Shown here: positions 1 through 64,000 of the stretch, piece by piece
Position numbering within the stretch: the first letter of the stretch is position 1
How the letters are laid out: the number at the start of each line of letters is the position of its first letter
Sequence record: AP018399.1
Length of the DNA stretch: 64,000 nt
Direction: 5' to 3' (one strand)
Position numbers and translations under genes: made by a program
Notes under the pieces: model-generated
Told to the model about the DNA's origin: nothing
Seen by the model: only the letters and a program-made list of their open reading frames with translations
Database searches by the model: none

Positions 1-170
1 ACGGGGAATGACGATGGGGTCTTCGGTTCCGGTGTAGGACAGGACGATGTGGGCATCCGTGACGTATTCGGACACGTCCTCATTACCGATGTACGGAATG
101 AGGATATCGCCGGGATTCAGGCCGAGTTGTTCGGCGACGGGATGGTCGGTAACGACGTAGCGACGGGCCA

Positions 171-302
171 TTACAGTTCCACCACTTCCAGCACCCACGG
201 GCGCTCATCGGCGGGCAGGGAGTTGATGGCCTCTTCCTTGGAATTGGCGTTGACGTTGTGCTGACCGCCTGCGACGATGATGAGGTAATTCTTCATTGTC
301 AT
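171..302 (-). CDS. small hypothetical protein (43 aa)
   Basis: ATG 302, TAA 171; directly downstream of promoter at 319-358. Confidence 0.5.
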   Translation of the reverse strand: MTMKNYLIIVAGGQHNVNANSKEEAINSLPADERPWVLEVVEL

Positions 303-318
303 TCCCTGCTGTTGGTTG

Positions 319-358
319 GTGTGTTTATTATAGGCGATTGAGTTGGATTGTCAAGCTT
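319..358 (-). promoter_or_regulatory. sigma70-type early promoter, copy 1 of a 40-bp exact duplicate
   Basis: minus strand TTGACA-16-TATAAT; identical to 564-603. Confidence 0.8.
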
Positions 359-543
359 TAGATGATGAGATTTACCAGAGACAGGGAAACGAGGGCCGTA
401 TATGCGCAAATCCAGTTGATTCGGCCGTTTCGTTCCTCTTCGGAAAAATTGCCGGTGATGAGGGTGAGAATACGCTTCATGGTCATGGCCGAGAAGACCA
501 CAAACATGATGGTAGAGAAGAGGGTGAAAAGCCCGGTAATCAT
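358..543 (-). CDS. small membrane protein (61 aa)
   Basis: hydrophobic MITGLFTLF...; start chosen downstream of promoter 564-603. Confidence 0.6.
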   Translation of the reverse strand: MITGLFTLFSTIMFVVFSAMTMKRILTLITGNFSEEERNGRINWICAYTALVSLSLVNLII

Positions 544-563
544 GGGTATTATTCGCCGATGTA

Positions 564-603
564 GTGTGTTTATTATAGGCGATTGAGTTGGATTGTCAAG
601 CTT
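564..603 (-). promoter_or_regulatory. sigma70-type early promoter, copy 2 of 40-bp duplicate
   Basis: identical to 319-358. Confidence 0.8.
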
Positions 604-985
604 CCAAATCGAAATAGATTTCGTCATCATCGCCGCGATAGATGCGACCAGCATAGCGACCGGCGTTGCATCCTTCCTCATATTCCTTCCACCATGCCTC
701 ATCCGGATTGCTGGGCATGTCGCATTCCCGCATGTCACCGGCAATCCATTGCAGGATGAGGGCATCCACCATTGCATCGGTGTAGTCTGCGATTTCTTCC
801 GCCGTGTAGTCGGAAGAATTGATGATGAAATGTTCCTTGTCCTGTCGGGCGATTTCGGGCAGCAGGTTGGTCGCATCGGCCACCGCCTGACACCACGTAA
901 TCTGACCAGCGCTCAGACCGAGTTCGGCTTGGCTGGCCGAGTAGGAGCGGGGATTGATGGCAGCGACCAGCTTCGTGATGTTCAT
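596..985 (-). CDS. hypothetical protein
   Basis: ORF MNITKLV..., own promoter at ~1013-1040. Confidence 0.7.
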   Translation of the reverse strand: MNITKLVAAINPRSYSASQAELGLSAGQITWCQAVADATNLLPEIARQDKEHFIINSSDYTAEEIADYTDAMVDALILQWIAGDMRECDMPSNPDEAWWKEYEEGCNAGRYAGRIYRGDDDEIYFDLEA

Positions 986-1023
986 GGCTTGATGCCCTTG
1001 TGTGGTGTGTTTATTATACACAC

Positions 1024-1311
1024 TTAGATGGCAGATGCAACATGCTTGCGCAGCAGTTCCGCGATTTCCACGGCCATTGCATCCGGCTCTTCGCTGTTCT
1101 CTTCGCGAAGGTCATTGATGTGGTCATAGAAGCTCAGCAGAATGCAGACCATCGTGTGATGCACGTTGACGGTCGCGCCATAGCCATTATTGAAGCCCCG
1201 GTACAGGGTATAGATGATATCGCGGGAACGATTCGACCAGAACTTGGTGTGCGTATCCTCATAGATGCGCTCGGCCTGCTCATAGGTGAATTCGATGGTG
1301 TAGATGTTCAT
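1024..1311 (-). CDS. hypothetical protein
   Basis: ORF MNIYTIEF..., own promoter at ~1339-1366. Confidence 0.7.
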   Translation of the reverse strand: MNIYTIEFTYEQAERIYEDTHTKFWSNRSRDIIYTLYRGFNNGYGATVNVHHTMVCILLSFYDHINDLREENSEEPDAMAVEIAELLRKHVASAI

Positions 1312-1369
1312 CGTATGGTTCCCTTGTATGTGGGTGTCATTATACACAAATAAATTAAGCCGTCAAGTG

Positions 1370-1414
1370 TTGACATTATAATTTAGTTGCTGTAAAATGG
1401 ATGGCAGGCCGGGA
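1370..1414 (+). repeat. orphan promoter module copy 1 (TTGACA-17-TAAAAT-GGATGGCAGGCCGGGA)
   Basis: conserved ~24-bp core found 12 times in window. Confidence 0.85.
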
Positions 1415-1462
1415 CTACAGCGCGCGGACAAAAAGAAAGGGAGCCAATCGGCCCCCTTCCTG

Positions 1463-1699
1463 TTACACTGCCCCGATGTACTTGGGGGCGGGTTCCATGT
1501 TGTGGAATCCCAGCTTGATGATGGTATGCTCTTTGTACTTGATGAAGTGGAAGATGAAGAACAGGCGGAAACAGATATCGCCTTCATCATCCACATTCCA
1601 CTTGAAAAGCATGTGCGGAATGTGGTAGCGATTCCACGCCCACCAGTATTGCAGTTTGATGCGGGCCTTGTACCACAGCGCGCGAATCTTCCAGCGCAT
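1463..1699 (-). CDS. hypothetical protein
   Basis: ORF MRWKIRALWY...; terminator hairpin at ~1420-1450. Confidence 0.6.
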   Translation of the reverse strand: MRWKIRALWYKARIKLQYWWAWNRYHIPHMLFKWNVDDEGDICFRLFFIFHFIKYKEHTIIKLGFHNMEPAPKYIGAV

Positions 1700-1700
1700 G

Positions 1701-2375
1701 TTAGACCCCCATCGCTTCGCGGACTTCGGCGGGCAGCAGGGCGAAGCGTTCGGCGTTGATTGCATTGTAATCGTAACCGTCTTCCTTCGTGTCCATCCAA
1801 TGCAGCATCCACATGAAGGGAGTTTTCGGCCACTTCTTGACGAATTCGCCGGTTTCCTTCATCCGGGTCAGCTTGTACACGAACGCTTCGCGGATATCGT
1901 AGTCGCCGACGAACGTGTAATCGCCGCGTTCGCCTTCGCAGCCACCGGAACAGCCGGACGGGTAGACGTTGTTTTGGTCGTTCGCCTTCCATGCGAAATA
2001 GACCTTGCCCATGTTCAGCGACGTGGTGCGGTAGGTTTCCATCGTCAGCAGGGCCGACAGTTCCGGATTCCAGTAGATGCGCTTTTCCTCGTCGCTCGGC
2101 TCTTCCGTATCGTCCCACGGATTGCCCTTGAACGCGACGGTTGCCAGCAGTTGGAAGCCCTGAGCCTCCACGATGGCGACAGCCTCGGCGAAGGTGATGT
2201 TGTAGTGCGTATCACGGGCAGCGCTGAGAGCATTGCGCTTGAGTTCGTTGTGACGCATGGCGAGAGCGAGGCCCAGCAGGTTGCTTTCCTCGGTCCGACG
2301 CTCGCCGGTCAGGCGTTCGGCCACGTCGATGGGGTCGAAGTCGAGGATGGTTTCCAGCGTGCTATTCTGCGGCAT
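1701..2375 (-). CDS. hypothetical protein (224 aa)
   Basis: long ORF, phage-like codon bias, promoter upstream. Confidence 0.75.
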   Translation of the reverse strand: MPQNSTLETILDFDPIDVAERLTGERRTEESNLLGLALAMRHNELKRNALSAARDTHYNITFAEAVAIVEAQGFQLLATVAFKGNPWDDTEEPSDEEKRIYWNPELSALLTMETYRTTSLNMGKVYFAWKANDQNNVYPSGCSGGCEGERGDYTFVGDYDIREAFVYKLTRMKETGEFVKKWPKTPFMWMLHWMDTKEDGYDYNAINAERFALLPAEVREAMGV

Positions 2376-2427
2376 TTGCCTTGTCCCGTGTGAGTGTGTG
2401 ATGATTATACCGAATTAACTTGAAATG

Positions 2428-2829
2428 TCAATCGGTCAAATCAAAATATTTCGACGTGTTGATGGTGTGCGTCTTCTTGTCGGCGTACACTGCATTGCGC
2501 AGGCCGAAATAGTAGTTGTGGAACTTCTCGTTTTGGTCGTCGCTCATGCGGTCGGTGTACTGGTTCCAATACCAGTTGACCAGCAGACAGGTGAAGGCAG
2601 CGGAGACGGTCAGGCGGTCGGCCGTCACGTCGTTGTAAGCTGCGCTCATGGTCAGTTCATCGCCATCGCACGGCAGCAGCAGGATGGTCAGGCCGTCGAT
2701 GTTGGCGGTGCCCCACTGTCCACCGTTGAAGTCGCGGACCTTCTTGCGAGCCACAGCCTGAGCGTAGGCATCGAAGTGGAAGCCCTGAATCGGGTCCAGA
2801 CCGAATTGCTTGATGAAGTCGATATCCAT
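2428..2829 (-). CDS. ArdB/KlcA-like antirestriction protein
   Basis: size and motifs FNGGQW, SAAFTCLLVN, YYFGLRN and terminal xxD resemble the ArdB/KlcA family. Confidence 0.55.
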   Translation of the reverse strand: MDIDFIKQFGLDPIQGFHFDAYAQAVARKKVRDFNGGQWGTANIDGLTILLLPCDGDELTMSAAYNDVTADRLTVSAAFTCLLVNWYWNQYTDRMSDDQNEKFHNYYFGLRNAVYADKKTHTINTSKYFDLTD

Positions 2830-2881
2830 GACTGCCTCACTTCGTTGATGTGTGGTTATAATACCACACTTAAATTATATG

Positions 2882-3280
2882 TCAAGCCTCTTCGCGGAAA
2901 AGAATTCGCAGCGCGCGGGATAGCCAAAAGCCACCGACTGCGCTAGCCTTCTCCCGGTTGAACATGACTTGTCCATCCCGGAACGTCACCACGTCGTCAT
3001 CCTCGCCCGTTTCGTAGGCCACGACGTAGAAGCCTGCCCGGTCAGCCTCACGGGGAAAGCGGCAGAATGAGGCCATCATTTCAAGCGAATTCCACGCGAA
3101 GACGAATTCACGGCACCACAGGCGATTGTTTACCGTCTGGTAATCGTGCGATGCGTGACCCTTGCGGGCCAATTCGGTGGGTTCCTCATGGGCCATGATG
3201 TTGTGCGAAATGCTCGGGCACTTGGAACGGCCGGTCAGCGGACCCAATCCATCCCTGTCTTCCAGTCGATAAACGAGCAT
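2882..3280 (-). CDS. hypothetical protein
   Basis: ORF MLVYRLEDRDGLGP... Confidence 0.7.
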   Translation of the reverse strand: MLVYRLEDRDGLGPLTGRSKCPSISHNIMAHEEPTELARKGHASHDYQTVNNRLWCREFVFAWNSLEMMASFCRFPREADRAGFYVVAYETGEDDDVVTFRDGQVMFNREKASAVGGFWLSRALRILFREEA

Positions 3281-3346
3281 TGCATTTCCCCGTGAGTATG
3301 TGTTAAGTATACACGAAAGAAATTGAATGTCAACAATAATTTAGAC

Positions 3347-3390
3347 TTGACAGGGTTATAATTTAGGTGTAAAATGGATGGCAGGCCGGG
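3347..3390 (+). repeat. orphan promoter module copy 2
   Basis: TTGACA-17-TAAAATGGATGGCAGGCCGGG; bidirectional terminator at ~3431-3460. Confidence 0.85.
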
Positions 3391-3472
3391 GATGTGTATC
3401 CCATGAGAAACATTGTAAACAATAAGCAACAAAAAGCCCCGACTTTCGCCGGGGCTTTTCGTGTGGTAGGGT

Positions 3473-3772
3473 TCAGGAAACCGTCTTGAGGGATTCGCGC
3501 TTGTCGATGTATCCCTTTTCGACCAGCGTATCGAACAGGGCGCAAAGGCCGTTGTTGCGATTCTTGACGGTCATGCGACCGGGGATGTTCTGGCGAACCT
3601 GACGGTCTTGGAAGATGATGGTTTCGAAGCTGCGGACCGAACCGTCTTCACGACGCTCCACCTTGCCTTCCACGGCCATCGCGTAACCCGGACGGCCATC
3701 CGGCTTGTGGGTGTAGAGATTCCAGTGGTAGCCTTCCTGCGTGGACGGAATGTACTGGCTGTCGCTGCTCAT
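3473..3772 (-). CDS. hypothetical protein
   Basis: ORF MSSDSQY..., own promoter. Confidence 0.7.
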   Translation of the reverse strand: MSSDSQYIPSTQEGYHWNLYTHKPDGRPGYAMAVEGKVERREDGSVRSFETIIFQDRQVRQNIPGRMTVKNRNNGLCALFDTLVEKGYIDKRESLKTVS

Positions 3773-3819
3773 CTTGTGGCCCTTGTTGGTTGGTGTGAGT
3801 TGATTATACACCTATTGTT

Positions 3820-4164
3820 TTAATTTGCAATAGGCAATTCACCAGCCGCTTCATCCTGTCGCCACTTGGGCACCGGGACATTCTGCATTGCTTCCATGAC
3901 ACCACCTTCCGCACTCTTGGCTGCGGTGATAGCATCGTGATACAGACGCTTGCCGAGGAAGTGATAGCCGTTCAGGGCTTCCGGCATGTTCTTGGTGAGT
4001 TCGTTCACGGCGAACCACATGCGGGAATTGAAATTGTCTTCCGTGAATTCGGCCTTGATGCCTTCACCGATTGCGCGGAAGATGGCGTCACGTTCGGCCG
4101 CATGGAAATGGCTCATGTGGTTGCGGATGTAGCGAGCGACCCACCAGCGAATCAGACGACGCAT
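3820..4164 (-). CDS. hypothetical protein
   Basis: ORF MRRLIRWW... Confidence 0.65.
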   Translation of the reverse strand: MRRLIRWWVARYIRNHMSHFHAAERDAIFRAIGEGIKAEFTEDNFNSRMWFAVNELTKNMPEALNGYHFLGKRLYHDAITAAKSAEGGVMEAMQNVPVPKWRQDEAAGELPIAN

Positions 4165-4165
4165 G

Positions 4166-4369
4166 TTAGCGGCCCTTGAATGAGTTGTGTTCGGCGACGA
4201 TGGTTTCCGCCAGTGCCAGCCCGTAGACGGTTGCCACAACGTCCGCTTCCGTGTCACCGTTGGGCGTGCCGTTGTCGATGCGAATCGTCCAGTTGCCATG
4301 TGCATCGGGACATTCGTCCACAATCCACTTCTTCTTGATGCGGTTGAGTTCGCTGTCGAGCTTGTTCAT
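4166..4369 (-). CDS. hypothetical protein
   Basis: ORF MNKLDSEL..., own promoter. Confidence 0.65.
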   Translation of the reverse strand: MNKLDSELNRIKKKWIVDECPDAHGNWTIRIDNGTPNGDTEADVVATVYGLALAETIVAEHNSFKGR

Positions 4370-4420
4370 GGTGGCGATTCCGTTGAGTGTGTAATAATTA
4401 TACACACTCAAATGAAATTG

Positions 4421-4639
4421 TCAACCCTTCTTTTTATTTTCGTCTCGGGCTTGACGGAAGCCGCGCAGCTTGTCAAGCTTGCGCCACACGTCCCGCTGCA
4501 CCAGCTTGTATTCTGGGGCGTTCAGGGCGTCGAGGCGCTGGCTCAGGTCTTCGTAGTAGCTCAGCAGTAGATTGAGGTTCGCATCACTCAATGCGTCCCC
4601 ATTGTCCAGCGCTTCGTTAGCCGCTCGCAGTTTGTTCAT
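4421..4639 (-). CDS. hypothetical protein
   Basis: ORF track, phage-like codons. Confidence 0.65.
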   Translation of the reverse strand: MNKLRAANEALDNGDALSDANLNLLLSYYEDLSQRLDALNAPEYKLVQRDVWRKLDKLRGFRQARDENKKKG

Positions 4640-4803
4640 GCGATGCGGCCTTCATAGGGATTGCCCGCCTTCCACGATTCCGGCGAACAGGTATCGGAAT
4701 GGCGGGACGTGTGGTTGGTCCAGTAGACCTTGCCATCTTCCACCTTGACCAGCGTGTACGTCGAGCCACGCCACTTGACTTCGTTCGGGAGATTTTCGCT
4801 CAC
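4636..4803 (-). CDS. small hypothetical protein
   Basis: GTG start after GAGG, TGA overlaps next ATG. Confidence 0.5.
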   Translation of the reverse strand: MSENLPNEVKWRGSTYTLVKVEDGKVYWTNHTSRHSDTCSPESWKAGNPYEGRIA

Positions 4804-4840
4804 GGCCTTGCCTCTTTGATGATGTGTTTATTATAACACG

Positions 4841-5134
4841 TCAAAAGTATTTGTCAATATCCTGTTGCATCTTGACAATGCCAACGGGATTGGCAGAATG
4901 GACACGGACCACAGCCGGAACGGTCGCACCTTCCAGCTTGCGCATGATGATGTATTGCAGCACGTCCCAGCCCGTCATTTCCTTGTTTCCGTAGAATGAC
5001 GCGATATCGTGGTCTAGCGAAACTTCATCGTATTCGCCAGAGTCGAGCATGACGATGGCTTGATGAAAGTTGCGGGCCACGTCCCAGCCTTCGGGGCATG
5101 GCCGCAAATCATCCACGTACAGCCTGCGGCTCAT
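4841..5134 (-). CDS. cyclic-phosphate-processing receiver-domain protein
   Basis: LYVDDLR...P.GW, VSLDHD, TGWD, VHSANPVG signature motifs. Confidence 0.8.
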   Translation of the reverse strand: MSRRLYVDDLRPCPEGWDVARNFHQAIVMLDSGEYDEVSLDHDIASFYGNKEMTGWDVLQYIIMRKLEGATVPAVVRVHSANPVGIVKMQQDIDKYF

Positions 5135-5328
5135 TCGACTTTGCCCGTGCCGTGGCAGTAGGTGCAACGCTCTTCGTAGTTTTCCACTTTGGTAGACGGG
5201 AAATAACCCATCCCCAGCGCGGCACCCATGATGACGCCCATCGCCATATCCGGGACAACACGGGTTTGCGTGCGGGTGCCCTTGCCGTAGCAGAAACTAC
5301 AATTGCGCTTCTCTTTCTTGTCGCTCAT
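5131..5328 (-). CDS. DnaJ-type zinc-finger small protein
   Basis: two CxxCxGxG motifs. Confidence 0.6.
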   Translation of the reverse strand: MSDKKEKRNCSFCYGKGTRTQTRVVPDMAMGVIMGAALGMGYFPSTKVENYEERCTYCHGTGKVE

Positions 5329-5654
5329 TACAGCTTTTCCTTGAGTTGACGCATGATTTCCAGCGAATCATTGCGGTACAGCTTCATCGTGTGGTGAATG
5401 TCTTCCACGTCCAGCACGATGTAAAATGAATCATCGTTGTGGTCTTCATCCCAATCAGCCACAGCGAAGTTTTCACGCGGGAAGATGATGATTGAATCAT
5501 TGTCTTCACCGACGTAGAAAATGATTTGGTCGGTTGCGTCGGAATAGCCAACGCTCTCCACCAGCGTTGCACCGTTGACGATGATGGTCACGGAAGCGAG
5601 TAGCAGGGCAATCGCTCGGCCGGATTCGATGGGGTTTGCAGGCTGGAAAGGCAT
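5328..5654 (-). CDS. hypothetical protein
   Basis: ORF, stop overlaps next start. Confidence 0.65.
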   Translation of the reverse strand: MPFQPANPIESGRAIALLLASVTIIVNGATLVESVGYSDATDQIIFYVGEDNDSIIIFPRENFAVADWDEDHNDDSFYIVLDVEDIHHTMKLYRNDSLEIMRQLKEKL

Positions 5655-5684
5655 TGTATGTTCCTTAGTTGAGAAAGGCCGGGA

Positions 5685-5798
5685 TTACTCCCAGCCCTTC
5701 TTTGCGTGCTTCTCTTTGCGCTTGTAGTCGTTCTTACGGTCGCGATGGGTAGCGGCCTTGTTGAACTTGTGGGCGTTCTTGGCGACCGGGTTGTTCAT
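5685..5798 (-). CDS. small basic protein (37 aa)
   Basis: MNNPVAKNAHKFNKAATHRDRK..., own promoter. Confidence 0.65.
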   Translation of the reverse strand: MNNPVAKNAHKFNKAATHRDRKNDYKRKEKHAKKGWE

Positions 5799-5857
5799 AG
5801 CACTAGCTCCGTAGTTGATGTGTGCTAGTATACTTATAATTTTCCCGGTGTCAAGCG

Positions 5858-6252
5858 TTATTTGTTCGCTTCGATGATTTTTTCTGCGAACTCCACGACT
5901 TCCCACATGGCATTGCGAACTTCACCGTATCCGGCAGAATGCCCATCATCGTATGCCTTGGAATAGCAGGCATTGAACGTGGCATCATTCAGATGGGAAT
6001 GCTCGCCGCGCAGCTTTTCCTTCCAGATGCCTTCCAGCACGGAACGCTGATGGCGGTAGATGCGTTCGGCGTCCGCGTAGGCCACCATATCGCGCTCATG
6101 GGCTTCCAGTGCATCGGCATGGGCACGGAAGTCGGCCGGGTCTTGTCGCGGCCCAGCGTGGAAATGCTCGGCTTCTGCGGACGGCTCGGGTAGGGCAGTT
6201 CACGCAGGGCGGTTTCGATTTCGGCGAACGTGTTGTCGGTCGTGATGTTCAT
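5858..6252 (-). pseudogene. gene split by a single-base frameshift near 6138
   Basis: 395 bp = 132 codons minus 1 nt; N-terminal frame (…GRDKT) joins the -1 frame (PADFRAHADALEAHERDMVAY…). Confidence 0.6.
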
Positions 6253-6282
6253 GTGTTTATTATAGTCCCTTATCTTGAAATG

Positions 6283-6513
6283 TCAAGTGGGTTGACGTTC
6301 TTTCATGCGCTGTTGGATGATGCGCAAGCGCTGCTCTTCGGCCGTGGTCGGCGGCAGATGGTCGCGGTAGCTCTTGACCACTTCGTCAACGTGCCACGAC
6401 GAAATCATGCCCTTGTCGTCCAGCTTATCGCCGTGTGCGAACTGCACGAAAGCTTCGAAGCTTTCCGGTTCCAGCAGACGGGATTCCGCGACTTTCTTGA
6501 GGTCGTGCCACAT
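6283..6513 (-). CDS. hypothetical protein
   Basis: ORF MWHDLKKV... after GGAGG-like RBS. Confidence 0.65.
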   Translation of the reverse strand: MWHDLKKVAESRLLEPESFEAFVQFAHGDKLDDKGMISSWHVDEVVKSYRDHLPPTTAEEQRLRIIQQRMKERQPT

Positions 6514-6515
6514 GA

Positions 6516-6674
6516 TTACTTCCCTCCGATGAGGAACAGGGCCAGCGAACCGAGGAACCACAGCGCGGCGATGGTGGCGATGCTGTTGAACTTCGGACGG
6601 TACCAGTTGTTCTTGTAGGCTTCGACCAGCGTCAGGATGATGAGGACGATGCTGATGAGGTTCCAGAGAATCAT
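6516..6674 (-). CDS. small membrane protein (52 aa)
   Basis: two hydrophobic stretches, MILWNLISIV... Confidence 0.55.
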   Translation of the reverse strand: MILWNLISIVLIILTLVEAYKNNWYRPKFNSIATIAALWFLGSLALFLIGGK

Positions 6675-6745
6675 GCGGGCCGTTCCGTAGTGGGTATGTG
6701 TGTAGAATATAGGGGTTAACTTCTCTTGTCAACCCCTATTTTCAA

Positions 6746-7011
6746 TTAAAATCCCTTCGACCAATCCTCAACGCCCAAGATTTCGAACAGGCGTTCGCGG
6801 GTGACCACTTCGATAGCCTTCATATCGCGTTCGGCCATGATTCGATTGGCCTGCCGGACCGCACCATGCATGGTCGTGTAGGCAAAGTTTTTGCGCAGGT
6901 AGGCCGCATCGAAGTCACGGGTGAAGTATCCCGGCTTATGTGATTCGCGGGCTTGCGCATCCACACATTGAACATGGGGGCATTCGGGTCAATGATGTAG
7001 AACGTGTCCAT
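6746..7011 (-). pseudogene. gene split by an apparent single-base frameshift near 6940
   Basis: 266 bp = 89 codons minus 1 nt; MDTFYII…KPANH frame joins KPGYFTRDF… frame. Confidence 0.45.
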
Positions 7012-7088
7012 TTCGGCACCGAGTTGGAGTATGTGTGTAAGCATACGCCATCCAATCCCGGTTGTCAAGTGCTTTACACAAATAAAAA

Positions 7089-7115
7089 CGCCGACTAGGA
7101 TTGCGCTAGTCGGCG
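7089..7115 (-). terminator. intrinsic terminator
   Basis: 10-bp stem CGCCGACTAG/CTAGTCGGCG followed by T-tract on minus strand. Confidence 0.75.
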
Positions 7116-7531
7116 GTGAATCTCTCAAAACCCCTATTTCGGCAACAATCGGGGGCCGGGGTGTGCATCCCCTCTCAAATCCCTTCACGTTGAATGTATG
7201 CACCATTCAACCTATAGAAGCGCCGTCCGCTCTTCCGGGTTCACTGTCACGGCTCCGCAACGTCCCGACTTCTCTAGGGATACATTCCCTACTGTTTCGA
7301 CATGCAATAAGGTCATAACTCCCTATCGTCTCACATGCCAGCGTCAGGCTTGAACAGTTGTCAATCTTTTAAATTAGTCAAAAGTTTAAGCGTCTCAAGA
7401 TGAAATTAGGTCATGGTATTAGAAGGCACTACCCTCCTTTTCACTATTTAATTTATCAGTTCACTTAGGGCCGGACTGGTTACCGGGAGAGATTGCAGGT
7501 TATCATACCTGCATCATTTGTCAAGCGGTTT

Positions 7532-7765
7532 TTACTGCTTGAAACCGTAAGCAATGAAACCGCCACGGGTGTCGCCGTCAATCTTGTCCGTGCCCACCTT
7601 GTAGGAGCGGCCAAAGATATCGAACAGTTCCGTTTCCGGGGCCAGCGTGGCAAGCTCTTCCGGAGTGATGAGGGACAGTTCGGTCCCTTCGGCCAGCACC
7701 GGTTCCCGGTCTTCGTTACCCCACTTGAACGTCGGGTGGTTGACAGTCCACTTTGCGCGATTCAT
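7532..7765 (-). CDS. hypothetical protein
   Basis: ORF ending IDGDTRGGFIAYGF. Confidence 0.7.
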   Translation of the reverse strand: MNRAKWTVNHPTFKWGNEDREPVLAEGTELSLITPEELATLAPETELFDIFGRSYKVGTDKIDGDTRGGFIAYGFKQ

Positions 7766-7813
7766 TGCATATCCTTGTGTTGGTGGTTTATTATACCACG
7801 TCGAAACGGATTG

Positions 7814-8134
7814 TCAACGTCGTCCGGCAAATGCCATTGCACGCATTGACCGCTCATCGCTCGCCCGGTTCCAATACCGGTCCTTGCAGTTGTTCCGCCC
7901 CTTGTTCGAACAGAACGCTTGCTGATACGATTTCTTCTTGAACGTGTTGCCACAGCCCGGACACTTGCATTCGCTGCCGGTCTTGGTTGCCTTGGCGACT
8001 TCGTACAGGTTCAGGCTTCGCAGCTTGGCGATTTCACGGGCTTTGCGTTCCCGCTCTTCCTCTTCGGCTGTCCACCCGTCTTCCAGTAGGTCAGACAGGT
8101 ATTCACCTTCGCTGATTTCGTTCGGGTCATGCAT
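7814..8134 (-). CDS. zinc-binding hypothetical protein
   Basis: CKCPGC...FCS...NCKD cysteine cluster. Confidence 0.65.
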   Translation of the reverse strand: MHDPNEISEGEYLSDLLEDGWTAEEEERERKAREIAKLRSLNLYEVAKATKTGSECKCPGCGNTFKKKSYQQAFCSNKGRNNCKDRYWNRASDERSMRAMAFAGRR

Positions 8135-8313
8135 TAGCGGTACTGCCTCCGGCGTAGTTCCTCGTCCAGTGCCGCCCGCCATTCCCAGCCGTAGAAGTCG
8201 CCGGTTTCGTCGCCACGGGAGAATGCGTCTTCCTTTGCCAGCTTGGCATCGGTCCATCGCCGCATGTTCTTTGCAACGCGACGGCGGTACTGCTTGCGGT
8301 CTTCGTGTGCCAT
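8134..8313 (-). CDS. small hypothetical protein (59 aa)
   Basis: translationally coupled to both neighbours. Confidence 0.55.
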   Translation of the reverse strand: MAHEDRKQYRRRVAKNMRRWTDAKLAKEDAFSRGDETGDFYGWEWRAALDEELRRRQYR

Positions 8314-8549
8314 TAGTCGGTTTCTTCGTTGGGGTAATCGAAAAACGTACCATCATTTCCGATGGCAATAAGTTCGCTTTTCAGCGATTCATCGGGGACA
8401 AGTTCCGACAATACGGTGTCCACCGACCCACGAATCATGTTCCCCGTGTCACACTCATCCAGAATATCCAAGAGAGTGTAATTTTCCAGCTTGTCGTCGT
8501 CGGTATGATACACGACGAATTGCAGAACGCTCTTACGCACATTACTCAT
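8313..8549 (-). CDS. hypothetical protein
   Basis: ORF MSNVRKSV... Confidence 0.6.
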   Translation of the reverse strand: MSNVRKSVLQFVVYHTDDDKLENYTLLDILDECDTGNMIRGSVDTVLSELVPDESLKSELIAIGNDGTFFDYPNEETD

Positions 8550-8686
8550 ACTTCTTCCTCCATTTCTTCCAGTTCTTCGGAGTCCATGTGGCAGTCGAGG
8601 CCGCACGCACGGCAACGCAGATGGGTGGTGTTGCCCAGAGTGCCCAGCAGGGTGAAGTTGTAGCTGCCGCAACCGTCGCACTGCAT
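8546..8686 (-). CDS. small zinc-ribbon protein with acidic tail (46 aa)
   Basis: CDGC...CRAC; own promoter. Confidence 0.55.
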   Translation of the reverse strand: MQCDGCGSYNFTLLGTLGNTTHLRCRACGLDCHMDSEELEEMEEEV

Positions 8687-8740
8687 CGTCTTGACTCCTG
8701 ATTGATTGTGTGTGAATTATAGCTCAGGTCTGGGTGGCTG

Positions 8741-9349
8741 TCAAGTCCAGCCCATCGACTTGATGAACTCGGCTTGGCGTGCTTCCGCTTCCTTACGCTT
8801 CTTGCGTTGCGCATTGAGGAAACGATTATACTTCTGTTTCATACCCTTGACGATAGCAGCAGCATCGTGGCGAATGCTGACAGCCGTTTCCACGTCGTTG
8901 ATGGTGTTGGCATAGTCGCAGCGGTGGTCCAGAGACAACGCATAGCGAACGGAATGGAACGGGATTTCGATTTTGAAAAACGCCGTGATTGCCTTGAGAA
9001 CTTCCAGCGCAGTTGTACCGGACGAAATGAAGTCGTCGCAGATAATCCACACGGGCTTACGGTCGCCGAGGATGATGCGGGAATGTTCGATAGAGCTACC
9101 GTGGCTCTTTTCGTTCTTCTTGCGAACGTACACCGTGCCAAAATCCACGGTATCGGTCTTGGTGATGAACATGCTGATAGCAGTCGCAGCAGTCGTGCCC
9201 GACATGCCACGATAAACGAGAATGGGGAACTTGCCGTCTGCAATGAGAGCGTCAACTTCCTTGGCGATTGTCCGGCCCCATTCCGCCATGTAGTGCGGAT
9301 TCATGGAGCTACCATAGTGACTCTTGCGGTTTTCGTTCAGTCGGCTCAT
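8741..9349 (-). CDS. type I phosphoribosyltransferase-like protein
   Basis: PRPP-binding loop WIICDDFISSGTT; RGMSG and YVRK motifs. Confidence 0.8.
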   Translation of the reverse strand: MSRLNENRKSHYGSSMNPHYMAEWGRTIAKEVDALIADGKFPILVYRGMSGTTAATAISMFITKTDTVDFGTVYVRKKNEKSHGSSIEHSRIILGDRKPVWIICDDFISSGTTALEVLKAITAFFKIEIPFHSVRYALSLDHRCDYANTINDVETAVSIRHDAAAIVKGMKQKYNRFLNAQRKKRKEAEARQAEFIKSMGWT

Positions 9350-9448
9350 GTGTGTAGCATACCACTATAATTTACAATGTCAACACTTATTTTCTAGCTT
9401 TTTGCACTATGGACATTTCGCAAATAGCCGATTTTTCGTCGCGTGGTT

Positions 9449-9493
9449 CCCCGGCCTCCCAGCCATTTTATTATAATTAAGTTCTCTTGTCAA
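9449..9493 (-). repeat. orphan promoter module copy 3
   Basis: minus strand TTGACA-17-TAAAATGGCTGGGAGGCCGGGG. Confidence 0.8.
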
Positions 9494-9560
9494 CTATTGC
9501 AGACAAAGAAAAGCCCGGATATGCTCCGGGCTTTCCGCATTCCCCGTTGTGGGGGTTGGG

Positions 9561-9836
9561 TTACTTGCGGGCGATGGAGAAGGCGAACCCGCCCACGTTG
9601 CCCGACACGTCCCCGGCCGTCTTCGGCAGCTTGACGCCACCGGCCAGCTTGGCAGCGCTGCGCACGCGGTCGGCGTTGATGCGGGCGGTGGTCTTCGGCG
9701 AGCGGTACAGGCCAGCACGGACCGGCTTGGCGATGCTGTCGGCGAAGGCGGCGACGCCAGCCTTGACGATGTTCTTGGCGGCTTCGAAGCTCGTGGTGTC
9801 GGTGGACTGGCCGTTGACGGTGACGTTGTAGGACAT
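9561..9836 (-). CDS. hypothetical basic protein
   Basis: ORF, terminator at ~9508-9535. Confidence 0.7.
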   Translation of the reverse strand: MSYNVTVNGQSTDTTSFEAAKNIVKAGVAAFADSIAKPVRAGLYRSPKTTARINADRVRSAAKLAGGVKLPKTAGDVSGNVGGFAFSIARK

Positions 9837-9886
9837 TGGCTTGATTCCTTGTGTTTGGAGTTGGTTTTGGTGGTGTGGGTTGTGCG

Positions 9887-9994
9887 TTACAGCACTTCGA
9901 AATCGTCGTCGTTGCCGTACATCACGGCGTCGAGGTCCGCCATGTCTTCGGCGTAGCGTTGGGCGTCGTAAGCGGAGAAATCGAACTCGTCCAT
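9887..9994 (-). CDS. very acidic peptide (35 aa)
   Basis: MDEFDFSAYDAQRYAEDMADLDAVMYGNDDDFEVL; GAGG RBS and own promoter. Confidence 0.55.
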   Translation of the reverse strand: MDEFDFSAYDAQRYAEDMADLDAVMYGNDDDFEVL

Positions 9995-10018
9995 TTGTTG
10001 CCTCGGTGTTGTTGGTTG

Positions 10019-10101
10019 GTATGGGTGCTACTATACACCCTTAAATTATATTGTCAACACTTTTTTCAAATTATTTTTCTGCTTGCATGTCGCACCAGCT
10101 A
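10019..10101. repeat. ~83-bp promoter-containing direct repeat, copy 1
   Basis: near-identical to 10311-10394. Confidence 0.85.
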
Positions 10102-10104
10102 CCG

Positions 10105-10296
10105 TCAAGCGTTTTCGACGGCTTCCAGCTTCACCGTTACACCATCCTTGGTAAACACCATCGGACGGCCCGCCATCACGTTGAGTAGAATCAGGTCAAC
10201 GCGGGAATCTTCCATGCCACGGCGCAGCAGCTTTTCCGCTTCATCCTTGGGGAGAACGACAACCGGCTTGCCGTAAGTGGAAAACTTGATATTCAT
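10105..10296 (-). CDS. hypothetical protein flanked by direct repeats
   Basis: ORF track. Confidence 0.65.
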   Translation of the reverse strand: MNIKFSTYGKPVVVLPKDEAEKLLRRGMEDSRVDLILLNVMAGRPMVFTKDGVTVKLEAVENA

Positions 10297-10310
10297 GATG
10301 ATTCCCTGTG

Positions 10311-10394
10311 GTATGGGTGCTACTATACCCCCTTAAATTATATTGTCAACACCTTTTTTCAAATTATTTTTCCGCTTGCATGTCGCACCAGCTA
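10311..10394. repeat. ~84-bp promoter-containing direct repeat, copy 2
   Basis: near-identical to 10019-10101. Confidence 0.85.
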
Positions 10395-10594
10395 ATGGCA
10401 TCTTCCACGCTGGCAGCGTCATAGACCACGTTAGCCGGTTCACCAGCGAACACGACCACGCTGGGGCTGGAATAGATGGCGGTCATGCTGATGATGTAGC
10501 CGCGATACTGGAAGCCTGCACCAGCGGCCACATGGTTGCCTTGTGCATCCATGATGCCAAAGCGCTTGGAATTGAGGTTGTCGCTCATGGGCAT
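10364..10594 (-). CDS. hypothetical protein
   Basis: ORF MPMSDNLNSK... Confidence 0.6.
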   Translation of the reverse strand: MPMSDNLNSKRFGIMDAQGNHVAAGAGFQYRGYIISMTAIYSSPSVVVFAGEPANVVYDAASVEDAISWCDMQAEK

Positions 10595-10595
10595 A

Positions 10596-10880
10596 TCAGT
10601 AGTCTCCCGAATCGTACATGCCGTAATCTTCATCGGTTCCGAAGCCAGCGGACGCCAGTGCATAGCCGTCATCGGAATCGTCGCAGTCGATATCGTCGCA
10701 GTCGATATCTTCCTCACCTTCATCCTCATCGGACTCCGGATGCGGGACCGGCTCGCCAGTGTAAAACGGATTGGCGACCCACGTATCGGAATCATGCAAC
10801 AGCCACGCCAGATGCGGGCACTCGCGGCCAACGTTGCGGGCGAACTCGTTCAGAGCATCATTGTTGGTTGCGTAGGTCAT
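10596..10880 (-). CDS. acidic hypothetical protein
   Basis: D/E-rich C-terminus with ALASAGFGTDEDYG; own promoter. Confidence 0.7.
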   Translation of the reverse strand: MTYATNNDALNEFARNVGRECPHLAWLLHDSDTWVANPFYTGEPVPHPESDEDEGEEDIDCDDIDCDDSDDGYALASAGFGTDEDYGMYDSGDY

Positions 10881-10939
10881 CGTTATGCTCCGTTGATTTG
10901 TGTGGTCATTATACACAAACAAATTCAACATGCAAGGGG

Positions 10940-10984
10940 TTGACGTGACCTAAATTATAGTGTAAAATGGATGGCAGGCCGGGA
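10940..10984 (+). repeat. orphan promoter module copy 4
   Basis: TTGACG-17-TAAAATGGATGGCAGGCCGGGA then hairpin ~11003-11027. Confidence 0.85.
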
Positions 10985-11041
10985 CAGTATGCGGGGCCAA
11001 CAAAAAGCCCGGATTGCTCCGGGCTTTCGATTCTGCTAGGG

Positions 11042-11548
11042 TCAGCGGTATTCGTTGGGGTACTTGGCGAGGATGGCGTACAGGCTGGCGAATTGGGCCG
11101 GAATCAGCACGGAATTGATGCGTTCCCATTCGGCCGGATTCTTGAGCAATTCCGCATCCGGGTTGGTGGTGAAGTGCGAGCCGCCCAGATGGTACAGGTC
11201 GGCAGTCTTGCGCAGCGTGTAGATGGTCTGCACAATCTCGCAGAACTTCCACAGGTCGCGGTCGTCGGTGATGGTCAGCGTATCGCCGAAATGCAGTTTG
11301 AGTTGGTCATACAGATTCTTATTCTGCATTTCCTTATTCTGCCAGTCCATGACGTGCAGGCTGTCCAGATGGTAATGGCAATCGCGATTGCCGAGGTAGC
11401 CGAAGCCCCAATACCAGTTGCAATCGAACGACGGGCGACGGAACAGGATGCCACGGCCATGCACGGAACCGAGACGGAAGTTTGCCGGGAACGCCGCAAC
11501 CTTGGCATTCAGGTCATTGGAGAAGGCGTTAGGCTGGGTCCGCATCAT
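11042..11548 (-). CDS. hypothetical protein
   Basis: ORF with CNWYWGFGY; own promoter. Confidence 0.7.
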   Translation of the reverse strand: MMRTQPNAFSNDLNAKVAAFPANFRLGSVHGRGILFRRPSFDCNWYWGFGYLGNRDCHYHLDSLHVMDWQNKEMQNKNLYDQLKLHFGDTLTITDDRDLWKFCEIVQTIYTLRKTADLYHLGGSHFTTNPDAELLKNPAEWERINSVLIPAQFASLYAILAKYPNEYR

Positions 11549-11604
11549 CTTAATCCGTTGTGGTGTGTGGTCATTATACACACTTAAAAGAAATACGCAA
11601 CTAC

Positions 11605-11649
11605 TTGCGCAAAAGAAAATTATAGTGTAAAATGGATGGCAGGCCGGGA
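11605..11649 (+). repeat. orphan promoter module copy 5
   Basis: TTGCGC-17-TAAAATGGATGGCAGGCCGGGA then hairpin. Confidence 0.85.
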
Positions 11650-11699
11650 GAGTATGCGGGGCCAAAGAAAAGGAGCCTTGCGGCCCCTTCGCTTTTTAG

Positions 11700-11915
11700 T
11701 TAGATTGCCCATTCCAGTGCGGCATGGAGGCATTCTTTCGGCGTCCCGCACTTGATGGTGCGAATGCAGCGATTGGTGATGCTGCTGTATTCGTCCAGAC
11801 CGGTGTAACCGTTGCGGCCTTGGGCTTCCAGATAGGTGACCTTCCCGCGTTCCTTGGCGACTTCGTTGATGCCCTTGAGGTCATTCCGGAGGTCTTCGCG
11901 CATGTAACGGGCCAT
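11700..11915 (-). CDS. hypothetical protein
   Basis: ORF MARYMRED..., own promoter. Confidence 0.65.
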   Translation of the reverse strand: MARYMREDLRNDLKGINEVAKERGKVTYLEAQGRNGYTGLDEYSSITNRCIRTIKCGTPKECLHAALEWAI

Positions 11916-12035
11916 TTCGTTCTCGCCTATCGTGTTGGTGTGTGGGTCATTATACACACTTAAAAGAAATGTGCAATACCCAAATACAAAAAAATCCCCC
12001 TATTTCTAGGGGGATTCTTGTGGTACCCTTGGCGG

Positions 12036-12779
12036 TTAGCCGTTCAGGATATCGGCCGGGATGCTCGCCACGTCTTCCGGCAGGTAGGACTTGCGGGCGA
12101 CGATGAGGCGTTCGAAGTTGCCTTCCTTGAGGCTCAGAAACTTGAGGCCCACGGAGCGCTTGTTCAGCGCCTTGGAAATGGCGTTCGACATGAGGACCGG
12201 AGCGCCCGACTTGACGACCTTGTATTCGCCCGGTTCGCGCACGTTGCGGTTCAGTTCCAGACAGGCGACCATGATGCTCGCCACGGTCGGCAGGCCATCG
12301 GTCAGCACCGGCTGCATGATGCCTTCGACCTTTTCCGTCACGAAATGGACCTTGATGCCATCGGCGACGCGGGCATAGCAGCGGTCATGGCCCTGACGGT
12401 GGGCGTCGCTGCGGTCGCCGGTCAGCGTGGTATTCATGCTGTCCACTTCCTTCGCCTTGCGGGTGTTGAAGATGGTCAGCAGTTCGGTTTCCGGGAGCTT
12501 CGACAGAACCGGGTCGGCGTCGATGAATTCCTTCACGTCGCTGAAACGCAGGTCCGACAGAGCGGCCATCTTGCGCTTGTACAGGTTTTCGACGCTGAAA
12601 CGGGTGATGAGTTGCGCATCGTACACGGTCGGCTTCACGCGGTCGCTGGTGGCGACGTAGCCGTACACGGTGGCGATACCGCCCTGACGGGCAACGCTCA
12701 GGCTTTCCAGCGCTTCGGCCTGTTCGGCAGTGGCGCGGAACTTCTGGCCGTTCAGGTCGGTGAGAATCAGGTGGGTCAT
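12036..12779 (-). CDS. hypothetical protein (247 aa)
   Basis: long ORF with strong codon bias, promoter and terminator. Confidence 0.8.
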   Translation of the reverse strand: MTHLILTDLNGQKFRATAEQAEALESLSVARQGGIATVYGYVATSDRVKPTVYDAQLITRFSVENLYKRKMAALSDLRFSDVKEFIDADPVLSKLPETELLTIFNTRKAKEVDSMNTTLTGDRSDAHRQGHDRCYARVADGIKVHFVTEKVEGIMQPVLTDGLPTVASIMVACLELNRNVREPGEYKVVKSGAPVLMSNAISKALNKRSVGLKFLSLKEGNFERLIVARKSYLPEDVASIPADILNG

Positions 12780-12855
12780 TGCCGTTCCTTGTTGGTTGGT
12801 ATGGGTGAATTATACACGACCCGTCGAGGTTGTCAACAGGTTTTTTCAATTTATT

Positions 12856-13056
12856 TTAGTGGAAGTGTGCCCGGATTTGCTTTTCGGCCTGATACAATGT
12901 CCAGCACAGACGGCCGTTCACTTCGACATAGTTGCAGTCGCTACGGGCGAAATGACGTTCACACATACGCATCGCGTAGTCCGGGCCAATCATGTTGGCG
13001 GGGTCATACGAACGGGTGCGGGTGTGGCGGACGATGGTGACGGGTTGCGTAGCCAT
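12856..13056 (-). CDS. hypothetical protein
   Basis: ORF, own promoter. Confidence 0.65.
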   Translation of the reverse strand: MATQPVTIVRHTRTRSYDPANMIGPDYAMRMCERHFARSDCNYVEVNGRLCWTLYQAEKQIRAHFH

Positions 13057-13117
13057 TTCATTTCCTCGCCTTAACTTATGTGTCCATTATACACACTTAA
13101 ATTATTTGTGCAAGGGG

Positions 13118-13161
13118 TTGACAAAAGAAAATTATAGTGTAAAATGGATGGCAGGCCGGGA
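13118..13161 (+). repeat. orphan promoter module copy 6
   Basis: TTGACA-16-TAAAATGGATGGCAGGCCGGGA then hairpin. Confidence 0.85.
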
Positions 13162-13296
13162 CTATAGCCCGGACAGAATGAAACCCCAGCCTTGCGACCG
13201 GGGTTTCGGAAAGGATTCGCCGTCTGTCCAGTTATTTCGCTGGCGGGTTCAACCTGTAGACATAATGCCACAGGTTGTTATACTTGTCAAGCGATT

Positions 13297-13629
13297 TTAG
13301 CGCTTGATGTACAGGCCGGAACCGTACAGGTCGCACGGCTTGCCATTGCCCACGTCGAGGCCATCATTCCAGATGGAACCGCGCTTGCCCTTGGCGGGCT
13401 TCTTCCAGCCATCGGCCTTGAGAATGTCGCCATTGCTCAGGTCGATGAAGCAATAGACCATGCGCTGCGAATCCTGATTCACGATGCGAGCGAATTTCTG
13501 GCCGTATTCCACTTCGAACGTGCCCTTGAACGGCAGGTAGCCGCGATTCGGCAGTTCCAGCATGTAATACTTTTGCAGTTCCCCCACGAACAGGGTAATG
13601 CGGTCTTCGATGCCAGCTTGACGTGCCAT
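13297..13629 (-). CDS. phage hypothetical protein
   Basis: GDILKADGWKKPAKGKRGSI motif typical of small myophage proteins. Confidence 0.7.
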   Translation of the reverse strand: MARQAGIEDRITLFVGELQKYYMLELPNRGYLPFKGTFEVEYGQKFARIVNQDSQRMVYCFIDLSNGDILKADGWKKPAKGKRGSIWNDGLDVGNGKPCDLYGSGLYIKR

Positions 13630-13690
13630 TGCGTAGCTCCCTTGTGTATGCGACTAGTATACTGACTTAAATTGCAATGTCAAGTATAAT

Positions 13691-14056
13691 TTAGTCGATT
13701 CGCGTTTCCACGTTGCAGGGGATGCCACGTTCCCGCAGTTCAGCAGCGAAGGCATTGAGGCAACGGGCACGATAGTCCATGCTCTGCCACATGCCATCGG
13801 CCTTGACCATATCGGCCGACATGCTGAAATAGTAATGCTTCCGGTAGTCATCCCAGCGCCAGTTATGCGCTTTCAGCACGTTGGCGAGGCGATGATTCTT
13901 GCGAATCTTGATGCAGGCCCACGCGAAGCCGCAGGGATACCAATGCGGCTCGGCAATCAGCGATTGCTCATTGAGCTTCACCATGCCCGCGCTGATTGCC
14001 AGCAGCAGGGCTTCATTGGTAACGGTAACGTACTGGTCGGGCTTCTTGCCGGTCAT
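13691..14056 (-). CDS. hypothetical protein
   Basis: ORF with CGFAW. Confidence 0.7.
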   Translation of the reverse strand: MTGKKPDQYVTVTNEALLLAISAGMVKLNEQSLIAEPHWYPCGFAWACIKIRKNHRLANVLKAHNWRWDDYRKHYYFSMSADMVKADGMWQSMDYRARCLNAFAAELRERGIPCNVETRID

Positions 14057-14120
14057 GTTGGCGATTCCGCTTGAGTGTGTGGTCATTATACACACTTAAA
14101 AGAAATGTGCAAGCTTTATT

Positions 14121-14636
14121 TTAGCCAATCGTGCGACGCTGGCCCGTCCAGTCATTGCGATTGAATACCTGTCCCGAACGGTTGCGGATGCCCGCGATGC
14201 TGCAACGTTGCATGGCCGCATGATGCTTCGGACCGGCCCACGTTTCGGCCCCGTTCGCATTGCGGTACAGATATTCATTCTTGACACGGCCACGCTTGAC
14301 CGTGATACCGTATTGCGAACAACGGGTGCCGGTGCCGCCCAGCGAGCGATGAATCGCCTTCCAGATGCGGTCATGGCCCGAACGCCCACGCAACGCATAG
14401 TCAACCATGTGCGCAATTTCATGCGACACAGTATTGCGGAATTCTTCCGGAACCTGCGAAGCGTTATGGGTATTGAACTGTACTTCCCAGCTACCTTGCT
14501 TCGCCCAGCCATTCATGCGGCCCTTCGCGAAGAATGACACCTTCGGAACGGGACGGGCAGCGTAAGCCGGATACAGGGCACGGGCCTTCGCATCGTACTC
14601 GTGGAAATAACCCATGATGGTGGCTTCGATGCTCAT
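14121..14636 (-). CDS. SprT-like zinc metalloprotein
   Basis: TVSHEIAH...GHDRIWK...GG...RC signature. Confidence 0.8.
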   Translation of the reverse strand: MSIEATIMGYFHEYDAKARALYPAYAARPVPKVSFFAKGRMNGWAKQGSWEVQFNTHNASQVPEEFRNTVSHEIAHMVDYALRGRSGHDRIWKAIHRSLGGTGTRCSQYGITVKRGRVKNEYLYRNANGAETWAGPKHHAAMQRCSIAGIRNRSGQVFNRNDWTGQRRTIG

Positions 14637-14696
14637 TGTCTGTTTCCTGTTTGTGTGTGCCCATTATACACACTTAAATTATTAGTGCAACCCCTT

Positions 14697-14948
14697 TTAC
14701 CAATCTTTTTCATTGATGATAATGGGACGGCTGTCGGAAAACTCCGGAAGGCGGGACAGGCTGATTTTCAGCGTTTCATGGTCCACGCTACCGGCTTCCC
14801 ATGTGACCACGCGGGGCTGATTCGCCCAACCCATGTAACGGGATTCGCGGATGCGCTTTGCGCCAAGCTGGCGCAGCATGGATTTGTACATTTCCGCGTC
14901 ATACGGGAATGCATCGAATTGGGAAGACTGGTGCAGGTATTCACGCAT
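14697..14948 (-). CDS. hypothetical protein
   Basis: ORF, own promoter. Confidence 0.65.
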   Translation of the reverse strand: MREYLHQSSQFDAFPYDAEMYKSMLRQLGAKRIRESRYMGWANQPRVVTWEAGSVDHETLKISLSRLPEFSDSRPIIINEKDW

Positions 14949-15027
14949 GACGGTATTCCCTTGGGGTGTGTGACCATTATACACAAACAAATGAGGGTGT
15001 CAACTACAAATTTCAATCTTTTTAGGC

Positions 15028-15070
15028 TTGACATTCCTATAATTTAGTGTAAAATGGATGGCAGGCCGGG
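15028..15070 (+). repeat. orphan promoter module copy 7
   Basis: TTGACA-16-TAAAATGGATGGCAGGCCGGG then hairpin. Confidence 0.85.
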
Positions 15071-15112
15071 GATATAGCGAGGCAAAAAGAAAGGGGCCGT
15101 AGCCCCTTTCCC

Positions 15113-15379
15113 TTAGCGGATGATGGTGGACTCACAGGTCGGGGAGTTGGTAGCATCCGGGGCCGGCTGCACCACGTCCGGATTGGCCCGGACCATCCAA
15201 CCCATGCGGCCCATCTTGAGGCCACGGGCGACCACTTCGCCGCAGTCGCGGACGATGACGGTATCACCATCGGCCTCGACCGAGTAACCGGCCTTCTTCA
15301 TGCTCTTCTTGAAGCCGGTCATCCACGTATTCGGGGCGAAGCGGGCGACGGTCTTGAAGTGGGCTTCGTTCTGGCGCAT
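15113..15379 (-). CDS. hypothetical protein
   Basis: ORF, own promoter. Confidence 0.7.
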   Translation of the reverse strand: MRQNEAHFKTVARFAPNTWMTGFKKSMKKAGYSVEADGDTVIVRDCGEVVARGLKMGRMGWMVRANPDVVQPAPDATNSPTCESTIIR

Positions 15380-15485
15380 CGGTGTGTCTCCGTGGTTGAT
15401 GTGTGTACTATACTCCCTTAAATTTATTTGTCAACACCTTTTTTCAAATATTTTTAGGGGTTGACAGGATTCGGTGGGCTAGTCT

Positions 15486-15528
15486 CCCGGCCTGCCATCC
15501 ATTTTACACTTATAATTTAGAAAGTCAA
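15486..15528 (-). repeat. orphan promoter module copy 8
   Basis: minus strand TTGACT-16-TAAAATGGATGGCAGGCCGGG. Confidence 0.85.
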
Positions 15529-15574
15529 GTATTGCAGACAAAGAAAAGCCCGGATATGCTCCGGGCTTTCCTGT

Positions 15575-15826
15575 TTACATTGCTCGGCGGCTGATTGCAT
15601 CGCCGGTGAAGGCTTCCCACACGTCATACGGCATGGAAAGGCGGATAACCCCTTCACCATCGAAAACGTGTACCTGTCCGTCATCGTCCATTTCGGCGAT
15701 GAATTCGTCAGCTTGGGCGAGGATGGTCACCCCATCGGACCGACTGCAATCGCATTCGGCCATCGGGTGTATACGGCGAGAACAGCCGTCGTCGCAGGCA
15801 CGGTCAGGGCGTTCGGGCATTGGCAT
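15575..15826 (-). CDS. hypothetical protein
   Basis: ORF track. Confidence 0.6.
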   Translation of the reverse strand: MPMPERPDRACDDGCSRRIHPMAECDCSRSDGVTILAQADEFIAEMDDDGQVHVFDGEGVIRLSMPYDVWEAFTGDAISRRAM

Positions 15827-15832
15827 TCTCCA

Positions 15833-15997
15833 TTAGGTTCGGGTCCACGTCATGTACTGGCGTTCGGTGATTTCGCCATTCTTGTGGAGGGAATCGGTCC
15901 AGTCATTGAACGCGGTGTCCAGCGTCGCACGACCTTGGTCCGGGAGCTTCGGGGCGATTTCGTCTTTGAAGAACTTGCGGGCTTCACGAAGGGTCAT
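15833..15997 (-). CDS. small hypothetical protein
   Basis: ORF MTLREARKFF..., own promoter. Confidence 0.6.
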   Translation of the reverse strand: MTLREARKFFKDEIAPKLPDQGRATLDTAFNDWTDSLHKNGEITERQYMTWTRT

Positions 15998-16056
15998 GGC
16001 GGCGTTCCGTTGTGGTATGGGTGCCATTATACTCAATTAAATTGAGTTGTCAACAC

Positions 16057-16464
16057 CTAGTTTTTGTTCGGTGGGAAGGTATAATGCCGCTTTGACACAG
16101 GCGAACCGCAATGCTTGCAGCGCCCGTGCATGATGTAGTAGCGTTCGGTTAGTTGATTCGTGAAACGGTTTGTGCTTTCCCAGCCGTCACCCTGTACCCA
16201 GCGGTCAACCTCATGCACGTCGCTTTTGCAACGCATGGTGATGGCCTCGACCTTGGCCCGTGCGATGGTCACTTCACGTTGCGTTTCCGCTTCGATTGCC
16301 TTCGCATTGGCCTCGGCGGCTTTCGTCTGAGCCGCTAGGATTTGGATATCTTGACGGCGTGCGATGTAGCAATGCACGATGGTCCAGAGAGGGCCGAAAA
16401 TGCCCTTGAATTGACGTGTGGCGCTCACATGGGTGAACACCACGTCGATTGGTTCCTGACTCAT
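16057..16464 (-). CDS. hypothetical protein (TAG stop)
   Basis: ORF MSQEPIDVV... Confidence 0.6.
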   Translation of the reverse strand: MSQEPIDVVFTHVSATRQFKGIFGPLWTIVHCYIARRQDIQILAAQTKAAEANAKAIEAETQREVTIARAKVEAITMRCKSDVHEVDRWVQGDGWESTNRFTNQLTERYYIMHGRCKHCGSPVSKRHYTFPPNKN

Positions 16465-16691
16465 GCCGCAGCCTTTTCCTCGCTGTAGAAGTCTTCCGGG
16501 CTGTAATCGCTGGTAACGCCATCGGTCCAGAACAGGCCAACATAGTTGGGATTCCGCGACCACGGCTGCCACGCGATGTACCACTGGCCGTACAGGTCAA
16601 CCCCGACGACATAGCCCGCATTCTTCCAATGCACCTTGCGGCCAGCCTTCACGGCTTCCTGAATCTCGGCGAGGGTATTGAACTGAGCCAT
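16461..16691 (-). CDS. hypothetical protein
   Basis: ORF, own promoter. Confidence 0.7.
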   Translation of the reverse strand: MAQFNTLAEIQEAVKAGRKVHWKNAGYVVGVDLYGQWYIAWQPWSRNPNYVGLFWTDGVTSDYSPEDFYSEEKAAA

Positions 16692-16861
16692 TTGCGTGTC
16701 CCGTGTTGGTATGGGTGTAGAATATCACACTTGAATTATATGTCAACCCCTTGCCTTAAAATAATTCATGGGTATAATGCTTGGCGCAAAAGAAAAGCCC
16801 CCAGCATTGCTAGGGGCTTTTCACACCACGGGTTAGGGCACCACCCCTAACCCCACCATGC

Positions 16862-17119
16862 TTAGCGGCGGTTGACGACCATCGCCGGGTTGTGCAGCGG
16901 GATGCGGTAGATGACCGGAGCCGGACCGCGCTTGCCTTCCGGACGCTCGGCGACACCGACTTCCGTCGCGAGGCCGAGACGGGCCAGCGTGGACAGGTCG
17001 GGCTGCTTGACGCGCTTGCCGTTGATGCTCAGACGCGAGTCCTTGCCACGGCCGATGATATCGGCGACGGTACCCTCGATGTAGTCCGGGGTCTGGTTGA
17101 AAGTGGTCTTGTTTGCCAT
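16862..17119 (-). CDS. hypothetical protein
   Basis: ORF with strong codon bias. Confidence 0.7.
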   Translation of the reverse strand: MANKTTFNQTPDYIEGTVADIIGRGKDSRLSINGKRVKQPDLSTLARLGLATEVGVAERPEGKRGPAPVIYRIPLHNPAMVVNRR

Positions 17120-17215
17120 GTTCGTTTTCCTCAGAGTGGATTTGATTTGAAGGGTTTGTTTCTACAACGTGGATAGTCTATCTAACTTATAACAGCTTGT
17201 CAACTACTTTCTTGA

Positions 17216-17238
17216 AATAAGTCCTAACGCAAGCGTTA
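17216..17238. repeat. AATAAGTCC-TAACGC-NN-GCGTTA dyad motif, copy 1 (others 21076-21098, 24935-24957)
   Basis: three near-identical 23-bp copies. Confidence 0.7.
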
Positions 17239-17415
17239 AGACAGGTACGGCAGGACGGCACCCACGAAAGCGGTAGCGTCCGGGGTAGCGGTGAAGTGGT
17301 TCACCAGCTTGATGACAGCCCATGCCAGCAGCGCAAGGCCACCGATGGACACCAGCAGGCCGACGATGAAGGCCAGCAGCCACAGCTTGCCGAAATGCTT
17401 GAAGATGAATTCCAT
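17236..17415 (-). CDS. small membrane protein (59 aa)
   Basis: long hydrophobic segment; GAGG RBS. Confidence 0.55.
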   Translation of the reverse strand: MEFIFKHFGKLWLLAFIVGLLVSIGGLALLAWAVIKLVNHFTATPDATAFVGAVLPYLS

Positions 17416-17422
17416 GTTTGCC

Positions 17423-17764
17423 TCAGTAGAGAGTGGTATACTGCTTGTCGGACTTGGGGAACATCACAACGGACAGGATGGGGAAGTCCAGCTTGTCATT
17501 GGGCTTCACAACCTTGCCATTGAAACGAATTGCACCCTGCTCAATGAAACGTCGCAGAGTCGAATTGGATGCGGCCTTCTTCTCGGCCACGTCCCAGAAA
17601 CCTTCCTTGCCCAGCCCCAGAAGCCATTCATAGGCCGTCTTGTTGGGGATGAAGGCATCGGATACACGACACCAGTTGCGGACCAGCTTGAACTTCACGA
17701 GGGGCAAATCCTCATGGATTTCAAGGACTTCGATGGTATGGCCGTTGAGTTCGATGCTTTCCAT
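17423..17764 (-). CDS. S4-like RNA-binding domain protein (resembles TyrRS C-terminal S4)
   Basis: SNSTLRRFIEQGAIRFNGKVV S4 pattern. Confidence 0.6.
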   Translation of the reverse strand: MESIELNGHTIEVLEIHEDLPLVKFKLVRNWCRVSDAFIPNKTAYEWLLGLGKEGFWDVAEKKAASNSTLRRFIEQGAIRFNGKVVKPNDKLDFPILSVVMFPKSDKQYTTLY

Positions 17765-17782
17765 GTGCTAAATTATACACAC

Positions 17783-17980
17783 TTAAGTTGTGGTGTCAAC
17801 TACTTCCGTATAAAGCCAGTTCTTCGGGTCCATACGATTCCAGCGCGCGAGTTCGGCGAGGAAGATGCCCCGATGGGCGCATTCGATTTCACGAATCCAT
17901 GAACGATTCGTGGGGATATGCTTGGCCCTATACTTGTACTTGGTCGGGATGACCGGAGGATTCTTCCACCATGCGTCCAT
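17783..17980 (-). CDS. hypothetical protein
   Basis: ORF MDAWWKNP... Confidence 0.55.
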   Translation of the reverse strand: MDAWWKNPPVIPTKYKYRAKHIPTNRSWIREIECAHRGIFLAELARWNRMDPKNWLYTEVVDTTT

Positions 17981-17988
17981 TGAAACCC

Positions 17989-18297
17989 TCAGACATTGGT
18001 CATCTTCACGAATGTTGCGACGGCCGCGATTGCACCCGCATACAGGCACAGGTATTGGCCGAAATGGTTGCGAAGGTCGCTCCACATGCGAGCCAGAGGA
18101 CCACGCTTCTCCGCATTGTAGGAGCGGTAGACGGAGCGGACGAAGTTGCCGGTGAAATACGACTGCACCTTGGCGACCAGCACGACCACCACGACGGCGA
18201 CCACAGCCGACACCATGATGGGGAACAGCACGTTGCTGTTGTACAACTGGTATTCCAGCGGGTTGCGGTAGACGATGAATTCCTGCGGCTGGCTCAC
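17989..18297 (-). CDS. membrane protein
   Basis: two hydrophobic segments. Confidence 0.7.
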   Translation of the reverse strand: MSQPQEFIVYRNPLEYQLYNSNVLFPIMVSAVVAVVVVVLVAKVQSYFTGNFVRSVYRSYNAEKRGPLARMWSDLRNHFGQYLCLYAGAIAAVATFVKMTNV

Positions 18298-18363
18298 GTT
18301 GTCAGTCTCAGTTAGTGGAATGAGATATAATTTACCTCATTCCACATAGGTTGTCAAGCGGTT

Positions 18364-18576
18364 TTATCGCTTGGATTTGCGCTTTGCAATGCGGGCCTTT
18401 GCACGCTGGGCACGGGCTGCGTTATGCTTGCCGGTACGGGTCCGCGACCACTGGCTGAATAGCTGCTGCATACGCAACTGGTTCAGGTAGTCATCCGCTG
18501 CCTTCTGTAGCTCAGCGCTGTCGATTTCTTTGCCTTCGGCGGTCAGGTCGGTTACGAGTTCGTCACTGGTTTGCAT
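18364..18576 (-). CDS. hypothetical protein
   Basis: ORF track. Confidence 0.65.
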   Translation of the reverse strand: MQTSDELVTDLTAEGKEIDSAELQKAADDYLNQLRMQQLFSQWSRTRTGKHNAARAQRAKARIAKRKSKR

Positions 18577-18655
18577 TTGTTATCCTAAGTTAGACGGCTA
18601 GGATAGCAAATAGATGACTCAAGTTCAATACTTGACTTTGAGTGTAGAAGATGAG

Positions 18656-18662
18656 ATAAATA
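18656..18662 (+). promoter_or_regulatory. T4-like late promoter motif (C/A)TAAATA; others at 20257(-), 28056, 28541, 37156, 40467, 43186, 44216, 49333, 51815, 52885(-), 53777(-)
   Basis: recurs just upstream of genes/tRNAs with no -35 box; resembles T4 gp55 TATAAATA. Confidence 0.6.
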
Positions 18663-18684
18663 CGGTATATCCCGGAATCTCATC

Positions 18685-19092
18685 ATGCTACTAGAAGACC
18701 TACGCCCACAAGTAAGACGCGACCAGTCCGCAGAACGCCTATACCATCGTGAAAAGGGCTTCCCGCAGGACGTGAACCTACCTCGCGGCTTCTCCCCGGT
18801 TGTTCGCCTACGCTACGGCGGACACGCTCGACAGGAAGCAATGGCTGACCGCTATGGCAATTTGAAGCTGCCTGATGCAATCGACGTGCGTAAGGGTGAT
18901 ATCTTTGAGATTGGTGTCACCGGGAACACCGTCACCAAGATGGCAGTTCGTATGCCATACAATGACAAAATCGACTTGGTTGTGGTCTTCATGCCCGCTG
19001 ATGGCTTCGTAAAGACCGTGTGGGCGAACACCAAGGGCGACACCCACAAGACCCTAGACCTATCGAAGTACGCTGACCCGAAGCGCCATTAA
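18685..19092 (+). CDS. hypothetical protein (lone plus-strand gene in early block)
   Basis: ORF after ATAAATA motif. Confidence 0.75.
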   Translation: MLLEDLRPQVRRDQSAERLYHREKGFPQDVNLPRGFSPVVRLRYGGHARQEAMADRYGNLKLPDAIDVRKGDIFEIGVTGNTVTKMAVRMPYNDKIDLVVVFMPADGFVKTVWANTKGDTHKTLDLSKYADPKRH

Positions 19093-19391
19093 ACCTCTTT
19101 GTTGGCGATTCGGGCCAACTGACCCGCATACTTGACCATCTTCTTGCGGATGAGCGCAATCTGACGCGGCGACAGGAAGCCGTTGGTGCGCTTGTACTGG
19201 TTGACCAAATCGGTCAGGATGTTGGCGTCAACGCCATTGAAACCGATACCATTCTGCTCTTTCGTGGTTTCGGTTGCCTTCTCTTCTTCCGTCTGGCGAG
19301 CATGGATTGCCAGCAGGCCACGGACCAGCCACTTGTCGTCCGATTCCAGCTTGGCCTTGACTTCTTCCTTCGTCCACTTCTTGTCGGTCAT
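19089..19391 (-). CDS. phage hypothetical protein
   Basis: LLAIHARQT..E...NGIGFNGVDA. Confidence 0.75.
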   Translation of the reverse strand: MTDKKWTKEEVKAKLESDDKWLVRGLLAIHARQTEEEKATETTKEQNGIGFNGVDANILTDLVNQYKRTNGFLSPRQIALIRKKMVKYAGQLARIANKEV

Positions 19392-19450
19392 GGCTTTGAC
19401 TCCCGGTGTGTGGGAGTCATTATACACTTATAATTTCGACCGTCAAGCCC

Positions 19451-19675
19451 TTATTGCTTGAATTTTCGCAATTCGGGCAGAAGTTTTTCCAGATATTCGG
19501 CCACGGCTTTGGCTTCGTAGTAGTCTTCACGATAGCTCGGGCCACAGTCATCATAGTGGCCGAACATGGATAGACTACTCTGGGCAGACTTGAGGTTTTG
19601 CCTCGCCTTGCCCAATTCGTCTTCCATCACGCGGATGACGCTACCGTTTCGCGCCCGCTGCTCCTTGTCGCTCAC
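19451..19675 (-). CDS. hypothetical protein
   Basis: GTG start overlapping upstream TGA. Confidence 0.55.
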   Translation of the reverse strand: MSDKEQRARNGSVIRVMEDELGKARQNLKSAQSSLSMFGHYDDCGPSYREDYYEAKAVAEYLEKLLPELRKFKQ

Positions 19676-19836
19676 AGTAGCGCCAGCCAGCCCAGCGACT
19701 TGACCGCGTGATAGGTCAGCAGGCTTCCGAGAATGAAGGGGATGGCCTTGAAGAACACGGCGCTCTTGAAGTTCGACGTGTGCATCAGACACAGGCTCAG
19801 CAGGTACAGACCCGCAATCAGGATGATGTAGGGCAT
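19672..19836 (-). CDS. small membrane protein (54 aa)
   Basis: MPYIILIAGLYLLSL... Confidence 0.55.
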   Translation of the reverse strand: MPYIILIAGLYLLSLCLMHTSNFKSAVFFKAIPFILGSLLTYHAVKSLGWLALL

Positions 19837-19868
19837 TACGTTGCTCCGTTGAATGAGCCGTCAATGTA

Positions 19869-20249
19869 CTAAATTATATTACGTCTGTCAACAGGTGGAC
19901 CGACTAATTTACACAAATAGTCGATAAGTCTTTGAGTGTAAAAGAATTCCGTCAAATCTATTGACGTGCCGCCCTTGATGTGCGACCATAGTTCAGCGAA
20001 TCGGTGTACTTCTTCACGGGTAGGAAGGTCGCTGTCCTTCTTCCGGTTGCATTTGGCACATGATAGAACCATGTTGCCGGTTAGCGTGTTACCCCATGAA
20101 CGGGGGAAGAAATGGTCACGGGTGTAACCGTGTGGATTCTTCTTGTCGTGGCCTACGGGGTCCAGCTTCTTGCTGCAATAGAAACATGCGTATTGTTGCA
20201 AGTTCAGCATAAGGGAATATGAGAACTGCGGTCGTGTATTGGGAGTCAT
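19869..20249 (-). CDS. HNH endonuclease
   Basis: CFYC...TRDHFFPRS.G...NMVLSCAKCNRKK. Confidence 0.85.
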   Translation of the reverse strand: MTPNTRPQFSYSLMLNLQQYACFYCSKKLDPVGHDKKNPHGYTRDHFFPRSWGNTLTGNMVLSCAKCNRKKDSDLPTREEVHRFAELWSHIKGGTSIDLTEFFYTQRLIDYLCKLVGPPVDRRNII

Positions 20250-20259
20250 CACCCAATAT

Positions 20260-20508
20260 TTATTTGACTTTTCCCAGCCCTTGCAATGCCAGCCACGACG
20301 TATAGAAATAGCCGTAAACGTCCGGAACAGCGAGGCTTCCCACGAAATACTGAACCAATGGAAGCTTGCCGTTGCTGTCCTTGTATAGCTCTTTACACCA
20401 CGTTGACCATTCCTGCATTACCTCGACAGGCAATTGCTCAGTCAGCGGCTTGAACTGAATGAATAGATGGTATGGGATTTGTACTGGAATAACAAGTACG
20501 GGCTGCAT
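20260..20508 (-). CDS. hypothetical protein
   Basis: ORF, own promoter. Confidence 0.6.
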   Translation of the reverse strand: MQPVLVIPVQIPYHLFIQFKPLTEQLPVEVMQEWSTWCKELYKDSNGKLPLVQYFVGSLAVPDVYGYFYTSWLALQGLGKVK

Positions 20509-20581
20509 CTTCGTTCCTTTGATGATGCCACTATATCCAATGGACAACCTCGTGTCAAGCGTGTATTGTGGCCGCTCAGTT

Positions 20582-20626
20582 CCCCGGCCTCCCAGCCATT
20601 TTACACTATAATTTAGAAGCTGTCAA
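20582..20626 (-). repeat. orphan promoter module copy 9
   Basis: minus strand TTGACA-17-TAAAATGGCTGGGAGGCCGGGG at the strand switch. Confidence 0.8.
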
Positions 20627-20683
20627 CACTTGCAATTAAATTAATTCGTGATATGATGGCGTTATCTTCACTGGTCAAAACGT

Positions 20684-21133
20684 ATGGCTATCACCATCGT
20701 TTCATATCAGCGGTTCGCCGACATGCCACGCGCATTGCATAGTGCGTGCTGTATCATGGGCGACCATAGCGGGCACATGCGCAGGCTCGCGGAGAACCTG
20801 TATCTACGGAACGGGGAGCCACACTTCACCCTGCGGGAAGCGCTGGTGATGTACGACGGTGGCGAGGTAGTCGGCTGGGCTGCACTGTACGATGAATGGG
20901 GACTAGACCACCCGTGTGCCAGCGTGTGGATATGGCCTCACATGAGGGGACAGGGCTACGGCTCTCGACTCATGAAGGACATGCACGAACGTTGGCACAA
21001 AGCCAAGCCGGAAGTATTCAATTCAGTTGTGAAGGTATGGCGTGAACTGGATGAGGGCAGGGCCACCCCTACTCAAATAAGTCCTAACGCAAGCGTTACT
21101 ATGGTACCCCTATATACAGGGTATGCTAGTTAA
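20684..21133 (+). CDS. GNAT-like acetyltransferase
   Basis: VVGWA...WIWPHMRGQGYGSRLM acetyl-CoA motif. Confidence 0.6.
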   Translation: MAITIVSYQRFADMPRALHSACCIMGDHSGHMRRLAENLYLRNGEPHFTLREALVMYDGGEVVGWAALYDEWGLDHPCASVWIWPHMRGQGYGSRLMKDMHERWHKAKPEVFNSVVKVWRELDEGRATPTQISPNASVTMVPLYTGYAS

Positions 21134-21374
21134 AGTCGCCATCATCCCACCCAACAAAGATTACATTGTACTGCGTCAACAGGACGGACAAGAAGGTCGG
21201 TTCCCTCGTCAGTTCGCAAGGCATGTTTCAACTAACGATATCTGTTTGATGACAGAGTATCGCGGTCGTCCTCAACTCAAATTGTTGACAGATGACGATG
21301 AAGTCGTTATAATGAATACCACGCAACGGTTCGGGCCACCGCCTAAACCACCTGAACCGATTCCAACTCCTTGA
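21123..21374 (+). CDS. hypothetical protein
   Basis: ORF track. Confidence 0.6.
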   Translation: MLVKVAIIPPNKDYIVLRQQDGQEGRFPRQFARHVSTNDICLMTEYRGRPQLKLLTDDDEVVIMNTTQRFGPPPKPPEPIPTP

Positions 21375-21381
21375 GGGATAT

Positions 21382-21903
21382 ATGAAAAAGCTTCTCCTGT
21401 TCACCTTGCTGACCCTGTTCAGCTTCGCAGCCTCGGCTCAGTCCTATTCAGGCCGTGGCGTCACCACGTCTACCTACCCCGTCTTCGACCGCGTGTACGA
21501 GCCTGCAACGCAGGTATGCCGCGAGGTCGTGGTGGACTCGGGCTACAACGCTGGTGGCGCTGCTGTCGGTGCTGTGGTCGGCTACGTGCTGGGCCGTGAA
21601 ATCGACCGCGACTCCCGCAGCTACTACGGTGGCTATTACGGTGGGCGTGGCTACGGCCATCGTGGCGGCTACTACAATGACCGCCGTGGGTATTACGGTG
21701 GCGTGTACGAAAGCCGTGTGGGCCGCTACGGCGGTGCTGTGGCCGGTGCTGTCATCGGTGGCAATGCTGGCCGCTCGGCTGGTGTGACGACGGTGTGTGA
21801 GGAACAGCGCAACGGCTATGCCCGTGAAGTGCTGGTCGGCTACCGCATCGTGACCCGCTATCCGGATGGCACCACCCGCGAACGCTTCGAACCGACCCGT
21901 TGA
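21382..21903 (+). CDS. secreted glycine-zipper protein
   Basis: signal peptide; GAAVGAVVG and GAVAGAVIGG zippers, YGG-rich insert. Confidence 0.75.
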   Translation: MKKLLLFTLLTLFSFAASAQSYSGRGVTTSTYPVFDRVYEPATQVCREVVVDSGYNAGGAAVGAVVGYVLGREIDRDSRSYYGGYYGGRGYGHRGGYYNDRRGYYGGVYESRVGRYGGAVAGAVIGGNAGRSAGVTTVCEEQRNGYAREVLVGYRIVTRYPDGTTRERFEPTR

Positions 21904-21951
21904 CAGATTAAAGTTCAATAGCTATACTAATCTCTCAACACTAGGAATCCC

Positions 21952-22200
21952 ATGAAGCGTATCCTCCTGCTCGCCGTTCTGGCCCTGTCCCTCACTGGCT
22001 GCTACAACGGCAACGATGCCCGCAAGGCGCTGGAAGCCCAAGGCTTTACCGATATCGAAATCACCGGCCATTCGTGGTTCGCGTGCAGCGAAGACGACAC
22101 GTATTCTACGGGATTCGTCGCTACCAATCCGCAGGGCAAGCGAGTCAAGGGCACTGTCTGCTCTGGCTTCCTGTTCAAGAACGCTACCATTCGCTGGTAA
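21952..22200 (+). CDS. small lipoprotein
   Basis: lipobox LTGC; conserved cysteines. Confidence 0.75.
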   Translation: MKRILLLAVLALSLTGCYNGNDARKALEAQGFTDIEITGHSWFACSEDDTYSTGFVATNPQGKRVKGTVCSGFLFKNATIRW

Positions 22201-22436
22201 TGGCCTGCGACTGCGAGACGTGCAAGTATTTGGCCGAGTTTCAGACTCGGCTTAATGCTATTCCGGAAGAACACCGGGCATTCTTCGATGACCTGATGCA
22301 GCGTTATGAAGGCGCTTGCACTGACCGGGATGTGAATGCGTCCATTCTAGACGGGTCATGGCCGTCCGCAAAAGGCTACATTGAACATGCCGCACAAACT
22401 TTAGGGTTCAAGTTGGTCCCTATTGACAAGGCGTGA
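22200..22436 (+). CDS. hypothetical protein
   Basis: coupled start. Confidence 0.6.
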   Translation: MACDCETCKYLAEFQTRLNAIPEEHRAFFDDLMQRYEGACTDRDVNASILDGSWPSAKGYIEHAAQTLGFKLVPIDKA

Positions 22437-22475
22437 AGATGTGTTAACATATTGGTCTAAACATTTAGGCCCAAT

Positions 22476-22829
22476 ATGACACCGCAAGAAGCCGCACAAG
22501 AAGAAGTCCCGAGCAATGTGATTTACATGGCCGAATTCCTCATGAGACGCAGGAATCAGGCTGTCACCGAAGCCAATGCCATGTTCGCAAAGGCTCAAAA
22601 GCTCTCCAAGAACCCCGACCCACGTCAAGACCCGTTCGCTGGCGTCCTGATGAAGAAGGTTGATGCACTCGCCGAAAAGGCGGAAGCCCTTGAGAAACAT
22701 ATCAAGTTCATCGTTCGCGGTGGACGTGGGTCCATGATTCCGTCTCCGGGTTACAGCACGGCATACGGCCAGCCTTCGCCGCCCCCTCCGGTGAACATTA
22801 GCGTGACATTTCCCGCCCCTATCAAGTAA
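22476..22829 (+). CDS. hypothetical protein
   Basis: ORF; 13-bp IR terminator at 22840-22873. Confidence 0.65.
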   Translation: MTPQEAAQEEVPSNVIYMAEFLMRRRNQAVTEANAMFAKAQKLSKNPDPRQDPFAGVLMKKVDALAEKAEALEKHIKFIVRGGRGSMIPSPGYSTAYGQPSPPPPVNISVTFPAPIK

Positions 22830-22946
22830 AAAACTTACTCATTCAGCCAGAAATTTGACGTTTCTGGCTGAATTTGTTATTGACAAGCTTTAAAGAACTG
22901 GTATATACTTTGTCTGTAGTACCACAAAACCACTGAGGACACTCCG

Positions 22947-23312
22947 ATGAATGAAACTGATTTGGTCAATGCTGACCTGCACGACGAAGCCGATGGAATT
23001 GGCGAAAGTGCGGCAGTAGTGGCCGCTGCTCCGGTGGCTCCCGCTGCCGATGAAGTACAGACCCCGGCCGCTGCTGTCGTGACCGATGCCGTTACCAAGG
23101 CTCGCTCTGGCGCTGGTCGCAAGGTTGACACCACTGGCACCACGGCTCTGGGAACCGCTCGCATCCTGTATGCAGCGAATCCGGGCTTGGGCACCAAGGA
23201 ACTCCGCGCTCTGTTCGTGGAAAAGCTCGGCCCGAAGTTCGGCACCACCGAATCGGTTGCCCAGACCTACGTCAGTCTGGTGCGCAAGCCGAAGGCGAAG
23301 AAGGCCGCGTAA
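22947..23312 (+). CDS. hypothetical protein (Ala-rich N-terminus, basic C-terminus)
   Basis: ORF with GAGG RBS and promoter. Confidence 0.75.
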   Translation: MNETDLVNADLHDEADGIGESAAVVAAAPVAPAADEVQTPAAAVVTDAVTKARSGAGRKVDTTGTTALGTARILYAANPGLGTKELRALFVEKLGPKFGTTESVAQTYVSLVRKPKAKKAA

Positions 23313-23439
23313 GCAATACAGCTTAAAGCAAATAAGATTGCGTGTCAATGACAAATTGGCACGCAATCTTTAAAAATTGTTGTTGACAATCCGTGATGAT
23401 GTCTTATAATTAACGCATCGAATCACTAGGGAGTCACCA

Positions 23440-24192
23440 ATGAACAAGTCGCCGAAGCTTCTCTCTGTCGCCGCCGATGCAAAGACGGTGAAGGGTCAGA
23501 AGATGGGGTACCTCACTGGCGTTCTGTACCTCGCTCCCCATACCATTTCCGGCTATCAGGTGTGCCCGAAGGCGTCGGAAGGTTGCCGTCTGGCCTGCCT
23601 GTATACCGCTGGCCGTGGCATCTATACCAATACGCAAAATGCCCGCATCGCCAAAACCAAGCGCTTCCATGAGGACCGCGACGGTTTCATGGCGCAGCTT
23701 GTCGATGAAGTGGAAGCGCTGATTCGCAAGGCAAAGCGTGAAAGCCTGATTCCCGTGGTCCGTCTCAATGGCACGTCTGATTTGCCGTGGGAGAAAATCA
23801 AGTGCAATCGTAACGGCGTCGCCTATGCGTCCATCATGGAAGCGTTCGCGGACGTGCAATTCTACGATTACACTAAGGTTCTGGGGCGTTCTAAGGCGCT
23901 TTCTCTGCCTAACTACTCGCTCACTTTCTCTCTGGCGGAAGACAATGACGCTGCTGCAATGAAGGCATTGCAGGAGGGTTTCAACGTCGCCGTTGTGATG
24001 AAGGTAGGCCGCAAAGAAGACAAGCCCGCGAATTGGGGCGGCTTTCCGGTAGTCAATGGCGATGAAACCGACTTGCGCTTTCTGGACCCGCAGGGCGGTC
24101 ACATTGTCGGCCTGTTCCCCAAGGGCAAGGCCGGTAAGGATACGCTGGGATTCGTCCGGGCAAAGGATAGCGGCTTCGCAAGAGCCGCTTGA
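23440..24192 (+). CDS. GP88-like phage protein
   Basis: CP.AS.GC..ACL..AGRG, VRLNGTSD, FYDYTK, GDETDLRFLD motifs. Confidence 0.75.
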   Translation: MNKSPKLLSVAADAKTVKGQKMGYLTGVLYLAPHTISGYQVCPKASEGCRLACLYTAGRGIYTNTQNARIAKTKRFHEDRDGFMAQLVDEVEALIRKAKRESLIPVVRLNGTSDLPWEKIKCNRNGVAYASIMEAFADVQFYDYTKVLGRSKALSLPNYSLTFSLAEDNDAAAMKALQEGFNVAVVMKVGRKEDKPANWGGFPVVNGDETDLRFLDPQGGHIVGLFPKGKAGKDTLGFVRAKDSGFARAA

Positions 24193-24240
24193 TAATTACA
24201 AGTAGATAAGCTAAAGTCATCCTAGTAGATACATACTAGG

Positions 24241-24747
24241 ATGACCAGCAAGAATGTAAGCCGCCATACGATTGACGTAAAGACTTTCCGGGACAGACGC
24301 AAAAGCGACGTTCCGACTTTGCTCAATGCGGTTGAATTTTTTCTTGACGAATTACTAAAACGCTGTACAATAGCGTACAAGTTAAACATTAAAGTCACGC
24401 TCAAGAACGGACCCGTTAAGGGTGACGACAAGAGCCTGAATGATGGACTAGCTTGGGAACACGAATCCGGGACAGGGGTCAAGTGGTTTCATATCCACTT
24501 GAATGATAACGTTCCGTTCCTAGAACTGCTCTCCACTTTGGCTCATGAGACAGTCCATGTCGTGCAATTTGCGACTGGCAGACTTCGAATCGAAGATGAG
24601 GATTGGATTTGGGAAGGCAAGAACTACGGACCAAAGCCCTATATTGGGAAAGAAGTTGACAATCAACTTCCGTGGGAGTATGATGCGTACTCCAAGGAAC
24701 CTGAACTCGCTCGGAAATTCGTTAAACAATACTATTCCATCTGGTAA
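24241..24747 (+). CDS. putative zinc metallopeptidase
   Basis: LAHETVHVVQ HExxH and PWEYDA. Confidence 0.65.
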   Translation: MTSKNVSRHTIDVKTFRDRRKSDVPTLLNAVEFFLDELLKRCTIAYKLNIKVTLKNGPVKGDDKSLNDGLAWEHESGTGVKWFHIHLNDNVPFLELLSTLAHETVHVVQFATGRLRIEDEDWIWEGKNYGPKPYIGKEVDNQLPWEYDAYSKEPELARKFVKQYYSIW

Positions 24748-24756
24748 ACCCATCAA

Positions 24757-24936
24757 ATGAGCAACATTGCAAACCTTTCTCGTCAGATTGCCAAGCTCAG
24801 CGCCCAGCTTACGGACGCCAAGGCAAAGGGTGATATCGACCTCGCTGAACAGCTTGAGGACGAACTGAACGACCTTGAAGACCAGTTGGAAGACGAGGAA
24901 GAGGCCAACCGCGATGGCGGCTTTGGCTGGTCCTAA
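24757..24936 (+). CDS. small acidic coiled-coil protein (59 aa)
   Basis: MSNIANLSRQ…EDQLEDEEEANRDGGFGWS. Confidence 0.6.
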   Translation: MSNIANLSRQIAKLSAQLTDAKAKGDIDLAEQLEDELNDLEDQLEDEEEANRDGGFGWS

Positions 24937-24993
24937 TAAGTCCTAACGCTCGCGTTAACCCCTCCATTTCTCCTTTACAAACAAGGATTTACA

Positions 24994-25431
24994 ATGTGTC
25001 TTGATATTGACGTGCGGTATCACCCGAACTACGGCAAGAAGGGTTCGGCGTTCATCGCCCAGCAGCCCATCCTCGTCTACAAGCGCCTGAACTGCGCTGA
25101 CAAGACCGGTGGCAAGGCTCCCTATCAGGGAACCCGCTGGGACTTCGGTGTCGAGCAGCGTGTCCCCCGGTTCGGCTATTGGGGTCAGAACCGCCGCGAA
25201 ATCGACGTGGGCCTCCATGCGTTCTTCACCAAGGACGCCAACCGTTGCTACGGTGACGTGTTCCCGGCTGTGATTCCGGCCGGTGCCCGCTTCTTCCTCG
25301 GCACGAATGGTGAAGTGGTTTCCACGGCTCTGACCGTGTACCGTACCCAGAAGGAAATGCTGGCCGCATTCGGTGCAAAGGCTGTCGGTCCGGCCATCAA
25401 GCGCCATACCCTGACCAAGCGGGCACGCTAA
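24994..25431 (+). CDS. hypothetical protein
   Basis: ORF with GLHAFF. Confidence 0.75.
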   Translation: MCLDIDVRYHPNYGKKGSAFIAQQPILVYKRLNCADKTGGKAPYQGTRWDFGVEQRVPRFGYWGQNRREIDVGLHAFFTKDANRCYGDVFPAVIPAGARFFLGTNGEVVSTALTVYRTQKEMLAAFGAKAVGPAIKRHTLTKRAR

Positions 25432-26012
25432 TGTTCGGTCCGGCCGTCTCCCCAACTCCGCTGCGCACCTTCAACACCGATGACGCTCTGGCCTTCGTGG
25501 AAGGCCGGGGTGTGGATGCCGCTGGTCGCACCATCGAAGACTATTTCAAGTTCGATGCGGACAAGTGGGAAGAGTGCCACAACCATGTGCAGTGGGCGTT
25601 CCCCAGCCACATCATGTCGCGCTTCAATCTGGAAGCGCCCGTGGTGGACATGGAAGACTTCGCCAACCGGCTGACCGCACAGGGCCACATCAATATCAAG
25701 CGATTGATGGGCAACTACCTGACCTCGCTTGGCTGGTTCGAAGACAAGGGCGGCTGGCACGCTGACCTCAAGCACGAGCGTGCGGGACTGTGGCTGTCGC
25801 CGTACAACCACAACTATCAGCGCATTTCGCGACTGCTGAACCTGCTGTCGTGGATTGATTCCAATCTGGCAATCGAACTGCTGAACGAATTCCTGACCGT
25901 CGCACAGGAAGCTTCGAAGTGGGTGATGGAAGACCATTTCAAGCGTCCTATGGCTGTCATCAATGCCGAGACTGTGGTATACTGGTCTAAAGCCGCCATC
26001 GGAAAACTTTAA
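25431..26012 (+). CDS. OGFr (opioid growth factor receptor)-like domain protein
   Basis: WEECHNHVQWAFP, SRFN, NHNYQRISRLL motifs. Confidence 0.75.
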   Translation: MFGPAVSPTPLRTFNTDDALAFVEGRGVDAAGRTIEDYFKFDADKWEECHNHVQWAFPSHIMSRFNLEAPVVDMEDFANRLTAQGHINIKRLMGNYLTSLGWFEDKGGWHADLKHERAGLWLSPYNHNYQRISRLLNLLSWIDSNLAIELLNEFLTVAQEASKWVMEDHFKRPMAVINAETVVYWSKAAIGKL

Positions 26013-26013
26013 A

Positions 26014-26313
26014 ATGTTGCAGAAGACTATCTCCGCTCTGTTCTCTGGCATGGAAACCCAACCGGTTGCCTTCAAGCCGTCCGAAGTGAATGATGCCTAC
26101 CGCAAGGTGGACCGCATTCTGGACACGGCATTCCTGCCGGAGCATGTGGACACTGCCGAACGCATGTTCACCAACCTGCTGAACCGCTTTGCGTTCAGTG
26201 CGGAACATCGCACGTCTCCGCTGGTGGTCGGAATGCAGGACCGTATCAATACCCGACGTGCGGAAGTCATCGCACAGTGGGAAGCAATGAATGGAACACG
26301 GGTGGCGGCATAA
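26014..26313 (+). CDS. hypothetical protein
   Basis: ORF. Confidence 0.65.
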   Translation: MLQKTISALFSGMETQPVAFKPSEVNDAYRKVDRILDTAFLPEHVDTAERMFTNLLNRFAFSAEHRTSPLVVGMQDRINTRRAEVIAQWEAMNGTRVAA

Positions 26314-26347
26314 GCCACCCAGCTTTACGTTGTACTAGGAAAATTAC

Positions 26348-26752
26348 TTGAATACCGAAATCAGTCTGGCCGACCGCAAGACGGCCCTAAATGAAAAGCT
26401 TGCGGGATTGCAGAACATCGCCATTGATGAGTCTGCCAACTTCAAGTTCATGAATCTGTTGCGCTCGCGGTTGACGGAAGAAGGTATCCCGTTGGAAGCT
26501 GCAACCCAAATCGTCGCCAATATCGACTATGATATGTCGGCCGTCAATGAAGACGACGACTACATCGGTGACGTGGCTCTGGCCTATGCGGAGTTTGCAG
26601 CGCGCGTATACGACAAGCTCAAGGCTGGCAACTGGCATCGTAACATGACGGACTCTGTTGTCCGCAAGTATTTCGCTCATTTCAAGATTACTCTTGATGT
26701 TCCGGAACGAAATCGTCAGTTGGCTCTTGACTTTAACGGTCAAGGTGCTTAA
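26348..26752 (+). CDS. hypothetical protein
   Basis: TTG start after AGGA. Confidence 0.65.
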   Translation: MNTEISLADRKTALNEKLAGLQNIAIDESANFKFMNLLRSRLTEEGIPLEAATQIVANIDYDMSAVNEDDDYIGDVALAYAEFAARVYDKLKAGNWHRNMTDSVVRKYFAHFKITLDVPERNRQLALDFNGQGA

Positions 26753-26761
26753 ACTATAAGC

Positions 26762-27400
26762 ATGAACCTCATTCCTGCCACTGTCACCGTTCCGGACTTC
26801 ATCCTCAACAACGACCTGTTCCTGCGTGCGGCGAACTTCGCCCACAAGCACCATGATGCGGTCGGACAGAAGCGGGAAGGCTCTGGCGAACCCTACATCG
26901 TCCATCCGCTGGAAGTGGCCGGTCTGGCTCACGCGATGGGCCATGAGTTCGACTATCCGAGCGAATGGATTGAAGTGGCTGTCGTCGCGGCGCTGCTGCA
27001 CGACACCATCGAAGACACCAAATGCACCTACAACGAAATCGAAGCTGAGTTCGGGGCTGTCGTTCGCGACACCGTGTTCTGGCTGACGGACGTGGTGGAG
27101 AAGGCCAAGGGCAATCGCCGGGTGCGCAAGGAACTGGAACGTGTGCGTCTCATGGCTGCACCGGGCCGGGTCAAGTTCATCAAGTGCTGCGATATCATCG
27201 CCAATGCCCGCTGCATCCTCAAGGACAAGCCGGGTTCGGCTCAGTTGTTCCTCACCGAGAAGATGAGCGTGCTGGATACGTTCGTCCACTACAACCGGAT
27301 GCACAAGGGCACCGATAACATCGGCAAGTTGGATAAACAAATGCTTGCCAAGTGCCGTGCGGTTCTGGTAGAATTCATGGACACTATCAGCAAGCCCTAA
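26762..27400 (+). CDS. HD-domain RelA/SpoT-like small alarmone hydrolase
   Basis: H.GQKR..SGEPYIVHPLEVA, AALLHDTIEDT, IKCCD. Confidence 0.8.
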   Translation: MNLIPATVTVPDFILNNDLFLRAANFAHKHHDAVGQKREGSGEPYIVHPLEVAGLAHAMGHEFDYPSEWIEVAVVAALLHDTIEDTKCTYNEIEAEFGAVVRDTVFWLTDVVEKAKGNRRVRKELERVRLMAAPGRVKFIKCCDIIANARCILKDKPGSAQLFLTEKMSVLDTFVHYNRMHKGTDNIGKLDKQMLAKCRAVLVEFMDTISKP

Positions 27401-27405
27401 AGGCC

Positions 27406-28059
27406 ATGACCAACATTCCGCTGTCTCAGGAACTTCTCGACTCGCAGACCGCATTGGATGCACTGCGGGCCGAGTACCGAATCATCCATGACAAGCTGAT
27501 TCCGGCTGCTACGGCTCATCGGGAACTGTTTGCCAAGTTCGCTCTGGAAGCCTTCGAAGCTGCCGAGGACAAGCTGGCACACATCCTGTCGCCGCAGTTC
27601 TATGACGTGAGCGTGGACCATCTACGGGCTACCGATGCGTTCCTGTGGGACCGCTACGGGGCACGTACCAGCGGTCACAACTCGCTGACCTATCAGCGTC
27701 TTCCGCAGTTGACGTTCTACAAGAACAGCGACGGGGCACACAACGCGAAGATGGTGCGTCTGATTGAAGATGCACTGCCGCACATGCTGCCGTTCACTGC
27801 GGACATGAAGGACCACTACGGCCGGGAAATCGACTCGCAGTTGCACGGCTTCTGCCTGTTCGGGACTCTGGAAAGTGGCCTGTCGGAACATGCCCGCATC
27901 AGTCTGTACGTTTCGCACGAGAAGAAGGTTCTGGTGTCGGCCACTCGCTATTCGCGTACTACGTACACGAAGGTGATGGAATTCGATGAAGGTATTGACT
28001 ACTTCATTGAAAACCACTACTATGAGGACTTGTCGCAGCACGAACGCGACGATGACTAA
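27406..28059 (+). CDS. hypothetical protein
   Basis: ORF 217 aa. Confidence 0.75.
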   Translation: MTNIPLSQELLDSQTALDALRAEYRIIHDKLIPAATAHRELFAKFALEAFEAAEDKLAHILSPQFYDVSVDHLRATDAFLWDRYGARTSGHNSLTYQRLPQLTFYKNSDGAHNAKMVRLIEDALPHMLPFTADMKDHYGREIDSQLHGFCLFGTLESGLSEHARISLYVSHEKKVLVSATRYSRTTYTKVMEFDEGIDYFIENHYYEDLSQHERDDD

Positions 28060-28072
28060 ATAAAGACCTAAT

Positions 28073-28162
28073 GGAAGCGTGGCCGAGTGGTTTAAGGCAA
28101 CGGTCTTGAAAACCGTCGGCCCCGGAAGGGGTCCGTGAGTTCGAATCTCACCGCTTCCGCCA
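28073..28162 (+). tRNA. tRNA-Ser(TGA)
   Basis: full cloverleaf, long V arm, G73-CCA. Confidence 0.95.
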
Positions 28163-28169
28163 AATTCAA

Positions 28170-28394
28170 ATGAGCAAACGACTACAAAAGAAGATTGCCA
28201 AGAAGGGTACCGAGAATATCAAGCATCTTGGTAAGCGGTACAAAGAAATGCGTGCAATGTTCTTCGCAATGGAAGAACACCGCAATGAACTGGTTGGGAA
28301 AGAATGGGTAGCCCTCAAGCGAGCCATGAAGGCCGAGAAACAAGTAGAGAAATTGAAGAAACAACTACTTGACAACGGCATCCAACCAGAGTAA
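28170..28394 (+). CDS. basic hypothetical protein
   Basis: ORF track. Confidence 0.65.
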   Translation: MSKRLQKKIAKKGTENIKHLGKRYKEMRAMFFAMEEHRNELVGKEWVALKRAMKAEKQVEKLKKQLLDNGIQPE

Positions 28395-28406
28395 TATACA
28401 CAAATC

Positions 28407-28515
28407 GGGAATGTAGCTCAGAGGACAGAGCGCAGGGCGAGGAAGGGACTGGTTTTCCACCAGTAAACCCATCCAATCTCAGAAGTCAGTGGTTCGAATC
28501 CATTCATTCCCACCA
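28407..28515 (+). ncRNA. tRNA-like RNA with 50-nt expanded anticodon arm
   Basis: perfect acceptor GGGAATG/CATTCCC-ACCA, normal D and T arms. Confidence 0.75.
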
Positions 28516-28552
28516 TTTTCGCAACACAATTGCACAGACACTAAATACCGTT

Positions 28553-28594
28553 ATGAACAAACCATATTACAAACGATATTACGCCAAAGCCTAA
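28553..28594 (+). CDS. 13-aa Tyr/Lys-rich micro-ORF (putative leader peptide)
   Basis: MNKPYYKRYYAKA, 5 nt after CTAAATA. Confidence 0.35.
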   Translation: MNKPYYKRYYAKA

Positions 28595-28687
28595 CAGGGC
28601 CGTATACGTTTGTGTGCGGTTCTGCAACGGAACCGTAGTACAGTGGTTATCTGATTCATAAATTCCCCTTAGTTTTACAAACAATTT

Positions 28688-28776
28688 GGACTCGTTCCCA
28701 TAGCTGGCCGAATGGAGCGGACTCTTAATCCGACAGCGAAAGCTCATCGTAGGTTCGAATCCTACCGGGTCCACCA
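28688..28776 (+). tRNA. tRNA-Lys(CTT) with long variable arm
   Basis: acceptor GGACTCG/CGGGTCC, loop CT-CTT-AA, canonical T arm, ACCA. Confidence 0.8.
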
Positions 28777-28816
28777 AATTTTACGCACTGGCGCTTGCGC
28801 CGTGTGACACGTCTAA

Positions 28817-28893
28817 GGGACGGTAGCTCAACGGTCTAGAGCAATCGGCTTTTAACCGATAGGTTGTGGGTTCGAATCCCACCCGTCTCACCA
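28817..28893 (+). tRNA. tRNA-Lys(TTT)
   Basis: canonical cloverleaf. Confidence 0.95.
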
Positions 28894-28898
28894 ACAAC

Positions 28899-28985
28899 GG
28901 ATAGGTATGCAAGCGGTCAACGCAATCGGATTGTAAATCCGCCGCCTTAAGGGCTTCGAAGGTTCGAATCCTTCTCTATCCACCA
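28899..28985 (+). tRNA. tRNA-Tyr(GTA)
   Basis: canonical class II cloverleaf. Confidence 0.95.
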
Positions 28986-28989
28986 ATTT

Positions 28990-29061
28990 GGGCTTCACAA
29001 TCTATAGTGAGAACGCCGTAACTCGGCGCAGTCGGCGACTAGGTATCGCCAAAGTCCACCA
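28990..29061 (+). ncRNA. 72-nt cloverleaf with non-canonical loops, ACCA end
   Basis: GGGCTT/AAGTCC-ACCA; CGCCG-TAACT-CGGCG; GGCGA-CTAGGTA-TCGCC. Confidence 0.6.
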
Positions 29062-29066
29062 TCTTC

Positions 29067-29166
29067 GTCAACTAGTAGCTTAATAGGAAAGCGGCCGGGA
29101 GCGCCCGGTAATAGCACGAAACCCTTGTGGGTTAGCGATGTGGGCTGCGATACCCACCTAGTTGAC
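29067..29166 (+). ncRNA. 100-nt tRNA-like RNA with 9-bp terminal stem
   Basis: GTCAACTAG/CTAGTTGAC; D-arm-like GCTT-AATAGGA-AAGC; GTGGG/CCCAC T-like arm. Confidence 0.55.
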
Positions 29167-29239
29167 AATCTCTTCATCTTCCCCTACAATTTGCCTCGTT
29201 GTTTTAACCCTTTCATTTTAACCAACCAAGGAAATTACT

Positions 29240-30151
29240 TTGAAGAAGATTTTTACCCTGCTGTTTGCGTCCATCATGGCCCTGAGCCTGTCGGCCTGTC
29301 GTGGTGAACTGGTGGAAGTCCCGCCTGCCCACGTCGGCAAAATCATGACCAAGGACGGCTACCGCGAAGGCGTCATCGGTACCTCCAAGTTCCGCCTCGA
29401 CGTGTGCTACAACTACTGCGACAAGCTGGTTCTGCTGCCGGTCGCTGACCAAGCGAACATCGAAACCCTCGACATTTTCATGCCGCAGGACAAGCTCAAG
29501 CTCAAGGTCACCATCCGCACCAACCTGACCATCACCGACAAGAAGCAGATGGACTCGCTGTTCAACAGCGTTGCTCCTACCGAGTCGGAAGAGAGCCAGA
29601 AGGTTGCCCGCATCGGCCGCGATATCGTCTACAAGACCTATGCGCAGCAGATTATCCAGACCGAAGCTCGCGAATACCTGAGCCAGTTCACCATCGCCGA
29701 AGTCGCAAGTTCGATGGAGAAGGTGAATGCTGACCTGTCGGCCCGTCTGTCGAAGGCCATCAAGGAACGCACCCCGTTCAACGTTCGCTACGTCGGCATC
29801 ACTGGTATCGAATACCCGGCCATCATCACCGAAGCGCAGGAAAATGCTGCGAAGCGTCGTGAAATGATTGAGCAGGAAAATGCGCAGAAGCAGGTTGACC
29901 AAGTGAAGCTGGAACGCCAGTTGAACGAAGCTCAGTTGCAGCGCAAGATTGACGTGGAAAAGGCGGAAGCCGATGCCGAAGCTGACCGCATTCGTGCCGT
30001 CGCTGCCAACAACCCGGCCGTCATCAAGCTGCGTGAACTGGAAAATGAGCGTGCATGGATTGACGCTTGGAAGGCTGGTGGTTCGCAAGTCCCAAGCGTC
30101 GTGACCGGTGAGCAGGGCAGTAACTTCCTGATGCAGATGCCGAAGAAGTAA
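29240..30151 (+). CDS. SPFH/band-7 lipoprotein
   Basis: lipobox LSAC, VPPAHVG, coiled-coil C-terminus. Confidence 0.85.
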   Translation: MKKIFTLLFASIMALSLSACRGELVEVPPAHVGKIMTKDGYREGVIGTSKFRLDVCYNYCDKLVLLPVADQANIETLDIFMPQDKLKLKVTIRTNLTITDKKQMDSLFNSVAPTESEESQKVARIGRDIVYKTYAQQIIQTEAREYLSQFTIAEVASSMEKVNADLSARLSKAIKERTPFNVRYVGITGIEYPAIITEAQENAAKRREMIEQENAQKQVDQVKLERQLNEAQLQRKIDVEKAEADAEADRIRAVAANNPAVIKLRELENERAWIDAWKAGGSQVPSVVTGEQGSNFLMQMPKK

Positions 30152-30258
30152 TCCCGCACAGGGGAATGCAGAAAAGGGAGCCGAAAGGTTCCCTTTTTTG
30201 TTGACACAAGTTCTACATCTGGTATAATTCCCTCATCATCAACGGAGAAGTTCAACAC

Positions 30259-30678
30259 ATGGTTCTGTTCCTCAATTACCTGCCGTACCTCATCATCGCT
30301 CTGGGTCTGTTCCTCTGCTACCGTGCCAGCGTCAAGCACAAGGGCACCGACAAGGTTGGCAAGAGAATCGTCCTCTGGCTGGCCCTGACCATCGTCGCTC
30401 TCATCGCCCTGCGTGCAGTGAGCAATGGATATCTCGGCAAGGCTGTCGGTGCGAAGCTGGAAACCCCGACCGTGGAAGAACTGGCTACCGAAGCCGAAGA
30501 AGCCGCCCCCATCAAGGACGTGCTGCGCAAGCCTGACCGAACGGCCGAAGAGTCCGACAAGCACTTCGCTGCTCTGACCGACTGGCGAGCCGACAAGGCA
30601 GCGCGGGAGAACCCGCCGAAGCCGGAACCGGAAGCCACTACGGAAACGCAGGAACTTCCACTCCCCGCCAAGCAGTAA
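30259..30678 (+). CDS. membrane protein (2 TM)
   Basis: hydrophobic N-terminus. Confidence 0.75.
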   Translation: MVLFLNYLPYLIIALGLFLCYRASVKHKGTDKVGKRIVLWLALTIVALIALRAVSNGYLGKAVGAKLETPTVEELATEAEEAAPIKDVLRKPDRTAEESDKHFAALTDWRADKAARENPPKPEPEATTETQELPLPAKQ

Positions 30679-30762
30679 AAATGAAGAGTCAAGTATCGAA
30701 AGGTACTTGACTCTTTCATTATGAACGGTTATAATTTCGGCCTACTCCAACGGAACACCGAA

Positions 30763-32424
30763 ATGACCGACCAGATTGACGACACCGCCGAACGCATCAA
30801 GAAGCTGCTGATTTCGTTGGTGGAAAGGCTCGGCCCGGATGCTGACCCGGATATGGTCGCCGAGATTCAGATGATGCGTGCGGCCGACATTATCAAGTCG
30901 CACCTGACCGATATCACCAAGGCCCGTACCATCGTGCTGACTGGCGATACGTCGCACCTGTCGGTTCGCAGCATCATCCAGCGCCTTGCGGATATCGACA
31001 AGCCGAAGCGGTACGACTTCCAAGACGACAACGTTCACGAACAGGAATTCCTGCGTGGCCTGCTGCATTGCGTCCCCAGCTACATCATGCGTGGCGACGT
31101 GACCAAGGAACAGGTCATGAATGCCATCGACGGCAAGGAATGGCTGGAACTGCCGGAAGGTCGTGAGTACAAGTGCTACGACTGTGCCCAGCCGCTCAAG
31201 GTGGCGTTCAAGGGCAATGAAGTCCGTATCACTGCCGAGAAGGTGTGCGAACACAATCACACGTTCACCATCGAAGTGGATTTCCCCACGGGTGAAGTCG
31301 TGTTCGATGACTGGCCGGCTCGTTTCTCGGAAGCCCGTGATGCTGGTTTCATCACCGAAACCGATGATGGCGAATCCATCAACTACCTCAAGGGCCAGCG
31401 TCAGAGTACGGACAACTATGCCAGTCAGCAGATTGTCCATCACAGCGTCGGCAACACCTGTCCCACGTTCTTTGTGAACAAGGAAACGGGTGCCATCCAG
31501 ATTGGTAGCCGCTGGGATGATGAGCAGGACGAACACGTCACTCCGGAAGGCATGGAGGATGTTGGTTCCTTCTGCACGGACCTGTGGTGGGTGACCATGC
31601 TCGACCGCAAGTTCTACGACACCATCGTGGGCAAGCTGCCGCAGCAGAAGTCGAAGAAGTATTACGACAAGGAACTGCACATCGCGCACATTCCTCCGGG
31701 CCGCTATCGCTTTACCTGCTATGGCCGCACGGAAGAAGACATGGATATGTTCATGACCGGTGAACGTATCGGCGATGCCAGCGATTTCATGCCGCCGTTC
31801 GACGTGCTGGCTTCGAAGCGTCTCATGACTCTGGACGAAGCCACGTTCAAGTACCTGTCGATGTGGGGTAAGCCGCGAGGCAATCCGCTGTCCGCTCGTT
31901 TCCGCTTCCTCGACTACGTGTTCAACACCATCGGCAATGGCCTGCGTTCGAAGGGCGAACTGTTCAACGCTTACAGCATCGCCAATGATGCCGTGGGTGA
32001 TGTGATTCCGCCTTCGGATGACCCGCTGGACAAGAAGAATCCCTATCCGAATTTCAAGAAAGAATACAGCACCATCTACAGCGTACCGCTGAAAGACATG
32101 CCTACGGATTGGCTGGAAGGCGTCTTGTGGTATTACGAAGAATGCAAGACCTACTTCGAAAATGGTGCGGAGGGCTATAGCTATGCCTACCCGTCAAAGC
32201 AAAACCGGGACGACGAACTCGCCAAGCACTTCGAAAAGTATCGCAAGGACGGACAAAGCGAAGAAGAATACTTCGCTGCGGTGTCCAAAGCATACGAATG
32301 TGAATTCCGGGGTGACATTCCGGATTTCCAAACCCGACGCTGGGAAAAGGAAAAGGCTCGCATCCTTGCTTTCATCAGCGACACCATGAAGTACATCAAG
32401 GAAGAGCTTGACACGCGAGGTTGA
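30763..32424 (+). CDS. large hypothetical protein (553 aa)
   Basis: long ORF; start placed after TTGACT-17-TATAAT promoter. Confidence 0.8.
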   Translation: MTDQIDDTAERIKKLLISLVERLGPDADPDMVAEIQMMRAADIIKSHLTDITKARTIVLTGDTSHLSVRSIIQRLADIDKPKRYDFQDDNVHEQEFLRGLLHCVPSYIMRGDVTKEQVMNAIDGKEWLELPEGREYKCYDCAQPLKVAFKGNEVRITAEKVCEHNHTFTIEVDFPTGEVVFDDWPARFSEARDAGFITETDDGESINYLKGQRQSTDNYASQQIVHHSVGNTCPTFFVNKETGAIQIGSRWDDEQDEHVTPEGMEDVGSFCTDLWWVTMLDRKFYDTIVGKLPQQKSKKYYDKELHIAHIPPGRYRFTCYGRTEEDMDMFMTGERIGDASDFMPPFDVLASKRLMTLDEATFKYLSMWGKPRGNPLSARFRFLDYVFNTIGNGLRSKGELFNAYSIANDAVGDVIPPSDDPLDKKNPYPNFKKEYSTIYSVPLKDMPTDWLEGVLWYYEECKTYFENGAEGYSYAYPSKQNRDDELAKHFEKYRKDGQSEEEYFAAVSKAYECEFRGDIPDFQTRRWEKEKARILAFISDTMKYIKEELDTRG

Positions 32425-32441
32425 TGGGTTATAATAAACCC

Positions 32442-32798
32442 ATGACCTACACCGTCCAATACGCAGACAAGAGTCGGCTTCCGACTCTTGTCGCTGCCTA
32501 CCAACTGGTTGACCAAGCTCTCAAGGGCTTGGCAATCACGAAGGATTGCGCGGTTACGCTCAATCGCTTCTACTACGACAATGAATTCTTCCTCTTCAAC
32601 TTCTCCGTGACGTTGAAGGGGACCAAGCCCTGCATGTACCTGCTTTCCATCCCCAATGACAGTGCGATGGGCATGATGGGCTGGACTATCCGCAGCAACA
32701 AGTGGAATGGTCAGCGGGAGCCAATCGACTCGCCTGCGTTGTCATTCGGCCACTTCATCCGCAAGACGGACCACGACAAGAACAAGAAGAAGAAATGA
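32442..32798 (+). CDS. hypothetical protein
   Basis: ORF. Confidence 0.7.
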   Translation: MTYTVQYADKSRLPTLVAAYQLVDQALKGLAITKDCAVTLNRFYYDNEFFLFNFSVTLKGTKPCMYLLSIPNDSAMGMMGWTIRSNKWNGQREPIDSPALSFGHFIRKTDHDKNKKKK

Positions 32799-33037
32799 AC
32801 ATCAACGAATACAAGAAGCGCAAGTTCCGTGAACTCAAGGCCAAGAAGAAGGCATTCGGCTTCGAACTATCGGTGCATGACCCGGCTTCCATCATCGCTG
32901 CCGCCAAGGCAATCGAAATGGCCGAATGGATGGACAAGGGCGTTCTGGTCGAATTCAAGACCGATTACAACGCGCGTGAACTGAAAATCTATACCGATAA
33001 CCCGGCTTTGGCTGGTGAAATGCGTCTTCTGTGTTGA
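32795..33037 (+). CDS. hypothetical protein
   Basis: coupled start. Confidence 0.65.
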   Translation: MNINEYKKRKFRELKAKKKAFGFELSVHDPASIIAAAKAIEMAEWMDKGVLVEFKTDYNARELKIYTDNPALAGEMRLLC

Positions 33038-33069
33038 CAAATCATTGCCAGTATGATTAAATACTGGTA

Positions 33070-33264
33070 ATGACAAACGAAAAAGACATAGCTACAAGGG
33101 TAGCTGAAAAAGAAGCTGAGATTGAACGTTACAAAGAAATCCTCCACCGGTACCTAACCGGACCCTCACGAACCACTCGCTGGTACAACAACGGCAAGGT
33201 TCATCTGGAAGAGCTAGAAGCAGAACTAGCTGAACTCAAAAAAGAACTTGACTCTCCAAGTTAA
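33070..33264 (+). CDS. hypothetical coiled-coil protein
   Basis: ORF track. Confidence 0.6.
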   Translation: MTNEKDIATRVAEKEAEIERYKEILHRYLTGPSRTTRWYNNGKVHLEELEAELAELKKELDSPS

Positions 33265-33304
33265 TCTGCTATAATTACCCAATCTTCCCAACAGGAACAC
33301 TTCA

Positions 33305-33616
33305 ATGCCTTGCAGTGATGGTGGTGTGGCGTATCCCCCGAGCAAAGAAGAACTGGCCGAGCGCGCTTTCATCAAGCGTGCCCCCGGTATGCTCTGCTCG
33401 GCCTGTCGTGCGCTGGAATCGTTCGGCTACGACTTCGACCTGAACCCGGAACTCGCCGACTGGTGGGCCAAGCACAAGGCCGAAGATGCCGAGCGTGAGC
33501 GCAAGGAACACGCCAAGCGACTGGAACTGGAACAGGTGAACGAAATCATCAAGAAGCCGTTCAAGAACCTGACGGCCGAAGAAAAGCGTCTGCTCAAGAA
33601 GCACAACTACCTCTAA
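33305..33616 (+). CDS. phage hypothetical protein
   Basis: MPCSD...LCSAC...WW..HKAED. Confidence 0.75.
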   Translation: MPCSDGGVAYPPSKEELAERAFIKRAPGMLCSACRALESFGYDFDLNPELADWWAKHKAEDAERERKEHAKRLELEQVNEIIKKPFKNLTAEEKRLLKKHNYL

Positions 33617-33625
33617 GGAACCAAC

Positions 33626-34165
33626 ATGAAATACATTCTCCTGATTCTCGCTCTGATGTTCTCGGCTCCGGTCTTCGCACAGCAGACCGAACAGCGCACT
33701 CCGAGCGAACAACTGAACGCTGAAATCGCTCAGATGAGCGATGCACAGAAGGCCGAAGCTCTCAAGGCCATCCATGCCGGTCAGTCCGATACTGCGGCCA
33801 AGGCTCGCGAGTGGATTGATATCGGCAATGGCCTCGGTGCTGGTCTGGCCGCTACCGCTGAAAAGCTGGGCGTGGTTGCCAACGACTTCGCCAAGTCTCC
33901 GGTCGGCAAGCTGGCAATGGTTCTCATCATCTGGAATTACATGGGTGATGACCTGTTGGGCGTCATCATCGGCTTCCCGATGCTGTTCCTCGGTGGCCTG
34001 ATGTTCGTCTACCAGATGCGCAAGACCTATGGCATCTACAACGAAAAGGGCAAGTTCATTCAGTACGACGTGGTTGCTCTGAATGACAGCCGTTGTGGCC
34101 CCGGTGTGTTCATGAGCATCGTGTTCGTCATCTACACCATTGTGTCGATTGTCGTCATCTGCTAA
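33626..34165 (+). CDS. membrane protein with signal peptide
   Basis: signal peptide plus 2-3 TM segments. Confidence 0.8.
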   Translation: MKYILLILALMFSAPVFAQQTEQRTPSEQLNAEIAQMSDAQKAEALKAIHAGQSDTAAKAREWIDIGNGLGAGLAATAEKLGVVANDFAKSPVGKLAMVLIIWNYMGDDLLGVIIGFPMLFLGGLMFVYQMRKTYGIYNEKGKFIQYDVVALNDSRCGPGVFMSIVFVIYTIVSIVVIC

Positions 34166-34171
34166 GATAAC

Positions 34172-34247
34172 GGCCCGTTAGCTCAGCGGTCAGAGCAAGA
34201 GCCTCTAAAACTCCGGGTCGTGGGTTCGAATCCCACACGGGCCACCA
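34172..34247 (+). tRNA. amber suppressor tRNA (CTA), A73
   Basis: loop CT-CTA-AA; acceptor GGCCCGT/ACGGGCC-ACCA. Confidence 0.85.
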
Positions 34248-34254
34248 ATCAAAT

Positions 34255-34330
34255 GCTTTCGTAGCTCAGCGGTCAGAGCAAGAGCCTCTAAAACTCCGGG
34301 TCGTGGGTTCGAATCCCACCGAAAGCGCCA
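34255..34330 (+). tRNA. amber suppressor tRNA (CTA), G73
   Basis: same 58-nt body; acceptor GCTTTCG/CGAAAGC-GCCA. Confidence 0.85.
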
Positions 34331-34370
34331 AGTTGTTGACAAACTCCCATCACTAAATTATACTTGTGCC

Positions 34371-34685
34371 ATGAACGAAATCATCCAGAAGATGTTCCCC
34401 ACTGGCACTCTCAATGGCCGTGGTGGTACCGAAGTGAACGGTCTGACCAAGGGCACGGTTCCGGCTGGTACCATTCTCAAGAGTGGACAGGACAAGTTCG
34501 ACAACAAGGGCCGTCGTGAATTCTACGCGGTCGAACTGGATGGGCATGTCGCGTACCTGCGAGTGTGCGAAGCATATCCGGGTAGTGGCTATGACGAATT
34601 CGCGGTTATACATCGCGTCGTCAAAGCCGAAGAGACGGAAGAAGTGAATGAAATTCTCAACACCGTTTCTCGTATGACCAGCTAA
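34371..34685 (+). CDS. hypothetical protein
   Basis: ORF with promoter. Confidence 0.75.
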   Translation: MNEIIQKMFPTGTLNGRGGTEVNGLTKGTVPAGTILKSGQDKFDNKGRREFYAVELDGHVAYLRVCEAYPGSGYDEFAVIHRVVKAEETEEVNEILNTVSRMTS

Positions 34686-34755
34686 AAAGTAGTTGACAAG
34701 TTCGATTTTTGTAGTAAAGTATCAATCTCGGTGACGGCATAGAGGCCACTCACTG

Positions 34756-34782
34756 GTTCTTTAACAACTTGAGCGGAAACAA
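34756..34782 (+). promoter_or_regulatory. rrn/nut-like boxA plus GCGGAAA hairpin, copy 1
   Basis: GTTCTTTAACAA then CTTG-AGCGGAAA-CAAG; related element at 36313-36347. Confidence 0.55.
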
Positions 34783-34783
34783 G

Positions 34784-34976
34784 TTCATAGACTGAACATG
34801 CCTCGGTAGGTCAGTATGGTGGCAACACCATCTGGGGATGAGGACATGCTAGGAACCAATATGCTTTGGATACGCAGTGGTCGTTCACTAGCCACGACTA
34901 CGGTATACGCTATCAGCACACAATATGCATTGAATGTGCGGCGATTTGAAAGCTAGAGGCGTGTTCAATCTATGAA
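34784..34976 (+). ncRNA. 193-nt structured ncRNA closed by an 18/19-bp stem
   Basis: TTCATAGA-C-TGAACATGCC pairs with GGCGTGTTCA-A-TCTATGAA; internal hairpins. Confidence 0.6.
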
Positions 34977-34980
34977 TTTT

Positions 34981-35105
34981 TGGTAGGTAAGCAAGTGGGC
35001 AACGTAAGACGGCAATGGTGTAGGTATCCGTGAGGTATCAGAGTACGGTTGAGTCTCCCAGAAACCGTTTCAACTTCGTGAGTTCGAATCTCACCCTACC
35101 AGCCA
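34981..35105 (+). ncRNA. 125-nt tRNA-like RNA with large insert in the anticodon region
   Basis: TGGTAGG/CCTACCA-GCCA, canonical T arm, Tyr-like D region. Confidence 0.7.
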
Positions 35106-35112
35106 ATTCTAT

Positions 35113-35177
35113 GCACAGGTTACTTGGAAGCATCCGGTTGCGCACCGTGATGGGTGGTTCGATACCACTTCTGTGCC
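35113..35177 (+). ncRNA. D-arm-reduced tRNA-like RNA (GCG loop), no encoded CCA
   Basis: GCACAGG/TCTGTGC; CGG-TTGCGCA-CCG; GGTGG-TTCGATA-CCACT. Confidence 0.55.
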
Positions 35178-35191
35178 GCGATTCGTATAGT

Positions 35192-35339
35192 ATTCTGATG
35201 GCGAAATAGGTAGACGCGGGGGTCTAGGCCAATATGGAGAAGGGAGCTAAACATTCCCTCTGCTGCTCATGGTCGGAAACTGCTGTGAAAGCGTTGCAGC
35301 AAAACGCTGACCGTGTGGGTTCGACTCCCACTCAGAAAT
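35192..35339 (+). ncRNA. Leu-type tRNA scaffold with ~97-nt core
   Basis: TGGCGAAATAGGTAGACGC D arm, GTGGG-TTCGACT-CCCAC T arm, TTCTGA/TCAGAA acceptor. Confidence 0.65.
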
Positions 35340-35351
35340 TACTATATAACA

Positions 35352-35418
35352 GTATGGTCGTAATCCCTTTAAAATGAAGGGCGTTCGGACGCGGGTTCGA
35401 TTCCCGCCACGTCCACCA
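35352..35418 (+). ncRNA. ssrA: tmRNA acceptor piece (circularly permuted gene)
   Basis: TTCGGAC-GCGGG-TTCGATT-CCCGC-CACGTCC-ACCA; pairs with GGGCGTG at 35533 including G3-U70. Confidence 0.85.
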
Positions 35419-35532
35419 CATGCATCTTATAGCCAGAACTGAATCTGGTAAGAGGTAGTCAGCCACATTGAACCTTTCAGTAGAGCGCTGACCTAAGTCG
35501 CATGTAGTAACCCGCTTTAGGGTGCAAGTGAT

Positions 35533-35760
35533 GGGCGTGCCAAGGTTTCGACGGGCGAAGATAGTGGAGAAGGCGACTAGCCAGAGTAGGCTCTAAAACT
35601 AAAACCTAAAGTAACTGCCAACGCAAATACTTTCGATTACGCACTAGCTGCCTAATCCCAAGCACATCCAGCACTTGGTCACCGAACGCTGGGCAATAGC
35701 AGTCCTTGGACTGTCTATTGTGAAACATCTTCTGGTTCAGCCAGCCTAGGCAAAAGACGC
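35533..35760 (+). ncRNA. ssrA: tmRNA coding piece; tag ANANTFDYALAA* at 35617-35655; 3' end approximate
   Basis: GGGCGTG..AAGGTTTCGACGGG 5' end, PK1 (AGAG/CTCT with TAGG/CCTA), tag ending YALAA. Confidence 0.85.
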
Positions 35761-35762
35761 AT

Positions 35763-35852
35763 GGCGGTATGGCACTCCGCATACAGAGGGTGTATTCACA
35801 ATATGCAGTTCGTTATTGAGAGGAAATGTAGGTTCGATTCCTACGGTCGCCG
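35763..35852 (+). ncRNA. degenerate tRNA-like element
   Basis: canonical T arm GTAGG-TTCGATT-CCTAC, partial acceptor, possible CAC loop, no CCA. Confidence 0.4.
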
Positions 35853-35982
35853 CAGACCCCACTATGCTGGTCTGTGAAAAACAGTCGATATGGGTTAATA
35901 TGGAAAACGCCTCTCATCTTTCAAATAGGAGTTGACAATGAGCATTGTTTTTGCTACTATGTCGGCTTCTGTAACAAGCTAC

Positions 35983-36176
35983 GCCCTTGAGTAAGACAGT
36001 CAGGGAGTAAGCTCTTAATGTGAGCATGGTCGCCCCCACCTTTTGATAGGCTAGCCGGGGAGAGGTTCGAATCCTCTAAGCACCGTTAGGCTGAGACGAA
36101 AGGACTACGTTGCGAAGCATTGCACGCCAATTCCGGAAACGGCTGGTAGTGTTAGCATCCGACTACAAGGGCACCA
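35983..36176 (+). ncRNA. 194-nt RNA with tRNA acceptor stem and ACCA end, internal T arm
   Basis: GCCCTTG/CAAGGGC-ACCA; internal AGAGG-TTCGAAT-CCTCT; own promoter at 35932. Confidence 0.65.
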
Positions 36177-36312
36177 AATTAGGTGTTGACAAACGAAGAA
36201 AGTATGGTAATATGTACTTCTTCACCGGTAACCACTGACGATTGGCCCACCGCAAAAGGGCCGAAACAGAGAGACACAAGCGAGTTTACCTCCTTCCTCG
36301 CCGTCTCCTGTC

Positions 36313-36347
36313 TGGTTTGACAACTTGAGTGCGGAAACAATCTCAAG
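36313..36347 (+). promoter_or_regulatory. boxA-like plus GCGGAAA hairpin, copy 2
   Basis: TGGTTTGACAA then CTTGAG-TGCGGAAACAAT-CTCAAG. Confidence 0.5.
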
Positions 36348-36349
36348 GT

Positions 36350-37110
36350 GGAATAGCGTACAGTGATGTGCGTAAAGTGTGGCCCGCTCAGGCTGCGCAC
36401 CATGCAAATGGCTCCATCAAACAAGCACCGACTCCGGGGCACGCCAAAAGTGTGTCACGGCCCTTGTGAAGAACCACGAGGGAACTTGGAAAAGGTGCCC
36501 GACAAGCTAGTCTTGGGACAACTGAGACAGTTTCCACCCGCAAAGTGGATTAGGGATGCAACACGGATACCAAGCACTAGTCAAGGTGTAGAACATAAGC
36601 ATGAGGCTGCAACCAAGTGCGATGTTCAGTGAAGTGGGACTGTTTAACAGGCAGAACCGCATATACAATCCGAGTAGCCGCAAGCGAAAGGATACAGGGG
36701 CGTGTTGTATTTGGTACTTCAAAAGGGTATCGAGCAACGGCAACACACGTCCTGAGCAACAAAACAACTTCATAGGTTAATGAAATTAATTAAACGCAAA
36801 GTTGTTGCCGGTGCATGATGAAAGTGACGTAATGCTTGACACGCAAGTGAATCAAGCCATTCCGAGGCTCGCAAGGCAGAGGGGTGTTGTGGGAAAGTCG
36901 CACGTTTGGGGTCGAACCCTTTACTGCTCGCAAGGCAGGCGGTAGACAGAACCATGAATAGTCATGCACGACAGTGGAAATGCCACCACTTTAATCTAGG
37001 CCGTCATGGTTGCTACTCACATGAGTGAGTGGATAACGGTAGAAACTTCGCTCGCAAGCGGAGTATAATGACCGGAAAGGTAACCAATCAATGCTGTAAT
37101 CTCAGGCAGG
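36350..37110 (+). ncRNA. large ornate ncRNA candidate (GOLLD/ROOL class); boundaries approximate
   Basis: ~750 nt with no codon-biased ORF, many GNRA hairpins, CTCGCAAG x3, inside tRNA cluster. Confidence 0.55.
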
Positions 37111-37177
37111 CTTTTCCAATAAATTCAAGACCTTGCAGCTTTAAGCGCAATCACACTAAATAGATTTACATTTCTAT

Positions 37178-37263
37178 GCGGGTGTGGCCGAGTGGTCGAT
37201 GGCACTAGTCTTCCAAACTAGACTCAGAAATGGGCGCGAGTTCGAATCTCGCCACCCGCTCCA
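37178..37263 (+). tRNA. tRNA-Gly(TCC) with long variable arm
   Basis: CT-TCC-AA loop, U73, V arm CTCA-GAAA-TGGG. Confidence 0.85.
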
Positions 37264-37388
37264 AATTCAAAGAATTCAAGACAGATGTACACTGGACTGA
37301 ATCGTCATTAGCGCCCAAGGGTGCAGAGAGTTCCGCTAGTATCTCGCTGCAACGACGTTAATGAATGTTCGACTAGCTCCAAATTTGA

Positions 37389-37467
37389 CGCGCGGTACAA
37401 TCAATATCGGCAGATGGGCACCCTCATAAGGTGTCGGTTGGGAGTTCAAGTCTCCCCTGCGCTACCA
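37389..37467 (+). tRNA. tRNA-Met/Ile2(CAT)
   Basis: CT-CAT-AA loop, unpaired 1:72, ACCA. Confidence 0.8.
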
Positions 37468-37495
37468 AACCCGGATAGGGTAGCTCCCTATCCTT

Positions 37496-37554
37496 CGTAG
37501 GTGTGACCGGCTCTCATGAGGCTTGTCGGTTCTTGACTGAGCAACCTACAACCA
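37496..37554 (+). ncRNA. 59-nt mini tRNA-like RNA (CAT loop, no D arm)
   Basis: C-GTAGGT/ACCTAC-A-ACCA; GGCT-CTCATGA-GGCT; TCGG-TTCTTGA-CTGA. Confidence 0.45.
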
Positions 37555-37568
37555 ATTCGTAGTACAAT

Positions 37569-37653
37569 GGGCGTGTGGCGGAATTGGCAGACGCACTAGA
37601 TTTAGGTTCTAGCGCCGCAAGGCGTGTGGGTTCGACTCCCACCTAGCCCACCA
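37569..37653 (+). tRNA. tRNA-Leu(TAG)
   Basis: class II cloverleaf; two acceptor mismatches. Confidence 0.9.
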
Positions 37654-37829
37654 AACGTCGGTCGGTACCTTAAGCAAGTACCGCCAAGTTATCAGTGATT
37701 TGCCTAGTTTAAGCTGATGGCTCGCCGTGAAACAGTCGGATATTAAAACGGGTAGGGTGTCGCCGATAGACTAGTGAATCAGCTTGCTAAGGGCTGGGAA
37801 TCGAAACTGCTACTTAGCTTCCATTCTAT

Positions 37830-37904
37830 GGAGCATTCGTCTATCGGTTAGGACGCTAGACTTTCACTCTGGAAAGAGGGGTTCGACTCCCCTATGCTCT
37901 ACCA
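37830..37904 (+). tRNA. tRNA-Glu(TTC)
   Basis: canonical cloverleaf. Confidence 0.95.
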
Positions 37905-37908
37905 ACAC

Positions 37909-37939
37909 AGAAGCCCGCCTAGTGCGGGCTTTTCTTTTT
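37909..37939 (+). terminator. intrinsic terminator ending the RNA cluster
   Basis: AAGCCCGC/GCGGGCTT plus T-tract. Confidence 0.85.
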
Positions 37940-37970
37940 GCTATATAATAATTGGAACATAGGATTTCAA

Positions 37971-38336
37971 ATGGAATTATCCCCAATCCACCAATTATTG
38001 ATTCTGGGAACGCTGACGCTCATCGCCGTAGTCTCGGTGGTTTCGCTCGCCTATCAGATGTACTTCCTGCCCAAGAAGCGCAAAGCCTTCCTCATTAAAG
38101 AAATGGGACATTGCTTGCTGACTCGTGAGCAAATTTACGGTGCGGAACTCATCAACCACTGCCGAACCATCCTGCATAATATCGACATACATTGCAGTAT
38201 GAGAGAAGGATTCAAGATGGTCTACACATACGGCAAGTATGAGATAGGCGTCAACTGGTATCCTGTCAATGGATTGTTTGAGTTCACCTTCCCGGTCAAG
38301 TACGAAACGATTGCGAAAATTTACTATCCGACTTGA
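37971..38336 (+). CDS. membrane-anchored hypothetical protein
   Basis: N-terminal TM segment. Confidence 0.65.
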   Translation: MELSPIHQLLILGTLTLIAVVSVVSLAYQMYFLPKKRKAFLIKEMGHCLLTREQIYGAELINHCRTILHNIDIHCSMREGFKMVYTYGKYEIGVNWYPVNGLFEFTFPVKYETIAKIYYPT

Positions 38337-38386
38337 CAAACGAAGTTGATGGGTCTATAATTCTCATCATCAAGTCAGGACACACA

Positions 38387-38665
38387 ATGACCACTTACAA
38401 CGAAGAGTCGAGAGCGAAGATTTACGAGCAGTATCCGCAGAAGCCCCGTGAGCAGAAGCGCATCGGTGGCCTCATCGAAAACTGGTCGCTGGTTCCGTTC
38501 AATGGCGATGACAAGAAGCTGGTCATCGTGGGGTCGCTGAGTGGCGACAACTATTGGGACAAAGGCCCAATCCGTACTTCGCTCATCATGAGCATCAATG
38601 AAGATGAGACTGAGGCCGAAACCCTCAATACCATCTACAAGCTGGGCGTCAAGGCTTCGGCCTAA
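38387..38665 (+). CDS. hypothetical protein
   Basis: IRTSLI...ETLNTIYKL; promoter. Confidence 0.75.
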   Translation: MTTYNEESRAKIYEQYPQKPREQKRIGGLIENWSLVPFNGDDKKLVIVGSLSGDNYWDKGPIRTSLIMSINEDETEAETLNTIYKLGVKASA

Positions 38666-38691
38666 CGCCTAGGGTGGGGAGAGTCACTTTT

Positions 38692-38960
38692 CGCAGGTTA
38701 TGGCTCCCCACAAGAATGAAATCTGCCAGTTTACCGCCCCAAGCTCGTGCTGTGGCATGGTCACCGTATTTGACCGGTCTACCACTACAGCCGGACCGAC
38801 ACACTAGGACAACTCTCACTAATCCTAGGTAAAGCGGTCGCCCTGTGAGAAGGGAAAGGATGTACCGACAAGTAGCGGCTCCCTCGTGGAGTTTCATGGT
38901 TGCGAAGCCATGATACTAATGAAGCGCGAAATCAGGTACAGCCCGAGCTAGGTGGCTTGC
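38692..38960 (+). ncRNA. structured ncRNA candidate
   Basis: GCTCGTGCTGT (38743) pairs with ACAGCCCGAGC (38938); several internal hairpins; no codon-biased ORF. Confidence 0.4.
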
Positions 38961-39009
38961 ATTTGACCTTCTGGTTTGTTATAATCAAGACCAATCCAGA
39001 GGTACCGAC

Positions 39010-39738
39010 ATGAAAATCACATCAACGTGGCTCCTTACATCCGCTGCCCAAGTCGTCATCACGATTGCTGTGGGCGCGTTCATGCTGGTCAATGCCGCAG
39101 TGATTGGCTTCTATGTCATTGAAGGATATGGGAATTATCAGAAGAAGGAATCTGCGGACGTAATCCTCACCGGTCGCGTTCACACGTTCTCGTCTCTGGA
39201 ATTCACCACGAATCCGGCCGGTACCATGCGTACCTGCGTCGGGGTGACCGCTAGCAACGGTCGGATGGTGGTTCGCGAACTCGGTGATTGGGAAGGAAAC
39301 CTTCCGGCCGGTGACTTCTGTGGGCAGCTTTTCAGCGCCAGCAACCTCACCAACTGGAAGCATATGGCACCAACATCCAACGGCACCAGTGTGCTTGAGA
39401 AGGTGTTGTGGTCCATTGCTTTCTTCGTCGTGTTCATGAGTGGTGCGTATCTGGTGGCGTCGATTCCTGCCAATCTGGTGGCTATCGCATTGCCGGGACT
39501 GGCTCCGATTGCCAAGTTGATGGCGTTGGCGTTCACGCTTCCTGTGCTGCTGTTCTGGGCAGTGTTCGTCACCAGTGCATGGCAGTACCATCCGTCGTAT
39601 TGGAAGTCGCCTGACGGCTATGTGGTCGAGACTGAGAAGGTCTTCATCACGCGAGACAAGCGAGTGTTCACCGCTCCGGAAACGTTGTTCGGATGGACCT
39701 CAAGCAATACGATGCAAGAACGAAAGGTGTTCGAATGA
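39010..39738 (+). CDS. multi-pass membrane protein
   Basis: 3 hydrophobic segments. Confidence 0.75.
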   Translation: MKITSTWLLTSAAQVVITIAVGAFMLVNAAVIGFYVIEGYGNYQKKESADVILTGRVHTFSSLEFTTNPAGTMRTCVGVTASNGRMVVRELGDWEGNLPAGDFCGQLFSASNLTNWKHMAPTSNGTSVLEKVLWSIAFFVVFMSGAYLVASIPANLVAIALPGLAPIAKLMALAFTLPVLLFWAVFVTSAWQYHPSYWKSPDGYVVETEKVFITRDKRVFTAPETLFGWTSSNTMQERKVFE

Positions 39739-39938
39739 GTTTCTTCAAGTGGTATGACCGGCATCCGAAGAATCGGTTCTGGTTCACCATCGGTGTCATC
39801 GCATTCGTCCTGATTCCTCCTGTAGTGACATGGACGGCTCCGAAATCACTGACGTGGATTGCGATTCTGCTGAATGCTGGCATTGCAGTGCTGCATATGC
39901 ATAACTGGATGAAGTTGAAGCGTGGTTCCAAGTCGTAG
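39735..39938 (+). CDS. small membrane protein (TAG stop)
   Basis: two TM segments. Confidence 0.65.
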   Translation: MSFFKWYDRHPKNRFWFTIGVIAFVLIPPVVTWTAPKSLTWIAILLNAGIAVLHMHNWMKLKRGSKS

Positions 39939-40323
39939 AGAACAGCGCTTCTACAAGAAGGCCAGAGAAGCAAGCAGTCGTTCAAATCACTACAAGGCCA
40001 AGATTGGTGCGGTAATTGTCACAGGGAACTATGTCCTTTCAGAAGGGTGCAGCCGTGAGAAGAGCCATACAAGACAACACCGGTACGACCGTAGGATGAA
40101 GTACCACGGTGGTCAGTCGAAGCTTCATGCTGAGATTGACGCCCTTGTGTCATCTGGCCGTGTCGATTTGACTGGTGCCGAAATCTACATCTACAGGGAA
40201 GACAAGAAGGGTAATCTTGCCAACTGTAGACCTTGCGTTAGTTGTACACAGGCGTTGAAGGACGCTGGTGTGCGTCACATCTACTACACCCACAAAGAGG
40301 GGTTTGCTTATGAGCAGTTCTGA
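39922..40323 (+). CDS. cytidine/dCMP deaminase-family protein
   Basis: LHAEIDA...RPCVSC zinc motif. Confidence 0.8.
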   Translation: MVPSRREQRFYKKAREASSRSNHYKAKIGAVIVTGNYVLSEGCSREKSHTRQHRYDRRMKYHGGQSKLHAEIDALVSSGRVDLTGAEIYIYREDKKGNLANCRPCVSCTQALKDAGVRHIYYTHKEGFAYEQF

Positions 40324-40444
40324 TGCAGCGTTCCGTGAGAAGTTCATGAAGTTGATGCAATCACGGAAAGAAATGTCGCCGGAACAGTTGACAAGCGAAG
40401 ATGAGTTCGATAATATGGTCGAACTTGGTGATGCAACTGAGTGA
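40310..40444 (+). CDS. small hypothetical protein (44 aa)
   Basis: GAGGGG RBS. Confidence 0.45.
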   Translation: MSSSDAAFREKFMKLMQSRKEMSPEQLTSEDEFDNMVELGDATE

Positions 40445-40485
40445 TTTCACTCTAATTGCAACCACACTAAATAGTTTTACAATAT

Positions 40486-40562
40486 CCGGGTGTAGCGCAG
40501 TCTGGTAGCGCACTTGCTTTGGGAGCATGGGGTCGCAGGTTCGAATCCTGCCGTCCGGACCA
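40486..40562 (+). tRNA. tRNA-Pro(TGG)
   Basis: canonical, G37. Confidence 0.95.
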
Positions 40563-40573
40563 AATTCATAGTT

Positions 40574-40650
40574 CAGGGTGTAGCGCAGTCTGGTAGCGTG
40601 GCCGGTTTGGAGCCGGGCGGTCGTAGGTTCAAATCCTACCATCCTGACCA
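40574..40650 (+). tRNA. tRNA-Pro(TGG) with A37-G38
   Basis: loop TT-TGG-AG. Confidence 0.85.
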
Positions 40651-40693
40651 AAATTAAGGTATGTGTACCGGAACTACACATATGACGAACAAT

Positions 40694-40784
40694 GCCACTT
40701 TGCCTGAGTCCGGTCGATAGGAACTGCCTTGTAAGCAGTCGGGATAATACCCCATCGCAGGTTCAAATCCTGTGGGTGGCACCA
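40694..40784 (+). tRNA. tRNA-Thr(TGT) with long variable arm
   Basis: CT-TGT-AA loop; V arm GGG-ATAATA-CCC. Confidence 0.85.
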
Positions 40785-40792
40785 AATTCTAC

Positions 40793-40869
40793 AGGTCGGT
40801 AGTTCCAACGGCTAGAACGATGGACTCCAAATCCATGCGATGGGGGTTCGAATCCCTCCCGGCCTGCCA
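40793..40869 (+). tRNA. tRNA-Trp(CCA)
   Basis: canonical. Confidence 0.95.
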
Positions 40870-40876
40870 ATTTCTC

Positions 40877-41077
40877 ATGACGCTAAAGTTCTGGTTCAAA
40901 TGGAATGCACAGAAGGTCGCTGACCAACTGAACGAGCAATATCGTCAGTATGAGGACAACTGCTTTCCGTGGGAAGTACAGCGACAAGGTATTCGGTACT
41001 TGATTTTAAAGAAGTACCATGCTAATGTATCTGGAACGTACACAATAGCAGCATCAAAACGACATATAGGGGCGTAG
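40877..41077 (+). CDS. hypothetical protein (TAG stop lies inside tRNA-Gln)
   Basis: ORF. Confidence 0.5.
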   Translation: MTLKFWFKWNAQKVADQLNEQYRQYEDNCFPWEVQRQGIRYLILKKYHANVSGTYTIAASKRHIGA

Positions 41078-41142
41078 TACAGCGGTTAGTGCGCTTGACT
41101 CTGACTCATGAAACGGTGGTTCGAATCCATCCGCCCCTGCCA
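41068..41142 (+). tRNA. tRNA-Gln(CTG)
   Basis: canonical. Confidence 0.9.
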
Positions 41143-41148
41143 ATTCGG

Positions 41149-41424
41149 ATGACTACAATGAAATTTGAAGTTTCCAAGCGTTTCACTATCTACGGTCTGA
41201 ATGCACATGAACGAGAATTCATGTGTAATCTTCTCACCAAAGGCCAATACAACTGGTCCAATTGGGATAATGATACGTTCGCGGTCATCTTCCATGAAGG
41301 TTCGTTGCATACCATCCCCGAAGATGATGTGGTGAAGTTCCTGAACATTCTTGACCATCGTCGGAAGGTTCATATATACTTCGAATACACTGGCGACGGA
41401 CGCTTCAACATCATCGTCAAGTAA
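41149..41424 (+). CDS. hypothetical protein
   Basis: ORF between tRNAs. Confidence 0.65.
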   Translation: MTTMKFEVSKRFTIYGLNAHEREFMCNLLTKGQYNWSNWDNDTFAVIFHEGSLHTIPEDDVVKFLNILDHRRKVHIYFEYTGDGRFNIIVK

Positions 41425-41428
41425 CAAT

Positions 41429-41504
41429 AGGGGTTTAGCCAAGTGGTTAAGGCATGGGCCTTTGACTCCCAGACCGGTAGGTTCGATTCCTCCAACCCCT
41501 GCCA
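41429..41504 (+). tRNA. tRNA-Gln(TTG)
   Basis: canonical. Confidence 0.95.
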
Positions 41505-41544
41505 AACCAGTTGACAAATGAACTTGATGGGTTATAATTAATCC

Positions 41545-41751
41545 ATGAACATACATTCGTTGACCCATGCAGTATCGGTGACCAGCACCAAGGCGGATTG
41601 TCTGGACTTCCTTGGCCTTGACCACTCCACGCGGAACTTCCGGCTCATGTCGGATGCCATCAAGAAGCACGGCATCGACACCAGCCACTTCGTAGGAATC
41701 AAGGCTTCGGAGTACGTGGCACGCTTCAAACCAGTTGACAATCAGTTTTAA
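41545..41751 (+). pseudogene. N-terminal fragment resembling phage HNH homing endonucleases
   Basis: AV..TS..D.L..LGL.....N.......IKKHGIDTSHF.G pattern with no HNH domain following. Confidence 0.45.
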
Positions 41752-41980
41752 TCTGGTAAGATAACATCATCACATCGGGTAAGCCCTTCACTGACCAGTG
41801 AGTCCGAGGAAGGGAGAGAAAGCAGGCCGGGTTGTTGGGGGCGCTGCCGAAAAGAGGGAGAGACAGTGGCACGAATGAAGCAAATGCATCTGGATATCAT
41901 CGAAAGCCAAGAGGCTGACGAGGAAGGTATCATCAATGCGGTGCCAACTCCGGTTCCGTCTCCCGCACGGGAGGTCGCAA

Positions 41981-42229
41981 ATGCCGAAGTATCTCCTGAT
42001 TGATTCCACTTCGGTTTTCATTCCGGGCGACGAGCGTTCACGCACGAATCCCGGTCACGGATACCCCGAGCGGACGGAAACGTACCCGGTGTTGAAGTGG
42101 TTCGATACCGAGCAGCAAGTGCTGGAATATCTGGAAACGTGGGGTCGTAACATCAAAGACCCGCAGATATGGGAACTCGCTGGTAAAGTCAAACTGGAAG
42201 TGAAGACTACCTTGTCACTTTCCAAGTAA
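41981..42229 (+). CDS. hypothetical protein
   Basis: GGAGG RBS; GDERSRTNPGHGYP. Confidence 0.7.
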   Translation: MPKYLLIDSTSVFIPGDERSRTNPGHGYPERTETYPVLKWFDTEQQVLEYLETWGRNIKDPQIWELAGKVKLEVKTTLSLSK

Positions 42230-42235
42230 TATTCC

Positions 42236-42322
42236 GGGCATGTGGCGGAATTGGTAGACGCGGCAGACTCAAAATCTGTTGGTAGAAATACCGTGTCGGT
42301 TCGATTCCGACCTTGCCCACCA
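42236..42322 (+). tRNA. tRNA-Leu(CAA)
   Basis: class II cloverleaf. Confidence 0.95.
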
Positions 42323-42336
42323 AACAAGAGAACGCA

Positions 42337-42726
42337 ATGAAGATTTCCTTCCGTACTGCTGTCATGATTGCCATCGCTGTTGGTGTCGCGGGAAGCCTGC
42401 TTCTCCCCGTCAATGCGAAGGCTCAGGATGTTATCAGCCAGACCAACGCCACCATGATGGCGTTCCAGCCTGCGATGACTGCCGACACCAGTTCCAGCAA
42501 GCCCACAACGCCGCCTCCGGCCAAGCTGTACCGTGAGCGCGTACCGGGTAAGCCGGAAGAAGGATTCGTTCCTGTGACGGCTCCGGTGAAGAAGAACTAC
42601 CAGTACACGAGGGTGGACTATCCCTACGGTGAAGTTCTCATCTTCGAAGACTTCGTTCGTCGCAATGTGTGCTACATCACCATCAATAACGGTCGAATCT
42701 CGGAATCCTGTGTTCCCATGAAGTAA
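42337..42726 (+). CDS. secreted hypothetical protein
   Basis: signal peptide. Confidence 0.7.
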   Translation: MKISFRTAVMIAIAVGVAGSLLLPVNAKAQDVISQTNATMMAFQPAMTADTSSSKPTTPPPAKLYRERVPGKPEEGFVPVTAPVKKNYQYTRVDYPYGEVLIFEDFVRRNVCYITINNGRISESCVPMK

Positions 42727-42735
42727 GGAAAACAA

Positions 42736-43107
42736 ATGAAAACTGCACTAAAGGTTCTGGGTATTCTGGCTCTGGTTTTCTTCTTGCTGGTCGGCGGCTG
42801 CACTATGCTGGTCATGATGACACCAAAAAAGCCGGTTGTAGCCGAAGTAAAGAAGGATGCCATCGACCAAACTCGTGATATCGTGAATTTCACGTACAGT
42901 GCTGCCAAGCAGTGTGAAAAATACGGCGATGGGTCTAGCTCATGTAGTCTGTTTAAGAACCAAACACGTAATCGGGTAATTCGTGATATCATCTATGCTC
43001 CGGCTGTTCCGGGTGAAGTGATGGCTGAATTCAATAAGCGCGGATACTTCACCGAATATACCGAACAAATGTTGTATATTGAAGCTGTCGATAAACATCT
43101 TCGATAA
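42736..43107 (+). CDS. membrane-anchored hypothetical protein
   Basis: N-terminal TM segment. Confidence 0.7.
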   Translation: MKTALKVLGILALVFFLLVGGCTMLVMMTPKKPVVAEVKKDAIDQTRDIVNFTYSAAKQCEKYGDGSSSCSLFKNQTRNRVIRDIIYAPAVPGEVMAEFNKRGYFTEYTEQMLYIEAVDKHLR

Positions 43108-43108
43108 C

Positions 43109-43183
43109 GGGCCGGTAGCATATGGGTAAATGCGTCCGACTCATAATCGGTTGAGCAAGGTTCGATTCCTTGACGGCCCACCA
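43109..43183 (+). tRNA. tRNA-Met/Ile2(CAT)
   Basis: CT-CAT-AA loop. Confidence 0.9.
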
Positions 43184-43201
43184 AACTAAATAGGTTTACA
43201 C

Positions 43202-43278
43202 GGTAATATAACTCAGCCCGGTAGAGTAGCGCCCTCATAAGGCGTTTGTCGCAGGTTCGAATCCCGCTATTACCACCA
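43202..43278 (+). tRNA. tRNA-Met(CAT)
   Basis: canonical. Confidence 0.9.
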
Positions 43279-43326
43279 AGATTTATCTTGACAGCCTCAA
43301 ATGAGGCTGTTATAGTTTTAGAACAT

Positions 43327-43415
43327 GACGCGGTGCCGGAGTCTGGTTGAACGGGATGGACTGCAAATCCATAAGCGAAAGCTCATCACAGGTTCAAATC
43401 CTGTTCGCGTCTCCA
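43327..43415 (+). tRNA. tRNA-Cys(GCA) with long variable arm
   Basis: CT-GCA-AA, U73, V arm AAGCGAAAGCTCATC. Confidence 0.85.
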
Positions 43416-43420
43416 AATAC

Positions 43421-43570
43421 GGGGTGTTAGGGAATTGGAAAACTCGCCGGAAGTAATCCGGTAGCTTGTGATAAGGTTGCAACCACCGAAATCGACTGCA
43501 TTCTAGAACGTAGTCACTAGTAGGTATCATGATAGCTTGACTTTGGTTCGAATCCAGAGACACCCCACCA
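43421..43570 (+). ncRNA. 150-nt tRNA-like RNA with ~78-nt branched variable region
   Basis: GGGGTGT/ACACCCC-ACCA, D arm, GCCGG-AAGTAAT-CCGGT, TTCGAAT T loop. Confidence 0.75.
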
Positions 43571-43591
43571 ATTCACAACAAAGGAAGTAAG

Positions 43592-43861
43592 ATGTTCGCT
43601 CTACTGAGAAAGAAGTTCGGCACTGCTGCTTTCGTGTTCCCGCTGATGGCGCTCATGGGCATCGTCTTCCATGTGGAGCCGAAGGATATCCTGCTGGGTT
43701 CCGTCCTGATGTACATCGTTACGCTCGCTCTGCTGATGCTGGACGACGTGTTCGTGTTTGAATTCGCGGACAATGGCGCGCTTCTGAGCGAGGAAGAGCT
43801 TGTCGAATTTGACAAGCTGGTTTCACCTGTACAAGTTACAGTGGAAGTGCAATACAACTAA
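43592..43861 (+). CDS. membrane protein
   Basis: two TM segments. Confidence 0.7.
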   Translation: MFALLRKKFGTAAFVFPLMALMGIVFHVEPKDILLGSVLMYIVTLALLMLDDVFVFEFADNGALLSEEELVEFDKLVSPVQVTVEVQYN

Positions 43862-43881
43862 ATAGCTTTACAAGGTGGGAT

Positions 43882-44091
43882 ATGAAGAAAATCAAGGGGT
43901 TGTTCGGGAAGTATCCCGTCGCTGCTAACTCTTCATCGTATTTCGCCGCAACATTCGTTGGAACCGGTGCAGTAGCTACCGTATTCAATCGACCGATAGA
44001 AGAAGCAATCTTCATATCAGTCATCATGGCCGTAACGGGCGGTGTAATTGGATGGGTAAAAACTGTTGACAAAGACGGTGAAAGCGAATAA
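43882..44091 (+). CDS. membrane protein
   Basis: two TM segments. Confidence 0.6.
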   Translation: MKKIKGLFGKYPVAANSSSYFAATFVGTGAVATVFNRPIEEAIFISVIMAVTGGVIGWVKTVDKDGESE

Positions 44092-44103
44092 GATACAAAC
44101 TTC

Positions 44104-44192
44104 GGGTCGGTCGCATAGTGGCCGAGTGCAACGGGCTGTTAACCCGTCGAGTTAATACTCCATCGCTGGTTCGAATCCAGCCCGGTCCGCCA
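44104..44192 (+). tRNA. tRNA-Asn(GTT) with long variable arm
   Basis: CT-GTT-AA, G73; V arm GAGT-TAAT-ACTC; G3-U70 pair. Confidence 0.85.
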
Positions 44193-44228
44193 AATTCACA
44201 AACGTTACAACCATACTAAATAGTTTTT

Positions 44229-44354
44229 ATGAACGCTATCCATATTGACAACCGAGCCGACCGATTTATCAGCATTATTGCTGATGATAGCGTCAGCGCG
44301 CGTGTGGATAGTTTTAGTGTTGTAGCAGTAGATTCAAGTAACAAGCAAGAGTAA
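44229..44354 (+). CDS. 41-aa Asp/Ile-rich micro-ORF after late promoter motif
   Basis: MNAIHIDNRADRFISIIADD... Confidence 0.35.
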   Translation: MNAIHIDNRADRFISIIADDSVSARVDSFSVVAVDSSNKQE

Positions 44355-44386
44355 GGCCAAGGAATCATTCTCGGTCTTACAGACAC

Positions 44387-44465
44387 GGGAATGTAGCTCA
44401 GTTTTTGGTAGAGCAGTAGCCTGAAAAGCTTCGTGTCGTAGGTTCGATTCCTATCATTCCCACCA
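44387..44465 (+). tRNA. tRNA-Phe(GAA)
   Basis: canonical. Confidence 0.95.
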
Positions 44466-44498
44466 AATTTCGATGTGCGCAGCAATGCGTTCGTCAAC

Positions 44499-44573
44499 GG
44501 TGAGTTCGTTTAACGGTTAGGATTCCGGCCTGTCACGCCGGGGACACGGGTTCGATTCCCGTACTCACCGCCA
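44499..44573 (+). tRNA. tRNA-Asp(GTC)
   Basis: canonical. Confidence 0.95.
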
Positions 44574-44579
44574 ATCTTT

Positions 44580-44663
44580 GGGGTCATGGTGTAAAAAAGC
44601 ATTGCGCCCTGTCTGGGCGTAGATGATGGAGAGGTAGCGCTGCCTGCCCATCTGGCCCCGCCA
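44580..44663 (+). ncRNA. Asp(GTC)-like tRNA with T loop replaced by an extended hairpin
   Basis: GGGGTCA/TGGCCCC-GCCA; CT-GTC-TG loop; GATGG-(AGGTA-GCGC-TGCCT)-CCATC. Confidence 0.65.
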
Positions 44664-44733
44664 ATTTGAAGTAGGTGACAGCGGAAGGTTTTACTTGCCA
44701 AGGATGGCAATAGGTGTTAAGATTTACAAATGA

Positions 44734-44809
44734 TGGACCGTAGCTCAGTTGGTAGAGCAAACGACCGATAATCGTTTGGTCGCTGGTTCAAATCCAGCCG
44801 GTCCAACCA
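44734..44809 (+). tRNA. tRNA-Ile(GAT)
   Basis: canonical. Confidence 0.95.
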
Positions 44810-44829
44810 AACAACCAGAAAGGACTTAA

Positions 44830-45240
44830 ATGAAAAAGATTCTTGCAGTTGCAGTGATGTTCATGGTAGCATTCAGCGCCGCAGCCGGTGACTTCGATAC
44901 GAAGACCATCCAGCGCGATGACGGAAGCGTCCAGCATGTGATTCCAGTCACCGAGCAGACGTGCGACTTGCAGAACAAGTCCAATCTGGGCAATGCAGCC
45001 ATCGGTGCTGGTGTCGGTTACGCAACCGGACGTGTCATCAGTGGTCGCAGTCGCAACAGTGGCATGTGGGGTCTGGCAGGTGCAGCCGCAGGCGCACTCA
45101 TCGGTGCCAACACGCAGAAGTCGCAGGAGTGCCGTTACAAGACGGTGTTGAAGGGCCACAAGGTCATCACCATCAGCAAGGACGGCAAGATGAAGGAAGA
45201 TTTCGTTCCTTACGTCGGACCTGAGAAGGTTAAGCTGTAA
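44830..45240 (+). CDS. secreted glycine-zipper protein
   Basis: signal peptide; GAGVG and GAAAGALIG. Confidence 0.75.
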   Translation: MKKILAVAVMFMVAFSAAAGDFDTKTIQRDDGSVQHVIPVTEQTCDLQNKSNLGNAAIGAGVGYATGRVISGRSRNSGMWGLAGAAAGALIGANTQKSQECRYKTVLKGHKVITISKDGKMKEDFVPYVGPEKVKL

Positions 45241-45521
45241 TGCGCAAGTTCGAAGTGATTACGAAGCCGACCAACACGGTCAAGCTCACTATCGCGAAAG
45301 ACCGCGTTACCGTGAAGCTCCCGGAGTCAATCACTCTGGTGAATGCCGAACGAATCGTGAAGTTCTTCAAGAAGGTGGCTGACAAGAATCCTTCGCCGGA
45401 ATTCACGTTGCGCGGTAATGGTACACCGGAGAATGTCATGCGACACGGCATTGCGATGTACTCTGGGATTCGTCCCGGTCGTAAGCCGGTCAACGAAGGT
45501 TCGTACAAGTTTGAAGAGTAA
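45240..45521 (+). CDS. hypothetical protein
   Basis: coupled start. Confidence 0.7.
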   Translation: MRKFEVITKPTNTVKLTIAKDRVTVKLPESITLVNAERIVKFFKKVADKNPSPEFTLRGNGTPENVMRHGIAMYSGIRPGRKPVNEGSYKFEE

Positions 45522-45523
45522 GA

Positions 45524-45649
45524 CGTTCTCGGACGTAAACCGAGTGGTGGAGGGCCGGGAAGCCGACCCCTAAAAGCAAGACGGCAACGACTAGACTGAC
45601 CGCCGAAATATGCATAGAAGAGTCAAACTAGTGACAGCAAGAGAGAATG
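45524..45649 (+). ncRNA. structured ncRNA candidate
   Basis: CGTTCTC/GAGAATG closing stem; ACTAG/CTAGT and TGAC/GTCA helices. Confidence 0.35.
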
Positions 45650-45677
45650 CACAGAATTCAATTGATTAGAGAGAACG

Positions 45678-45905
45678 ATGAAGATTTTTGCACGACCCAA
45701 GGCTTCAACCGCAGAGCGTAACAGCAAGATGGGATTTTCCCAGCGTATGAGTCCGAGGTATGCGTATGAAATTGAGCGCGTCTTCGAAGATAAGGATGGA
45801 GTGAAGCGTGTTGCGCTGTCTGGTTACAGCAAGGCGCATACGATGAACTACACCGCCGAGGACTACACGTTCGAAGATGCCATCAAGCGTCCTGTCGTCG
45901 TCTAA
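45678..45905 (+). CDS. hypothetical protein
   Basis: ORF track. Confidence 0.65.
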   Translation: MKIFARPKASTAERNSKMGFSQRMSPRYAYEIERVFEDKDGVKRVALSGYSKAHTMNYTAEDYTFEDAIKRPVVV

Positions 45906-45914
45906 GCAATATAT

Positions 45915-45994
45915 ACGGGTGTAACCACCGTGCCTACGAAGCACGAGTAAGGTAATGGATGAAAATGCAGGTTCGACCCCTGTCGCCCGTGCCA
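45915..45994 (+). tRNA. tRNA-Arg(ACG)-like gene lacking the D arm
   Basis: ACGGGTG/CGCCCGT-GCCA, CGTGC-CTACGAA-GCACG, canonical T arm; only 7 nt between acceptor and anticodon stem. Confidence 0.7.
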
Positions 45995-46068
45995 ACTTAA
46001 GAGGTAACTAAAATGAAAATGTATCAGGAGGCCAATCATGCTTTAGGTTAAAATAGGAGAACCTAATC

Positions 46069-46755
46069 ATGAAAGGCAAGACTGTAGAGACTGTTCCGTT
46101 CGCATTTCGTTTCTTTCTGGTGAATCGCTTCACCAAGGAACGTTTCGGACCCTTCGACAGCATTGAGGAAGCGAAGAGCTTCCGTTACGAGAAGTACCGC
46201 TGGCACTATTGGGCCACTGAACTCTACTCGGATGCGCTGCCGCTGGACCGTCGCGAACGTGAAAAGGTTTGGCTTGACAGCCTGCGCAGCAATGCAGAAC
46301 GTCGCTACGAGCGTCCGTTTTGCATCGTGACTCATCTGGGTGATGTTGTTCACCCGGACGAAATCAAAGCTGCCAGCGGTGGATACGTCTACCGTAACAA
46401 CGGCTGGGAAGCACGCAACAAGAAGCGCAACACCATCGAAGTTGGATTGGTGAAGCGCAAGGGTGATGGCAACAAGATTAAGAGCGATTGGGCGTACCGG
46501 CAATACTGGAACAACTACTCGCAGGAAATCGACTTCACCAACGATTCGTTCGGATACTTCCGTCGAATCAGTACCACGGCTGAGCATCGTGCTAACGCGG
46601 GATGCGATGCTGATTACGGCCAAGGCTTCGTTCGCGGTGCCCGTCGCGGTCACAATCTCCCGACCTCATGGGATGACGTGAACTGCGGTGCATACGGACT
46701 GAGTGCTTGTTGGAAGCATAACAGCAAGCGTCGTAAGCAGTGGAAGCCTAAGTAA
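46069..46755 (+). CDS. phage hypothetical protein
   Basis: C-terminal LPTSWDD...WKHNSKRRKQWK. Confidence 0.8.
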   Translation: MKGKTVETVPFAFRFFLVNRFTKERFGPFDSIEEAKSFRYEKYRWHYWATELYSDALPLDRREREKVWLDSLRSNAERRYERPFCIVTHLGDVVHPDEIKAASGGYVYRNNGWEARNKKRNTIEVGLVKRKGDGNKIKSDWAYRQYWNNYSQEIDFTNDSFGYFRRISTTAEHRANAGCDADYGQGFVRGARRGHNLPTSWDDVNCGAYGLSACWKHNSKRRKQWKPK

Positions 46756-46760
46756 GATAC

Positions 46761-46836
46761 GGGGCCAAGGTGTTGACGGGTGGCATACTAGCTTTGCAAG
46801 CTTGGGGACTGGGTTCAATTCCCAGTGGCTCCACCA
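46761..46836 (+). tRNA. tRNA-Ala(TGC)
   Basis: G3-U70, canonical. Confidence 0.95.
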
Positions 46837-46855
46837 AATTAAAACAAGTAGATAT

Positions 46856-46930
46856 GGGAAGTTAGCTCAGGGGTAGAGCGGCTCCCTTACAAGGAGCGGG
46901 TCGGGGGTTCGAAACCCTCACTTCCTACCA
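46856..46930 (+). tRNA. tRNA-Val(TAC)
   Basis: canonical. Confidence 0.95.
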
Positions 46931-46942
46931 TATTACTACGAT

Positions 46943-47019
46943 GGGGACGGTAGCTCAACGGTTAGAGTGCTGCACTGTGAATGCGGTGATAGCGGGTTCG
47001 ATTCCCCTCCGTCCCCCCA
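46943..47019 (+). tRNA. tRNA-His(GTG) with encoded G-1
   Basis: G-1:C73, CT-GTG-AA. Confidence 0.95.
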
Positions 47020-47022
47020 AAC

Positions 47023-47114
47023 GGAAGCGTGTCCGAGTGGCTTATGGTAGCTCTTTGCTAAAGAGCCGACCCCTTAAACGGGGTCCGCAGGTTCGAATCC
47101 TGCCGCTTCCGCCA
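47023..47114 (+). tRNA. tRNA-Ser(GCT)
   Basis: class II cloverleaf. Confidence 0.95.
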
Positions 47115-47172
47115 TATTCAGCATCATCACCATCTTTACACGTCATCTTCATTGGTGTATAGTGACCTCATT

Positions 47173-47385
47173 ATGAAGGACTACCGAATCAAGATGGTGA
47201 CCAAGGACGGGTGCCTAGTCCAGAACAGGGTAGGCAAACGCGACTTCTGGCTGCGCCCTGACGGCAAGCTTGACGAGCATTTCGCCCATATCAGCCTGAC
47301 CTCTGATGCCCGTGAAAAGGGCGTGCGGCTTCTCTCTTACACCCATGACCAAGACGGCGTTCAGGCCGTAGTCGAGTGGCTTTGA
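47173..47385 (+). CDS. hypothetical protein
   Basis: ORF. Confidence 0.65.
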   Translation: MKDYRIKMVTKDGCLVQNRVGKRDFWLRPDGKLDEHFAHISLTSDAREKGVRLLSYTHDQDGVQAVVEWL

Positions 47386-47446
47386 TACACTCCCGGCTGG
47401 TGCATTGTAGCACGACCGGCGTCAAGGTTCCATAAACAAATCATTC

Positions 47447-47523
47447 CCGTCTATAGCTCAACTGGACAGAGCAGTGGTGTTCTAGGCCATTGGTTGGGGG
47501 TTCGAATCCCTCTGGGCGGGCCA
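47447..47523 (+). tRNA. tRNA-Arg(TCT)
   Basis: GT-TCT-AG loop, canonical D/T arms. Confidence 0.9.
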
Positions 47524-47710
47524 ATTTTGCCCATTCACGTCACTATACGGGCACGTATCTGACCTTCCGCGTCACCCTGAACGATAGCTAAACGTTACCT
47601 GTCCGATACCAGCCCCGATGTAAAAAACCTGTGGACGCCCCGTGGAGGATGTGTCAATATTGATACACGGTCGCAGCAGCACAACAGGCCGTATCACTCA
47701 GGGGTTATAA

Positions 47711-47953
47711 ATGGACGCGGGCGTCAGAGAATTCGCAGTAGCACTACAGGAAGTCATCAAGCAAAACCGAGCGGCAACAGAAGTAGATACCGGGGACGAA
47801 GTAGCAGACGAAGCATTCGCTCATGGGGTCCAGACAGTTCTTTGCGACCTTGAACAAATGCTGAACGACTTGGGGCAAGGGTTCGACGTGTACCGTTCAG
47901 AGCGACCGTTCATCCCGTTGGGCTTCAAGATACACGCTGTCGTAACTCATTGA
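47711..47953 (+). CDS. hypothetical protein
   Basis: ORF track. Confidence 0.55.
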   Translation: MDAGVREFAVALQEVIKQNRAATEVDTGDEVADEAFAHGVQTVLCDLEQMLNDLGQGFDVYRSERPFIPLGFKIHAVVTH

Positions 47954-48164
47954 TTCGGCAGTAGATTTTTCCTTAACTCCAAAACTATAAAGCACTTTCT
48001 TCGTGATTGAAGAAAGTGCTTGACTTCGTGTGTTCGTTTGCCTATAGTATTTCCAACGCGGCGGGAAATTGACGGCTGACCCCGACAACCGACCTAAGCG
48101 TTATCTCATCGGAGAGACTTAGACAACAACTCACACACAACAGCAACTTTTGGAGTAACGCAAC

Positions 48165-48545
48165 ATGACACAGTATCAGTTCTCGGACCTCAACACGGAC
48201 CGTACCGTCAGCAACATCCCGCCCAAGACCCGCACGGTCAAGAAGTCGCCGCTGGCGGCTCGGATGGAGAAGCTGAAAATCAATGAAGCCTTCGTCATCA
48301 ACGACGCCCAGATGGCTTCTGTCGCCGCCAATGTCTACGCAACCGCCAAGCGCATCGGCGTGAAGGTCACCCTTCGCCAGTTGCCGGAAGGCGTGGGCGT
48401 GTGGCGTGTCCGCAATACCAACGCCTCGCAGACCGACACCGAACGCAAGAACGAAACGCAGAACGGCGCACCCGCCAAGAAGCGTCTCGTGAAGGCCAAC
48501 GCTGCACAGTCGCAGGGGCGAGGCCGTGGTCGTAAAGCGGCTTAA
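48165..48545 (+). CDS. basic hypothetical protein, possibly DNA-binding
   Basis: GGAG RBS; basic tail. Confidence 0.75.
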   Translation: MTQYQFSDLNTDRTVSNIPPKTRTVKKSPLAARMEKLKINEAFVINDAQMASVAANVYATAKRIGVKVTLRQLPEGVGVWRVRNTNASQTDTERKNETQNGAPAKKRLVKANAAQSQGRGRGRKAA

Positions 48546-48725
48546 CTCACAGACCAGCATCGCACCTTGCGATAGAAGAGTGGCCCGGTCTGACCACCGG
48601 GCTAACTCTAGGGTTACTACTTTTGGAGTGCGCCCATAGTACAGGTATGTGATGAGTCTGTCAAGGGGTAGTGCGAAGAAATTTCACTCTTGACAGTTAT
48701 AGATGACGGCACTATAATTAGTGCC

Positions 48726-49340
48726 ATGACCATCCATGACGAAATCATCAAGCTTCGGGACTCGGCCAGCAACAGCCTGCGTCGGGTGGAAAACTTCCCC
48801 AAGCTGACACCATACGGGTCCATATACACCGCCACGCTAGTCGCTGGCGGTATTGCCCTGTCCGAAGTCTTCAAGTTCAACCCGCACACCTACGCGGGTG
48901 AAGACATGGATGGCATCATCAAGCGTCTGGTCGAGCGGGCCGGACTGGTGGAAGGGACGCTGGGCTACGTCGAATGCACCGAAGGCGTGCTGGACTATCT
49001 GCTGGTCCCGTCTGAGGATGAGTCCTACCAGAAGAAGTTCTACAATGGCGTGTCCGCATCCCGCGACCGCAAGAACGTCACCATCCCCGGCACTGGCATT
49101 CGCTACACCGTGAAGAAGCCGGAAGCGAAGCGCAACGTCTACAGCGATTGGAAGACTCTGGACGCATCCGTCCTAGTGGTCATCAATGCCGTGGGCGAAT
49201 GGAAAGACGAAAAGGCCGACGAAGAGAACAAGAAGAAGGTCGAAGACTGGCTTGTTTCTACGGCCGGTGACGTGACCAAGGCGCTGGAATATCTCACTGC
49301 ACTGGACAAGTTGGTCGGGAAGGCTATGACTCATAAATAA
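48726..49340 (+). CDS. hypothetical protein
   Basis: ORF after promoter. Confidence 0.75.
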   Translation: MTIHDEIIKLRDSASNSLRRVENFPKLTPYGSIYTATLVAGGIALSEVFKFNPHTYAGEDMDGIIKRLVERAGLVEGTLGYVECTEGVLDYLLVPSEDESYQKKFYNGVSASRDRKNVTIPGTGIRYTVKKPEAKRNVYSDWKTLDASVLVVINAVGEWKDEKADEENKKKVEDWLVSTAGDVTKALEYLTALDKLVGKAMTHK

Positions 49341-49364
49341 GTTCATCAACCGAGCTTATTTGCA

Positions 49365-49727
49365 ATGAGACTAGACCTTTTCAACCCGTGGCGTGACCTA
49401 ACAACTTGGTCAGGCTTGACTCTACAGTACCAGACTTCCAAGAAGGGCGACACTTGGACTACCTACATTCGTGAGAAGGATAGCAAGCAGCCTATCACGT
49501 TTGGTATCTCACGCAATTCTAAGGAAGAGTCCCTACAGCGCGCGGACCAGAATCTTAAGCGAATTGGCATCGAAGGCGTTCAGAAGGCGATGGCTACCGG
49601 CCAGATGATTCGCCCTAACGAAGCGCTCCCCCAGCAGGAACCACGCAAGGAAATCGAATGGCGTGATGGAGCTAACCACCGCTTCAAGGCCCAGCGTGAT
49701 ATCGTTGACGGCAAACCTCAACGCTAA
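49365..49727 (+). CDS. hypothetical protein (late motif upstream)
   Basis: ORF after ATAAATA. Confidence 0.7.
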   Translation: MRLDLFNPWRDLTTWSGLTLQYQTSKKGDTWTTYIREKDSKQPITFGISRNSKEESLQRADQNLKRIGIEGVQKAMATGQMIRPNEALPQQEPRKEIEWRDGANHRFKAQRDIVDGKPQR

Positions 49728-49815
49728 TCTTCAAAAATAATCTTCTCAATCTATTGACAACGCCAAATGATGGGCTTATAATTTAGCCCATCCTATCCAC
49801 TCATGGAGAAACAAT

Positions 49816-50415
49816 ATGACCCTCACCGGTCGTCTTGCTACCCTGATTGCTGCACTAGGCGTGTCAATCGTCGCTTTCAACCACTTCAACAAGCCCGAAG
49901 TCGTTGATATCTCTCACATCCAGCCTGTCGAAGTCCTTCCGGACCCCATTCCGGAAGCTGAAAGCGTGCTGGTTCAGCTTGACCAAGCCGAATTCGAATG
50001 TATGCGTGCCAATATGTACTATGAGGCCCGCAATCAGCGTTCGGATGAAGCCTACATCGCAGTTGGCTACACCGTTCTCAATCGCGTCGCTTCCAAGCGC
50101 TACCCTGACTCCATCTGCGGTGTCATTTCGCAGGCACGTCGCGATTCGAAGGGCAATCCCATCCGCCACAAGTGTCAGTTTTCGTGGTACTGCGATGGCA
50201 AGCCGGACGTTCCGAATCTGAACAATGTTTTGGAACGTCGTGCTTGGGAGCGTGCAACCGAACTTGCCGCACAAGTGATGCGGAATGAAGTTGACAATCC
50301 GATTGGAAACGCTACAATGTACCACGCTACTTACGTCAACCCGCACTGGAAGCGTGCCTATCACAAGGTCGCGACCATCGAAACCCACATCTTCTACTCC
50401 CAAACCAAGGCTTAA
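49816..50415 (+). CDS. SleB-like cell wall hydrolase (Hydrolase_2)
   Basis: CMRANMYYEAR, VLNRV...YPDSICGV, CQFSWYCDG, YHATYVNP.W, THIFY. Confidence 0.92.
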   Translation: MTLTGRLATLIAALGVSIVAFNHFNKPEVVDISHIQPVEVLPDPIPEAESVLVQLDQAEFECMRANMYYEARNQRSDEAYIAVGYTVLNRVASKRYPDSICGVISQARRDSKGNPIRHKCQFSWYCDGKPDVPNLNNVLERRAWERATELAAQVMRNEVDNPIGNATMYHATYVNPHWKRAYHKVATIETHIFYSQTKA

Positions 50416-50419
50416 TCAA

Positions 50420-51034
50420 ATGCTGACTCTGAATTTCGATACGTGGTTCATGCGCAAGTTCCTCAACTACAGCGGTCGCTACGCTGAACCGCCGAAGACC
50501 ATCTGTGAACTCGGTCGCGTCATCCTCGGCATGACCTTCCTGTGGCTGGTCGGTATCACTGTCGTGCTGGCTGTCGTGTCCCTGTACCTCACTGGCCTGT
50601 TCGGCGTGTTCTACGTGATGTTCACCGATACCACGCTGGCCGAATTCTTCGACTTCGCCACGAAGGAAGCAACGTGGACCGGCATGGCTTGGCTGTTCTT
50701 CATTCTGGGCAACATCGCTCTGGCTGTGGCCGCTGGCATCTTCGGCTTCAAGTTCGCCAAGGAATACCGGGACGAAAAGCAACATGAACGTGCCCGCCTG
50801 AACTTCGAAAAGACTGGCGTGTGGGAAGTGCCGAAGGCTGCACCGTCGCCCATCAAGGAATTCTTCAAGGGTGTCTGGGCGCGATTCCACGACAAGACTT
50901 GCACGATGATTCAGTGGGAGAACGACCCGGCCACCCTGCGCCAGCGCGAGCGTGAAAAGGAAGAGCGCGAGTGGGAAGAGCGTCGTGCAAAGCTCATCGC
51001 TGAAACAATCTCTGATTCAGAAAACAACGCTTGA
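50420..51034 (+). CDS. membrane protein
   Basis: two TM segments. Confidence 0.75.
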   Translation: MLTLNFDTWFMRKFLNYSGRYAEPPKTICELGRVILGMTFLWLVGITVVLAVVSLYLTGLFGVFYVMFTDTTLAEFFDFATKEATWTGMAWLFFILGNIALAVAAGIFGFKFAKEYRDEKQHERARLNFEKTGVWEVPKAAPSPIKEFFKGVWARFHDKTCTMIQWENDPATLRQREREKEEREWEERRAKLIAETISDSENNA

Positions 51035-51098
51035 CATAGTAATCACATCGCTGTAATCTAACCTCACTTTCCAACCACTACCTCAAAGGTAAGCAATA

Positions 51099-51524
51099 AT
51101 GTCCCAGCCGGTTCGTTTCACCCACAACACCCGCAACCCGCGTCTGCGCTACACCGTGGCGTACTCGTTCGAAAAGAATGCCGATGGCACCCTCGACGTG
51201 ACCTACGGCATCGCACAGTGCCGCAAGGGCGACTCGTTCTCCCGTTCGGAAGGCCGCAAGATGGCCGAAGCCCGTCTCAACAAGGCTCGCAAGGGCAAGC
51301 AGGCTGCGGTGGTCGATGCCGAGTCCGGCGAAGCTCTGGTCCCGCTGTACGGCGTCCTGTCGGTGCAGGACCATGCTGGCCTGAGCGTCGGCAAGTTCGT
51401 CTCCGAGACGTTCGAAGCTGACCGCCAGAAGACGCTGGCCTACAACTCGCAGAACTCGCTGGGCGCAATCGCCGCTCAGGTGTTCGGCCCGTCGCTGTCG
51501 AAGGCTCTGGGTTTCAGCTTCTAA
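51099..51524 (+). CDS. phage hypothetical protein
   Basis: YGIAQCRKGDSFSRSEGRKMAEARL. Confidence 0.8.
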   Translation: MSQPVRFTHNTRNPRLRYTVAYSFEKNADGTLDVTYGIAQCRKGDSFSRSEGRKMAEARLNKARKGKQAAVVDAESGEALVPLYGVLSVQDHAGLSVGKFVSETFEADRQKTLAYNSQNSLGAIAAQVFGPSLSKALGFSF

Positions 51525-51535
51525 GTAAAAAAGAA

Positions 51536-51584
51536 CCCGCGTTAGGTGTTTCGCCTCCTTGGCATCTAACGCGGGTTTCTTCTT
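51536..51584 (+). terminator. long intrinsic terminator with CCTCCTT in its loop
   Basis: CCCGCGTTAG-GTGT / GCAT-CTAACGCGGG, T-rich tail. Confidence 0.75.
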
Positions 51585-51620
51585 CTCAAGGGGTATTTGG
51601 TAACAAAACTGGAAACACAA

Positions 51621-51818
51621 ATGATTAACAAGAAGACCCTTTTCTTCACCCTCGTCTCTGACGGTACCCCGCACCAGTTCGAAGCTTTCAAGAGCATCAT
51701 CTGCCCTTACGAAAAGAAGAAGAGATACCAGCTTGACGTGTATCGCGACATGGTGGCATTCCGCAACTCTCCCCGCGTCTACATCCTCGACAACACAGGC
51801 AATATCCTCCCGGTCTAA
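51621..51818 (+). CDS. hypothetical protein
   Basis: ORF. Confidence 0.6.
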   Translation: MINKKTLFFTLVSDGTPHQFEAFKSIICPYEKKKRYQLDVYRDMVAFRNSPRVYILDNTGNILPV

Positions 51819-51849
51819 ATAAGACCACACCGAATCTTAAGGGGGATAC

Positions 51850-52050
51850 ATGCTTTCGTTTCGTAACCAACTGCTACAGACCTTCGGCATCGAACGTGAC
51901 TTCGCTGCCATCGTCAACTCTGACATTCAGATTCAGCATTCCGACGAATGTGAACCGTTTGCAGAAATCGTGACTGATAAGGCCGGACACACAACCCTTA
52001 GAGTCGGGAGACTCCAACCTAACAGGGTGCCGGTCATCAAGATTCGGTAA
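51850..52050 (+). CDS. hypothetical protein (late motif upstream)
   Basis: GGGGGA RBS. Confidence 0.55.
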   Translation: MLSFRNQLLQTFGIERDFAAIVNSDIQIQHSDECEPFAEIVTDKAGHTTLRVGRLQPNRVPVIKIR

Positions 52051-52051
52051 G

Positions 52052-52879
52052 TCAAATCTGGGATTGAACTAGGCGGTGGAATTCCTTCACCGCCTTTTTC
52101 CATTTCTGGGGATTCTTCTTAAAAACTGACGCAAAGAACGGATAAGCCCCAGCGTTACGTCGCGGGTCAACTGCATCATAGAATGCCGATTGAATCTTCT
52201 CACGGTCTTTCACTCCACGAATCGAATTGATAAAATCTGAGGCCGCTGTGGTAATCTGTGGTCCGAATTCTTCCTGACTGTTGTAGTACAGGTCTGAGTC
52301 TTCCTGACCAGCTAGACGTGCTGCGTTGGTACCCGTCTGTGATGGGTGTAGCTTCCCTAGCGCAACGTCCTGAACCATGTGCTGCAACTCGTGGTCAACA
52401 ATACCTTCAAGCGAGTGAAGCTGTTGTGGAATCAAGTTAGGATTATAAACGGCTCGGTCAGGTTTCACCGACGCCACGTTGACATTGATAGCTGACGGGT
52501 CACCCTTCGACTTCTGGAAGTATTCGCCATCGTTCGTATTACCTGCTGCTCGTGGACCAGCATAGAGCTTGAGTACGAAATCTTTTGTACGTATATTCTT
52601 TCTGTAGCGTTCCGGTAGCTCACTGGTACGGAATGCCACCTTGCCGCGTAGAGCCGGGTTGTTGCGGTCTAGGTTATGCAATTCAAAATCGCCGTACTTG
52701 GCTCGTGCATCCTGTAGAGCCTTTTCGAACTCTGGACCCGGTTCCTCTCCGTCCACACGATACAAACGTGCTAGATGACTGAAATAGGCCGCTGCAACAA
52801 TGCTCATGGCCTGTTGATACGTGGTAGGCGGAATCTGAATCTTGGACTCGGCTAGGAATTGGCGGAATGAAGTCTTCAT
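52052..52879 (-). CDS. HExxH-containing protein, possible virion-internal protein
   Basis: MKTSFRQFLAE N-terminus; DHELQHMVQD; ATAAATA upstream. Confidence 0.7.
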   Translation of the reverse strand: MKTSFRQFLAESKIQIPPTTYQQAMSIVAAAYFSHLARLYRVDGEEPGPEFEKALQDARAKYGDFELHNLDRNNPALRGKVAFRTSELPERYRKNIRTKDFVLKLYAGPRAAGNTNDGEYFQKSKGDPSAINVNVASVKPDRAVYNPNLIPQQLHSLEGIVDHELQHMVQDVALGKLHPSQTGTNAARLAGQEDSDLYYNSQEEFGPQITTAASDFINSIRGVKDREKIQSAFYDAVDPRRNAGAYPFFASVFKKNPQKWKKAVKEFHRLVQSQI

Positions 52880-52892
52880 CCCCATATTTATT

Positions 52893-52936
52893 CCCGGCCT
52901 GCCATCCATTTTACACTATAAATTATAAAGTGTCAA
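52893..52936 (-). repeat. orphan promoter module copy 10
   Basis: minus strand TTGACA-17-TAAAATGGATGGCAGGCCGGGA. Confidence 0.85.
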
Positions 52937-52990
52937 CAAAAAAATACCCCTTGCATTGAGGGATGCAAGGGGCTATAATTTACTTTCTTC

Positions 52991-53725
52991 TTACTTTGAA
53001 GCGATTGCAGTGAAGTAGCGGATTGGGTTCAGTAGCTTTCCGTCTCGTCTGATTTCGACGTGGACGTGAACGCCAGTGCTGATTCCCGTTCTACCAGCTT
53101 TTGCAATTTCCATACCTGCTGTCACAATGTCACCGGCCTTGACAAGCAAGCGTGAGTTGTGAGCTAGTAGCGTCGTATAACCATTCTCATGGTCAATCTC
53201 AACTACATTCCCGTATCCGTTTCGGACGCCTGAGAAGACGACACGACCGGCTGCGGGGGCCAGAACAGGTGTACCTAGCTTGGCGGCTAGGTCGATTCCG
53301 TCGTGATGACGAACTCGTCCCCTGACTGGATGCTTTCGCCATCCGAAGGCAGAGGTAATGATGCCAGTGAGAGAAGGGATGCGGGAAGAGGCTTGCGAGT
53401 CATCTTGTGGTTCCTCGCCCAGAATGTTTTCTGGCTTCCGAATGAAGGATGCTAGAGGGTCTTCATCTAGCGTTGGCACATCAAATGGTGTCTGGTACAC
53501 CGGTTTTGGTAGATTCAAAAAATCGCTCACGCGAGCGTTAGGACTTAGTGGTTCTACCAGTTGGGTTGCGGCAATCATCCCGGCTGTCTGCCCATGTTCA
53601 GCGGCAGATGCAGTTTGCGTGATGCTTCCGATTACCATCAGTGGTATCAGAAGGAATATCGCTGCTGCTTTCTTAATTACGGACGGTCTGTACAAGCTCC
53701 CATCCTTGGTTAGTAGTTCATGCAT
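52991..53725 (-). CDS. M23 family peptidase (membrane-anchored)
   Basis: HHDGIDLAA, YGNVVEIDH, HNS, STGVHVHVEI. Confidence 0.92.
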   Translation of the reverse strand: MHELLTKDGSLYRPSVIKKAAAIFLLIPLMVIGSITQTASAAEHGQTAGMIAATQLVEPLSPNARVSDFLNLPKPVYQTPFDVPTLDEDPLASFIRKPENILGEEPQDDSQASSRIPSLTGIITSAFGWRKHPVRGRVRHHDGIDLAAKLGTPVLAPAAGRVVFSGVRNGYGNVVEIDHENGYTTLLAHNSRLLVKAGDIVTAGMEIAKAGRTGISTGVHVHVEIRRDGKLLNPIRYFTAIASK

Positions 53726-53843
53726 AGAGTTTTCCTTTAACGTTTGTCTAGCTTATAATTTTTCCCTCAAAGAAAGTATTTAGTAACGAAAGAAGCCCTA
53801 GTGTACGTCACTAGGGCTTCTGTGTCAATGCTATGTTCAGGTT

Positions 53844-54692
53844 TTAAAGCAAACCAGTAATGTGTGCATTCTCGACTGGCGGGGCACCAGCGAAGATAAA
53901 CGAGGACTTCCCACCCTTGCGAATGTCCGCTTCTTCCGTAGGACTCAGCACCTTGCTGGAATCGAATTCAATTACTACCAGCTTCTTGTAGGCCAGAACG
54001 TTGTACCATCCGTAGTTCGTCTTCGTCACGAACAGGAAGAATTCATCATCACTCGGTCCAATCGGACCGGGACGGCTGGGGAAGCGACGGGACAGATTGA
54101 CCTTTTCCTTACCCATGTACCAGCCGGATGCACCATTCTTAAGTGTAATCCACTGGCCCTTCTGGTAACCACTTACCAGCTTGGCACTGGCCTTCTTCTC
54201 GCGGGTTGCCATGTCGGTATTCATCTGGTCCCAGAGGTCAGTGCCTTCCGGAATCAGGATGTTGTTCGAACCGAGGCGACCAATCACGCAACGACCATTG
54301 ATGACGCCACCAGCAGAGATACCAGTCTGCGTGATAATCTGGGCGAGGTTGGCCGAGGGGATTTCCCATTCGAAGCCACGCGGGTCTTCGATACGCCACA
54401 CCACGTTGCCAGAGTTCCAACCGCCAGTACGCTTCACGGACTTGGCAATCTTGAAACCGGCCAGCGGTTCATTCTTGACGTTGATGGGGTCGGGCTGCTT
54501 GTCGTATTCGTACTTGCCGTTGACATAGCGACCATAGCCGCGAGTCCACGTATCCACCGTTTCCTTGCGCTTCTTGAAAGCAGCCGTGGTATCGAACGGA
54601 GTCAGGAATGCCAGTGGAAGGTCGGACGTGTCCTTATGCTGGCTCTTGAAACCAACATAGAATTCGTCAATACGCTTGATGAGTTCGCTCAT
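53844..54692 (-). CDS. phage hypothetical protein
   Basis: WRIEDPRGFEWEI. Confidence 0.8.
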   Translation of the reverse strand: MSELIKRIDEFYVGFKSQHKDTSDLPLAFLTPFDTTAAFKKRKETVDTWTRGYGRYVNGKYEYDKQPDPINVKNEPLAGFKIAKSVKRTGGWNSGNVVWRIEDPRGFEWEIPSANLAQIITQTGISAGGVINGRCVIGRLGSNNILIPEGTDLWDQMNTDMATREKKASAKLVSGYQKGQWITLKNGASGWYMGKEKVNLSRRFPSRPGPIGPSDDEFFLFVTKTNYGWYNVLAYKKLVVIEFDSSKVLSPTEEADIRKGGKSSFIFAGAPPVENAHITGLL

Positions 54693-54904
54693 CTGAACAG
54701 TGTGCCCCATGAAAGGTTGCCGGAAGGAAGTATCGTTGCATATTCAACGTCGCGATGCGTAATCAACTCATCATCAACGAACGTACAACGTACCGTGATG
54801 GGTTTATTATAACGCTTCGCTTCTTCCTTTGCAAGCAAAAGAACACGGTCTGCCCCATCATAGGGCAGACCGTTGAGGTAGAACGTAAAGTTTCCTCTGG
54901 TCAC
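54689..54904 (-). CDS. hypothetical protein
   Basis: coupled to both neighbours. Confidence 0.55.
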   Translation of the reverse strand: MTRGNFTFYLNGLPYDGADRVLLLAKEEAKRYNKPITVRCTFVDDELITHRDVEYATILPSGNLSWGTLFR

Positions 54905-56208
54905 TCGGAAGCCGCAGATTCCAAGTCAACCACGTCCTTGTCCAGCAGCGCAGTTTCGTGCGCGAGGAACAGCGGAGACTTCGCCTTCGTGATGGTCGGC
55001 GACACCGCTTCGCACTCCACGATACGCAGGCATACGCCTTCGTCCACGGTCTTTGCGTCGCTCAGCGGAACCGGCATATCGGTGAAAGCCGAATGGCCGC
55101 TCATCACGTCGTCGTAGTAGCGACGGTCCATCAGGGCTTCGATACGGCCAGAAGCTACCAAGTCCGCCTTACGACCACGGAAGAATTCCGGGGTGTGCAT
55201 GATGCCGTTGTCCACACAGAAGCGCTTCACCGCATCCCACGACAGTTCCACATGACGGCCGTCGTTGGTGATGACCATGATACGATAGACGTACAGGTCA
55301 GCACGGCCCTGCGGCACGTTGTAGGTGTAACCCGACTGGATAGCCGCACCGTCGCCGGTCCAGCCAATCAGTTCCGCGTACAGGATGAAGTTCTGCGGCA
55401 CGATGGCATCGTACTTCTTGCCTTCGGTAGACCAGATATCGTCCTTGTAGAAGTGGACCTGATTCGGGTTGTTCGCATCCTTGATGACGCGACGCGAACC
55501 GTACACATGGTCATACGCCGTGGTCTGCACCTTGACGCCGAAGAACTTGGCAACCTTTTCCTTCCACGTCGGCTGCACGTTCACCGGCACATGGCCGATA
55601 CGGATAGACGTACCGTGGAGCTTCTGGGTCACGATGACTTCGGCATCATCCGGAATCGAATCCAACTGGCGGAACCAGTGGGAAGTCGCCAGATGTTCCG
55701 GCAGGAACTTGTTGTCGATACGCTTGAACTTCTCTTCCTTGAAGGAAGTCTTCTGCACACCGGCCTTGCGAGCCACTTCGTACTTGCGGCAGATTTCGAT
55801 GCCCGCGATTTCATCGAAGGTATCGCCTTCCTTGAGCTTCGACACGTCGATGCCCGTGAAGGCCAGCGAATCCACCGGCATCACCAGCGCATCCGAACGA
55901 TGACCACGGAACTTGATTGCACGCACGCGACGGTTCGCTTCGATGTAACCCTTCTTTTCCGGGTCAGCATTCAGCGTGGTATCGCGGTACAGGTTGTTCG
56001 CCTTGGTGTATTCGTCGGACAACTGCGTCTCTGCCGTGAACACCAGCACGAGGTCGCCGACCTTCGTATCCTTGCCCACGATGGCCTGATAGCCGAACAG
56101 CGGAGCGCCAACCACGTTATCGCAGTTCGGCAGCACGTTGATGTGGCGAATCGTCGTGACCACAGCCACGTAGTTCGCGTTCTTCGGTTCCTTGAAAGTC
56201 AGAGACAT
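54901..56208 (-). CDS. ATP-dependent RNA ligase (DRB0094/Rnl2-like) with N-terminal tRNA-binding-type domain
   Basis: motif I TQKLHGTS, YAELIG, DEGVCLR, KAKS. Confidence 0.85.
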   Translation of the reverse strand: MSLTFKEPKNANYVAVVTTIRHINVLPNCDNVVGAPLFGYQAIVGKDTKVGDLVLVFTAETQLSDEYTKANNLYRDTTLNADPEKKGYIEANRRVRAIKFRGHRSDALVMPVDSLAFTGIDVSKLKEGDTFDEIAGIEICRKYEVARKAGVQKTSFKEEKFKRIDNKFLPEHLATSHWFRQLDSIPDDAEVIVTQKLHGTSIRIGHVPVNVQPTWKEKVAKFFGVKVQTTAYDHVYGSRRVIKDANNPNQVHFYKDDIWSTEGKKYDAIVPQNFILYAELIGWTGDGAAIQSGYTYNVPQGRADLYVYRIMVITNDGRHVELSWDAVKRFCVDNGIMHTPEFFRGRKADLVASGRIEALMDRRYYDDVMSGHSAFTDMPVPLSDAKTVDEGVCLRIVECEAVSPTITKAKSPLFLAHETALLDKDVVDLESAASE

Positions 56209-56321
56209 TGTTGTCGCCTTGTTGATTGAATGTAGGAGTAAACTATAAACCAAAAAAGAAGCCGTGTCAACACTTGACACGGCCTCTTCATCAATGTTGT
56301 AACTAGTGTTTTATTTTTGTA

Positions 56322-57323
56322 TTACTTGACGTGCGTGTAGGTTTCGCCGTCGCGGATGCGAGCCACCGAGCGGGCAGACGTGCCGTAGGTCTTCGCGATG
56401 GTGGACAGCGGCCAGCCTTCGCTCAACGCCTGACGGATATCGCGAACCTGCTGGTCGGTCAGCGTGGTGGTACCAACCGCAGTCTGCTTGGAAGCGAGGC
56501 CGGAGGTCGGGGCCAGCGGAGCCGACTTCACATCAGCGGCCAGCGGAGCCGGAGCAGCCGGGGTCGCCTTCGTGTCGAACTTGGTGTCGAAGTTCGCCAC
56601 CAGCTTTTCGATTTCGCTGCGGTCTTCGTTGTACTTCAATTCGCCGACGACGAGGTAGCGGCAGGCACGGCCCTTCGCGTTGTTGTAGTCGGTCGGAATC
56701 GAAACCACGTCTGCCGGGTTAATCTTCACCACGACGATGCGGGCACCGCCGAAGTGCGACAGGTACGATTCAGAGCAGAAGTGCAGGCCGGTCGAGCAGG
56801 TTTCGTCCTTGTTGTCGTTGACAGCGTTGCGCGGCATTTCCACGACGAGGCCGATGTTGTTCTTGGTCTTGCCATCGTGAACCGAAGTGTAGTCCGCGTT
56901 GACCTTCTTGTACGCGAGGAAATGGCCGTCCGTGGTAATCGGCAGGTCGCACGCTTCCATGAAGCCGTACAGTTCGGTGATGGCGCGATGCGACGGGTTC
57001 TGCATCAGGTTGTCGAGGAACAGCAGCAGCGGGGCAGCGTTGCCAGCTTCCTTCACGACCGTGAGGATGCGGCTCACCAGAGCGCCGTGCAGCGGACGAC
57101 CATCGTACTTGAGAACGGTACCGTCCAGTTCAATCTTGCCCTGCGACAGCTTGACCACGGCCTGACGGACTTCGACAGCATCCTTCACGCCCTGAACGTC
57201 ACCGGCTTCGATTGCCTTGATAACGAGGTCATACTGCGGAGTGCCGGTGGGGACGATATGCTGTTCGCCATCGACGTAGACGGTGACGTTCTTGCTGGAA
57301 ATGACGTGCGGGATGAATGACAT
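56322..57323 (-). CDS. rIIB: rIIB-like protein with C-terminal HTH
   Basis: FLAYKKV, MPRNAV.D...TCSTGLHFCS, VKINPADVVSIP.DYNNAKGRAC.Y. Confidence 0.92.
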   Translation of the reverse strand: MSFIPHVISSKNVTVYVDGEQHIVPTGTPQYDLVIKAIEAGDVQGVKDAVEVRQAVVKLSQGKIELDGTVLKYDGRPLHGALVSRILTVVKEAGNAAPLLLFLDNLMQNPSHRAITELYGFMEACDLPITTDGHFLAYKKVNADYTSVHDGKTKNNIGLVVEMPRNAVNDNKDETCSTGLHFCSESYLSHFGGARIVVVKINPADVVSIPTDYNNAKGRACRYLVVGELKYNEDRSEIEKLVANFDTKFDTKATPAAPAPLAADVKSAPLAPTSGLASKQTAVGTTTLTDQQVRDIRQALSEGWPLSTIAKTYGTSARSVARIRDGETYTHVK

Positions 57324-57388
57324 TGAGAGAATTCCTTTAAGGTTTGAACTTGGTAGGTCTATATAGTAGCACTATTTGAGGCAGAGCG

Positions 57389-59596
57389 TCAAGCGCAGTT
57401 GTGGCACATATTGATGTATTCCACAACATGCTCCGCTTCCTTGCCCGTGATAGCGCCGTAGCCGTGACGGGCCGCGTACTGCATCATGGGAGCCTTGTCG
57501 AACACAGTCTTGGTCGCGTTGCGGGTTGCAGCCAGAGCCGGATGCTGGTCAGCGTTGTAGCCAGCGATACGCAGCATGTAACCGTTCACGTCCGCCTTCG
57601 AAGCCACGGCCTGAGCCTTCGCATTCAGACGCATGAGACGGGCCAGCTTCGAACGCGGGTGCAAGCCCTGCAATTCGGAGAAGCGATATCCCAGAGCCGA
57701 ATGAATCAGTTCGTGGATGCTGTTGGCGATAGTATAACGCTTAATCTTCGGATTAGCAATGATTTCCGCACGCTTTTCCTTAACGTAATCTTCCAACTTC
57801 ACCCACTCAATGCCCGTCTCGGCCAGCTTGTCAACGTCATTGGCACGGATGCCATAGAGCGGCAAGTCAACCACGCCAGCATTGCAGAGTTCGTTAAACT
57901 GGCCCTTCACGTTGTAACCGATGCTTTCGGTACGCTGGCGGTCCACAACAATGTAGACGGCCTTTTCAACGTCGTCGCCGTTGTCGTCGGTCAGTTCGCC
58001 CAGCTTGTCGTATTCGCGCTTCCAGTTCGCAACCGAATCCATATCATCGCGGCCATTGCCGTTCGCACGGTAAGCGGTCGGACGGCTGTAGTCGGTACGG
58101 GTGCGGTCATACGCAGTACGCGGCGGGTCGGCCATCTGGGAAACCATGTGAATTTCCGCGAAGCCGCCCAAGTGGTCACTCAGCGCCTTGATGAAAGCCG
58201 CATCCATCTTGATGCTATCGAAGTTCGCAGTCAGAGACAGCATCGTTTCAAGGTTCTTTTCCTTGAAAAAATGACGCATCTTCGCAACCGGAGTCTTCGA
58301 AGTATCGCGCAGGACGATAGCAACGCGCTCACCCTTGGTAGGCTGCAACGTGGCATCATCGCTGGAATTGCGAGAGCCGGTGAAGCCGTTCATGCCGTTA
58401 CGGGTGTACTTGGTAATCGACACGCCGTTGACGGTCTTCTTTACCTTGTTGCCATTGATATCTTCGCGTTCCACTTCCGTCTTGAACGCATCGCAGGTAC
58501 CCAACTGGAAAGAGTAGGTGCCGTGGTGATGCTTGGTCGCCGGGGACAAATCCATTTTGATTCCCGCGATGATGCTGCGGAAAGTCTGATTGTCATTGAT
58601 GAAGCGTGCCTTTTCATACACGTTCGGCAGCGTGGCAATCTGGGTTTCAATCCACTTCACCACGTCAGCGTGAGCTTCGGCCACACGCTTCTTAAGTGAA
58701 TCCAGCGTCACGCCCTTGTACTCGACACCTTCACGGCTGGCGGTCACGCCAATCTCGCCGATGTTGAAATACAGGTTCGCACCGATTTCATTGATGGTAC
58801 GGAGGAACTGGCCGTCTTCCGACGACAGGTGCGGCAGCACTTGCGTCACGTCCAGCGGATAGCCGACCGGACCCTGAATGATGTGCATCGACGCACGACC
58901 ATAGGCTTTCGAACGGAAAATCTTGATGGTCGCAGTTTCGAACAGCGCTTCGCCTTCCTCTTCGAAGTCGAACTTCGCACCGTTGCGGAAGTTCACGACT
59001 TCCGGCTTCACCGGGAAGAAACGCAACTGAGTTTGCGCAGCCTTGATGAAAGCGCCAAAATCCTTCGGTTCGACACCGATTTTGATTTCGACACCGTTGT
59101 GTTCGTCGCTGGCGGTTTCAGCCATAAGCTGAATTTCCGGGATGCCCTCGCCATTGATGAAGGCCGAGTACATATACTTGCGACCGTTGTAAATCGAAGT
59201 AACATTGAACTGGTCGGTGTACGAGAACGGAGTCTTCGCACCGAGGCCGAATGCGCCCACGGCATCATTCGACTGGTCCTTGGTGGACTGGAAGTAGACG
59301 CAGAATACGGTCTGCACGGCATCCGGCGACAGGCCGATACCGTAATCGCGGAAGGAAACCCACGGCTCAAATGCGTCCGGCAGGTGCAGGGTGAACGCCT
59401 TTTCCGGCGTACCGGCCATGACGTGCGAGTCCAAGCAATTGCACGAGATTTCGCGCATGATGGAACCAATCTTGTCCTGATACATGGTATCGGAAAGGAC
59501 GCGGAACGCCTTACCGTTCATGGCGATGGAGAACTGGCCGGACTGACCGGCAGCGCCAGAGGACTTGACCGGACCGTTATGCTGCTGAATCTGCAT
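57389..59596 (-). CDS. rIIA: rIIA-like protein (N-terminal GHKL ATPase)
   Basis: YQDKIGSIMREISCN..D, RDYGIGLS, GAFGLGAK; adjacent to rIIB. Confidence 0.9.
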   Translation of the reverse strand: MQIQQHNGPVKSSGAAGQSGQFSIAMNGKAFRVLSDTMYQDKIGSIMREISCNCLDSHVMAGTPEKAFTLHLPDAFEPWVSFRDYGIGLSPDAVQTVFCVYFQSTKDQSNDAVGAFGLGAKTPFSYTDQFNVTSIYNGRKYMYSAFINGEGIPEIQLMAETASDEHNGVEIKIGVEPKDFGAFIKAAQTQLRFFPVKPEVVNFRNGAKFDFEEEGEALFETATIKIFRSKAYGRASMHIIQGPVGYPLDVTQVLPHLSSEDGQFLRTINEIGANLYFNIGEIGVTASREGVEYKGVTLDSLKKRVAEAHADVVKWIETQIATLPNVYEKARFINDNQTFRSIIAGIKMDLSPATKHHHGTYSFQLGTCDAFKTEVEREDINGNKVKKTVNGVSITKYTRNGMNGFTGSRNSSDDATLQPTKGERVAIVLRDTSKTPVAKMRHFFKEKNLETMLSLTANFDSIKMDAAFIKALSDHLGGFAEIHMVSQMADPPRTAYDRTRTDYSRPTAYRANGNGRDDMDSVANWKREYDKLGELTDDNGDDVEKAVYIVVDRQRTESIGYNVKGQFNELCNAGVVDLPLYGIRANDVDKLAETGIEWVKLEDYVKEKRAEIIANPKIKRYTIANSIHELIHSALGYRFSELQGLHPRSKLARLMRLNAKAQAVASKADVNGYMLRIAGYNADQHPALAATRNATKTVFDKAPMMQYAARHGYGAITGKEAEHVVEYINMCHNCA

Positions 59597-59740
59597 GTGA
59601 AGAGTATCCTTGATGAAGTAAGTGCGAGAATTATAGGCCGACAAAATTACAATGTCAACCCTCATTCTGGAATTCGTTGGCGGCGATGTGCGTCAACTGA
59701 TGGCGACAAGTATAAGGATTAAAATCAATCCGTCAAGGGG

Positions 59741-59785
59741 TTGACAGGCAATAAATTATAGGGTAAAATGGATGGTAGGCCGGGG
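59741..59785 (+). repeat. orphan promoter module copy 11
   Basis: TTGACA-17-TAAAATGGATGGTAGGCCGGG then hairpin ~59805-59830. Confidence 0.85.
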
Positions 59786-59867
59786 GTATACACTGGCCCA
59801 AAAGAAAAGCCCCGCTTGGACGGGGCTTCTCAACGCAGCGAGCTTTCGCTCTTCCGGCAGGGTACAA

Positions 59868-60029
59868 TTAGCGGATGCTTTCGCCAGCCCAACGGTCAAA
59901 GATGCCGTAGTTCGACGGGTTGTTCTGGTCGCGCTTGTATTCGCGAGCAGCTTCACGAGTCTGGGTGTTCTTTAGCGGCTTCTGGGTCTTGCTGTTCTTG
60001 CTGTAAACGTAGTAACGAGAATTTGACAT
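59868..60029 (-). CDS. small basic protein (53 aa)
   Basis: AAGGA RBS, terminator downstream. Confidence 0.55.
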   Translation of the reverse strand: MSNSRYYVYSKNSKTQKPLKNTQTREAAREYKRDQNNPSNYGIFDRWAGESIR

Positions 60030-60090
60030 TGTTTGATTTCCTTTATAAAGACCGCCATGTCACTAGCAGTATGGGGTCAGTATACGGATA

Positions 60091-60441
60091 TCAAATTGGA
60101 TTGTCAAGTCCTTCGCGTGCTTCCAATTCCGCTTCCGCCTTGCGGACAGTAAGGATGCGACAGGTCATGCCCGGTTCCGGGGTCACAAACATATCTTCAC
60201 CTAGGAAGACAATGCTACCCTCCACACGCGGCTTCTTGTCCGTCTGTAGCAGAACTTCCTTCTTGCCGTGGAGACTGGAACAGCCCAAGTACCACGGACC
60301 CTCATCACGGATGCGAGTATAACCCACATAGATTAGACCAGCAACCAGAATGACGGAAGCAATCTTCAACTGCTTCCACTCGGCAGAGTTCGCAGCCCGT
60401 TCGCGTTTGATTTCTTCCCGCAGCTTCTTAAACCAACGCAA
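60091..60441 (-). CDS. membrane-anchored hypothetical protein
   Basis: one TM segment. Confidence 0.7.
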   Translation of the reverse strand: MRWFKKLREEIKRERAANSAEWKQLKIASVILVAGLIYVGYTRIRDEGPWYLGCSSLHGKKEVLLQTDKKPRVEGSIVFLGEDMFVTPEPGMTCRILTVRKAEAELEAREGLDNPI

Positions 60442-61177
60442 CTTCGGCCTCCGGCTCTTCTTGTTTTTCTATGTGCAAGCCCACGTACTCACGCATTTGC
60501 GAGAAGACAGGGATGTGTACATCAACCTGCTTCGAAATGCTATTGTAGCACAGACCACGCTTTTTGTGAATCGCAATGTCGTTCCAGTTCACCGGAACAT
60601 CCATCTGCATCAGCAAGTCCTGAACCTGCTGATTGTTCAGGCCATGACACTTCTTATGGCCTAGGTAGTGCGTAGCCACAGAGCGGATACTGTTACGCAC
60701 AGCATCGTTCTGTCGCCAAATGAAATAATTTACAATCTCATCCTTCGGCAGCGAGAAGACACGCGAATCGAAGAATGCCAGCGGCTTGTCTTCGAAGGCA
60801 TCAGCAGCCAGCTTGTTGAACATGCCAGTCGCCAGAGACGCGGACACGCTCACCATCTTCTGGACATTGCCATCGAACCATGCATCGGTCGTCAGGTTGT
60901 CGTAGTCACGTAGCAGGATGGAGATTTCATCCGACTGGCAGTAAGCGAAAACTGCACCTTGGATATTCTCACATAGAAACTTCATGGTGTTCGCCATGAT
61001 AGCGATGAACGTATCATCGTGGGGACGGTCAAGTCCCTTCGTCCATGTGTGGAATGCCTTACCGTCCAGACGGATGATTGCGGGCGTGCGTCGCATCAAC
61101 TTGATACGATTCACGTCCTCATACTTCTTCATGCGGTCGCCGAGACTATCGCCGCCCTTGGGTGCAGATTTCGCCAT
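60428..61177 (-). CDS. thg1: tRNA-His guanylyltransferase (Thg1/TLP) family protein
   Basis: DRMKKYE, IRLDGKAFHTWT, QSDEIS, FDSR, WRQNDA.RNS. Confidence 0.92.
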   Translation of the reverse strand: MAKSAPKGGDSLGDRMKKYEDVNRIKLMRRTPAIIRLDGKAFHTWTKGLDRPHDDTFIAIMANTMKFLCENIQGAVFAYCQSDEISILLRDYDNLTTDAWFDGNVQKMVSVSASLATGMFNKLAADAFEDKPLAFFDSRVFSLPKDEIVNYFIWRQNDAVRNSIRSVATHYLGHKKCHGLNNQQVQDLLMQMDVPVNWNDIAIHKKRGLCYNSISKQVDVHIPVFSQMREYVGLHIEKQEEPEAEVALV

Positions 61178-61713
61178 TACTTTTTCTTCCGAAGTTTGAT
61201 ATTCAACTCTGTTTCCAGTGTATCATAGAACGCTGGTCGAGCCAAATACTTTTTGTGTTCGCGAAGCGTAATGGCTGCACGTCGCTTGATTTGTTCGAAG
61301 ATTCGGTCCCATACCGCTTCGGATAGCTCCGGAGCCATCGCAGCCTGAACCATGCGACCGCTATCCAGTGTGATGTTATGGCGACCACACCATGCACCGT
61401 CGTAGTCAAAACTGACCCGGTATTCCTTCATGGTCGGCAGCTTGTTGCGTGAGTAGGAATCGTAAGGACAGACCTTGATTTCCCAGCCCTGACCCAAGTT
61501 CAGTTCCCAGCCCTCATCCACGCTGTACTTCTTCTCCGGAATGTATTTGTAATCATTCGGAGTGAACTGCATGATATCGAAAGGCTGGCCGTACAGCTTT
61601 TCGAACAACGGCCAGCCCTTCGGGGCAAGTCTCAGGAAGTCGAACAACTGAATGGCTGCATCAGCCGCTTCAATGTTCGACATGGATGGGATAGGAGGGG
61701 AAGCGATGGTCAT
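61177..61713 (-). CDS. hypothetical protein
   Basis: coupled ORF. Confidence 0.7.
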   Translation of the reverse strand: MTIASPPIPSMSNIEAADAAIQLFDFLRLAPKGWPLFEKLYGQPFDIMQFTPNDYKYIPEKKYSVDEGWELNLGQGWEIKVCPYDSYSRNKLPTMKEYRVSFDYDGAWCGRHNITLDSGRMVQAAMAPELSEAVWDRIFEQIKRRAAITLREHKKYLARPAFYDTLETELNIKLRKKK

Positions 61714-61976
61714 TAGAATTGAATATTGTAAAGGCGTGTCAGGTGTTCCGTGATGCGCTCCCGAATGTGTGCCTTCACACGCTTCAACTCGGTAGCCTCA
61801 TCTTCCGATTCAAACTTCCAGTCAGCATTGCTCCACACCAACTGGTCCATGAATGTGATATGCACATTGTAACCGTCCGTGGTCCCAAACAACATGGGGA
61901 CAGTACGGCCCGGCATCCCCTCATTCACCATGAGGTTCATCTGGTCGTTCAGTTCGCGGACGATATCGAAGAGCAT
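61713..61976 (-). CDS. hypothetical protein
   Basis: coupled ORF. Confidence 0.7.
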   Translation of the reverse strand: MLFDIVRELNDQMNLMVNEGMPGRTVPMLFGTTDGYNVHITFMDQLVWSNADWKFESEDEATELKRVKAHIRERITEHLTRLYNIQF

Positions 61977-62031
61977 GACTGCATTCCTGCTTTGTGAGCC
62001 TTAATTATAGCACACAAAGTCAGCTTGTCAA

Positions 62032-62253
62032 CTACTTCCCACGGGAGTTCGCTATCATCTTCCCTAGGACGAAAAGAATCAGGGCAGTCGGCCAGAAGGT
62101 TCCGTAGACTATGGAGTTCGTGACACCCTTCAAGATTAGCTCTTCCCGCTCAGGGTCAAAGTAATCCAGCTTCCGGTATTCAAGCCACGTCTCCAATCCC
62201 ACCCAGCTAGCAACCAACAGGCCACAGATTACATAAGTGAGATACGGCTCCAT
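62032..62253 (-). CDS. membrane protein (TAG stop)
   Basis: two TM segments. Confidence 0.65.
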   Translation of the reverse strand: MEPYLTYVICGLLVASWVGLETWLEYRKLDYFDPEREELILKGVTNSIVYGTFWPTALILFVLGKMIANSRGK

Positions 62254-62287
62254 ACCTTGTCCTCAATCCATTGAACGAGTTCGGCAA

Positions 62288-62635
62288 TCATTCGCGCGGG
62301 AAGTCCTTGAAATCGGACTTCTGTTCAAGCTCACCATCAATGCGAACCAGACCGAAATAATTGCCGTTAATCGGTTCCTCATTGGAGAGTTCACAGTAGG
62401 CAGCATTCACCATGCCCACATTCTCGCCAGTCTCCACCAGCCGGACACGAGGCACACCATGAGCAGCATCACAGCGCTCAACCAGTGCAGCCAGAGCATC
62501 AGCATTCATCGGACGCTCCAATCGACGCTGTTCACGAGCATGATAGCTCAGCGGTCCACTGATAGTAGACCACATGAAAGTGAACGCCAGTGTCAGCGCA
62601 CCGAGCATGACAAAAAAGGGAGCTTTGTTATTCAT
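62288..62635 (-). CDS. membrane-anchored hypothetical protein
   Basis: N-terminal TM segment. Confidence 0.7.
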   Translation of the reverse strand: MNNKAPFFVMLGALTLAFTFMWSTISGPLSYHAREQRRLERPMNADALAALVERCDAAHGVPRVRLVETGENVGMVNAAYCELSNEEPINGNYFGLVRIDGELEQKSDFKDFPRE

Positions 62636-62808
62636 TTACGTTTCGTCTTCCGTAGCTTGTGAGCAGGGAACATGGTGACAGCTTCACCCTGTTCGTTCTT
62701 GATGATTTTCAATTGCAATCGACGCTTGCACTTCGGACACCGGTGAAACGGTACCTTGTTCATGCGAAGCACCTTGATGTACACGTCCACAGGCTCAGGA
62801 GCCGACAT
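62632..62808 (-). CDS. small basic zinc-ribbon protein
   Basis: RCPKCKRR. Confidence 0.55.
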   Translation of the reverse strand: MSAPEPVDVYIKVLRMNKVPFHRCPKCKRRLQLKIIKNEQGEAVTMFPAHKLRKTKRK

Positions 62809-62840
62809 ACACCAGTCTTCACCTTGCCTATATCCGACCA

Positions 62841-63149
62841 TTAGAAAGTAGACCAGCTTTCAGTGGTCCCCTCCGTCGTCACTTCATTCGAAGAATGACT
62901 GTTCGATTCCGGATGTTGTTTGAAGTCACAGTACACGTTGTACCATTGACCCATTCGCTCGCCACGGTCCTGCTGGTAACCCAACAGAGTTCCATTGAAA
63001 CCCTTGCACTTCTCAATCTGGGCGTCCAATTCCTCTTGCGTGACATAGGTAAGAATCTTGCCCGTTTCCGGGTCAAAGACCTGTCCCTCTTGCAAACGAG
63101 AGCAAGCCGTCAAAGCCAGTAGTAGCGAAATCGCGAGTAGAGTCTTCAT
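62841..63149 (-). CDS. lipoprotein
   Basis: lipobox LTAC. Confidence 0.75.
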   Translation of the reverse strand: MKTLLAISLLLALTACSRLQEGQVFDPETGKILTYVTQEELDAQIEKCKGFNGTLLGYQQDRGERMGQWYNVYCDFKQHPESNSHSSNEVTTEGTTESWSTF

Positions 63150-63171
63150 GATGAAAATTATAGACTAGCTA

Positions 63172-63516
63172 TTAAGACTTGTCAACACTTTCAGACATGG
63201 CTTTCAGTGCAGCTTTCTCTACCTTGCGAACGTGCAACCATACACGCACCCACTTAGGCAGCAACACCACACCGACTACAGCACCAATTCCAAACAGAAC
63301 AGGAATGGCACCAATCGCCAACGGCCATAGGAACGCCACCACAGCAGATAGGACGATACCCGTGACGACTCCACCCCAATGGGTACGCTCACTGTTAAAC
63401 TCATGGACAAGCCAACCTGTCACCAACAAACCAACAATGAAAAGCAACCAGTTGAACCACTCATTGGCAGTCTGGAAATTCGATGCGACAGTGAACCAAG
63501 CTTCGGGTGAAAACAT
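63172..63516 (-). CDS. membrane protein
   Basis: 3 hydrophobic segments. Confidence 0.7.
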   Translation of the reverse strand: MFSPEAWFTVASNFQTANEWFNWLLFIVGLLVTGWLVHEFNSERTHWGGVVTGIVLSAVVAFLWPLAIGAIPVLFGIGAVVGVVLLPKWVRVWLHVRKVEKAALKAMSESVDKS

Positions 63517-63605
63517 GAAAAGGAATCCTCTTTTGATGCTGACAATTATAGGGCACAAAACCAACTCTGTCAAGCACGCATCCGCCAGCCAGTAGAGGGA
63601 CAGTC

Positions 63606-63649
63606 CCCCGGCCTGCCTCCCATTTTACACGAAAAATTATAGTTGTCAA
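63606..63649 (-). repeat. orphan promoter module copy 12
   Basis: minus strand TTGACA-16-TAAAATGGGAGGCAGGCCGGGG. Confidence 0.8.
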
Positions 63650-64000
63650 CCCCTTGACAGGCAAATTCAAATGGGGTAGTCTTCTCGTGCCGAAAATTGC
63701 AACCACCAGCGCTCGGCTAAGGTGTGCTGGTGAAGTAGTACACCACTGACCTATCTCAATAGATTAAGGATGTTAAGACTATGTGAAGGATACGTTAAAA
63801 TTTGGTTAACTTAACGGAAACTTAACATTTCAGGCCGATTTGTTAAAAGTTCGTTAAAGTTAAAACCTCGTTAACTGACGCTGACGAGAGCCTACCGACT
63901 GTCGGTGATAGTTGGTCCGCACATTTGAAAGCGTAAGTTGATGATTGGTCTAGACTTTTTCAGTCTGGCGAAATTTTGGTGCGTCAGTTGGCGGCACTCT

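Follow-up and report, generated by a model that had tools for sequence, protein, structure and literature searches.

Do the twelve unusual tRNA-like elements that lie among the ordinary tRNA genes of a jumbo phage form one system, in which the tRNA fold serves as a chassis for cargo RNAs or as a decoy, or are they of different kinds? The window, a DNA stretch of 64,000 nucleotides, is the terminal repeat of Xanthomonas phage XacN1 (AP018399; 100% identity). Its published annotation gives, per repeat, 26 canonical tRNAs, two suppressors and one pseudogene, and none of the twelve elements (c1 to c12) is present in it. On the + strand of the island, 28 tRNAs found by ARAGORN, a permuted tmRNA and a GOLLD RNA are interleaved with c1 to c12. 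As described below, the island holds unannotated tRNA-derived genes, the clearest of which is a D-arm-less arginine tRNA (c12) of a type that occurs in many phages, but several of the flagged twelve turn out to be remnants or pieces of other RNAs.

Organization of the tRNA array

All twelve elements were found on the + strand where the original prediction had placed them, and its description of the remodelled arms was correct: the anticodon arm of c1 is swollen, the variable region of c10 reaches about 75-80 nt, c12 and c5 lack the D arm, and the T loop is replaced in c2, c3 and c11. The paired acceptor stem that it assigned to every element is present in eleven (7/7 pairs in c1, c3, c4, c5, c10, c11 and c12; 6/7 in c2, c6, c7 and c9), but c8 has no acceptor helix, and the NCCA end claimed for eight was counted in seven (c1, c2, c4, c9, c10, c11 and c12). 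As it expected, standard tools miss the elements, since ARAGORN with default settings finds 0 of 12 and c1 alone (45.6 bits) reaches the Rfam tRNA threshold. The folding z-scores are mixed, with -2.7 to -3.05 for c2, c3, c6 and c11, -2.2 for c1, and values between -0.2 and -1.0 for c4, c7, c8, c9 and c12, compared with -1.5 to -4.5 for control tRNAs. Thermodynamics alone therefore decides nothing, and c12 is real despite z = -0.9. Elements c2, c3, c4 to c6, c10 and c11 lie 4-13 nt from the adjacent tRNA or element, and the real tRNAs in the array are spaced likewise.

We regard it as probable that the island is a phage tRNA/non-coding RNA array with rapid duplication, remodelling and loss of tRNA genes, in which the twelve elements would fall into four classes. 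The first would be a real tRNA of unusual architecture (c12), the second tRNA-derived RNAs unable to decode (c1, c4, c5, c10, c11 and probably c6), the third the 5' portion of the GOLLD region (c8), and the fourth remnants or chance closures (c3, c7 and probably c9), with c2 unassigned. The single suite proposed originally does not hold together, because c12 resembles tRNA-Arg, c8 belongs to the GOLLD region, c3 and c7 lose the acceptor helix in relatives, and c6 is missing from relative L062. Turnover is also visible elsewhere in the array: XacN1 retains a decayed remnant of a tRNA-Lys whose L056 copy is intact, and the islands of relatives contain other extra tRNA-like elements at different positions as well as HNH and NUMOD4 endonuclease genes.

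A D-arm-less arginine tRNA

45915-45994, + strand: c12, D-arm-less tRNA-Arg with anticodon ACG (alignments, covariation, covariance model)

Judged from its sequence, c12 is the best-supported member and looks like a working arginine tRNA, not a cargo carrier or decoy. It consists of a 7-bp acceptor, U8-A9, an extended anticodon arm of ~10 bp with the loop CUACGAA, and, after a 13-nt linker (AAUGGAUGAAAAU), a canonical T arm and G-CCA. The family comprises 16 distinct sequences and four divergent ones, drawn from metagenomes as well as from phages with hosts in five genera, and no annotation of it was found in GenBank records. Among the 16 distinct sequences, 95.1% of cells are paired, compared with 34-40% in slid controls, and compensatory change occurs in 18 of 22 pairs, a result matched by 0 of 500 shuffles. 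The covariance model of the family scores its members at 46-98 bits, with c12 itself at 97.6, and canonical tRNAs at no more than 34 bits. Arginine anticodons (ACG, GCG, UCG and UCU) are found in 19 of the 20 members, and one divergent member carries UAU (Ile). The L061 homolog of c12 is 97.5% identical; the encoded CCA is missing in this homolog and in that of Xoo-sp13.

In this architecture, the D stem and anticodon stem are merged into a single hairpin of ~10 bp, and the D loop and variable loop into a linker of 13-14 nt that retains a GGA motif, which we infer to be equivalent to G18-G19-A20. The RNA would adopt an L-shaped fold, be charged by ArgRS and serve as a phage tRNA-Arg(ICG) for CGU, CGC and CGA. 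The only Arg tRNA annotated in XacN1 is UCU, and the Arg codons of the phage occur at 20 (CGT), 18-25 (CGC) and 1.7-2.6 (AGA) per 1000; with its ACG anticodon, c12 would read about 80% of the Arg codons, a share for which the annotation lists no phage tRNA. When a canonical tRNA-Arg shares an array with a c12-type gene, its anticodon is usually different. However, the L006 and L010 arrays hold a canonical tRNA-Arg with the identical anticodon beside the D-arm-less one, and therefore a purely gap-filling role is weakened.

Elements that keep the tRNA frame

28407-28515, + strand: c1, tRNA-Phe-derived frame with acceptor, D arm, T arm and ACCA (Rfam tRNA, 45.6 bits)
34981-35105, + strand: c4, 125-nt tRNA-like RNA (passes the strict acceptor and T-arm scan)
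35113-35177, + strand: c5, 65-nt D-arm-less mini tRNA-like RNA (passes the same scan)
35192-35339, + strand: c6, 148-nt tRNA-Leu-derived element (homolog comparison)
43421-43570, + strand: c10, 150-nt tRNA-Leu-derived frame (passes the same scan)
44580-44663, + strand: c11, 84-nt four-way junction (fold z = -3.05)

Compensatory changes among homologs, which the original prediction called for, were found in the acceptors of c1, c4, c5, c6, c10 and c11 and in the c12 family, and none was found for the closing helix of c3. By sequence comparison, such changes preserve the acceptor stem in c1, c4, c5, c10 and c11, and the T stem is likewise retained in c1, c4 and c5. The comparison covers one relative each for c6, c10 and c11, four to six for c1 and c4, and six sequences that are 83-97% identical for c5. 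On the same basis, c1, c4, c10 and c11 have no conserved anticodon at the anticodon position, and their interiors appear non-decoding.

In c1, the first 16 nt of which are identical to the tRNA-Phe of the array, the anticodon loop is replaced by an irregular hairpin of ~40 nt, and a sigma70-like promoter (28369-28397) ends 10 nt upstream. The frame is kept in six homologs, with compensatory changes in four acceptor pairs, one D pair and one T pair. Three different inserts take the place of the loop across relatives; the insert differs among the distant ones and shows at least three double substitutions between XacN1 and L062, where c1 is 88% identical and its flanks are 96-100% identical. The inserted arm evolves fast, yet keeps its pairing. 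In c4, a long non-decoding interior is combined with a D region of Tyr/Ser type, a canonical T arm and GCCA. Of its 26 predicted pairs, 11 are compensatory among four relatives (identity 98% in L062 and 70% in L063), some of them in the acceptor and T stems, and NCCA is present in all. The mini element c5 has a 7-bp acceptor, a GG-containing 11-nt linker, an 8-bp arm whose loop contains an invariant GCGC, and a T arm; it encodes no CCA and ends in an invariant CCGCG tail. Its six sequences show compensatory change in one acceptor pair and two arm pairs. It was considered as a member of the c12 family and ruled out by the covariance model. With a pyrimidine at position 37 and a variable position 33, c5 is not a decoder, nor is it an obvious carrier of cargo.

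The remaining elements include two with Leu-derived frames. Starting 5 nt past tRNA-Cys, c10 resembles the tRNA-Leu of the array in its 5' part and comprises an acceptor, D arm, 5-bp arm, variable arm of about 75-80 nt, T arm and A73-CCA. Compared with its L054 homolog (82% identity), 8 of 43 pairs are compensatory and none is broken; the giant variable arm is almost invariant, and the sequence of the 7-nt 'anticodon' loop is AAGUAAU in XacN1 but GGAACAA in the relative. The Leu-type D arm of c6 is followed by an anticodon-like hairpin (loop CUAAACA), a variable arm of ~48 nt and a T arm identical to that of the array's tRNA-Leu(UAG), without CCA. It is 81% identical to its Xoo-sp13 homolog, with two acceptor pairs and two other pairs compensatory. 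c6 was not found in L054 or L056 and is cleanly missing from the closest relative, L062, the surroundings being 93-98% identical, and it is dispensable there. Located 6 nt past tRNA-Asp, c11 has a 7-bp acceptor with GCCA, a 5-nt 'anticodon' loop and an extended hairpin in place of the T loop, and none of 200 shuffles folds as well. It was not found in Xoo-sp13 or RAS14, and its closest relative, L061, carries at this place an element with the same ends and a longer, largely different interior. The acceptors (GGGGUUG/CAGCCCC-GCCA versus GGGGUCA/UGGCCCC-GCCA) differ by two compensatory pairs.

Local and degenerate elements

28990-29061, + strand: c2, 72-nt cloverleaf-shaped element (fold z = -2.80)
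29067-29166, + strand: c3, element closed by a 9-bp helix (fold z = -2.85)
35763-35854, + strand: c7, tRNA remnant after the tmRNA (fold z = -0.53)
37496-37554, + strand: c9, 58-nt hairpin cluster (fold z = -0.99)

Four nt after tRNA-Tyr, c2 has a 6-bp acceptor with G3:U70, A73-CCA, a 5-nt 'anticodon' loop and a third arm with a non-T loop. Beyond XacN1 it occurs only in the near-identical contig L062, a match that is uninformative because it is 100% identical; at the same site of L056, L063, Xoo-sp13 and RAS14 it was not found. c3 contains a D-like arm and three hairpins without CCA, and its 3' strand includes the -35 box of the ORF080 promoter (29162-29190). In L063, just its 3' 70 nt are conserved (94%), the closing helix and first hairpin are broken, and no pair is compensatory. 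c7 has a canonical T arm and no CCA, and the 6/7 acceptor exists in XacN1 only; in L062 the 3' 56 nt remain and the 5' acceptor strand is gone, and in L058 the T arm is degenerate. c9, flanked by the CAU tRNA-like gene and tRNA-Leu, shows a 6/7 closing helix and ACCA without a T loop or D loop. It occurs otherwise only in L062 (97%) and is missing from L056 and L058, where the two flanking genes lie 16-17 nt apart.

These elements raise the alternative that, apart from c12, most of the twelve are non-functional products of tRNA duplication, recombination and homing-endonuclease traffic, with pairing left over from recent descent. The loss of the acceptor helix of c3 and c7, the clean presence or absence of c6 between near-identical genomes, the restriction of c2 and c9 to XacN1 and L062, the decayed tRNA-Lys, the endonuclease genes and the extra elements of relatives all agree with it. 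Loss or degeneration in close relatives, named originally as grounds for refutation, affects c3, c7 and c6, but the frames of c1, c4, c5, c10 and c11 are kept. The acceptors of these five show double compensatory substitutions, as do the T stems of c1 and c4; c5 stays 83-97% identical over six mosaic genomes, the 75-nt arm of c10 is held as its loop drifts, and the well-paired new helices (the extended arm of c11 and the hairpin of c1) are not a product of decay. As an account of most elements, we therefore find this explanation doubtful.

The tmRNA and GOLLD region

35356-35721, + strand: permuted (two-piece) tmRNA gene (Rfam tmRNA_permuted, 123 bits; beta_tmRNA, 108 bits)
35983-36090, + strand: c8, 5' part of the GOLLD RNA region (similarity continuous with GOLLD)
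36176-37108, + strand: GOLLD RNA (Rfam RF02032, 227 bits, match 36695-37108)
37390-37466, + strand: CAU-anticodon tRNA with aberrant D region, ending in ACCA (Rfam tRNA, 31.3 bits)

The tag of the tmRNA is read by ARAGORN as ANANTFDYALAA. c8 contains a T-arm-like hairpin and two further hairpins and is kept by four relatives, with 4 of 5 T-hairpin pairs compensatory and no acceptor stem predicted; a promoter (35932-35960) lies nearby. The GOLLD region can be aligned with RAS14/CM1 and L058, its conserved 5' extension reaching at least 36176, and in L058 the similarity is continuous over 35990-37108, to the end of the Rfam match. The CAU element is a thirteenth one that the original prediction overlooked; its C1xU72 mismatch is conserved, and in three relatives 5 of 6 anticodon-stem pairs are compensatory and the loop CUCAUAA is invariant.

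Here, the tRNA-like elements of 34981-36090 might mainly mark cuts by RNase P and 3'-end enzymes that free long RNAs (the conserved 34727-34980 transcript, the tmRNA pieces and GOLLD), with no function of their own. Such punctuation would suit the conserved non-coding transcript of ~250 nt with its own promoter that precedes c4, the place of c5, which directly precedes the tmRNA gene in each of the six relatives, and the tRNA-Gly 70 nt after GOLLD, genes of this RNA typically adjoining tRNAs (PMC6582537). However, the tmRNA and c8/GOLLD have promoter-like sites of their own, c1, c10, c11 and c12 flank no long RNAs, and the giant conserved arm of c10 would be superfluous, which makes this reading rather unlikely.

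Functional interpretation

The tRNA-shaped RNAs could instead be decoys or resistant substitutes against host tRNA-cleaving defence nucleases, in which case the missing D arm of c12 and the long variable arms that other XacN1 tRNAs carry would be escape features. Phage tRNAs counter PARIS, retron effectors and PrrC-type nucleases (PMC11464382, PMC11555353, PMC10264068), and XacN1 encodes a CCA-adding enzyme, Pnkp/Hen1 RNA repair and a Thg1-like enzyme (PMC5852040). The c1 insert, evolving faster than its flanks with pairing kept, and the same-anticodon pairs of L006 and L010 point the same way. We nevertheless hold this to be decidedly unlikely: no host nuclease targeting tRNA-Arg or the tRNA frame was identified, the anticodon loop that anticodon nucleases read is missing from most non-decoding elements, and in most arrays the c12-type anticodons complement that of the canonical Arg tRNA, as for ordinary decoders. 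Another reading treats c1 and a 134-nt gene of phage RAS14 ('tRNA-OTHER') as tRNA genes with introns, in which removal of the insert would leave a decoding tRNA. ARAGORN with introns allowed reads c1 as tRNA-Trp(CCA) with a 33-nt intron, and genes for RNA ligase and Pnkp are present in the phage group. We consider this reading highly improbable, because the stem predicted after splicing would contain an A-A mismatch, the homologs in Xoo-sp13, L063 and L056 carry different inserts and no common anticodon, the inserts, at 8-57 nt, fall well below the length of group I introns and have 0 Rfam intron matches, and no splicing endonuclease for such inserts is known from bacteria.

In conclusion, we favour a rapidly remodelled array of four classes, in which the chassis idea applies to part of the elements. 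It suits c1, c4, c10 and c11, where the acceptor is held by compensation and the anticodon position is unconserved, and does not extend to c12; the non-decoding interiors and kept frames of c1, c4, c5, c10 and c11 fit it. In this class, the acceptor stem would be under selection, in most cases together with the T arm and frequently with the encoded CCA, and the function would reside in the structured insert that occupies the former anticodon arm or variable arm. The frame itself may provide RNase P processing, 3' trimming or CCA addition, and stability, the last in a manner comparable to engineered tRNA scaffolds.

Annotation of the tRNA island and status of the twelve elements

The window is 100% identical to Xanthomonas phage XacN1 (AP018399.1), window positions being record positions minus 1875, and it lies in the 65,875-bp terminal repeat of this phage (PMC5852040). 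For each repeat, the GenBank record and the paper give 26 canonical tRNAs, two amber suppressors and one pseudogene with the anticodon TTC (PMC5852040). ARAGORN reported 28 tRNAs and a permuted tmRNA in the window, and Rfam added a GOLLD RNA (36695-37108, 227 bits) and tRNA matches at 28407-28512 and 37390-37462. The tmRNA, the GOLLD RNA and all twelve elements of the original prediction go unmentioned in the record and the paper, which leave 34685-37178 empty (PMC5852040). The published pseudogene was rejected as one of the twelve, its anticodon being TTC. Sigma70-like promoters and a repeated CTAAATAG motif are found a few bases upstream of many tRNAs of the window. The twelve elements, by start position, are:

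28407, c1: tRNA-Phe paralog, first 16 nt identical
28990, c2: tRNA-like element of 72 nt
29067, c3: tRNA-like element closed by a 9-bp helix
34981, c4: tRNA-framed element
35113, c5: 65-nt element without a D arm
35192, c6: Leu-derived element
35763, c7: tRNA-like element
35983, c8: element with a T-like hairpin
37496, c9: tRNA-like element
43421, c10: element derived from tRNA-Leu
44580, c11: tRNA-framed element
45915-45994, plus strand, c12: D-arm-less tRNA-Arg, anticodon ACG

The original prediction placed these elements and described their arms correctly in every case. It also gave them paired acceptor stems, which is true of c2, c3 and c11 (closed, yet without a T loop) and nearly so of c6, c7 and c9 (6/7 pairs), and fails for c8, which has no acceptor. 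A 7/7 acceptor with NCCA was found in c1, c4, c10, c11 and c12, and a 6/7 acceptor with ACCA in c2 and c9; CCA is absent from c3, c5, c6 and c7, and c8 has no stem, so that seven elements end in NCCA and not the eight that had been counted. The elements c12 and c5 lack a D stem-loop; c1, c6 and c10 have one, and that of c2, c3, c4 and c11 is degenerate. The expectation that standard finders would miss the elements held for ARAGORN with c12, and among the twelve only c1 (45.6 bits) passed Rfam RF00005 (gathering threshold 29 bits), together with an unlisted locus at 37390-37466 (31.3 bits); c2-c12 gave no RF00005 match even at E = 10. A strict scan, in which a 5-bp stem with an NTCNANN loop had to be followed immediately by a 7/7 acceptor, recovered c1, c4, c5, c10 and c12 besides the canonical tRNAs. 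The lowest folding z-score was -3.05 (c11) and the highest -0.2 (c8); canonical controls gave -1.5 to -4.5, and the scores did not separate real from doubtful elements. The gap to the neighbouring gene is 4-13 nt for c2, c3, c4-c6, c10 and c11, as it is for the true tRNAs of the array.

The comparative data came from relatives. A first set comprised the syntenic islands of phages Xoo-sp13, RAS14 and CM1, whose RNA genes are 70-85% identical to those of XacN1, and the second comprised public assemblies reached via the ORF088 and Band-7 proteins (L062, L054/L061, L063, L065, L056, L057 and L058). The closest relative, L062, is 93-98% identical to XacN1 in nucleotide sequence, and the relatives' genomes are mosaic, with per-gene identities to XacN1 of 76-100%. 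A further 28 IMG/VR loci fetched through the Band-7 protein had that gene alone in common with XacN1, and no tRNA-related domain emerged when ten island proteins were scanned against Pfam.

A family of D-arm-less tRNA-Arg genes

The element c12 represents one clear new tRNA architecture. It has a 10-pair arm and a 13-nt linker, with a connector in place of the D arm; U8-A9 is kept upstream of the linker, which contains an invariant AAUGGA. Among the twelve elements, c12 alone has a 7-nt CUACGAA loop with U33 and a purine at 37, and this loop is invariant in the ACG members of the family. When c12 was aligned with its counterparts in Xoo-sp13 and CM1, CTACGAA was unchanged and the stem carried four double substitutions. 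The same architecture was found by motif scan and BLAST in IMG/VR and metagenome contigs and in isolated phages of Pseudomonas (Bitten, ventosus, UAVern), Mesorhizobium (Cp1R7A-A1) and Rhizobium (RHph_I1_18), the host genera of family phages being Xanthomonas, Stenotrophomonas, Pseudomonas, Rhizobium and Mesorhizobium. In 16 distinct sequences, the family structure (7-bp acceptor, extended anticodon arm of about 10 bp, 13-14-nt linker and T arm) was paired in 95.1% of cells, compared with 34-40% when the partners were slid; 18 of the 22 pairs showed compensatory change, and none of 500 shuffles reached any of the measures. A covariance model, R1, built on the acceptor, U8-A9, the extended anticodon arm of about 10 bp, a GGUAAUGGA-type linker and the T arm, gave members 66-98 bits and an additional four, which are divergent, 46-57 bits, with canonical tRNAs at 34 bits or less. 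By this model c12 scored 97.6 bits and was the only element of the window above the canonical background (<=34 bits); c5 was rejected as a family member.

In the family, C35 with G36 or U36 (anticodon ACG, GCG, UCG or UCU) is present in 19 of 20 members, and one weak member has UAU. Canonical tRNA-Arg genes in the same arrays usually have an anticodon that differs from that of the D-arm-less gene, and one contig (L008/L009) holds three D-arm-less Arg genes and no canonical one. In XacN1, the sole annotated Arg tRNA is UCU, for AGA, a codon used 1.7-2.6 times per 1000 codons, while CGT and CGC are used 18-25 times per 1000, and about 80% of Arg codons are without a decoder in the published set. 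We infer that c12 would be charged by ArgRS and would decode CGU, CGC and CGA after deamination of A34. As to the ArgRS determinant A20, which belongs to the D loop, c12 has an invariant GGA in the linker; the linker may be read as a fused D loop and variable loop with putative equivalents of G18-G19-A20.

No record holding a family member annotates the D-arm-less gene, and no description of D-arm-less phage tRNAs was found in the literature searched: a 2020 review of non-canonical tRNAs discusses D-arm loss for mitochondria only, and a 2024 paper takes all known bacterial tRNAs to be cloverleafs. In Bitten (L039) and RHph_I1_18 (L041), the locus-tag numbers skip one exactly at the D-arm-less gene (tRNA0007; EVB91_035), which suggests that a pipeline predicted something there that was later dropped. 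The pattern used to scan metagenomes and bacterial genomes covers the sub-type with a 17-nt linker, the XacN1 type with its 16-nt linker being outside its reach; it returned four distinct true members (five loci, two identical) and one chance match from metagenomes, only chance coding matches from bacterial genomes, and nothing from a further scan. Absence from bacterial genomes therefore holds for this sub-type alone. Unannotated non-canonical tRNA-like genes were also seen in other arrays, at L010 9678-9757 (among these genes is a D-arm-less element with anticodon UAU), L003 21225-21358, L002 22564-22665, and L056 7153-7227 and 8199-8326. Several are elements of 75-128 nt ending in ACCA, and the 134-nt 'tRNA-OTHER' of RAS14 carries an insert of about 57 nt in the anticodon region.

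Conserved tRNA frames with non-decoding inserts

A second group, c1, c4, c5, c6, c10 and c11, keeps parts of the tRNA frame around interiors that do not decode. In c1, the acceptor, D and T stems are held by compensatory changes across six homologs and NCCA is kept; in place of the anticodon loop, XacN1, L062 and L065 have a 40-nt hairpin, L063 and Xoo-sp13 other inserts, and L056 an 8-nt loop. The hairpins of XacN1 and L062 differ by at least three double substitutions with pairing retained, and c1 is 88% identical between the two, with flanks at 96-100%. An intron-containing tRNA was rejected for c1, since c1-type inserts are 8-57 nt (a group I intron has at least about 200 nt) and no intron family appeared in the Rfam E-value scan. 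In c4, 11 of 26 pairs are compensatory among four relatives, including the acceptor and T stems, and NCCA is present in all. Six genomes hold c5 at 83-97% identity; three of its pairs show compensatory changes, its loop core (GCGC) and tail (CCGCG) are invariant, and a tmRNA gene always adjoins it. An 11-nt connector stands in for the D arm of c5, its arm has 8 pairs, and the loop shows C37 and a variable position 33. Compared with L054, 8 of the 43 pairs of c10 are changed on both sides and none is broken; its 75-nt variable arm is nearly invariant, and the 7-nt loop differs (AAGUAAU versus GGAACAA). The counterpart of c11 in L061 has the same site, the same GCCA end and two compensatory acceptor pairs around a longer, different interior; the 'anticodon' loops of c11 and c2 are 5 nt. 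The Leu-derived c6 covaries with its Xoo-sp13 counterpart, is cleanly absent from L062, L054 and L056, and gave no matches in an IMG/VR pattern scan.

In these six elements, the pattern points to selection on the acceptor/T-arm frame and CCA around a structured non-decoding insert. It fits the idea that the tRNA fold serves as a chassis for cargo RNAs, for this group and not for the whole set. The sequence prerequisites of a processing chassis are found as an acceptor stem with encoded CCA in c1, c4, c10 and c11 and a T arm in c1, c4 and c10. A search of the window for antisense targets of the conserved c4 and c6 loops gave nothing convincing. Membership of c6 or c7 in the tmRNA gene was rejected, as was that of the candidates in the YrlA/Y RNA family (RF02553), whose best scores (27.5 and 26.1 bits, cut-off 69) lay over suppressor and Pro tRNA pairs.

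Remaining elements and turnover of the array

The other five elements fail or are uninformative. In L058 the block containing c8 is conserved without a break as far as the GOLLD match, and its T-like hairpin covaries, while an acceptor stem is never present; on this contiguous conservation we assign c8 provisionally to GOLLD, the Rfam match itself (36695-37108) lying outside c8. The 9-bp closing helix of c3 includes the -35 box of the ORF080 promoter, and in L063 only the promoter-proximal 70 nt are retained, with the helix and first hairpin broken. Only the T arm and 3' strand of c7 are left in L062, and it is degenerate in L058. The elements c9 and c2 are confined to XacN1 and L062 and are uninformative because their identity (97-100%) is near the background (97-98%); the 100% identity of c2 was thus rejected as a sign of selection. 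The c2 acceptor has G3:U70 and A73-CCA, an AlaRS signature as read from its sequence and a lead only; c2 has no tag region, and the real tmRNA is at 35356-35721.

As a whole, the observation behind the original prediction was largely right and its interpretation right in part. Compensatory pairs, expected among relatives, were found in c1, c4, c5, c6, c10, c11 and c12, and the c3 helix was broken; loss or degeneration in close relatives was seen for c3, c7 and c6, and the c12 family, c1, c4 and c5 are kept across relatives. The elements do not form one suite: besides the c12 architecture, the set comprises five or six conserved tRNA-framed RNAs, a probable piece of the GOLLD region, and three to four elements that are remnants or undecidable. 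Duplication, with remodelling or decay thereafter, accounts for this mixture. Turnover in the arrays is fast. At 28630-28687 XacN1 has the decayed 5' half of a tRNA-Lys(CUU) whose counterpart at that site in L056 (619-696) is intact, and this gives direct evidence that tRNAs of the array become pseudogenes; homing-endonuclease genes are scattered through the relatives' islands.

Several neighbouring features were also recorded. The tRNA at 37390-37466, missed by ARAGORN at defaults, is a third CAU-anticodon tRNA with an aberrant D region, a C1xU72 mismatch conserved in three relatives and an anticodon stem covarying in 5/6 pairs, and may supply the initiator or Ile2-type tRNA that the set otherwise lacks. 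At 37305-37372 lies a conserved hairpin RNA of about 65 nt (core AGCGCCCAAGGGTGCAGAGAGTTyCGCyAGTATCTCGCTGCAACGACGTT) whose outer stem covaries; it has no Rfam match and is annotated nowhere. In Xoo-sp13 and in the Stenotrophomonas phages Moby, IME-SM1 and YB07 this RNA stands upstream of tRNA-Leu inside a tRNA array, and it is present too in Xanthomonas phage BUDD, whose record annotates no tRNAs nearby. At 34693-34980, a sigma70-like promoter is followed by a non-coding region of about 250 nt, the first 90 nt or so being conserved in Xoo-sp13, RAS14, L054 and L056 (GGUGACGGCAUAGAGGCCACUCAC...UUCUUUAACAAyUUGAGCGG); this is probably another unannotated RNA, ending at c4. The tmRNA gene, unannotated in AP018399, is permuted and two-piece, with the tag ANANTFDYALAA and the variants ANAETFDYALAA, GNVETFDYALAA and DNVNSFEYAQAA in relatives. 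The GOLLD RNA (36176-37108; Rfam 227 bits), likewise unannotated in the record, is also found in RAS14/CM1 and partly in phages BUDD and X1, and in L054 a short 5' stretch alone aligned (36172-36265).

Five tRNAs of 86-91 nt, Lys(CUU), Gly, Thr, Cys and Asn (28688-28776, 37178-37263, 40694-40784, 43327-43415 and 44104-44192), combine class-II-like D arms with long variable arms, and some have the arm sequence AGCGAAAGCUCAUC in common; their discriminator bases are as expected for their own amino acids, and the RAS14 versions are of normal length. Two amber-suppressor (CUA) tRNAs (34172-34247 and 34255-34330) have identical bodies and different acceptor stems and occur in one or two copies in relatives; no read-through targets were found for them (PMC5852040). 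The repeat CACACTAAATAGnTTTACA stands 5-10 nt upstream of several tRNAs (37139-37170, 40450-40481, 43169-43200, 43841-43872, 44205-44227 and 28530-28552) and resembles a T4-late-type promoter, so that these tRNAs may have dual promoters.

Implications and comparison with known systems

Our joint reading, put forward tentatively and with somewhat more doubt than confidence, is that phages of several proteobacterial hosts use a D-arm-less, three-way-junction tRNA-Arg that is charged and read by the ribosome, which would be the first natural non-organellar non-cloverleaf tRNA, and that the same arrays carry tRNA-scaffolded RNAs (c1, c4, c5, c10 and c11) in which the acceptor/T-arm frame would both deliver and stabilise a functional insert during infection. 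If c12-type tRNA-Arg is charged and takes part in translation, a tRNA that is not a cloverleaf is acceptable in nature to bacterial ArgRS, EF-Tu, RNase P and the ribosome alike, an acceptance so far known only from mitochondria or forced by laboratory evolution, and standard tRNA finders would undercount phage tRNA sets. The conserved non-decoding frames would be the natural counterpart of engineered tRNA scaffolds, and they point to phage small RNAs of an unexplored class next to the tmRNA and GOLLD genes.

With canonical bacterial or phage tRNA-Arg, such as E. coli tRNA-Arg2 and T4 tRNA-Arg, c12 shares the 7-nt loop CUACGAA, C35, G36, the T loop, the 7-bp acceptor and CCA, and its GGA motif resembles that of the Arg D loop, but it lacks the D stem-loop, has no RF00005 match at E = 10 and is missed by ARAGORN. 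Both c12 and c5 resemble the D-arm-lacking tRNAs of metazoan mitochondria (for example mt-tRNA-Ser, AGY/AGN), in which a connector also stands in for the D arm and a lengthened anticodon helix keeps the acceptor-to-anticodon distance (PMC7609411, PMC4013460). Unlike these, c12 and c5 are phage genes acting in bacteria and not organelle-encoded, c12 combines a complete, canonical T arm with a conserved GG-containing linker on the 3' side of the anticodon arm, and its family is tied to arginine rather than serine.

Engineered tRNA scaffolds for recombinant RNA, in which the cargo replaces the anticodon arm, and natural tRNA-like chassis such as MALAT1 mascRNA and the tRNA-like/pre-miRNA genes of murine gammaherpesvirus 68 are a further comparison, since c1, c4, c10 and c11 place an acceptor stem and encoded CCA, with a T arm as well in c1, c4 and c10, around a structured insert. 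By this analogy, the four elements would match the logic of a tRNA frame for RNase P/Z processing and stability (PMC3753655). What sets the XacN1 frames apart is that they are natural and bacteriophage-encoded and have inserts at the anticodon or variable position. The tRNA-like domain of tmRNA resembles c2 as an anticodon-less tRNA mimic with G3:U70 and A73-CCA, and a permuted tmRNA lies 6 kb from c2; however, c2 has neither mRNA-like domain nor pseudoknots, and G3:U70 could occur by chance in one of twelve elements. GOLLD genes occur amid tRNAs, and some of them include a predicted tRNA (PMC6582537); in XacN1, c8 falls within the conserved 5' extension of this gene (RF02032).

Finally, the tRNA-shaped RNAs could be decoys against host defence that targets tRNAs. 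The case for this is circumstantial and consists in the phage's own genes for Pnkp/Hen1, a Thg1-like enzyme and the CCA-adding enzyme ORF446. Phage tRNAs that evade anticodon nucleases (T5 tRNA-Lys/Tyr; anticodon-loop variants) also belong to arrays that occur with RNA-repair genes and are shaped by such defence, as the XacN1 array may be. The known cases, however, alter a canonical cloverleaf by point changes within the anticodon loop, and are not re-architected folds as found here.

Follow-up and report, generated by a model that had tools for sequence, protein, structure and literature searches.

A tRNA array with five long-arm genes

The window analyzed here, a 64,000-nt stretch of DNA (record AP018399.1), is the terminal repeat of the Xanthomonas jumbo phage XacN1 and encompasses a tRNA array with a gene order common to phages Xoo-sp13 and RAS14 (Table 1). 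In bacteria, long variable (V) arms are, by the textbook rule, limited to tRNAs for Leu, Ser, Tyr and Sec; in this single phage, the tRNAs for five amino acids break the division between class I and class II. The first-pass annotation had described five tRNAs of class I identity with variable hairpins of 14-17 nt, and ARAGORN recovers all of them, each exactly where it had been placed. The particulars reported for these genes hold as well: the V arms of Lys, Thr, Cys and Asn end in CATC (in Gly, the 4-bp V stem is followed by a 1-nt tail, a single C), those of Lys and Cys match exactly over AGCGAAAGCTCATC, and each discriminator base fits the identity of its isoacceptor. According to ARAGORN, these are the sole XacN1 genes for their five anticodons. 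The Gly gene is located 70 nt downstream of the GOLLD RNA.

Table 1. Coordinates in the window of the tRNA array and of the five long-arm tRNA genes within it
Feature	Coordinates	Strand	Length (nt)	V region	Position 73	Contents or source
tRNA array	28073..47523	+				28 ARAGORN tRNAs, tmRNA, GOLLD RNA and two degenerate tRNA-like genes; holds the five long-arm genes
tRNA-Lys(CTT)	28688..28776	+	89	28734-28748, 15 nt (C AGC GAAA GCT CATC)	A	ARAGORN
tRNA-Gly(TCC)	37178..37263	+	86	37222-37235, 14 nt (A CTCA GAAA TGGG C)	U	ARAGORN
tRNA-Thr(TGT)	40694..40784	+	91	40740-40756, 17 nt (C GGG ATAATA CCC CATC)	A	ARAGORN
tRNA-Cys(GCA)	43327..43415	+	89	43373-43387, 15 nt (A AGC GAAA GCT CATC)	U	ARAGORN
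tRNA-Asn(GTT)	44104..44192	+	89	44148-44164, 17 nt (C GAGT TAAT ACTC CATC)	G	ARAGORN

Class I identity on a class II-type core

All five sequences fold into an elongator cloverleaf with a 7-bp acceptor stem, a 5-bp T stem, U8, A14, G18G19, U33 and a purine at position 37, and all contain a TTCRA T loop and an encoded 3' CCA. Their scores against the Rfam tRNA model (63.8 bits for Gly, 54.4, 53.2 and 46.9 bits for the next three, and 32.4 bits for Lys) all exceed the threshold of 29. The Lys gene shows two oddities, namely three nucleotides between the acceptor and D stems (one extra after position 9) and a G.A opposition at 27:43, both of which are kept in the copy of this gene in phage X1. 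The V region of each tRNA consists of one unpaired nucleotide, a stem of 3-4 bp, a loop of 4-6 nt and a 3' tail, with a GAAA tetraloop capping the hairpin in three of the five. RNAfold recovers this hairpin unaided in every case, with z-scores (-0.5 to -1.5) that are unremarkable and uninformative for these tRNAs. In an alignment of 55 long-arm tRNAs, compensatory changes were detected at all three pairs of the V stem, with 84% of the cells paired; across 133 long-arm sequences, the register of this stem is preserved in 67%, compared to 8.6% after shuffling, and 54 have GNRA loops (GAAA, GTAA or GCAA).

By the V arm (14-17 nt, above the class II minimum of 10 nt, and forming a hairpin according to ARAGORN, RNAfold and covariation), the five tRNAs all resemble class II. 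They also share a D arm of class II type (loop A-G-(Y)-G-G-Y-Y-G-A), which sets them apart from the other class I tRNAs of XacN1 with their GCTC/GAGC D arms. The closest resemblance is to bacterial tRNA-Tyr, which likewise combines a long V hairpin with a D stem that is weak at 13:22 and a D loop of the A-G-Y-G-G-Y-Y-R-A type; the Tyr tRNA of XacN1 itself has a short V stem (3 bp) followed by several unpaired 3' bases (TTC). The tail of the V arm, however, is usually 4 nt long (CAYC) in the long-arm class, whereas Tyr has a 3-nt tail, and Ser and Leu have tails of 1-2 nt. Furthermore, unlike bacterial class II tRNAs, the five have the anticodons (CTT, TCC, TGT, GCA and GTT), discriminators and acceptor pairs of Lys, Gly, Thr, Cys and Asn, and do not match the Leu, Ser or Tyr identity set. 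Judged against the generally known E. coli identity rules, Gly has G1-C72, C2-G71, G3-C70 and U73, and Thr has G1-C72, C2-G71 and A73. Almost certainly, then, these are genuine tRNA genes in which a class I identity set is combined with a class II-type, Tyr-like core. As a working definition of the class, we used a cognate identity set, a V region composed of 1 nt, a stem of 3-4 bp, a mostly GNRA loop and CAYC, and the D loop A-G-(N)-G-G-Y-Y-G-A. Lys, Thr, Cys and Asn show all these features; in Gly, the D arm and a GAAA hairpin are present, but the tail is only 1 nt long.

Long-arm class I tRNAs are widespread and enriched in phages

Beyond XacN1, tRNAs of the same design are encoded by phiKZ (Asn), phiCbK (two Lys) and the Xanthomonas phages X1 (Lys and Asn) and Xoo-sp13 (Cys and Asn), and at least 230 unique long-arm class I tRNAs were identified in at least 219 loci of IMG/VR. 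The second of the search patterns (TTAA...CAYC...) also admitted ordinary Gln, Cys and Glu tRNAs with TTAA in the D loop; these were not counted but served as internal short-arm controls. Among the matches listed for one and the same pattern, viral contigs yielded 91 long-arm Lys and Asn tRNAs versus 21 short controls, genomes yielded 15 versus 91, and 12 of these 15 genome-derived tRNAs sit in arrays of 8-34 tRNAs. Long-arm class I tRNAs are thus a widespread, phage-enriched structural class that is scarce in bacterial genomes among the matches listed. The same matches include long-arm Lys-UUU on three Actinomycetota chromosomes, so that the restriction of long arms in bacteria to Leu, Ser, Tyr and Sec, on which the first-pass annotation relied, has exceptions in these three genomes.

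The distribution of the long arm over isotypes is uneven: among the matches listed, it is found most often in Cys, Thr-UGU, Ile-UAU, Lys, Val and Asn, whereas Gly, Ala, Arg, Pro and Phe have it least often, and most phage tRNAs of these isotypes have short loops. In several cases (Asn in phiKZ, Lys-CTT and Asn in X1), a short-arm copy with the same anticodon coexists with the long-arm one, which argues that the long-arm form adds something.

For four of the XacN1 genes, long-arm relatives with a matching isotype exist in unrelated phages: Lys in X1, BUDD, phiCbK and IMG/VR, Asn in Xoo-sp13 and IMG/VR, Cys in Xoo-sp13 and one IMG/VR locus (L086), and Thr in two loci (L071 and L014). A BLAST search with the Thr gene against cultured phages retrieved XacN1 itself alone, and relatives were found solely in IMG/VR, the closest being the long-arm Thr of L071 (81%). 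The metagenomic relatives of Thr carry a 2-nt deletion within the V loop, and a groundwater relative of Asn shows indels in the V arm. For Gly(TCC), no close long-arm relative was detected among the compared phage and IMG/VR tRNAs. Metatranscriptome contigs of XacN1 relatives span the Cys gene, although these might be derived from DNA.

Lys-CTT of phiCbK has a V arm identical to that of XacN1 Lys, and Asn of phiKZ has the same design with a V-arm variant, TGGCGAAAGCCCACC; long-arm genes like these two are present in GenBank, annotated without comment. Literature searches on long variable arms in phage tRNAs yielded no description of class I long-arm phage tRNAs, and the XacN1 paper makes no mention of variable arms. 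Apparently, then, a tRNA design present in model phages (phiKZ and phiCbK) and in viral metagenomes has not been described previously.

Slot-by-slot turnover and mosaic origin

Compared to phages like phiCbK and phiKZ, XacN1 stands out in that the long arm occurs in five isoacceptors, including Thr, Cys and an atypical Gly, and in that syntenic relatives reveal short-to-long turnover in each slot of the array. Of the five slots, none is occupied by a long-arm gene in RAS14, two are in Xoo-sp13, and all five are in XacN1; with short- or long-arm versions in the same slots, these three phages represent a natural experiment.

Three of the XacN1 genes retain pieces that resemble their short-arm counterpart in the corresponding RAS14 slot. 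The anticodon stem of Thr is identical at all 10 positions to that of the syntenic short-arm Thr, a level of identity that is reached by none of 83 background Thr-TGT genes. In Cys, 8 of the 10 anticodon stem positions are shared with the RAS14 short-arm Cys (0 of 79 background tRNAs reach this), and the T stem is fully identical (10/10) to that of the long-arm Cys of Xoo-sp13. Likewise, the acceptor stem of Asn is identical to the RAS14 short-arm Asn at 11 of 14 positions (a level reached by 4 of 131 background tRNAs), and its T stem is fully identical (10/10) to that of the Xoo-sp13 long-arm Asn. These comparisons support a mosaic make-up of Thr, Cys and Asn, in which parts of the ordinary gene of the slot have been kept. 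The stems of Gly best match ordinary short-arm phage Gly-TCC tRNAs (28 of 34 stem positions), with no long-arm match. The Lys gene presents a different picture: it is 91% identical to the X1 copy, the differences including compensatory ones in the D, V and T stems, and the similarity does not extend beyond the gene borders. In addition, Lys-CTT is 85.5% identical to the phiKZ long-arm Asn over the anticodon, V and T arms, and within the anticodon arm, the two differ solely at position 34 and the last base, which shows anticodon switching on one scaffold. The nearest neighbors of Cys, Asn and Thr, too, include long-arm tRNAs of other isotypes.

The proposal in the first-pass annotation of a portable V-arm module grafted onto several isoacceptors is therefore upheld in part. 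There is a transferable unit, and mosaic evolution of these genes is supported by the stems of Thr, Cys and Asn shared with the RAS14 slots and by the ordinary stems of Gly; the unit, however, comprises the D arm and the V arm, often together with the T arm, rather than the V hairpin alone, and it is not specific to XacN1, given the families in unrelated phages. A graft confined to a single V hairpin was rejected because the D arms are altered too and homologous long-arm genes exist in other phages. We also considered a homing endonuclease cassette, as at phiKZ Asn, which adjoins an HNH endonuclease gene; this explanation was rejected for XacN1 because a Pfam search of 20 annotated ORFs around the five genes detected no HNH, GIY-YIG or LAGLIDADG domains. 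In the XacN1 lineage, long-arm genes have replaced ordinary short-arm genes slot after slot, by patchy gene conversion in the case of Thr, Cys and Asn, whole-gene acquisition in the case of Lys, and remodeling of a Gly tRNA.

Possible resistance to defense nucleases

The first-pass annotation had suggested that the arm might evade anticodon nucleases, which is plausible, or modification requirements, on which the analysis turned up no evidence. Several phage defense systems destroy tRNAs. The AriB nuclease of PARIS cuts Lys-UUU, Thr-UGU, Asn-GUU and Thr-CGU between positions 40 and 41 (PMC12409363), and P2 OLD cleaves Thr-UGU on both strands of its anticodon stem and also attacks Lys, Asn and Val-UAC (PMC12445682). 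As with T5 tRNA-Lys, Thr and Asn against PARIS, and phage tRNA-Thr against P2 OLD, XacN1 supplies copies of isoacceptors that are destroyed (Thr-UGU, Asn-GUU and Lys) (PMC11464382, PMC12409363, PMC12445682, PMC10264068); its Thr-UGU and Asn-GUU match isoacceptors targeted by AriB and OLD, but its Lys is CUU rather than the UUU preferred by AriB, and Cys and Gly fall outside the known targets of either nuclease. In Thr and Asn, position 39 deviates from the UAAUC|A site, a further parallel with nuclease-resistant phage tRNAs. The known resistant tRNAs, however, owe their escape to point changes in the stem or loop of the anticodon arm and retain the class I shape, whereas in XacN1, the whole core is rebuilt and the resistance is putative.

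The 40|41 cut site of AriB adjoins the V region, and the point at which the bulky V arm would exit the core immediately follows the 3' side of the anticodon stem. This arm and the altered D arm might jointly render these tRNAs poor substrates for nucleases that grip and cut the anticodon stem, such as AriB or OLD-type Toprim enzymes. XacN1 encodes no synthetase genes, and host synthetases would be expected to charge the long-arm tRNAs with the cognate amino acid, so that normal decoding, and hence phage translation, could outlast the destruction of host Lys, Thr and Asn tRNAs. The five tRNAs are probably used in translation; the tRNAs of phiKZ, taken collectively, sediment along with 30S fractions (PMC8545117). 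If host enzymes indeed charge them, LysRS, AsnRS, ThrRS, GlyRS and CysRS tolerate a large arm, which bears on tRNA identity rules and on the engineering of orthogonal tRNAs; if the arm blocks defense tRNases, this would be a new, shape-based form of counter-defense, distinct from the known escape by point mutation.

The isoacceptors targeted by AriB or OLD are long-armed in 15.2% of cases, compared to 6.7% for other class I tRNAs (odds ratio 2.5), in a comparison that covers tRNAs not picked by the search patterns, ignores relatedness and draws on loci chosen for holding a long-arm tRNA. Retention of the AriB site UAAUC is 53% in long-arm and 35% in short-arm tRNAs, a weak trend in pooled data that is confounded by ancestry. 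The Pnkp/Hen1 tRNA repair pair carried by XacN1 is a sign of pressure from tRNA-cutting enzymes. Conversely, long V arms can themselves be targets, as in tRNA-Tyr, whose V arm is cleaved by retron-Eco7 and Septu PtuAB (PMC13096335), and the presence of long-arm Lys-UUU as an ordinary chromosomal gene in three Actinomycetota indicates that the design need not concern phage defense. We tentatively favor the possibility, somewhat short of an even chance, that the long-arm tRNAs decode normally but resist defense nucleases that cut the anticodon stem. A broader version of this scenario is possible but more doubtful, namely that the class II-type core (the D arm, the GNRA-capped V hairpin and the CAUC tail) is a transferable armor that would be copied into resident tRNA genes, one slot after another, by short-patch recombination, making precisely the isoacceptors attacked by Toprim-type or other defense tRNases uncuttable yet chargeable.

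Alternative explanations

The long arm could instead recruit SerRS, LeuRS or TyrRS, causing Lys, Gly, Thr, Cys or Asn codons to be partly misread. SerRS and LeuRS do not read the anticodon, which, like A73 in Lys and Thr and G73 in Asn, would be compatible with such recruitment. Precedents are the nematode nev-tRNAs (PMC3333845) and the bacterial allo-tRNAs (PMC5389517), which also combine long arms with anticodons outside Leu, Ser and Tyr; those tRNAs, however, have Leu or Ser identity, are mischarged or unused and, in the case of allo-tRNAs, show an 8/4 or 9/3 acceptor/T branch. The five XacN1 tRNAs are not of either type: they have the standard 7/5 branch and a cognate identity set, with discriminator and acceptor pairs that fit the anticodon's own synthetase in all five (including U73 in Gly and Cys), their D loops lack the Leu-type GAATTGG, and their V stems are 3-4 bp long with a 4-nt tail, as opposed to 6 bp plus 1 nt in XacN1 Ser and 4 bp plus 1 nt in Leu. 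Virion proteins of XacN1 were identified by mass spectrometry, as stated in the original paper, presumably with a standard-code search. Because the codons concerned are also read by host tRNAs, partial mistranslation would not be visible in the genome; overall, we regard misreading as extremely unlikely. It is also very unlikely that the D and V arms mark phage tRNAs for recognition by an enzyme of the phage (Pnkp/Hen1 repair or the CCA-adding enzyme) or spare them from a phage attack on host tRNAs. XacN1 does encode Pnkp, Hen1, a CCA-adding enzyme and Thg1-like proteins, and the motif is kept in sequence (CAYC tail, GNRA loop) as well as in shape, but the putative tag is present on only 5 of the 28 tRNAs, phages that differ greatly in gene content share the design, and no phage tRNase is known here.

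Another explanation, unlikely in our estimation, is that a sturdier class II body lets rapidly made, perhaps under-modified phage tRNAs fold and escape general decay, above all for isoacceptors that read A/U-rich codons. The isotype preferences among the matches listed agree with this, as do the stable GNRA tetraloops in 54 of the 133 hairpins and the fast tRNA turnover over a long infection cycle that is raised in the XacN1 paper; the RNAfold z-scores, however, are unremarkable, and short loops suffice for most phage tRNAs of the same isotypes among the matches listed. A low probability also attaches to a Tyr-like class II scaffold that would have spread by duplication, anticodon switching and gene conversion, or as the cargo of a mobile cassette, with the arm merely tolerated. 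The similarity between XacN1 Lys-CTT and phiKZ Asn, the long-arm neighbors of other isotypes around Cys, Asn and Thr, the HNH endonuclease gene next to phiKZ Asn, and the sharing of Lys by XacN1 and X1 as a discrete unit are all compatible with such spread. However, the Pfam search places no endonuclease domain beside any of the five XacN1 genes, some phages have both short- and long-arm copies, the arm persists, with compensatory substitutions, in many unrelated phages, and in one lineage, five separate slots have been converted.

Class I tRNAs with class II-type cores

In the 384,670 bp XacN1 genome (AP018399.1), in which the record position minus 1875 gives the window position (Megablast), the tRNA genes of the phage are located in a 65.9-kb direct terminal repeat that encloses the window (PMC5852040). 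Besides a permuted tmRNA, ARAGORN identifies 28 tRNA genes in the window. Five of these tRNAs, all with class I anticodons, reach 86-91 nt because of their long variable (V) regions (see the table), each of which consists of one unpaired base, a stem of 3-4 bp, a loop and a 3' tail, as determined by arm-by-arm dissection. The V hairpin is predicted from energy alone in all five (RNAfold), and all five exceed the threshold of the Rfam tRNA model. The description of these genes in the first-pass annotation, including the V lengths, the CATC tails, the discriminators and the occurrence of AGCGAAAGCTCATC in the V regions of both Lys and Cys, is borne out by ARAGORN and the dissection; the observation is confirmed, and its interpretation as a portable V-arm module is partly supported. 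The D arms of the five tRNAs are altered as well: the last D-stem pair is weakened and the loop reads A-G-(Y)-G-G-Y-Y-G-A, resembling the XacN1 tRNA-Tyr, in contrast to the usual GCTC...GAGC D arm of the other class I tRNAs of this phage. Therefore, the distinguishing trait of the five is an entire class II-type core.

Positions of the features discussed (the five long-arm XacN1 genes are on the + strand)
Feature	Sequence	Positions	V region	Remarks
tRNA-Lys-CTT	XacN1 window	28688-28776	15 nt	loop GAAA, tail CATC
tRNA-Gly-TCC	XacN1 window	37178-37263	14 nt	loop GAAA, tail single C
tRNA-Thr-TGT	XacN1 window	40694-40784	17 nt	tail CATC
tRNA-Cys-GCA	XacN1 window	43327-43415	15 nt	loop GAAA, tail CATC
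tRNA-Asn-GTT	XacN1 window	44104-44192	17 nt	tail CATC
tRNA-like gene	XacN1 window	28407-28515		109 nt, Rfam tRNA 45.6 bits, no annotation
Two amber-suppressor tRNAs (CTA)	XacN1 window	34172-34330
Permuted tmRNA and full-length GOLLD RNA	XacN1 window	35302-35746 and 36695-37108		tag ANANTFDYALAA; GOLLD 227 bits
Weak tRNA match	XacN1 window	37390-37462		Rfam tRNA 31.3 bits
ORF093	XacN1 window	40096-40323		annotated 75 aa, Pfam 29.1 bits
tRNA-Ile(GAT)	XacN1 window	44734-44809		C33, U1-A72
Aberrant tRNA-like gene	Xoo-sp13 (L348)	from 5821	25 nt
HNH homing endonuclease	RAS14 (L349)	2280-2862
'tRNA-OTHER'	RAS14 (L349)	9225-9358		134 nt
tRNA-Lys(UUU), long-arm	Actinomycetota (L186)	5179-5263
tRNA-Lys(UUU), long-arm	Actinomycetota (L194)	2977-3061
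tRNA-Lys(UUU), long-arm	Actinomycetota (L195)	1157-1243

Amino acid identity

The five tRNAs carry the elements that, under the E. coli identity rules, make up the cognate sets for Gly (G1-C72, C2-G71, G3-C70, U73, C35C36), Cys (U73 and GCA), Asn (G73 and GUU), Lys (A73 and U35U36) and Thr (G1-C72, C2-G71, G35U36), on an acceptor/T branch of the normal 7/5 geometry. The features read by SerRS, LeuRS and TyrRS are absent: the Ser tRNAs of XacN1 have a 6-bp V stem with one unpaired 3' base, its Leu tRNAs have a 4-bp V stem plus one base and a GAATTGG D loop, and Tyr identity requires a GUA anticodon. The five are the sole XacN1 genes for their anticodons (ARAGORN). Because, in addition, the phage encodes no aminoacyl-tRNA synthetase (PMC5852040), host enzymes must charge these tRNAs, if they are used. 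Synthetases of class II reach a tRNA from the side of its variable loop.

The nearest published cases are the nematode nev-tRNAs and the bacterial allo-tRNAs, which likewise combine long arms with foreign anticodons but, unlike the XacN1 tRNAs with their cognate sets, retain Leu or Ser identity. The other near case is that of nuclease-dodging phage tRNAs, the known examples of which escape through point mutations. A literature search found no description of class I isoacceptors on class II bodies in phages, and such tRNAs should be of real interest to specialists in tRNA and phage defense.

History of the long-arm genes in the XacN1 lineage

The distant jumbo-phage relatives Xoo-sp13 (Xanthomonas) and RAS14 (Stenotrophomonas) share the tRNA gene order of XacN1, which yields a slot-by-slot history of short and long arms that is a new result for this window. 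In this unrooted comparison, long-arm genes occupy none of the five slots in RAS14, two in Xoo-sp13 (Cys and Asn) and all five in XacN1. The anticodon stem of XacN1 Thr is identical to that of the short-arm RAS14 Thr (10/10), a match seen in 0 of 83 other Thr-TGT tRNAs; the Cys anticodon stems agree at 8 of 10 positions (background 0/79), and the acceptor stems of Asn at 11 of 14 (background 4/131). Conversely, the T stems of XacN1 Cys and Asn are identical to those of the long-arm Xoo-sp13 genes (10/10). XacN1 Lys resembles the gene of Xanthomonas phage X1, with the similarity ending exactly at the gene borders, and the Gly stems match ordinary short-arm phage Gly-TCC tRNAs, with no long-arm match. 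The XacN1 long-arm genes are thus mosaics, and the class II core moves or is rebuilt inside resident genes. The proposed transferable module thus survives in modified form, with the whole core, rather than the V arm alone, as the unit. Close relatives of the region are found in soil, groundwater and wastewater metagenomes, with the visible indels located in the Thr and Asn V loops.

In the syntenic array of RAS14, the 'tRNA-OTHER' gene lies between the Thr and Trp genes, and the homing endonuclease gene immediately precedes a tRNA-Gly.

Spread among phages and cellular genomes

When IMG/VR was searched for the CATC tail attached to a common T arm, at least 120 stretches matched; they contain at least 50 class I-anticodon tRNAs that have the CATC tail and a V region of at least 10 nt, chiefly Lys, Thr, Asn, Cys and Pro. 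Across 133 unique CAYC-tail tRNAs, the three V-stem pairs keep a common register in 67% (8.6% when shuffled), and 54 have GAAA, GTAA or GCAA loops; in a 55-sequence alignment, all three pairs of the V helix show compensatory changes, with 84% of the cells paired, similar to the remaining cloverleaf helices. Long-arm tRNAs of other designs also occur in these IMG/VR loci (e.g. L044, L065, L068, L070, L116, L222): a separate tRNA-Ile(TAT) family, in which the V arms measure 22-25 nt and a CAGATTA-like loop is conserved, and a tRNA-Val(TAC) family, in which the V region measures 16 nt. Among cultured phages, phiKZ encodes both an 87-nt and a normal tRNA-Asn, side by side; of the two long-arm tRNA-Lys genes in phiCbK, one has the same V arm as XacN1 Lys; and X1 has long-arm Lys-CTT (91% identity to that of XacN1) and Asn, with short-arm copies alongside. 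The long-arm class I set of XacN1, which adds Thr, Cys and a Gly of atypical design, is the largest among the cultured phages examined. The reverse case is seen as well, with short variable loops in 72 of 161 viral tRNA-Leu among the matches listed.

When one identical pattern was run on viral contigs and on one genome per prokaryotic species, the matches listed, for which the ratios alone are meaningful, included 91 long-arm Lys/Asn tRNAs vs 21 ordinary short-arm ones in viral contigs, and 15 vs 91 in genomes. Among the matches listed, 12 of the 15 genomic cases lie in surroundings that resemble phage arrays, with 8-34 tRNA genes per 8-kb stretch. The exception comes from three assemblies of Actinomycetota (one uncultured Actinomycetota, one Frankiales and one Mycobacteriales MAG), in each of which the sole Lys-UUU gene found is long-armed, so that the cellular LysRS can presumably use a long-arm tRNA-Lys. 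The L186 gene has ordinary neighbors (DsbA-like, PPK2, oxidoreductase; Pfam), and the L194 and L195 contexts were classed as ordinary from the presence of 1-2 tRNAs per locus alone. In a fourth assembly (a Pseudonocardiaceae MAG, searched via L196), Lys-UUU is short-armed. Hence these three Actinomycetota are exceptions to the assertion of the first-pass annotation that bacterial long arms are confined to Leu, Ser, Tyr and Sec.

Possible roles of the long arms

The best-supported putative role of the long arms is resistance to defense tRNases. AriB, the PARIS nuclease, cleaves between positions 40 and 41 of Lys-UUU, Thr-UGU, Asn-GUU and Thr-CGU, which places the cut in the 3' strand of the stem of the anticodon arm, just a few nucleotides short of the V region, and phage T5 evades PARIS via its own variant tRNAs (PMC12409363); P2 OLD cuts the anticodon stem in Thr-UGU as well as in Lys, Asn and Val-UAC (PMC12445682). 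Among viral tRNAs outside the search-pattern selection, AriB/OLD-target isoacceptors are long-armed in 15.2% of cases vs 6.7% for the others (odds ratio 2.5, Fisher p = 3e-5, with kinship and choice of loci ignored). The Pnkp/Hen1 tRNA repair genes of XacN1 (PMC5852040) can be listed in support of the same idea. Against nuclease resistance, Cys and Gly are not among the known AriB/OLD targets, the long-arm Lys has the CUU anticodon, PtuAB is able to cleave V arms (PMC13096335), and the Actinomycetota Lys represents use without phages.

Alternatively, the scaffold could have spread neutrally through anticodon switching, as supported by the anticodon, V and T arms of XacN1 Lys-CTT and phiKZ Asn, which match at 85.5% and, within the anticodon arm, differ solely at position 34 and the final base. 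The long arm might also stabilize the fold or serve as a tag for phage enzymes, or else long-arm tRNAs might mis-decode.

Other features of the tRNA region

The unannotated tRNA-like gene, which probably corresponds to the 'pseudogene' in the XacN1 paper, has the acceptor stem and discriminator of XacN1 tRNA-Phe and normal D and T arms, with ~50 nt in place of the 17-nt anticodon arm; the matching slot of Xoo-sp13 holds a different aberrant tRNA-like gene. The weak tRNA match, which has neither an ARAGORN call nor an annotation in the record, combines a CAT anticodon loop and a good T arm with a degenerate D arm. The tmRNA and the GOLLD RNA lie within a 2.5-kb stretch without GenBank annotation, and the long-arm tRNA-Gly starts 70 nt after the GOLLD end. 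The two amber-suppressor tRNAs are identical in the D, anticodon and T arms and may carry different amino acids because their acceptor stems are wholly unlike and their discriminators differ (A73 vs G73). In tRNA-Ile(GAT), C33 replaces the near-universal U; the Xoo-sp13 and RAS14 orthologues share the first pair U1-A72 but retain U33. Finally, ORF093 matches the C-terminal half only of the cytidine/deoxycytidylate deaminase zinc-binding domain, so that this ORF within the tRNA array may represent a deaminase gene that is truncated or annotated with a wrong start.

Follow-up and report, generated by a model that had tools for sequence, protein, structure and literature searches.

The Xanthomonas jumbo phage XacN1 carries an intact, permuted ssrA gene of the betaproteobacterial type in each of its terminal repeats, and this gene probably serves ribosome rescue and protein tagging during infection, as one part of the phage translation kit. 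The 64,000 nt stretch of DNA analyzed here (the window) comes from the XacN1 genome (AP018399.1, 384,670 bp, host X. citri), to which the query region is 100% identical at two match sites. Window coordinates equal the record coordinates minus 1875, and are used below unless stated otherwise. Since the window lies within the left 65,875-bp direct terminal repeat, the tmRNA gene is present twice per genome. All XacN1 tRNA genes are found in the terminal repeats, and the tmRNA gene sits inside their array, with 28 tRNAs predicted in the window (ARAGORN). We take XacN1 to be a virulent phage.

Both the GenBank record and the XacN1 paper list 56 tRNAs and no tmRNA. The record has no feature at the tmRNA position, leaving a 2.5-kb stretch from ORF088 to a tRNA-Gly gene unannotated, and the paper never names tmRNA, ssrA or SmpB. 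This annotation gap can now be corrected, as the seemingly empty stretch holds the tmRNA, a GOLLD RNA and several tRNA-like elements. The two-piece tmRNA of XacN1 is already known as a catalogue entry, being listed as 'Permuted' in Table S1 of Buchholz et al. 2022 (PMC9004378), which gives host and topology only. New here are the anatomy of the gene, its beta-type affiliation, two syntenic relatives, the genome-wide absence of smpB, and membership in a viral clade with distinctive tags.

Anatomy of the permuted tmRNA gene

The preliminary description of this DNA had proposed a phage-encoded, permuted tmRNA, in which the T arm/acceptor/CCA half (to 35418) lies upstream of the 5' half (from 35533), and had suggested ARAGORN and Rfam searches as a check. 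These gave a consistent picture. ARAGORN called a permuted tmRNA at 35326-35746 (+) with the tag ANANTFDYALAA*, and two Rfam models matched over their full length and above their gathering scores: RF04321 (tmRNA_permuted) with 123.2 bits (gathering 47, E 1.4e-23) at 35356-35655, and RF01850 (beta_tmRNA) with 107.8 bits (gathering 84, E 7.7e-32) at 35302-35721, model positions 1-331. RF01850 was the best match retained in clan CL00001, ahead of the alpha and cyano models. The permuted order is evident from direct reading of the sequence, with the CCA end at 35418 and G1 at 35533. The features of the gene are as follows.

35356..35418 (+): acceptor piece of the predicted two-piece tmRNA (RF04321 alignment, sequence, and pair conservation in 97 viral relatives and in the XacN1 sublineage)
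35356-35360 (+): P2 distal strand, acceptor piece
35365-35369/35377-35381 (+): local hairpin, acceptor piece
35382-35387 (+): P2 proximal strand, acceptor piece
35391-35407 (+): T arm, stem 35391-35395/35403-35407 (sequence)
35408-35414 (+): acceptor 3' strand, CACGTCC (sequence)
35415-35418 (+): discriminator A35415 and encoded CCA 35416-35418 (sequence)
35419..35532 (+): intervening segment, 114 nt, separating the encoded CCA from G1 of the coding piece
35533..35721 (+): coding piece (RF01850 alignment to 35721; ARAGORN to 35746)
35533-35539 (+): acceptor 5' strand, GGGCGTG (sequence)
35540-35551 (+): D-loop analogue
35552-35557 and 35574-35578 (+): P2 strands, coding piece
35579-35582/35589-35592 (+): first stem of PK1, AGCC/GGCU, with a 6-nt loop (Rfam alignment)
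35617..35655 (+): tag reading frame; resume codon GCC 35617-35619, peptide ANANTFDYALAA, stop TAA 35653-35655 (ARAGORN)
35658..35692 (+): PK2, an H-type pseudoknot (sequence)
35658-35662 with 35674-35678 (+): PK2 stem 1
35668-35672 with 35688-35692 (+): PK2 stem 2
35694..35720 (+): 3' hairpin of the coding piece, 6 + 5 pairs with a bulged U35714 (sequence, Rfam)

All seven pairs of the acceptor stem formed by GGGCGTG and CACGTCC are canonical, including G35535·U35412, the G3·U70 pair already recognized in the preliminary description. The T arm carries a GTTCGANTC-type loop, and its five stem pairs are likewise canonical. Conserved structure stops at 35720/35721, and the 3' limit of 35760 given earlier is unsupported. 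A scan for promoters and terminators found no convincing sigma-70 promoter or intrinsic terminator at the gene ends.

Co-folding of the two pieces by free energy recovered the acceptor stem and the T arm and did not recover P2. The gain in energy on association (-9.5 kcal/mol) was no better than that of shuffled sequences (-8.8 ± 4.1 kcal/mol).

Several further RNA elements surround the gene. A GOLLD RNA, unannotated in GenBank, occurs 1 kb downstream of the tmRNA at 36695-37108 (RF02032, 227 bits, full model), and is 74% identical to the copies in the Stenotrophomonas jumbo phages CM1 and RAS14. Near to it is a second conserved block (36176-36377) with a promoter-like site at 36186-36213, which suggests that the GOLLD RNA starts close to this site. 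Just upstream of the tmRNA is a conserved, 148-nt tRNA-like RNA (35192-35339; 2333-2491 in locus L002) in which 73 nt are inserted between a D-arm-like region and the T-arm region. Xanthomonas phage Xoo-sp13 has a copy with 81% identity and two compensatory changes in the acceptor-like stem. The element has no Rfam match, and was called by ARAGORN with the intron option only (tRNA-Cys ACA, intron of 73 nt). Other low-scoring tRNA-like elements flank the tmRNA at 35018-35105, 35113-35177 and 35740-35853 (relaxed ARAGORN only). Rfam also found tRNA matches at 28407-28512 and 37390-37462 that were missed by default ARAGORN, one of them 106 nt long, and the published count of 56 tRNAs may be incomplete. 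Upstream of the tmRNA are tandem amber-suppressor tRNAs (CUA) at 34172-34247 and 34255-34330, labeled Pyl by ARAGORN and Sup in GenBank. These are conserved in Xoo-sp13, CM1 and a metagenome contig (L341, see below), and CM1 adds a UUA (ochre) tRNA. The motif ACAATATGCA, with two occurrences in the RNA-gene gap and one in L341, is not enriched in the window (six matches against 3.8 expected).

Syntenic relatives and a clade of viral tmRNAs

Two relatives share the position of the gene. The closest is L341 (metagenome contig JACCDJ010454453.1), with 122 and 121 bits against the two Rfam models, and the other is Xoo-sp13, where a permuted tmRNA was missed by ARAGORN and scores 65.7 bits with RF04321. 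In all three the tRNA order is Sup-CUA, tmRNA, Gly-UCC, Leu-UAG, Glu-UUC. The gene is conserved under purifying selection: compensatory changes among XacN1, L341 and Xoo-sp13 affect pair 5:68 of the acceptor stem, three pairs of the T stem and four of P2, together with the first stem of PK1 and the second stem of PK2. The 3' hairpin is nearly identical in L341, where the bulged U35714 is a C, and in Xoo-sp13 a hairpin of other sequence occupies the same position. Divergence between XacN1 and L341 is mosaic. The P2-PK1-resume region (35552-35616) is identical over about 65 nt, and the T stem, acceptor pair 5:68 and D-loop analogue (35391-35414 and 35540-35551; compared with L341 2650-2720) differ at many positions, a pattern that suggests recombination or very uneven constraint inside the gene. 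More distantly related to XacN1 (by rIIA) are the Stenotrophomonas phages CM1 and RAS14; the syntenic array of CM1 has the GOLLD RNA and no tmRNA within 12 kb. Ralstonia phage RsoM2USA, the reported closest relative of XacN1, was not among the matches in the phage collection, and its paper does not mention a tmRNA.

The pseudoknots differ in how well they are preserved. The PK1 of the preliminary description stands as far as its first stem, which in Xoo-sp13 has a compensatory change (C-G to U-A) and an A-U to G·U change. For its second stem at most three pairs can be drawn by eye in XacN1 (35585-35587 with 35598-35600), and no convincing one was found in XacN1, L341 or Xoo-sp13; relatives in the main viral clade can form it (by eye, from the alignment). 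No block is better conserved between XacN1 and Xoo-sp13 than PK2, whose stem 2 shows a compensatory C-G to U-A change in Xoo-sp13. Across 36 viral relatives, stem 1 of PK2 is 94.6% canonical with double changes at four of the five pairs. The exact PK2 block has no match in IMG/VR, and in metagenomes it retrieved one true relative (L341) and one chance match, a 21-specified-base PK2 pattern at 2309-2330 of contig L340 that lies inside an apparent coding region with no surrounding tmRNA.

ARAGORN also supports the tag frame that was read earlier, running from GCC35617 to TAA35655, with 12 codons between the resume codon and the stop. Of the codon changes that separate the L341 tag, ANAETFDYALAA, from that of XacN1 over these 12 codons, four are synonymous and one is non-synonymous, and the 65 nt upstream of the tag are almost identical in the two. 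Mostly synonymous change in the tag despite such near-identity upstream is the signature of a translated frame. The Xoo-sp13 tag, DNVDSFDFAMAA, is in the same register. The tags of viral permuted tmRNAs fall into two length classes, 10 aa and 23-33 aa. Of 100 such tags, 65 have ALAA at the end and 42 start with A-[NKT]-[AT]-[DNS]-T-[FYN]-[DEK]-[FY], for example ANANTFEYFETHVALNDERFELAA in a 383-kb viral contig. The codons of this head vary synonymously (GCA/GCC/GCT, ACA/ACT, TTC/TTT, TAC/TAT), and it is kept with such variation in 18 distinct viral sequences. In XacN1, ANANTFDY corresponds to the viral head joined straight to ALAA; the head is conserved in L341 and more loosely in Xoo-sp13. 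The view that the XacN1 tag is degraded or aberrant did not hold, given that its YALAA end is canonical and that the viral clade has the head as a conserved signature. The tag strings were absent from the literature searched.

The intervening segment behaves quite differently. Its length is about 36 nt (L341), 114 nt (XacN1) or 147 nt (Xoo-sp13), and among the viral relatives lies between 4 and 273 nt. Its sequence is not conserved and has no match elsewhere, and it folds slightly better than shuffled sequences (z -2.4). That neither length nor sequence is conserved indicates a dispensable segment, as fits one that is discarded, and its removal during maturation is expected. This, together with the Caulobacter precedent (see below), points to a mature XacN1 RNA of two pieces.

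The gene belongs to a larger group. At least 120 IMG/VR contigs matched the 5' motif GGGCNTGCNNNGGTTTCGAC, about 100 of them ARAGORN-permuted tmRNAs, and a T-arm motif added about 35 more. When the 5' motif was searched in 185,579 bacterial and archaeal species genomes, the at least 120 matches listed included two tmRNAs, both one-piece, and no permuted one. This shows a strong enrichment of tmRNAs with the motif in viral contigs, which is less than proof of their absence from bacteria. All 20 viral loci sampled match RF04321, and 14 of them pass the beta model RF01850 (94-144 bits, with the XacN1 score of 107.8 in mid-range); none came out as alpha or cyano. Across 97 distinct viral relatives, G3·U70 is invariant (97/97), and pairing is 99.9% canonical in the acceptor stem, 100% in the T stem, 99.5% in proximal P2 and 92.9% in distal P2, compared with 14-80% in partner-shifted controls. 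Double compensatory changes are found at four of five T-stem pairs, six of six proximal P2 pairs and five of five distal P2 pairs.

XacN1 has all of the features that define the clade: its 5' end is of the form GGGC-N-UGC…GGUUUCGAC, the acceptor piece contains a local hairpin, PK2 follows the tag, and the tag has the frequent head AN-x-x-TF-D/E/K-F/Y. A tree based on the tRNA-like domain and P2 divides in two with 100% SH-aLRT support and places XacN1 with the local-hairpin, long-tag members, among which finer placement is unsafe as the XacN1 branch is long (0.35) and Xoo-sp13 is especially unreliable. The pseudoknot behind the tag is common to the clade. Most clade members end with a hairpin and a U-run (an intrinsic terminator), unlike XacN1, L341 and Xoo-sp13, which have no U-run at this position. 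In the viral loci L004-L123 and L251-L339 the tRNA-like domain is near-identical, and the tags belong to either length class, with ANADTFDFSAMSFTGNTVSGKSKVALAA as an example of the 23-33 aa class. Many viral loci adjoin nrdA/nrdB/glutaredoxin or rIIA/rIIB genes, and several of the contigs are 200-380 kb in length. A candidate partner protein, a 199-aa protein that recurs beside the viral tmRNAs (49816-50415 in the window), proved to be a cell-wall hydrolase (PF07486), and its co-occurrence is due to shared phage backbone genes (nrdAB, glutaredoxin, rIIA/B, PhoH).

The full-length match to the beta model and an architecture common to a large viral clade indicate that the permutation was inherited, and speak against the independent permutation that had been considered earlier. 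The other option raised at that stage, that the permuted form is a clue to the host, fares no better. Permuted tmRNA genes are known from Alphaproteobacteria, one betaproteobacterial group and Cyanobacteria, and the known host, X. citri, is by the literature outside these groups, so the gene form is no host marker. XacN1 thus represents a two-piece, beta-type gene in the phage of a host that is expected to have a one-piece tmRNA.

Proposed function and alternative explanations

As noted in the preliminary description, the window contains no smpB. A tblastn search with E. coli SmpB extended this to the whole XacN1 genome (best E 0.7) and to about 120 viral tmRNA loci. The best weak match, an ORF at 63172-63573, belongs to no Pfam family. 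SmpB matches were obtained in 73 phage records, mostly of other groups. In the absence of a phage copy, the SmpB of the host would have to serve; in Xanthomonas albilineans, smpB adjoins ssrA (PMC10269729). Elsewhere in the XacN1 genome, the annotation includes a CCA-adding enzyme, a 2'-5' RNA ligase and a glutamyl-tRNA amidotransferase-like protein. Outside the window it also encodes a ClpP-family protein, ORF177 (record 86288-87001; PF00574, E 1.8e-18), located among replication genes, and a PTH2 peptidyl-tRNA hydrolase of the archaeal/eukaryotic type, ORF295 (record 174042-174458; PF01981, E 1e-33). These two proteins could be linked to ribosome rescue and the turnover of tagged proteins.

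By analogy with Caulobacter and E. coli, host tRNA-processing enzymes would cut the XacN1 transcript, with RNase P cleaving before G35533 and 3' trimming proceeding to the CCA at 35418, and the 114-nt spacer would be discarded. Seven acceptor-stem pairs and both P2 helices would hold the pieces together. As for the outer ends, low-scoring tRNA-like elements lie on both sides of the tmRNA (35192-35339 upstream, 35740-35853 downstream), and their processing could set these ends in XacN1; L341 has no recognizable upstream element (by eye), so this would not be a general mechanism. Host alanyl-tRNA synthetase would then charge the RNA by way of G3·U70 and the discriminator A, and host SmpB and EF-Tu would deliver it to ribosomes stalled on broken messages, assuming that Xanthomonas SmpB fits the beta-type domain. 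Translation would resume at GCC35617, appending (A)ANANTFDYALAA, and the YALAA end would pass the product to Clp-type proteases. In E. coli, whose tag is AANDENYALAA, the determinant for ClpX/ClpA is the YALAA end, the classical ClpXP-type ending. The XacN1 tag has the same end, and degradation targeting is therefore expected to be retained. Together with the 28 tRNAs, the CCA-adding enzyme and the peptidyl-tRNA hydrolase of the phage, the tmRNA would supplement ribosome rescue, to the benefit of the phage, at a time when host mRNA is being destroyed by the infection.

The conservation of the tag head invites a more specialized reading, in which the head (A-N/K/T-A/T-D/N/S-T-F-D/E/K-F/Y) is recognized by an adaptor of the phage or the host and tagged proteins are routed differently from those bearing the host tag, possibly to faster turnover for amino-acid recycling, or away from the host proteases. 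The presence of the head in 42 of 100 viral tags, its maintenance through synonymous changes, its conservation in XacN1, L341 and (loosely) Xoo-sp13, the bimodal tag lengths of the clade, the ClpP-family protein of XacN1 and the absence of the tag strings from the literature searched would all fit. However, no adaptor was identified, the ALAA/YALAA ending is canonical in 65 of 100 tags, for which ordinary Clp targeting suffices, and the head could owe part of its conservation to RNA-level constraint just past the resume codon. Specialized tagging is unlikely. The need of a phage without smpB to compete for the SmpB of its host could also point to a decoy, an RNA that titrates host SmpB (or AlaRS, or EF-Tu) and so shuts down host trans-translation, as has been proposed for the RNA of mycobacteriophage DS6A, which consists of a tRNA-like domain only (PMC4131195). 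Such a domain would be enough for a decoy, but in XacN1 conservation extends beyond it to the resume region, an open 12-codon frame that ends canonically, PK2 and the 3' hairpin, and the tag frame evolves by synonymous changes, making this explanation very improbable.

Still harder to credit is a decaying passenger, either a horizontally acquired gene without function or the leftover fragment of an attachment site. The gene went unannotated, has neither a terminator nor a clear promoter that could be found, and is missing from the syntenic region of CM1; yet it is complete rather than a fragment and has kept its place in three genomes that have diverged, its helices all show compensatory substitutions and its frame is unbroken, and the XacN1 record has no annotated integrase. 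The preferred reading remains a tmRNA that would act in ribosome rescue and tagging during infection.

A bolder extension of this reading is that the XacN1 tmRNA is a cultured, tractable member of a virus-specific two-piece lineage that is essentially absent from bacteria, and whose tags share a conserved head (AN-x-x-TF-D/E-Y/F), in many cases in tags of 23-33 residues, that serves a separate function. We consider this unlikely; if true, the tag head may be an adaptor or protease signal, and rescued proteins may be treated differently from those of the host system. The part most worth pursuing is the occurrence, in more than 100 viral contigs, of near-identical tRNA-like domains with very different and often very long tags, and XacN1 is an isolate in which deletion of the tmRNA gene and tracking of the tag are feasible.

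Comparison with known two-piece and phage tmRNAs

Known phage tmRNAs were regarded as one-piece in the preliminary description, a view explained by the 2014 list of phage tmRNAs, which is one-piece throughout (PMC4131195). This no longer applies, as Buchholz et al. 2022 (PMC9004378) counted 133 distinct phage tmRNAs, 53 of them two-piece. Besides XacN1, Table S1 of that study also has phages of Stenotrophomonas, Bordetella, Citrobacter and Pseudomonas. The catalogued two-piece examples, which include those of Melnitz, HTVC008M, Mosig, phiCbK-like Caulobacter phages and cyanophages, resemble XacN1 in being permuted ssrA genes of lytic phages for which an adjacent smpB is not reported (PMC9004378).

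The XacN1 gene is unlike these examples in lying in a duplicated terminal repeat, within a 28-tRNA array, and the phage itself is from soil rather than water. Melnitz is an OM43 phage, and HTVC008M and Mosig are Pelagibacter phages. The tmRNA genes of Melnitz and the pelagiphages were placed in the alphaproteobacterial lineage, whereas XacN1 scores as beta-type, and some of them have a glutamine riboswitch (PMC9004378), none of which was found for XacN1.

A close structural counterpart is the betaproteobacterial two-piece tmRNA (RF01850), with which XacN1 shares the gene order of acceptor piece, spacer and coding piece. The match also covers a single pseudoknot region ahead of the tag, clear in XacN1 for the first stem of PK1, and a pair of helical elements behind the tag. 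Sharkady and Williams reportedly described the betaproteobacterial form in 2004. XacN1 departs from RF01850 in its acceptor stem (GGGCGUG, against the consensus GGGGGUG), in the replacement of mid-P2 by the local hairpin of the acceptor piece, in a much longer spacer (about 100 nt aligned to a region of 13 positions), in a tag head that differs from the ANDE-type consensus, and in its carrier, the phage of a gammaproteobacterium.

The template for the processing proposed here is the tmRNA of Caulobacter crescentus, for which a permuted gene, and the splitting of its precursor into two base-paired RNAs that function in tagging, were established experimentally (Keiler, Shapiro and Williams 2000, as cited in PMC9004378). 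That gene differs from the one in XacN1 in being chromosomal, of the alphaproteobacterial lineage, and accompanied by a cognate SmpB in the same genome. As for carriers of similar kind, phage ssrA genes are also found in other large phages with many tRNAs, such as the Bxz1 group of mycobacteriophages, Bacillus phage G and DS6A (PMC4131195). The Bxz1 group and phage G have the standard gene order, and DS6A has no tag frame, whereas the XacN1 gene is permuted and its tag frame is complete.
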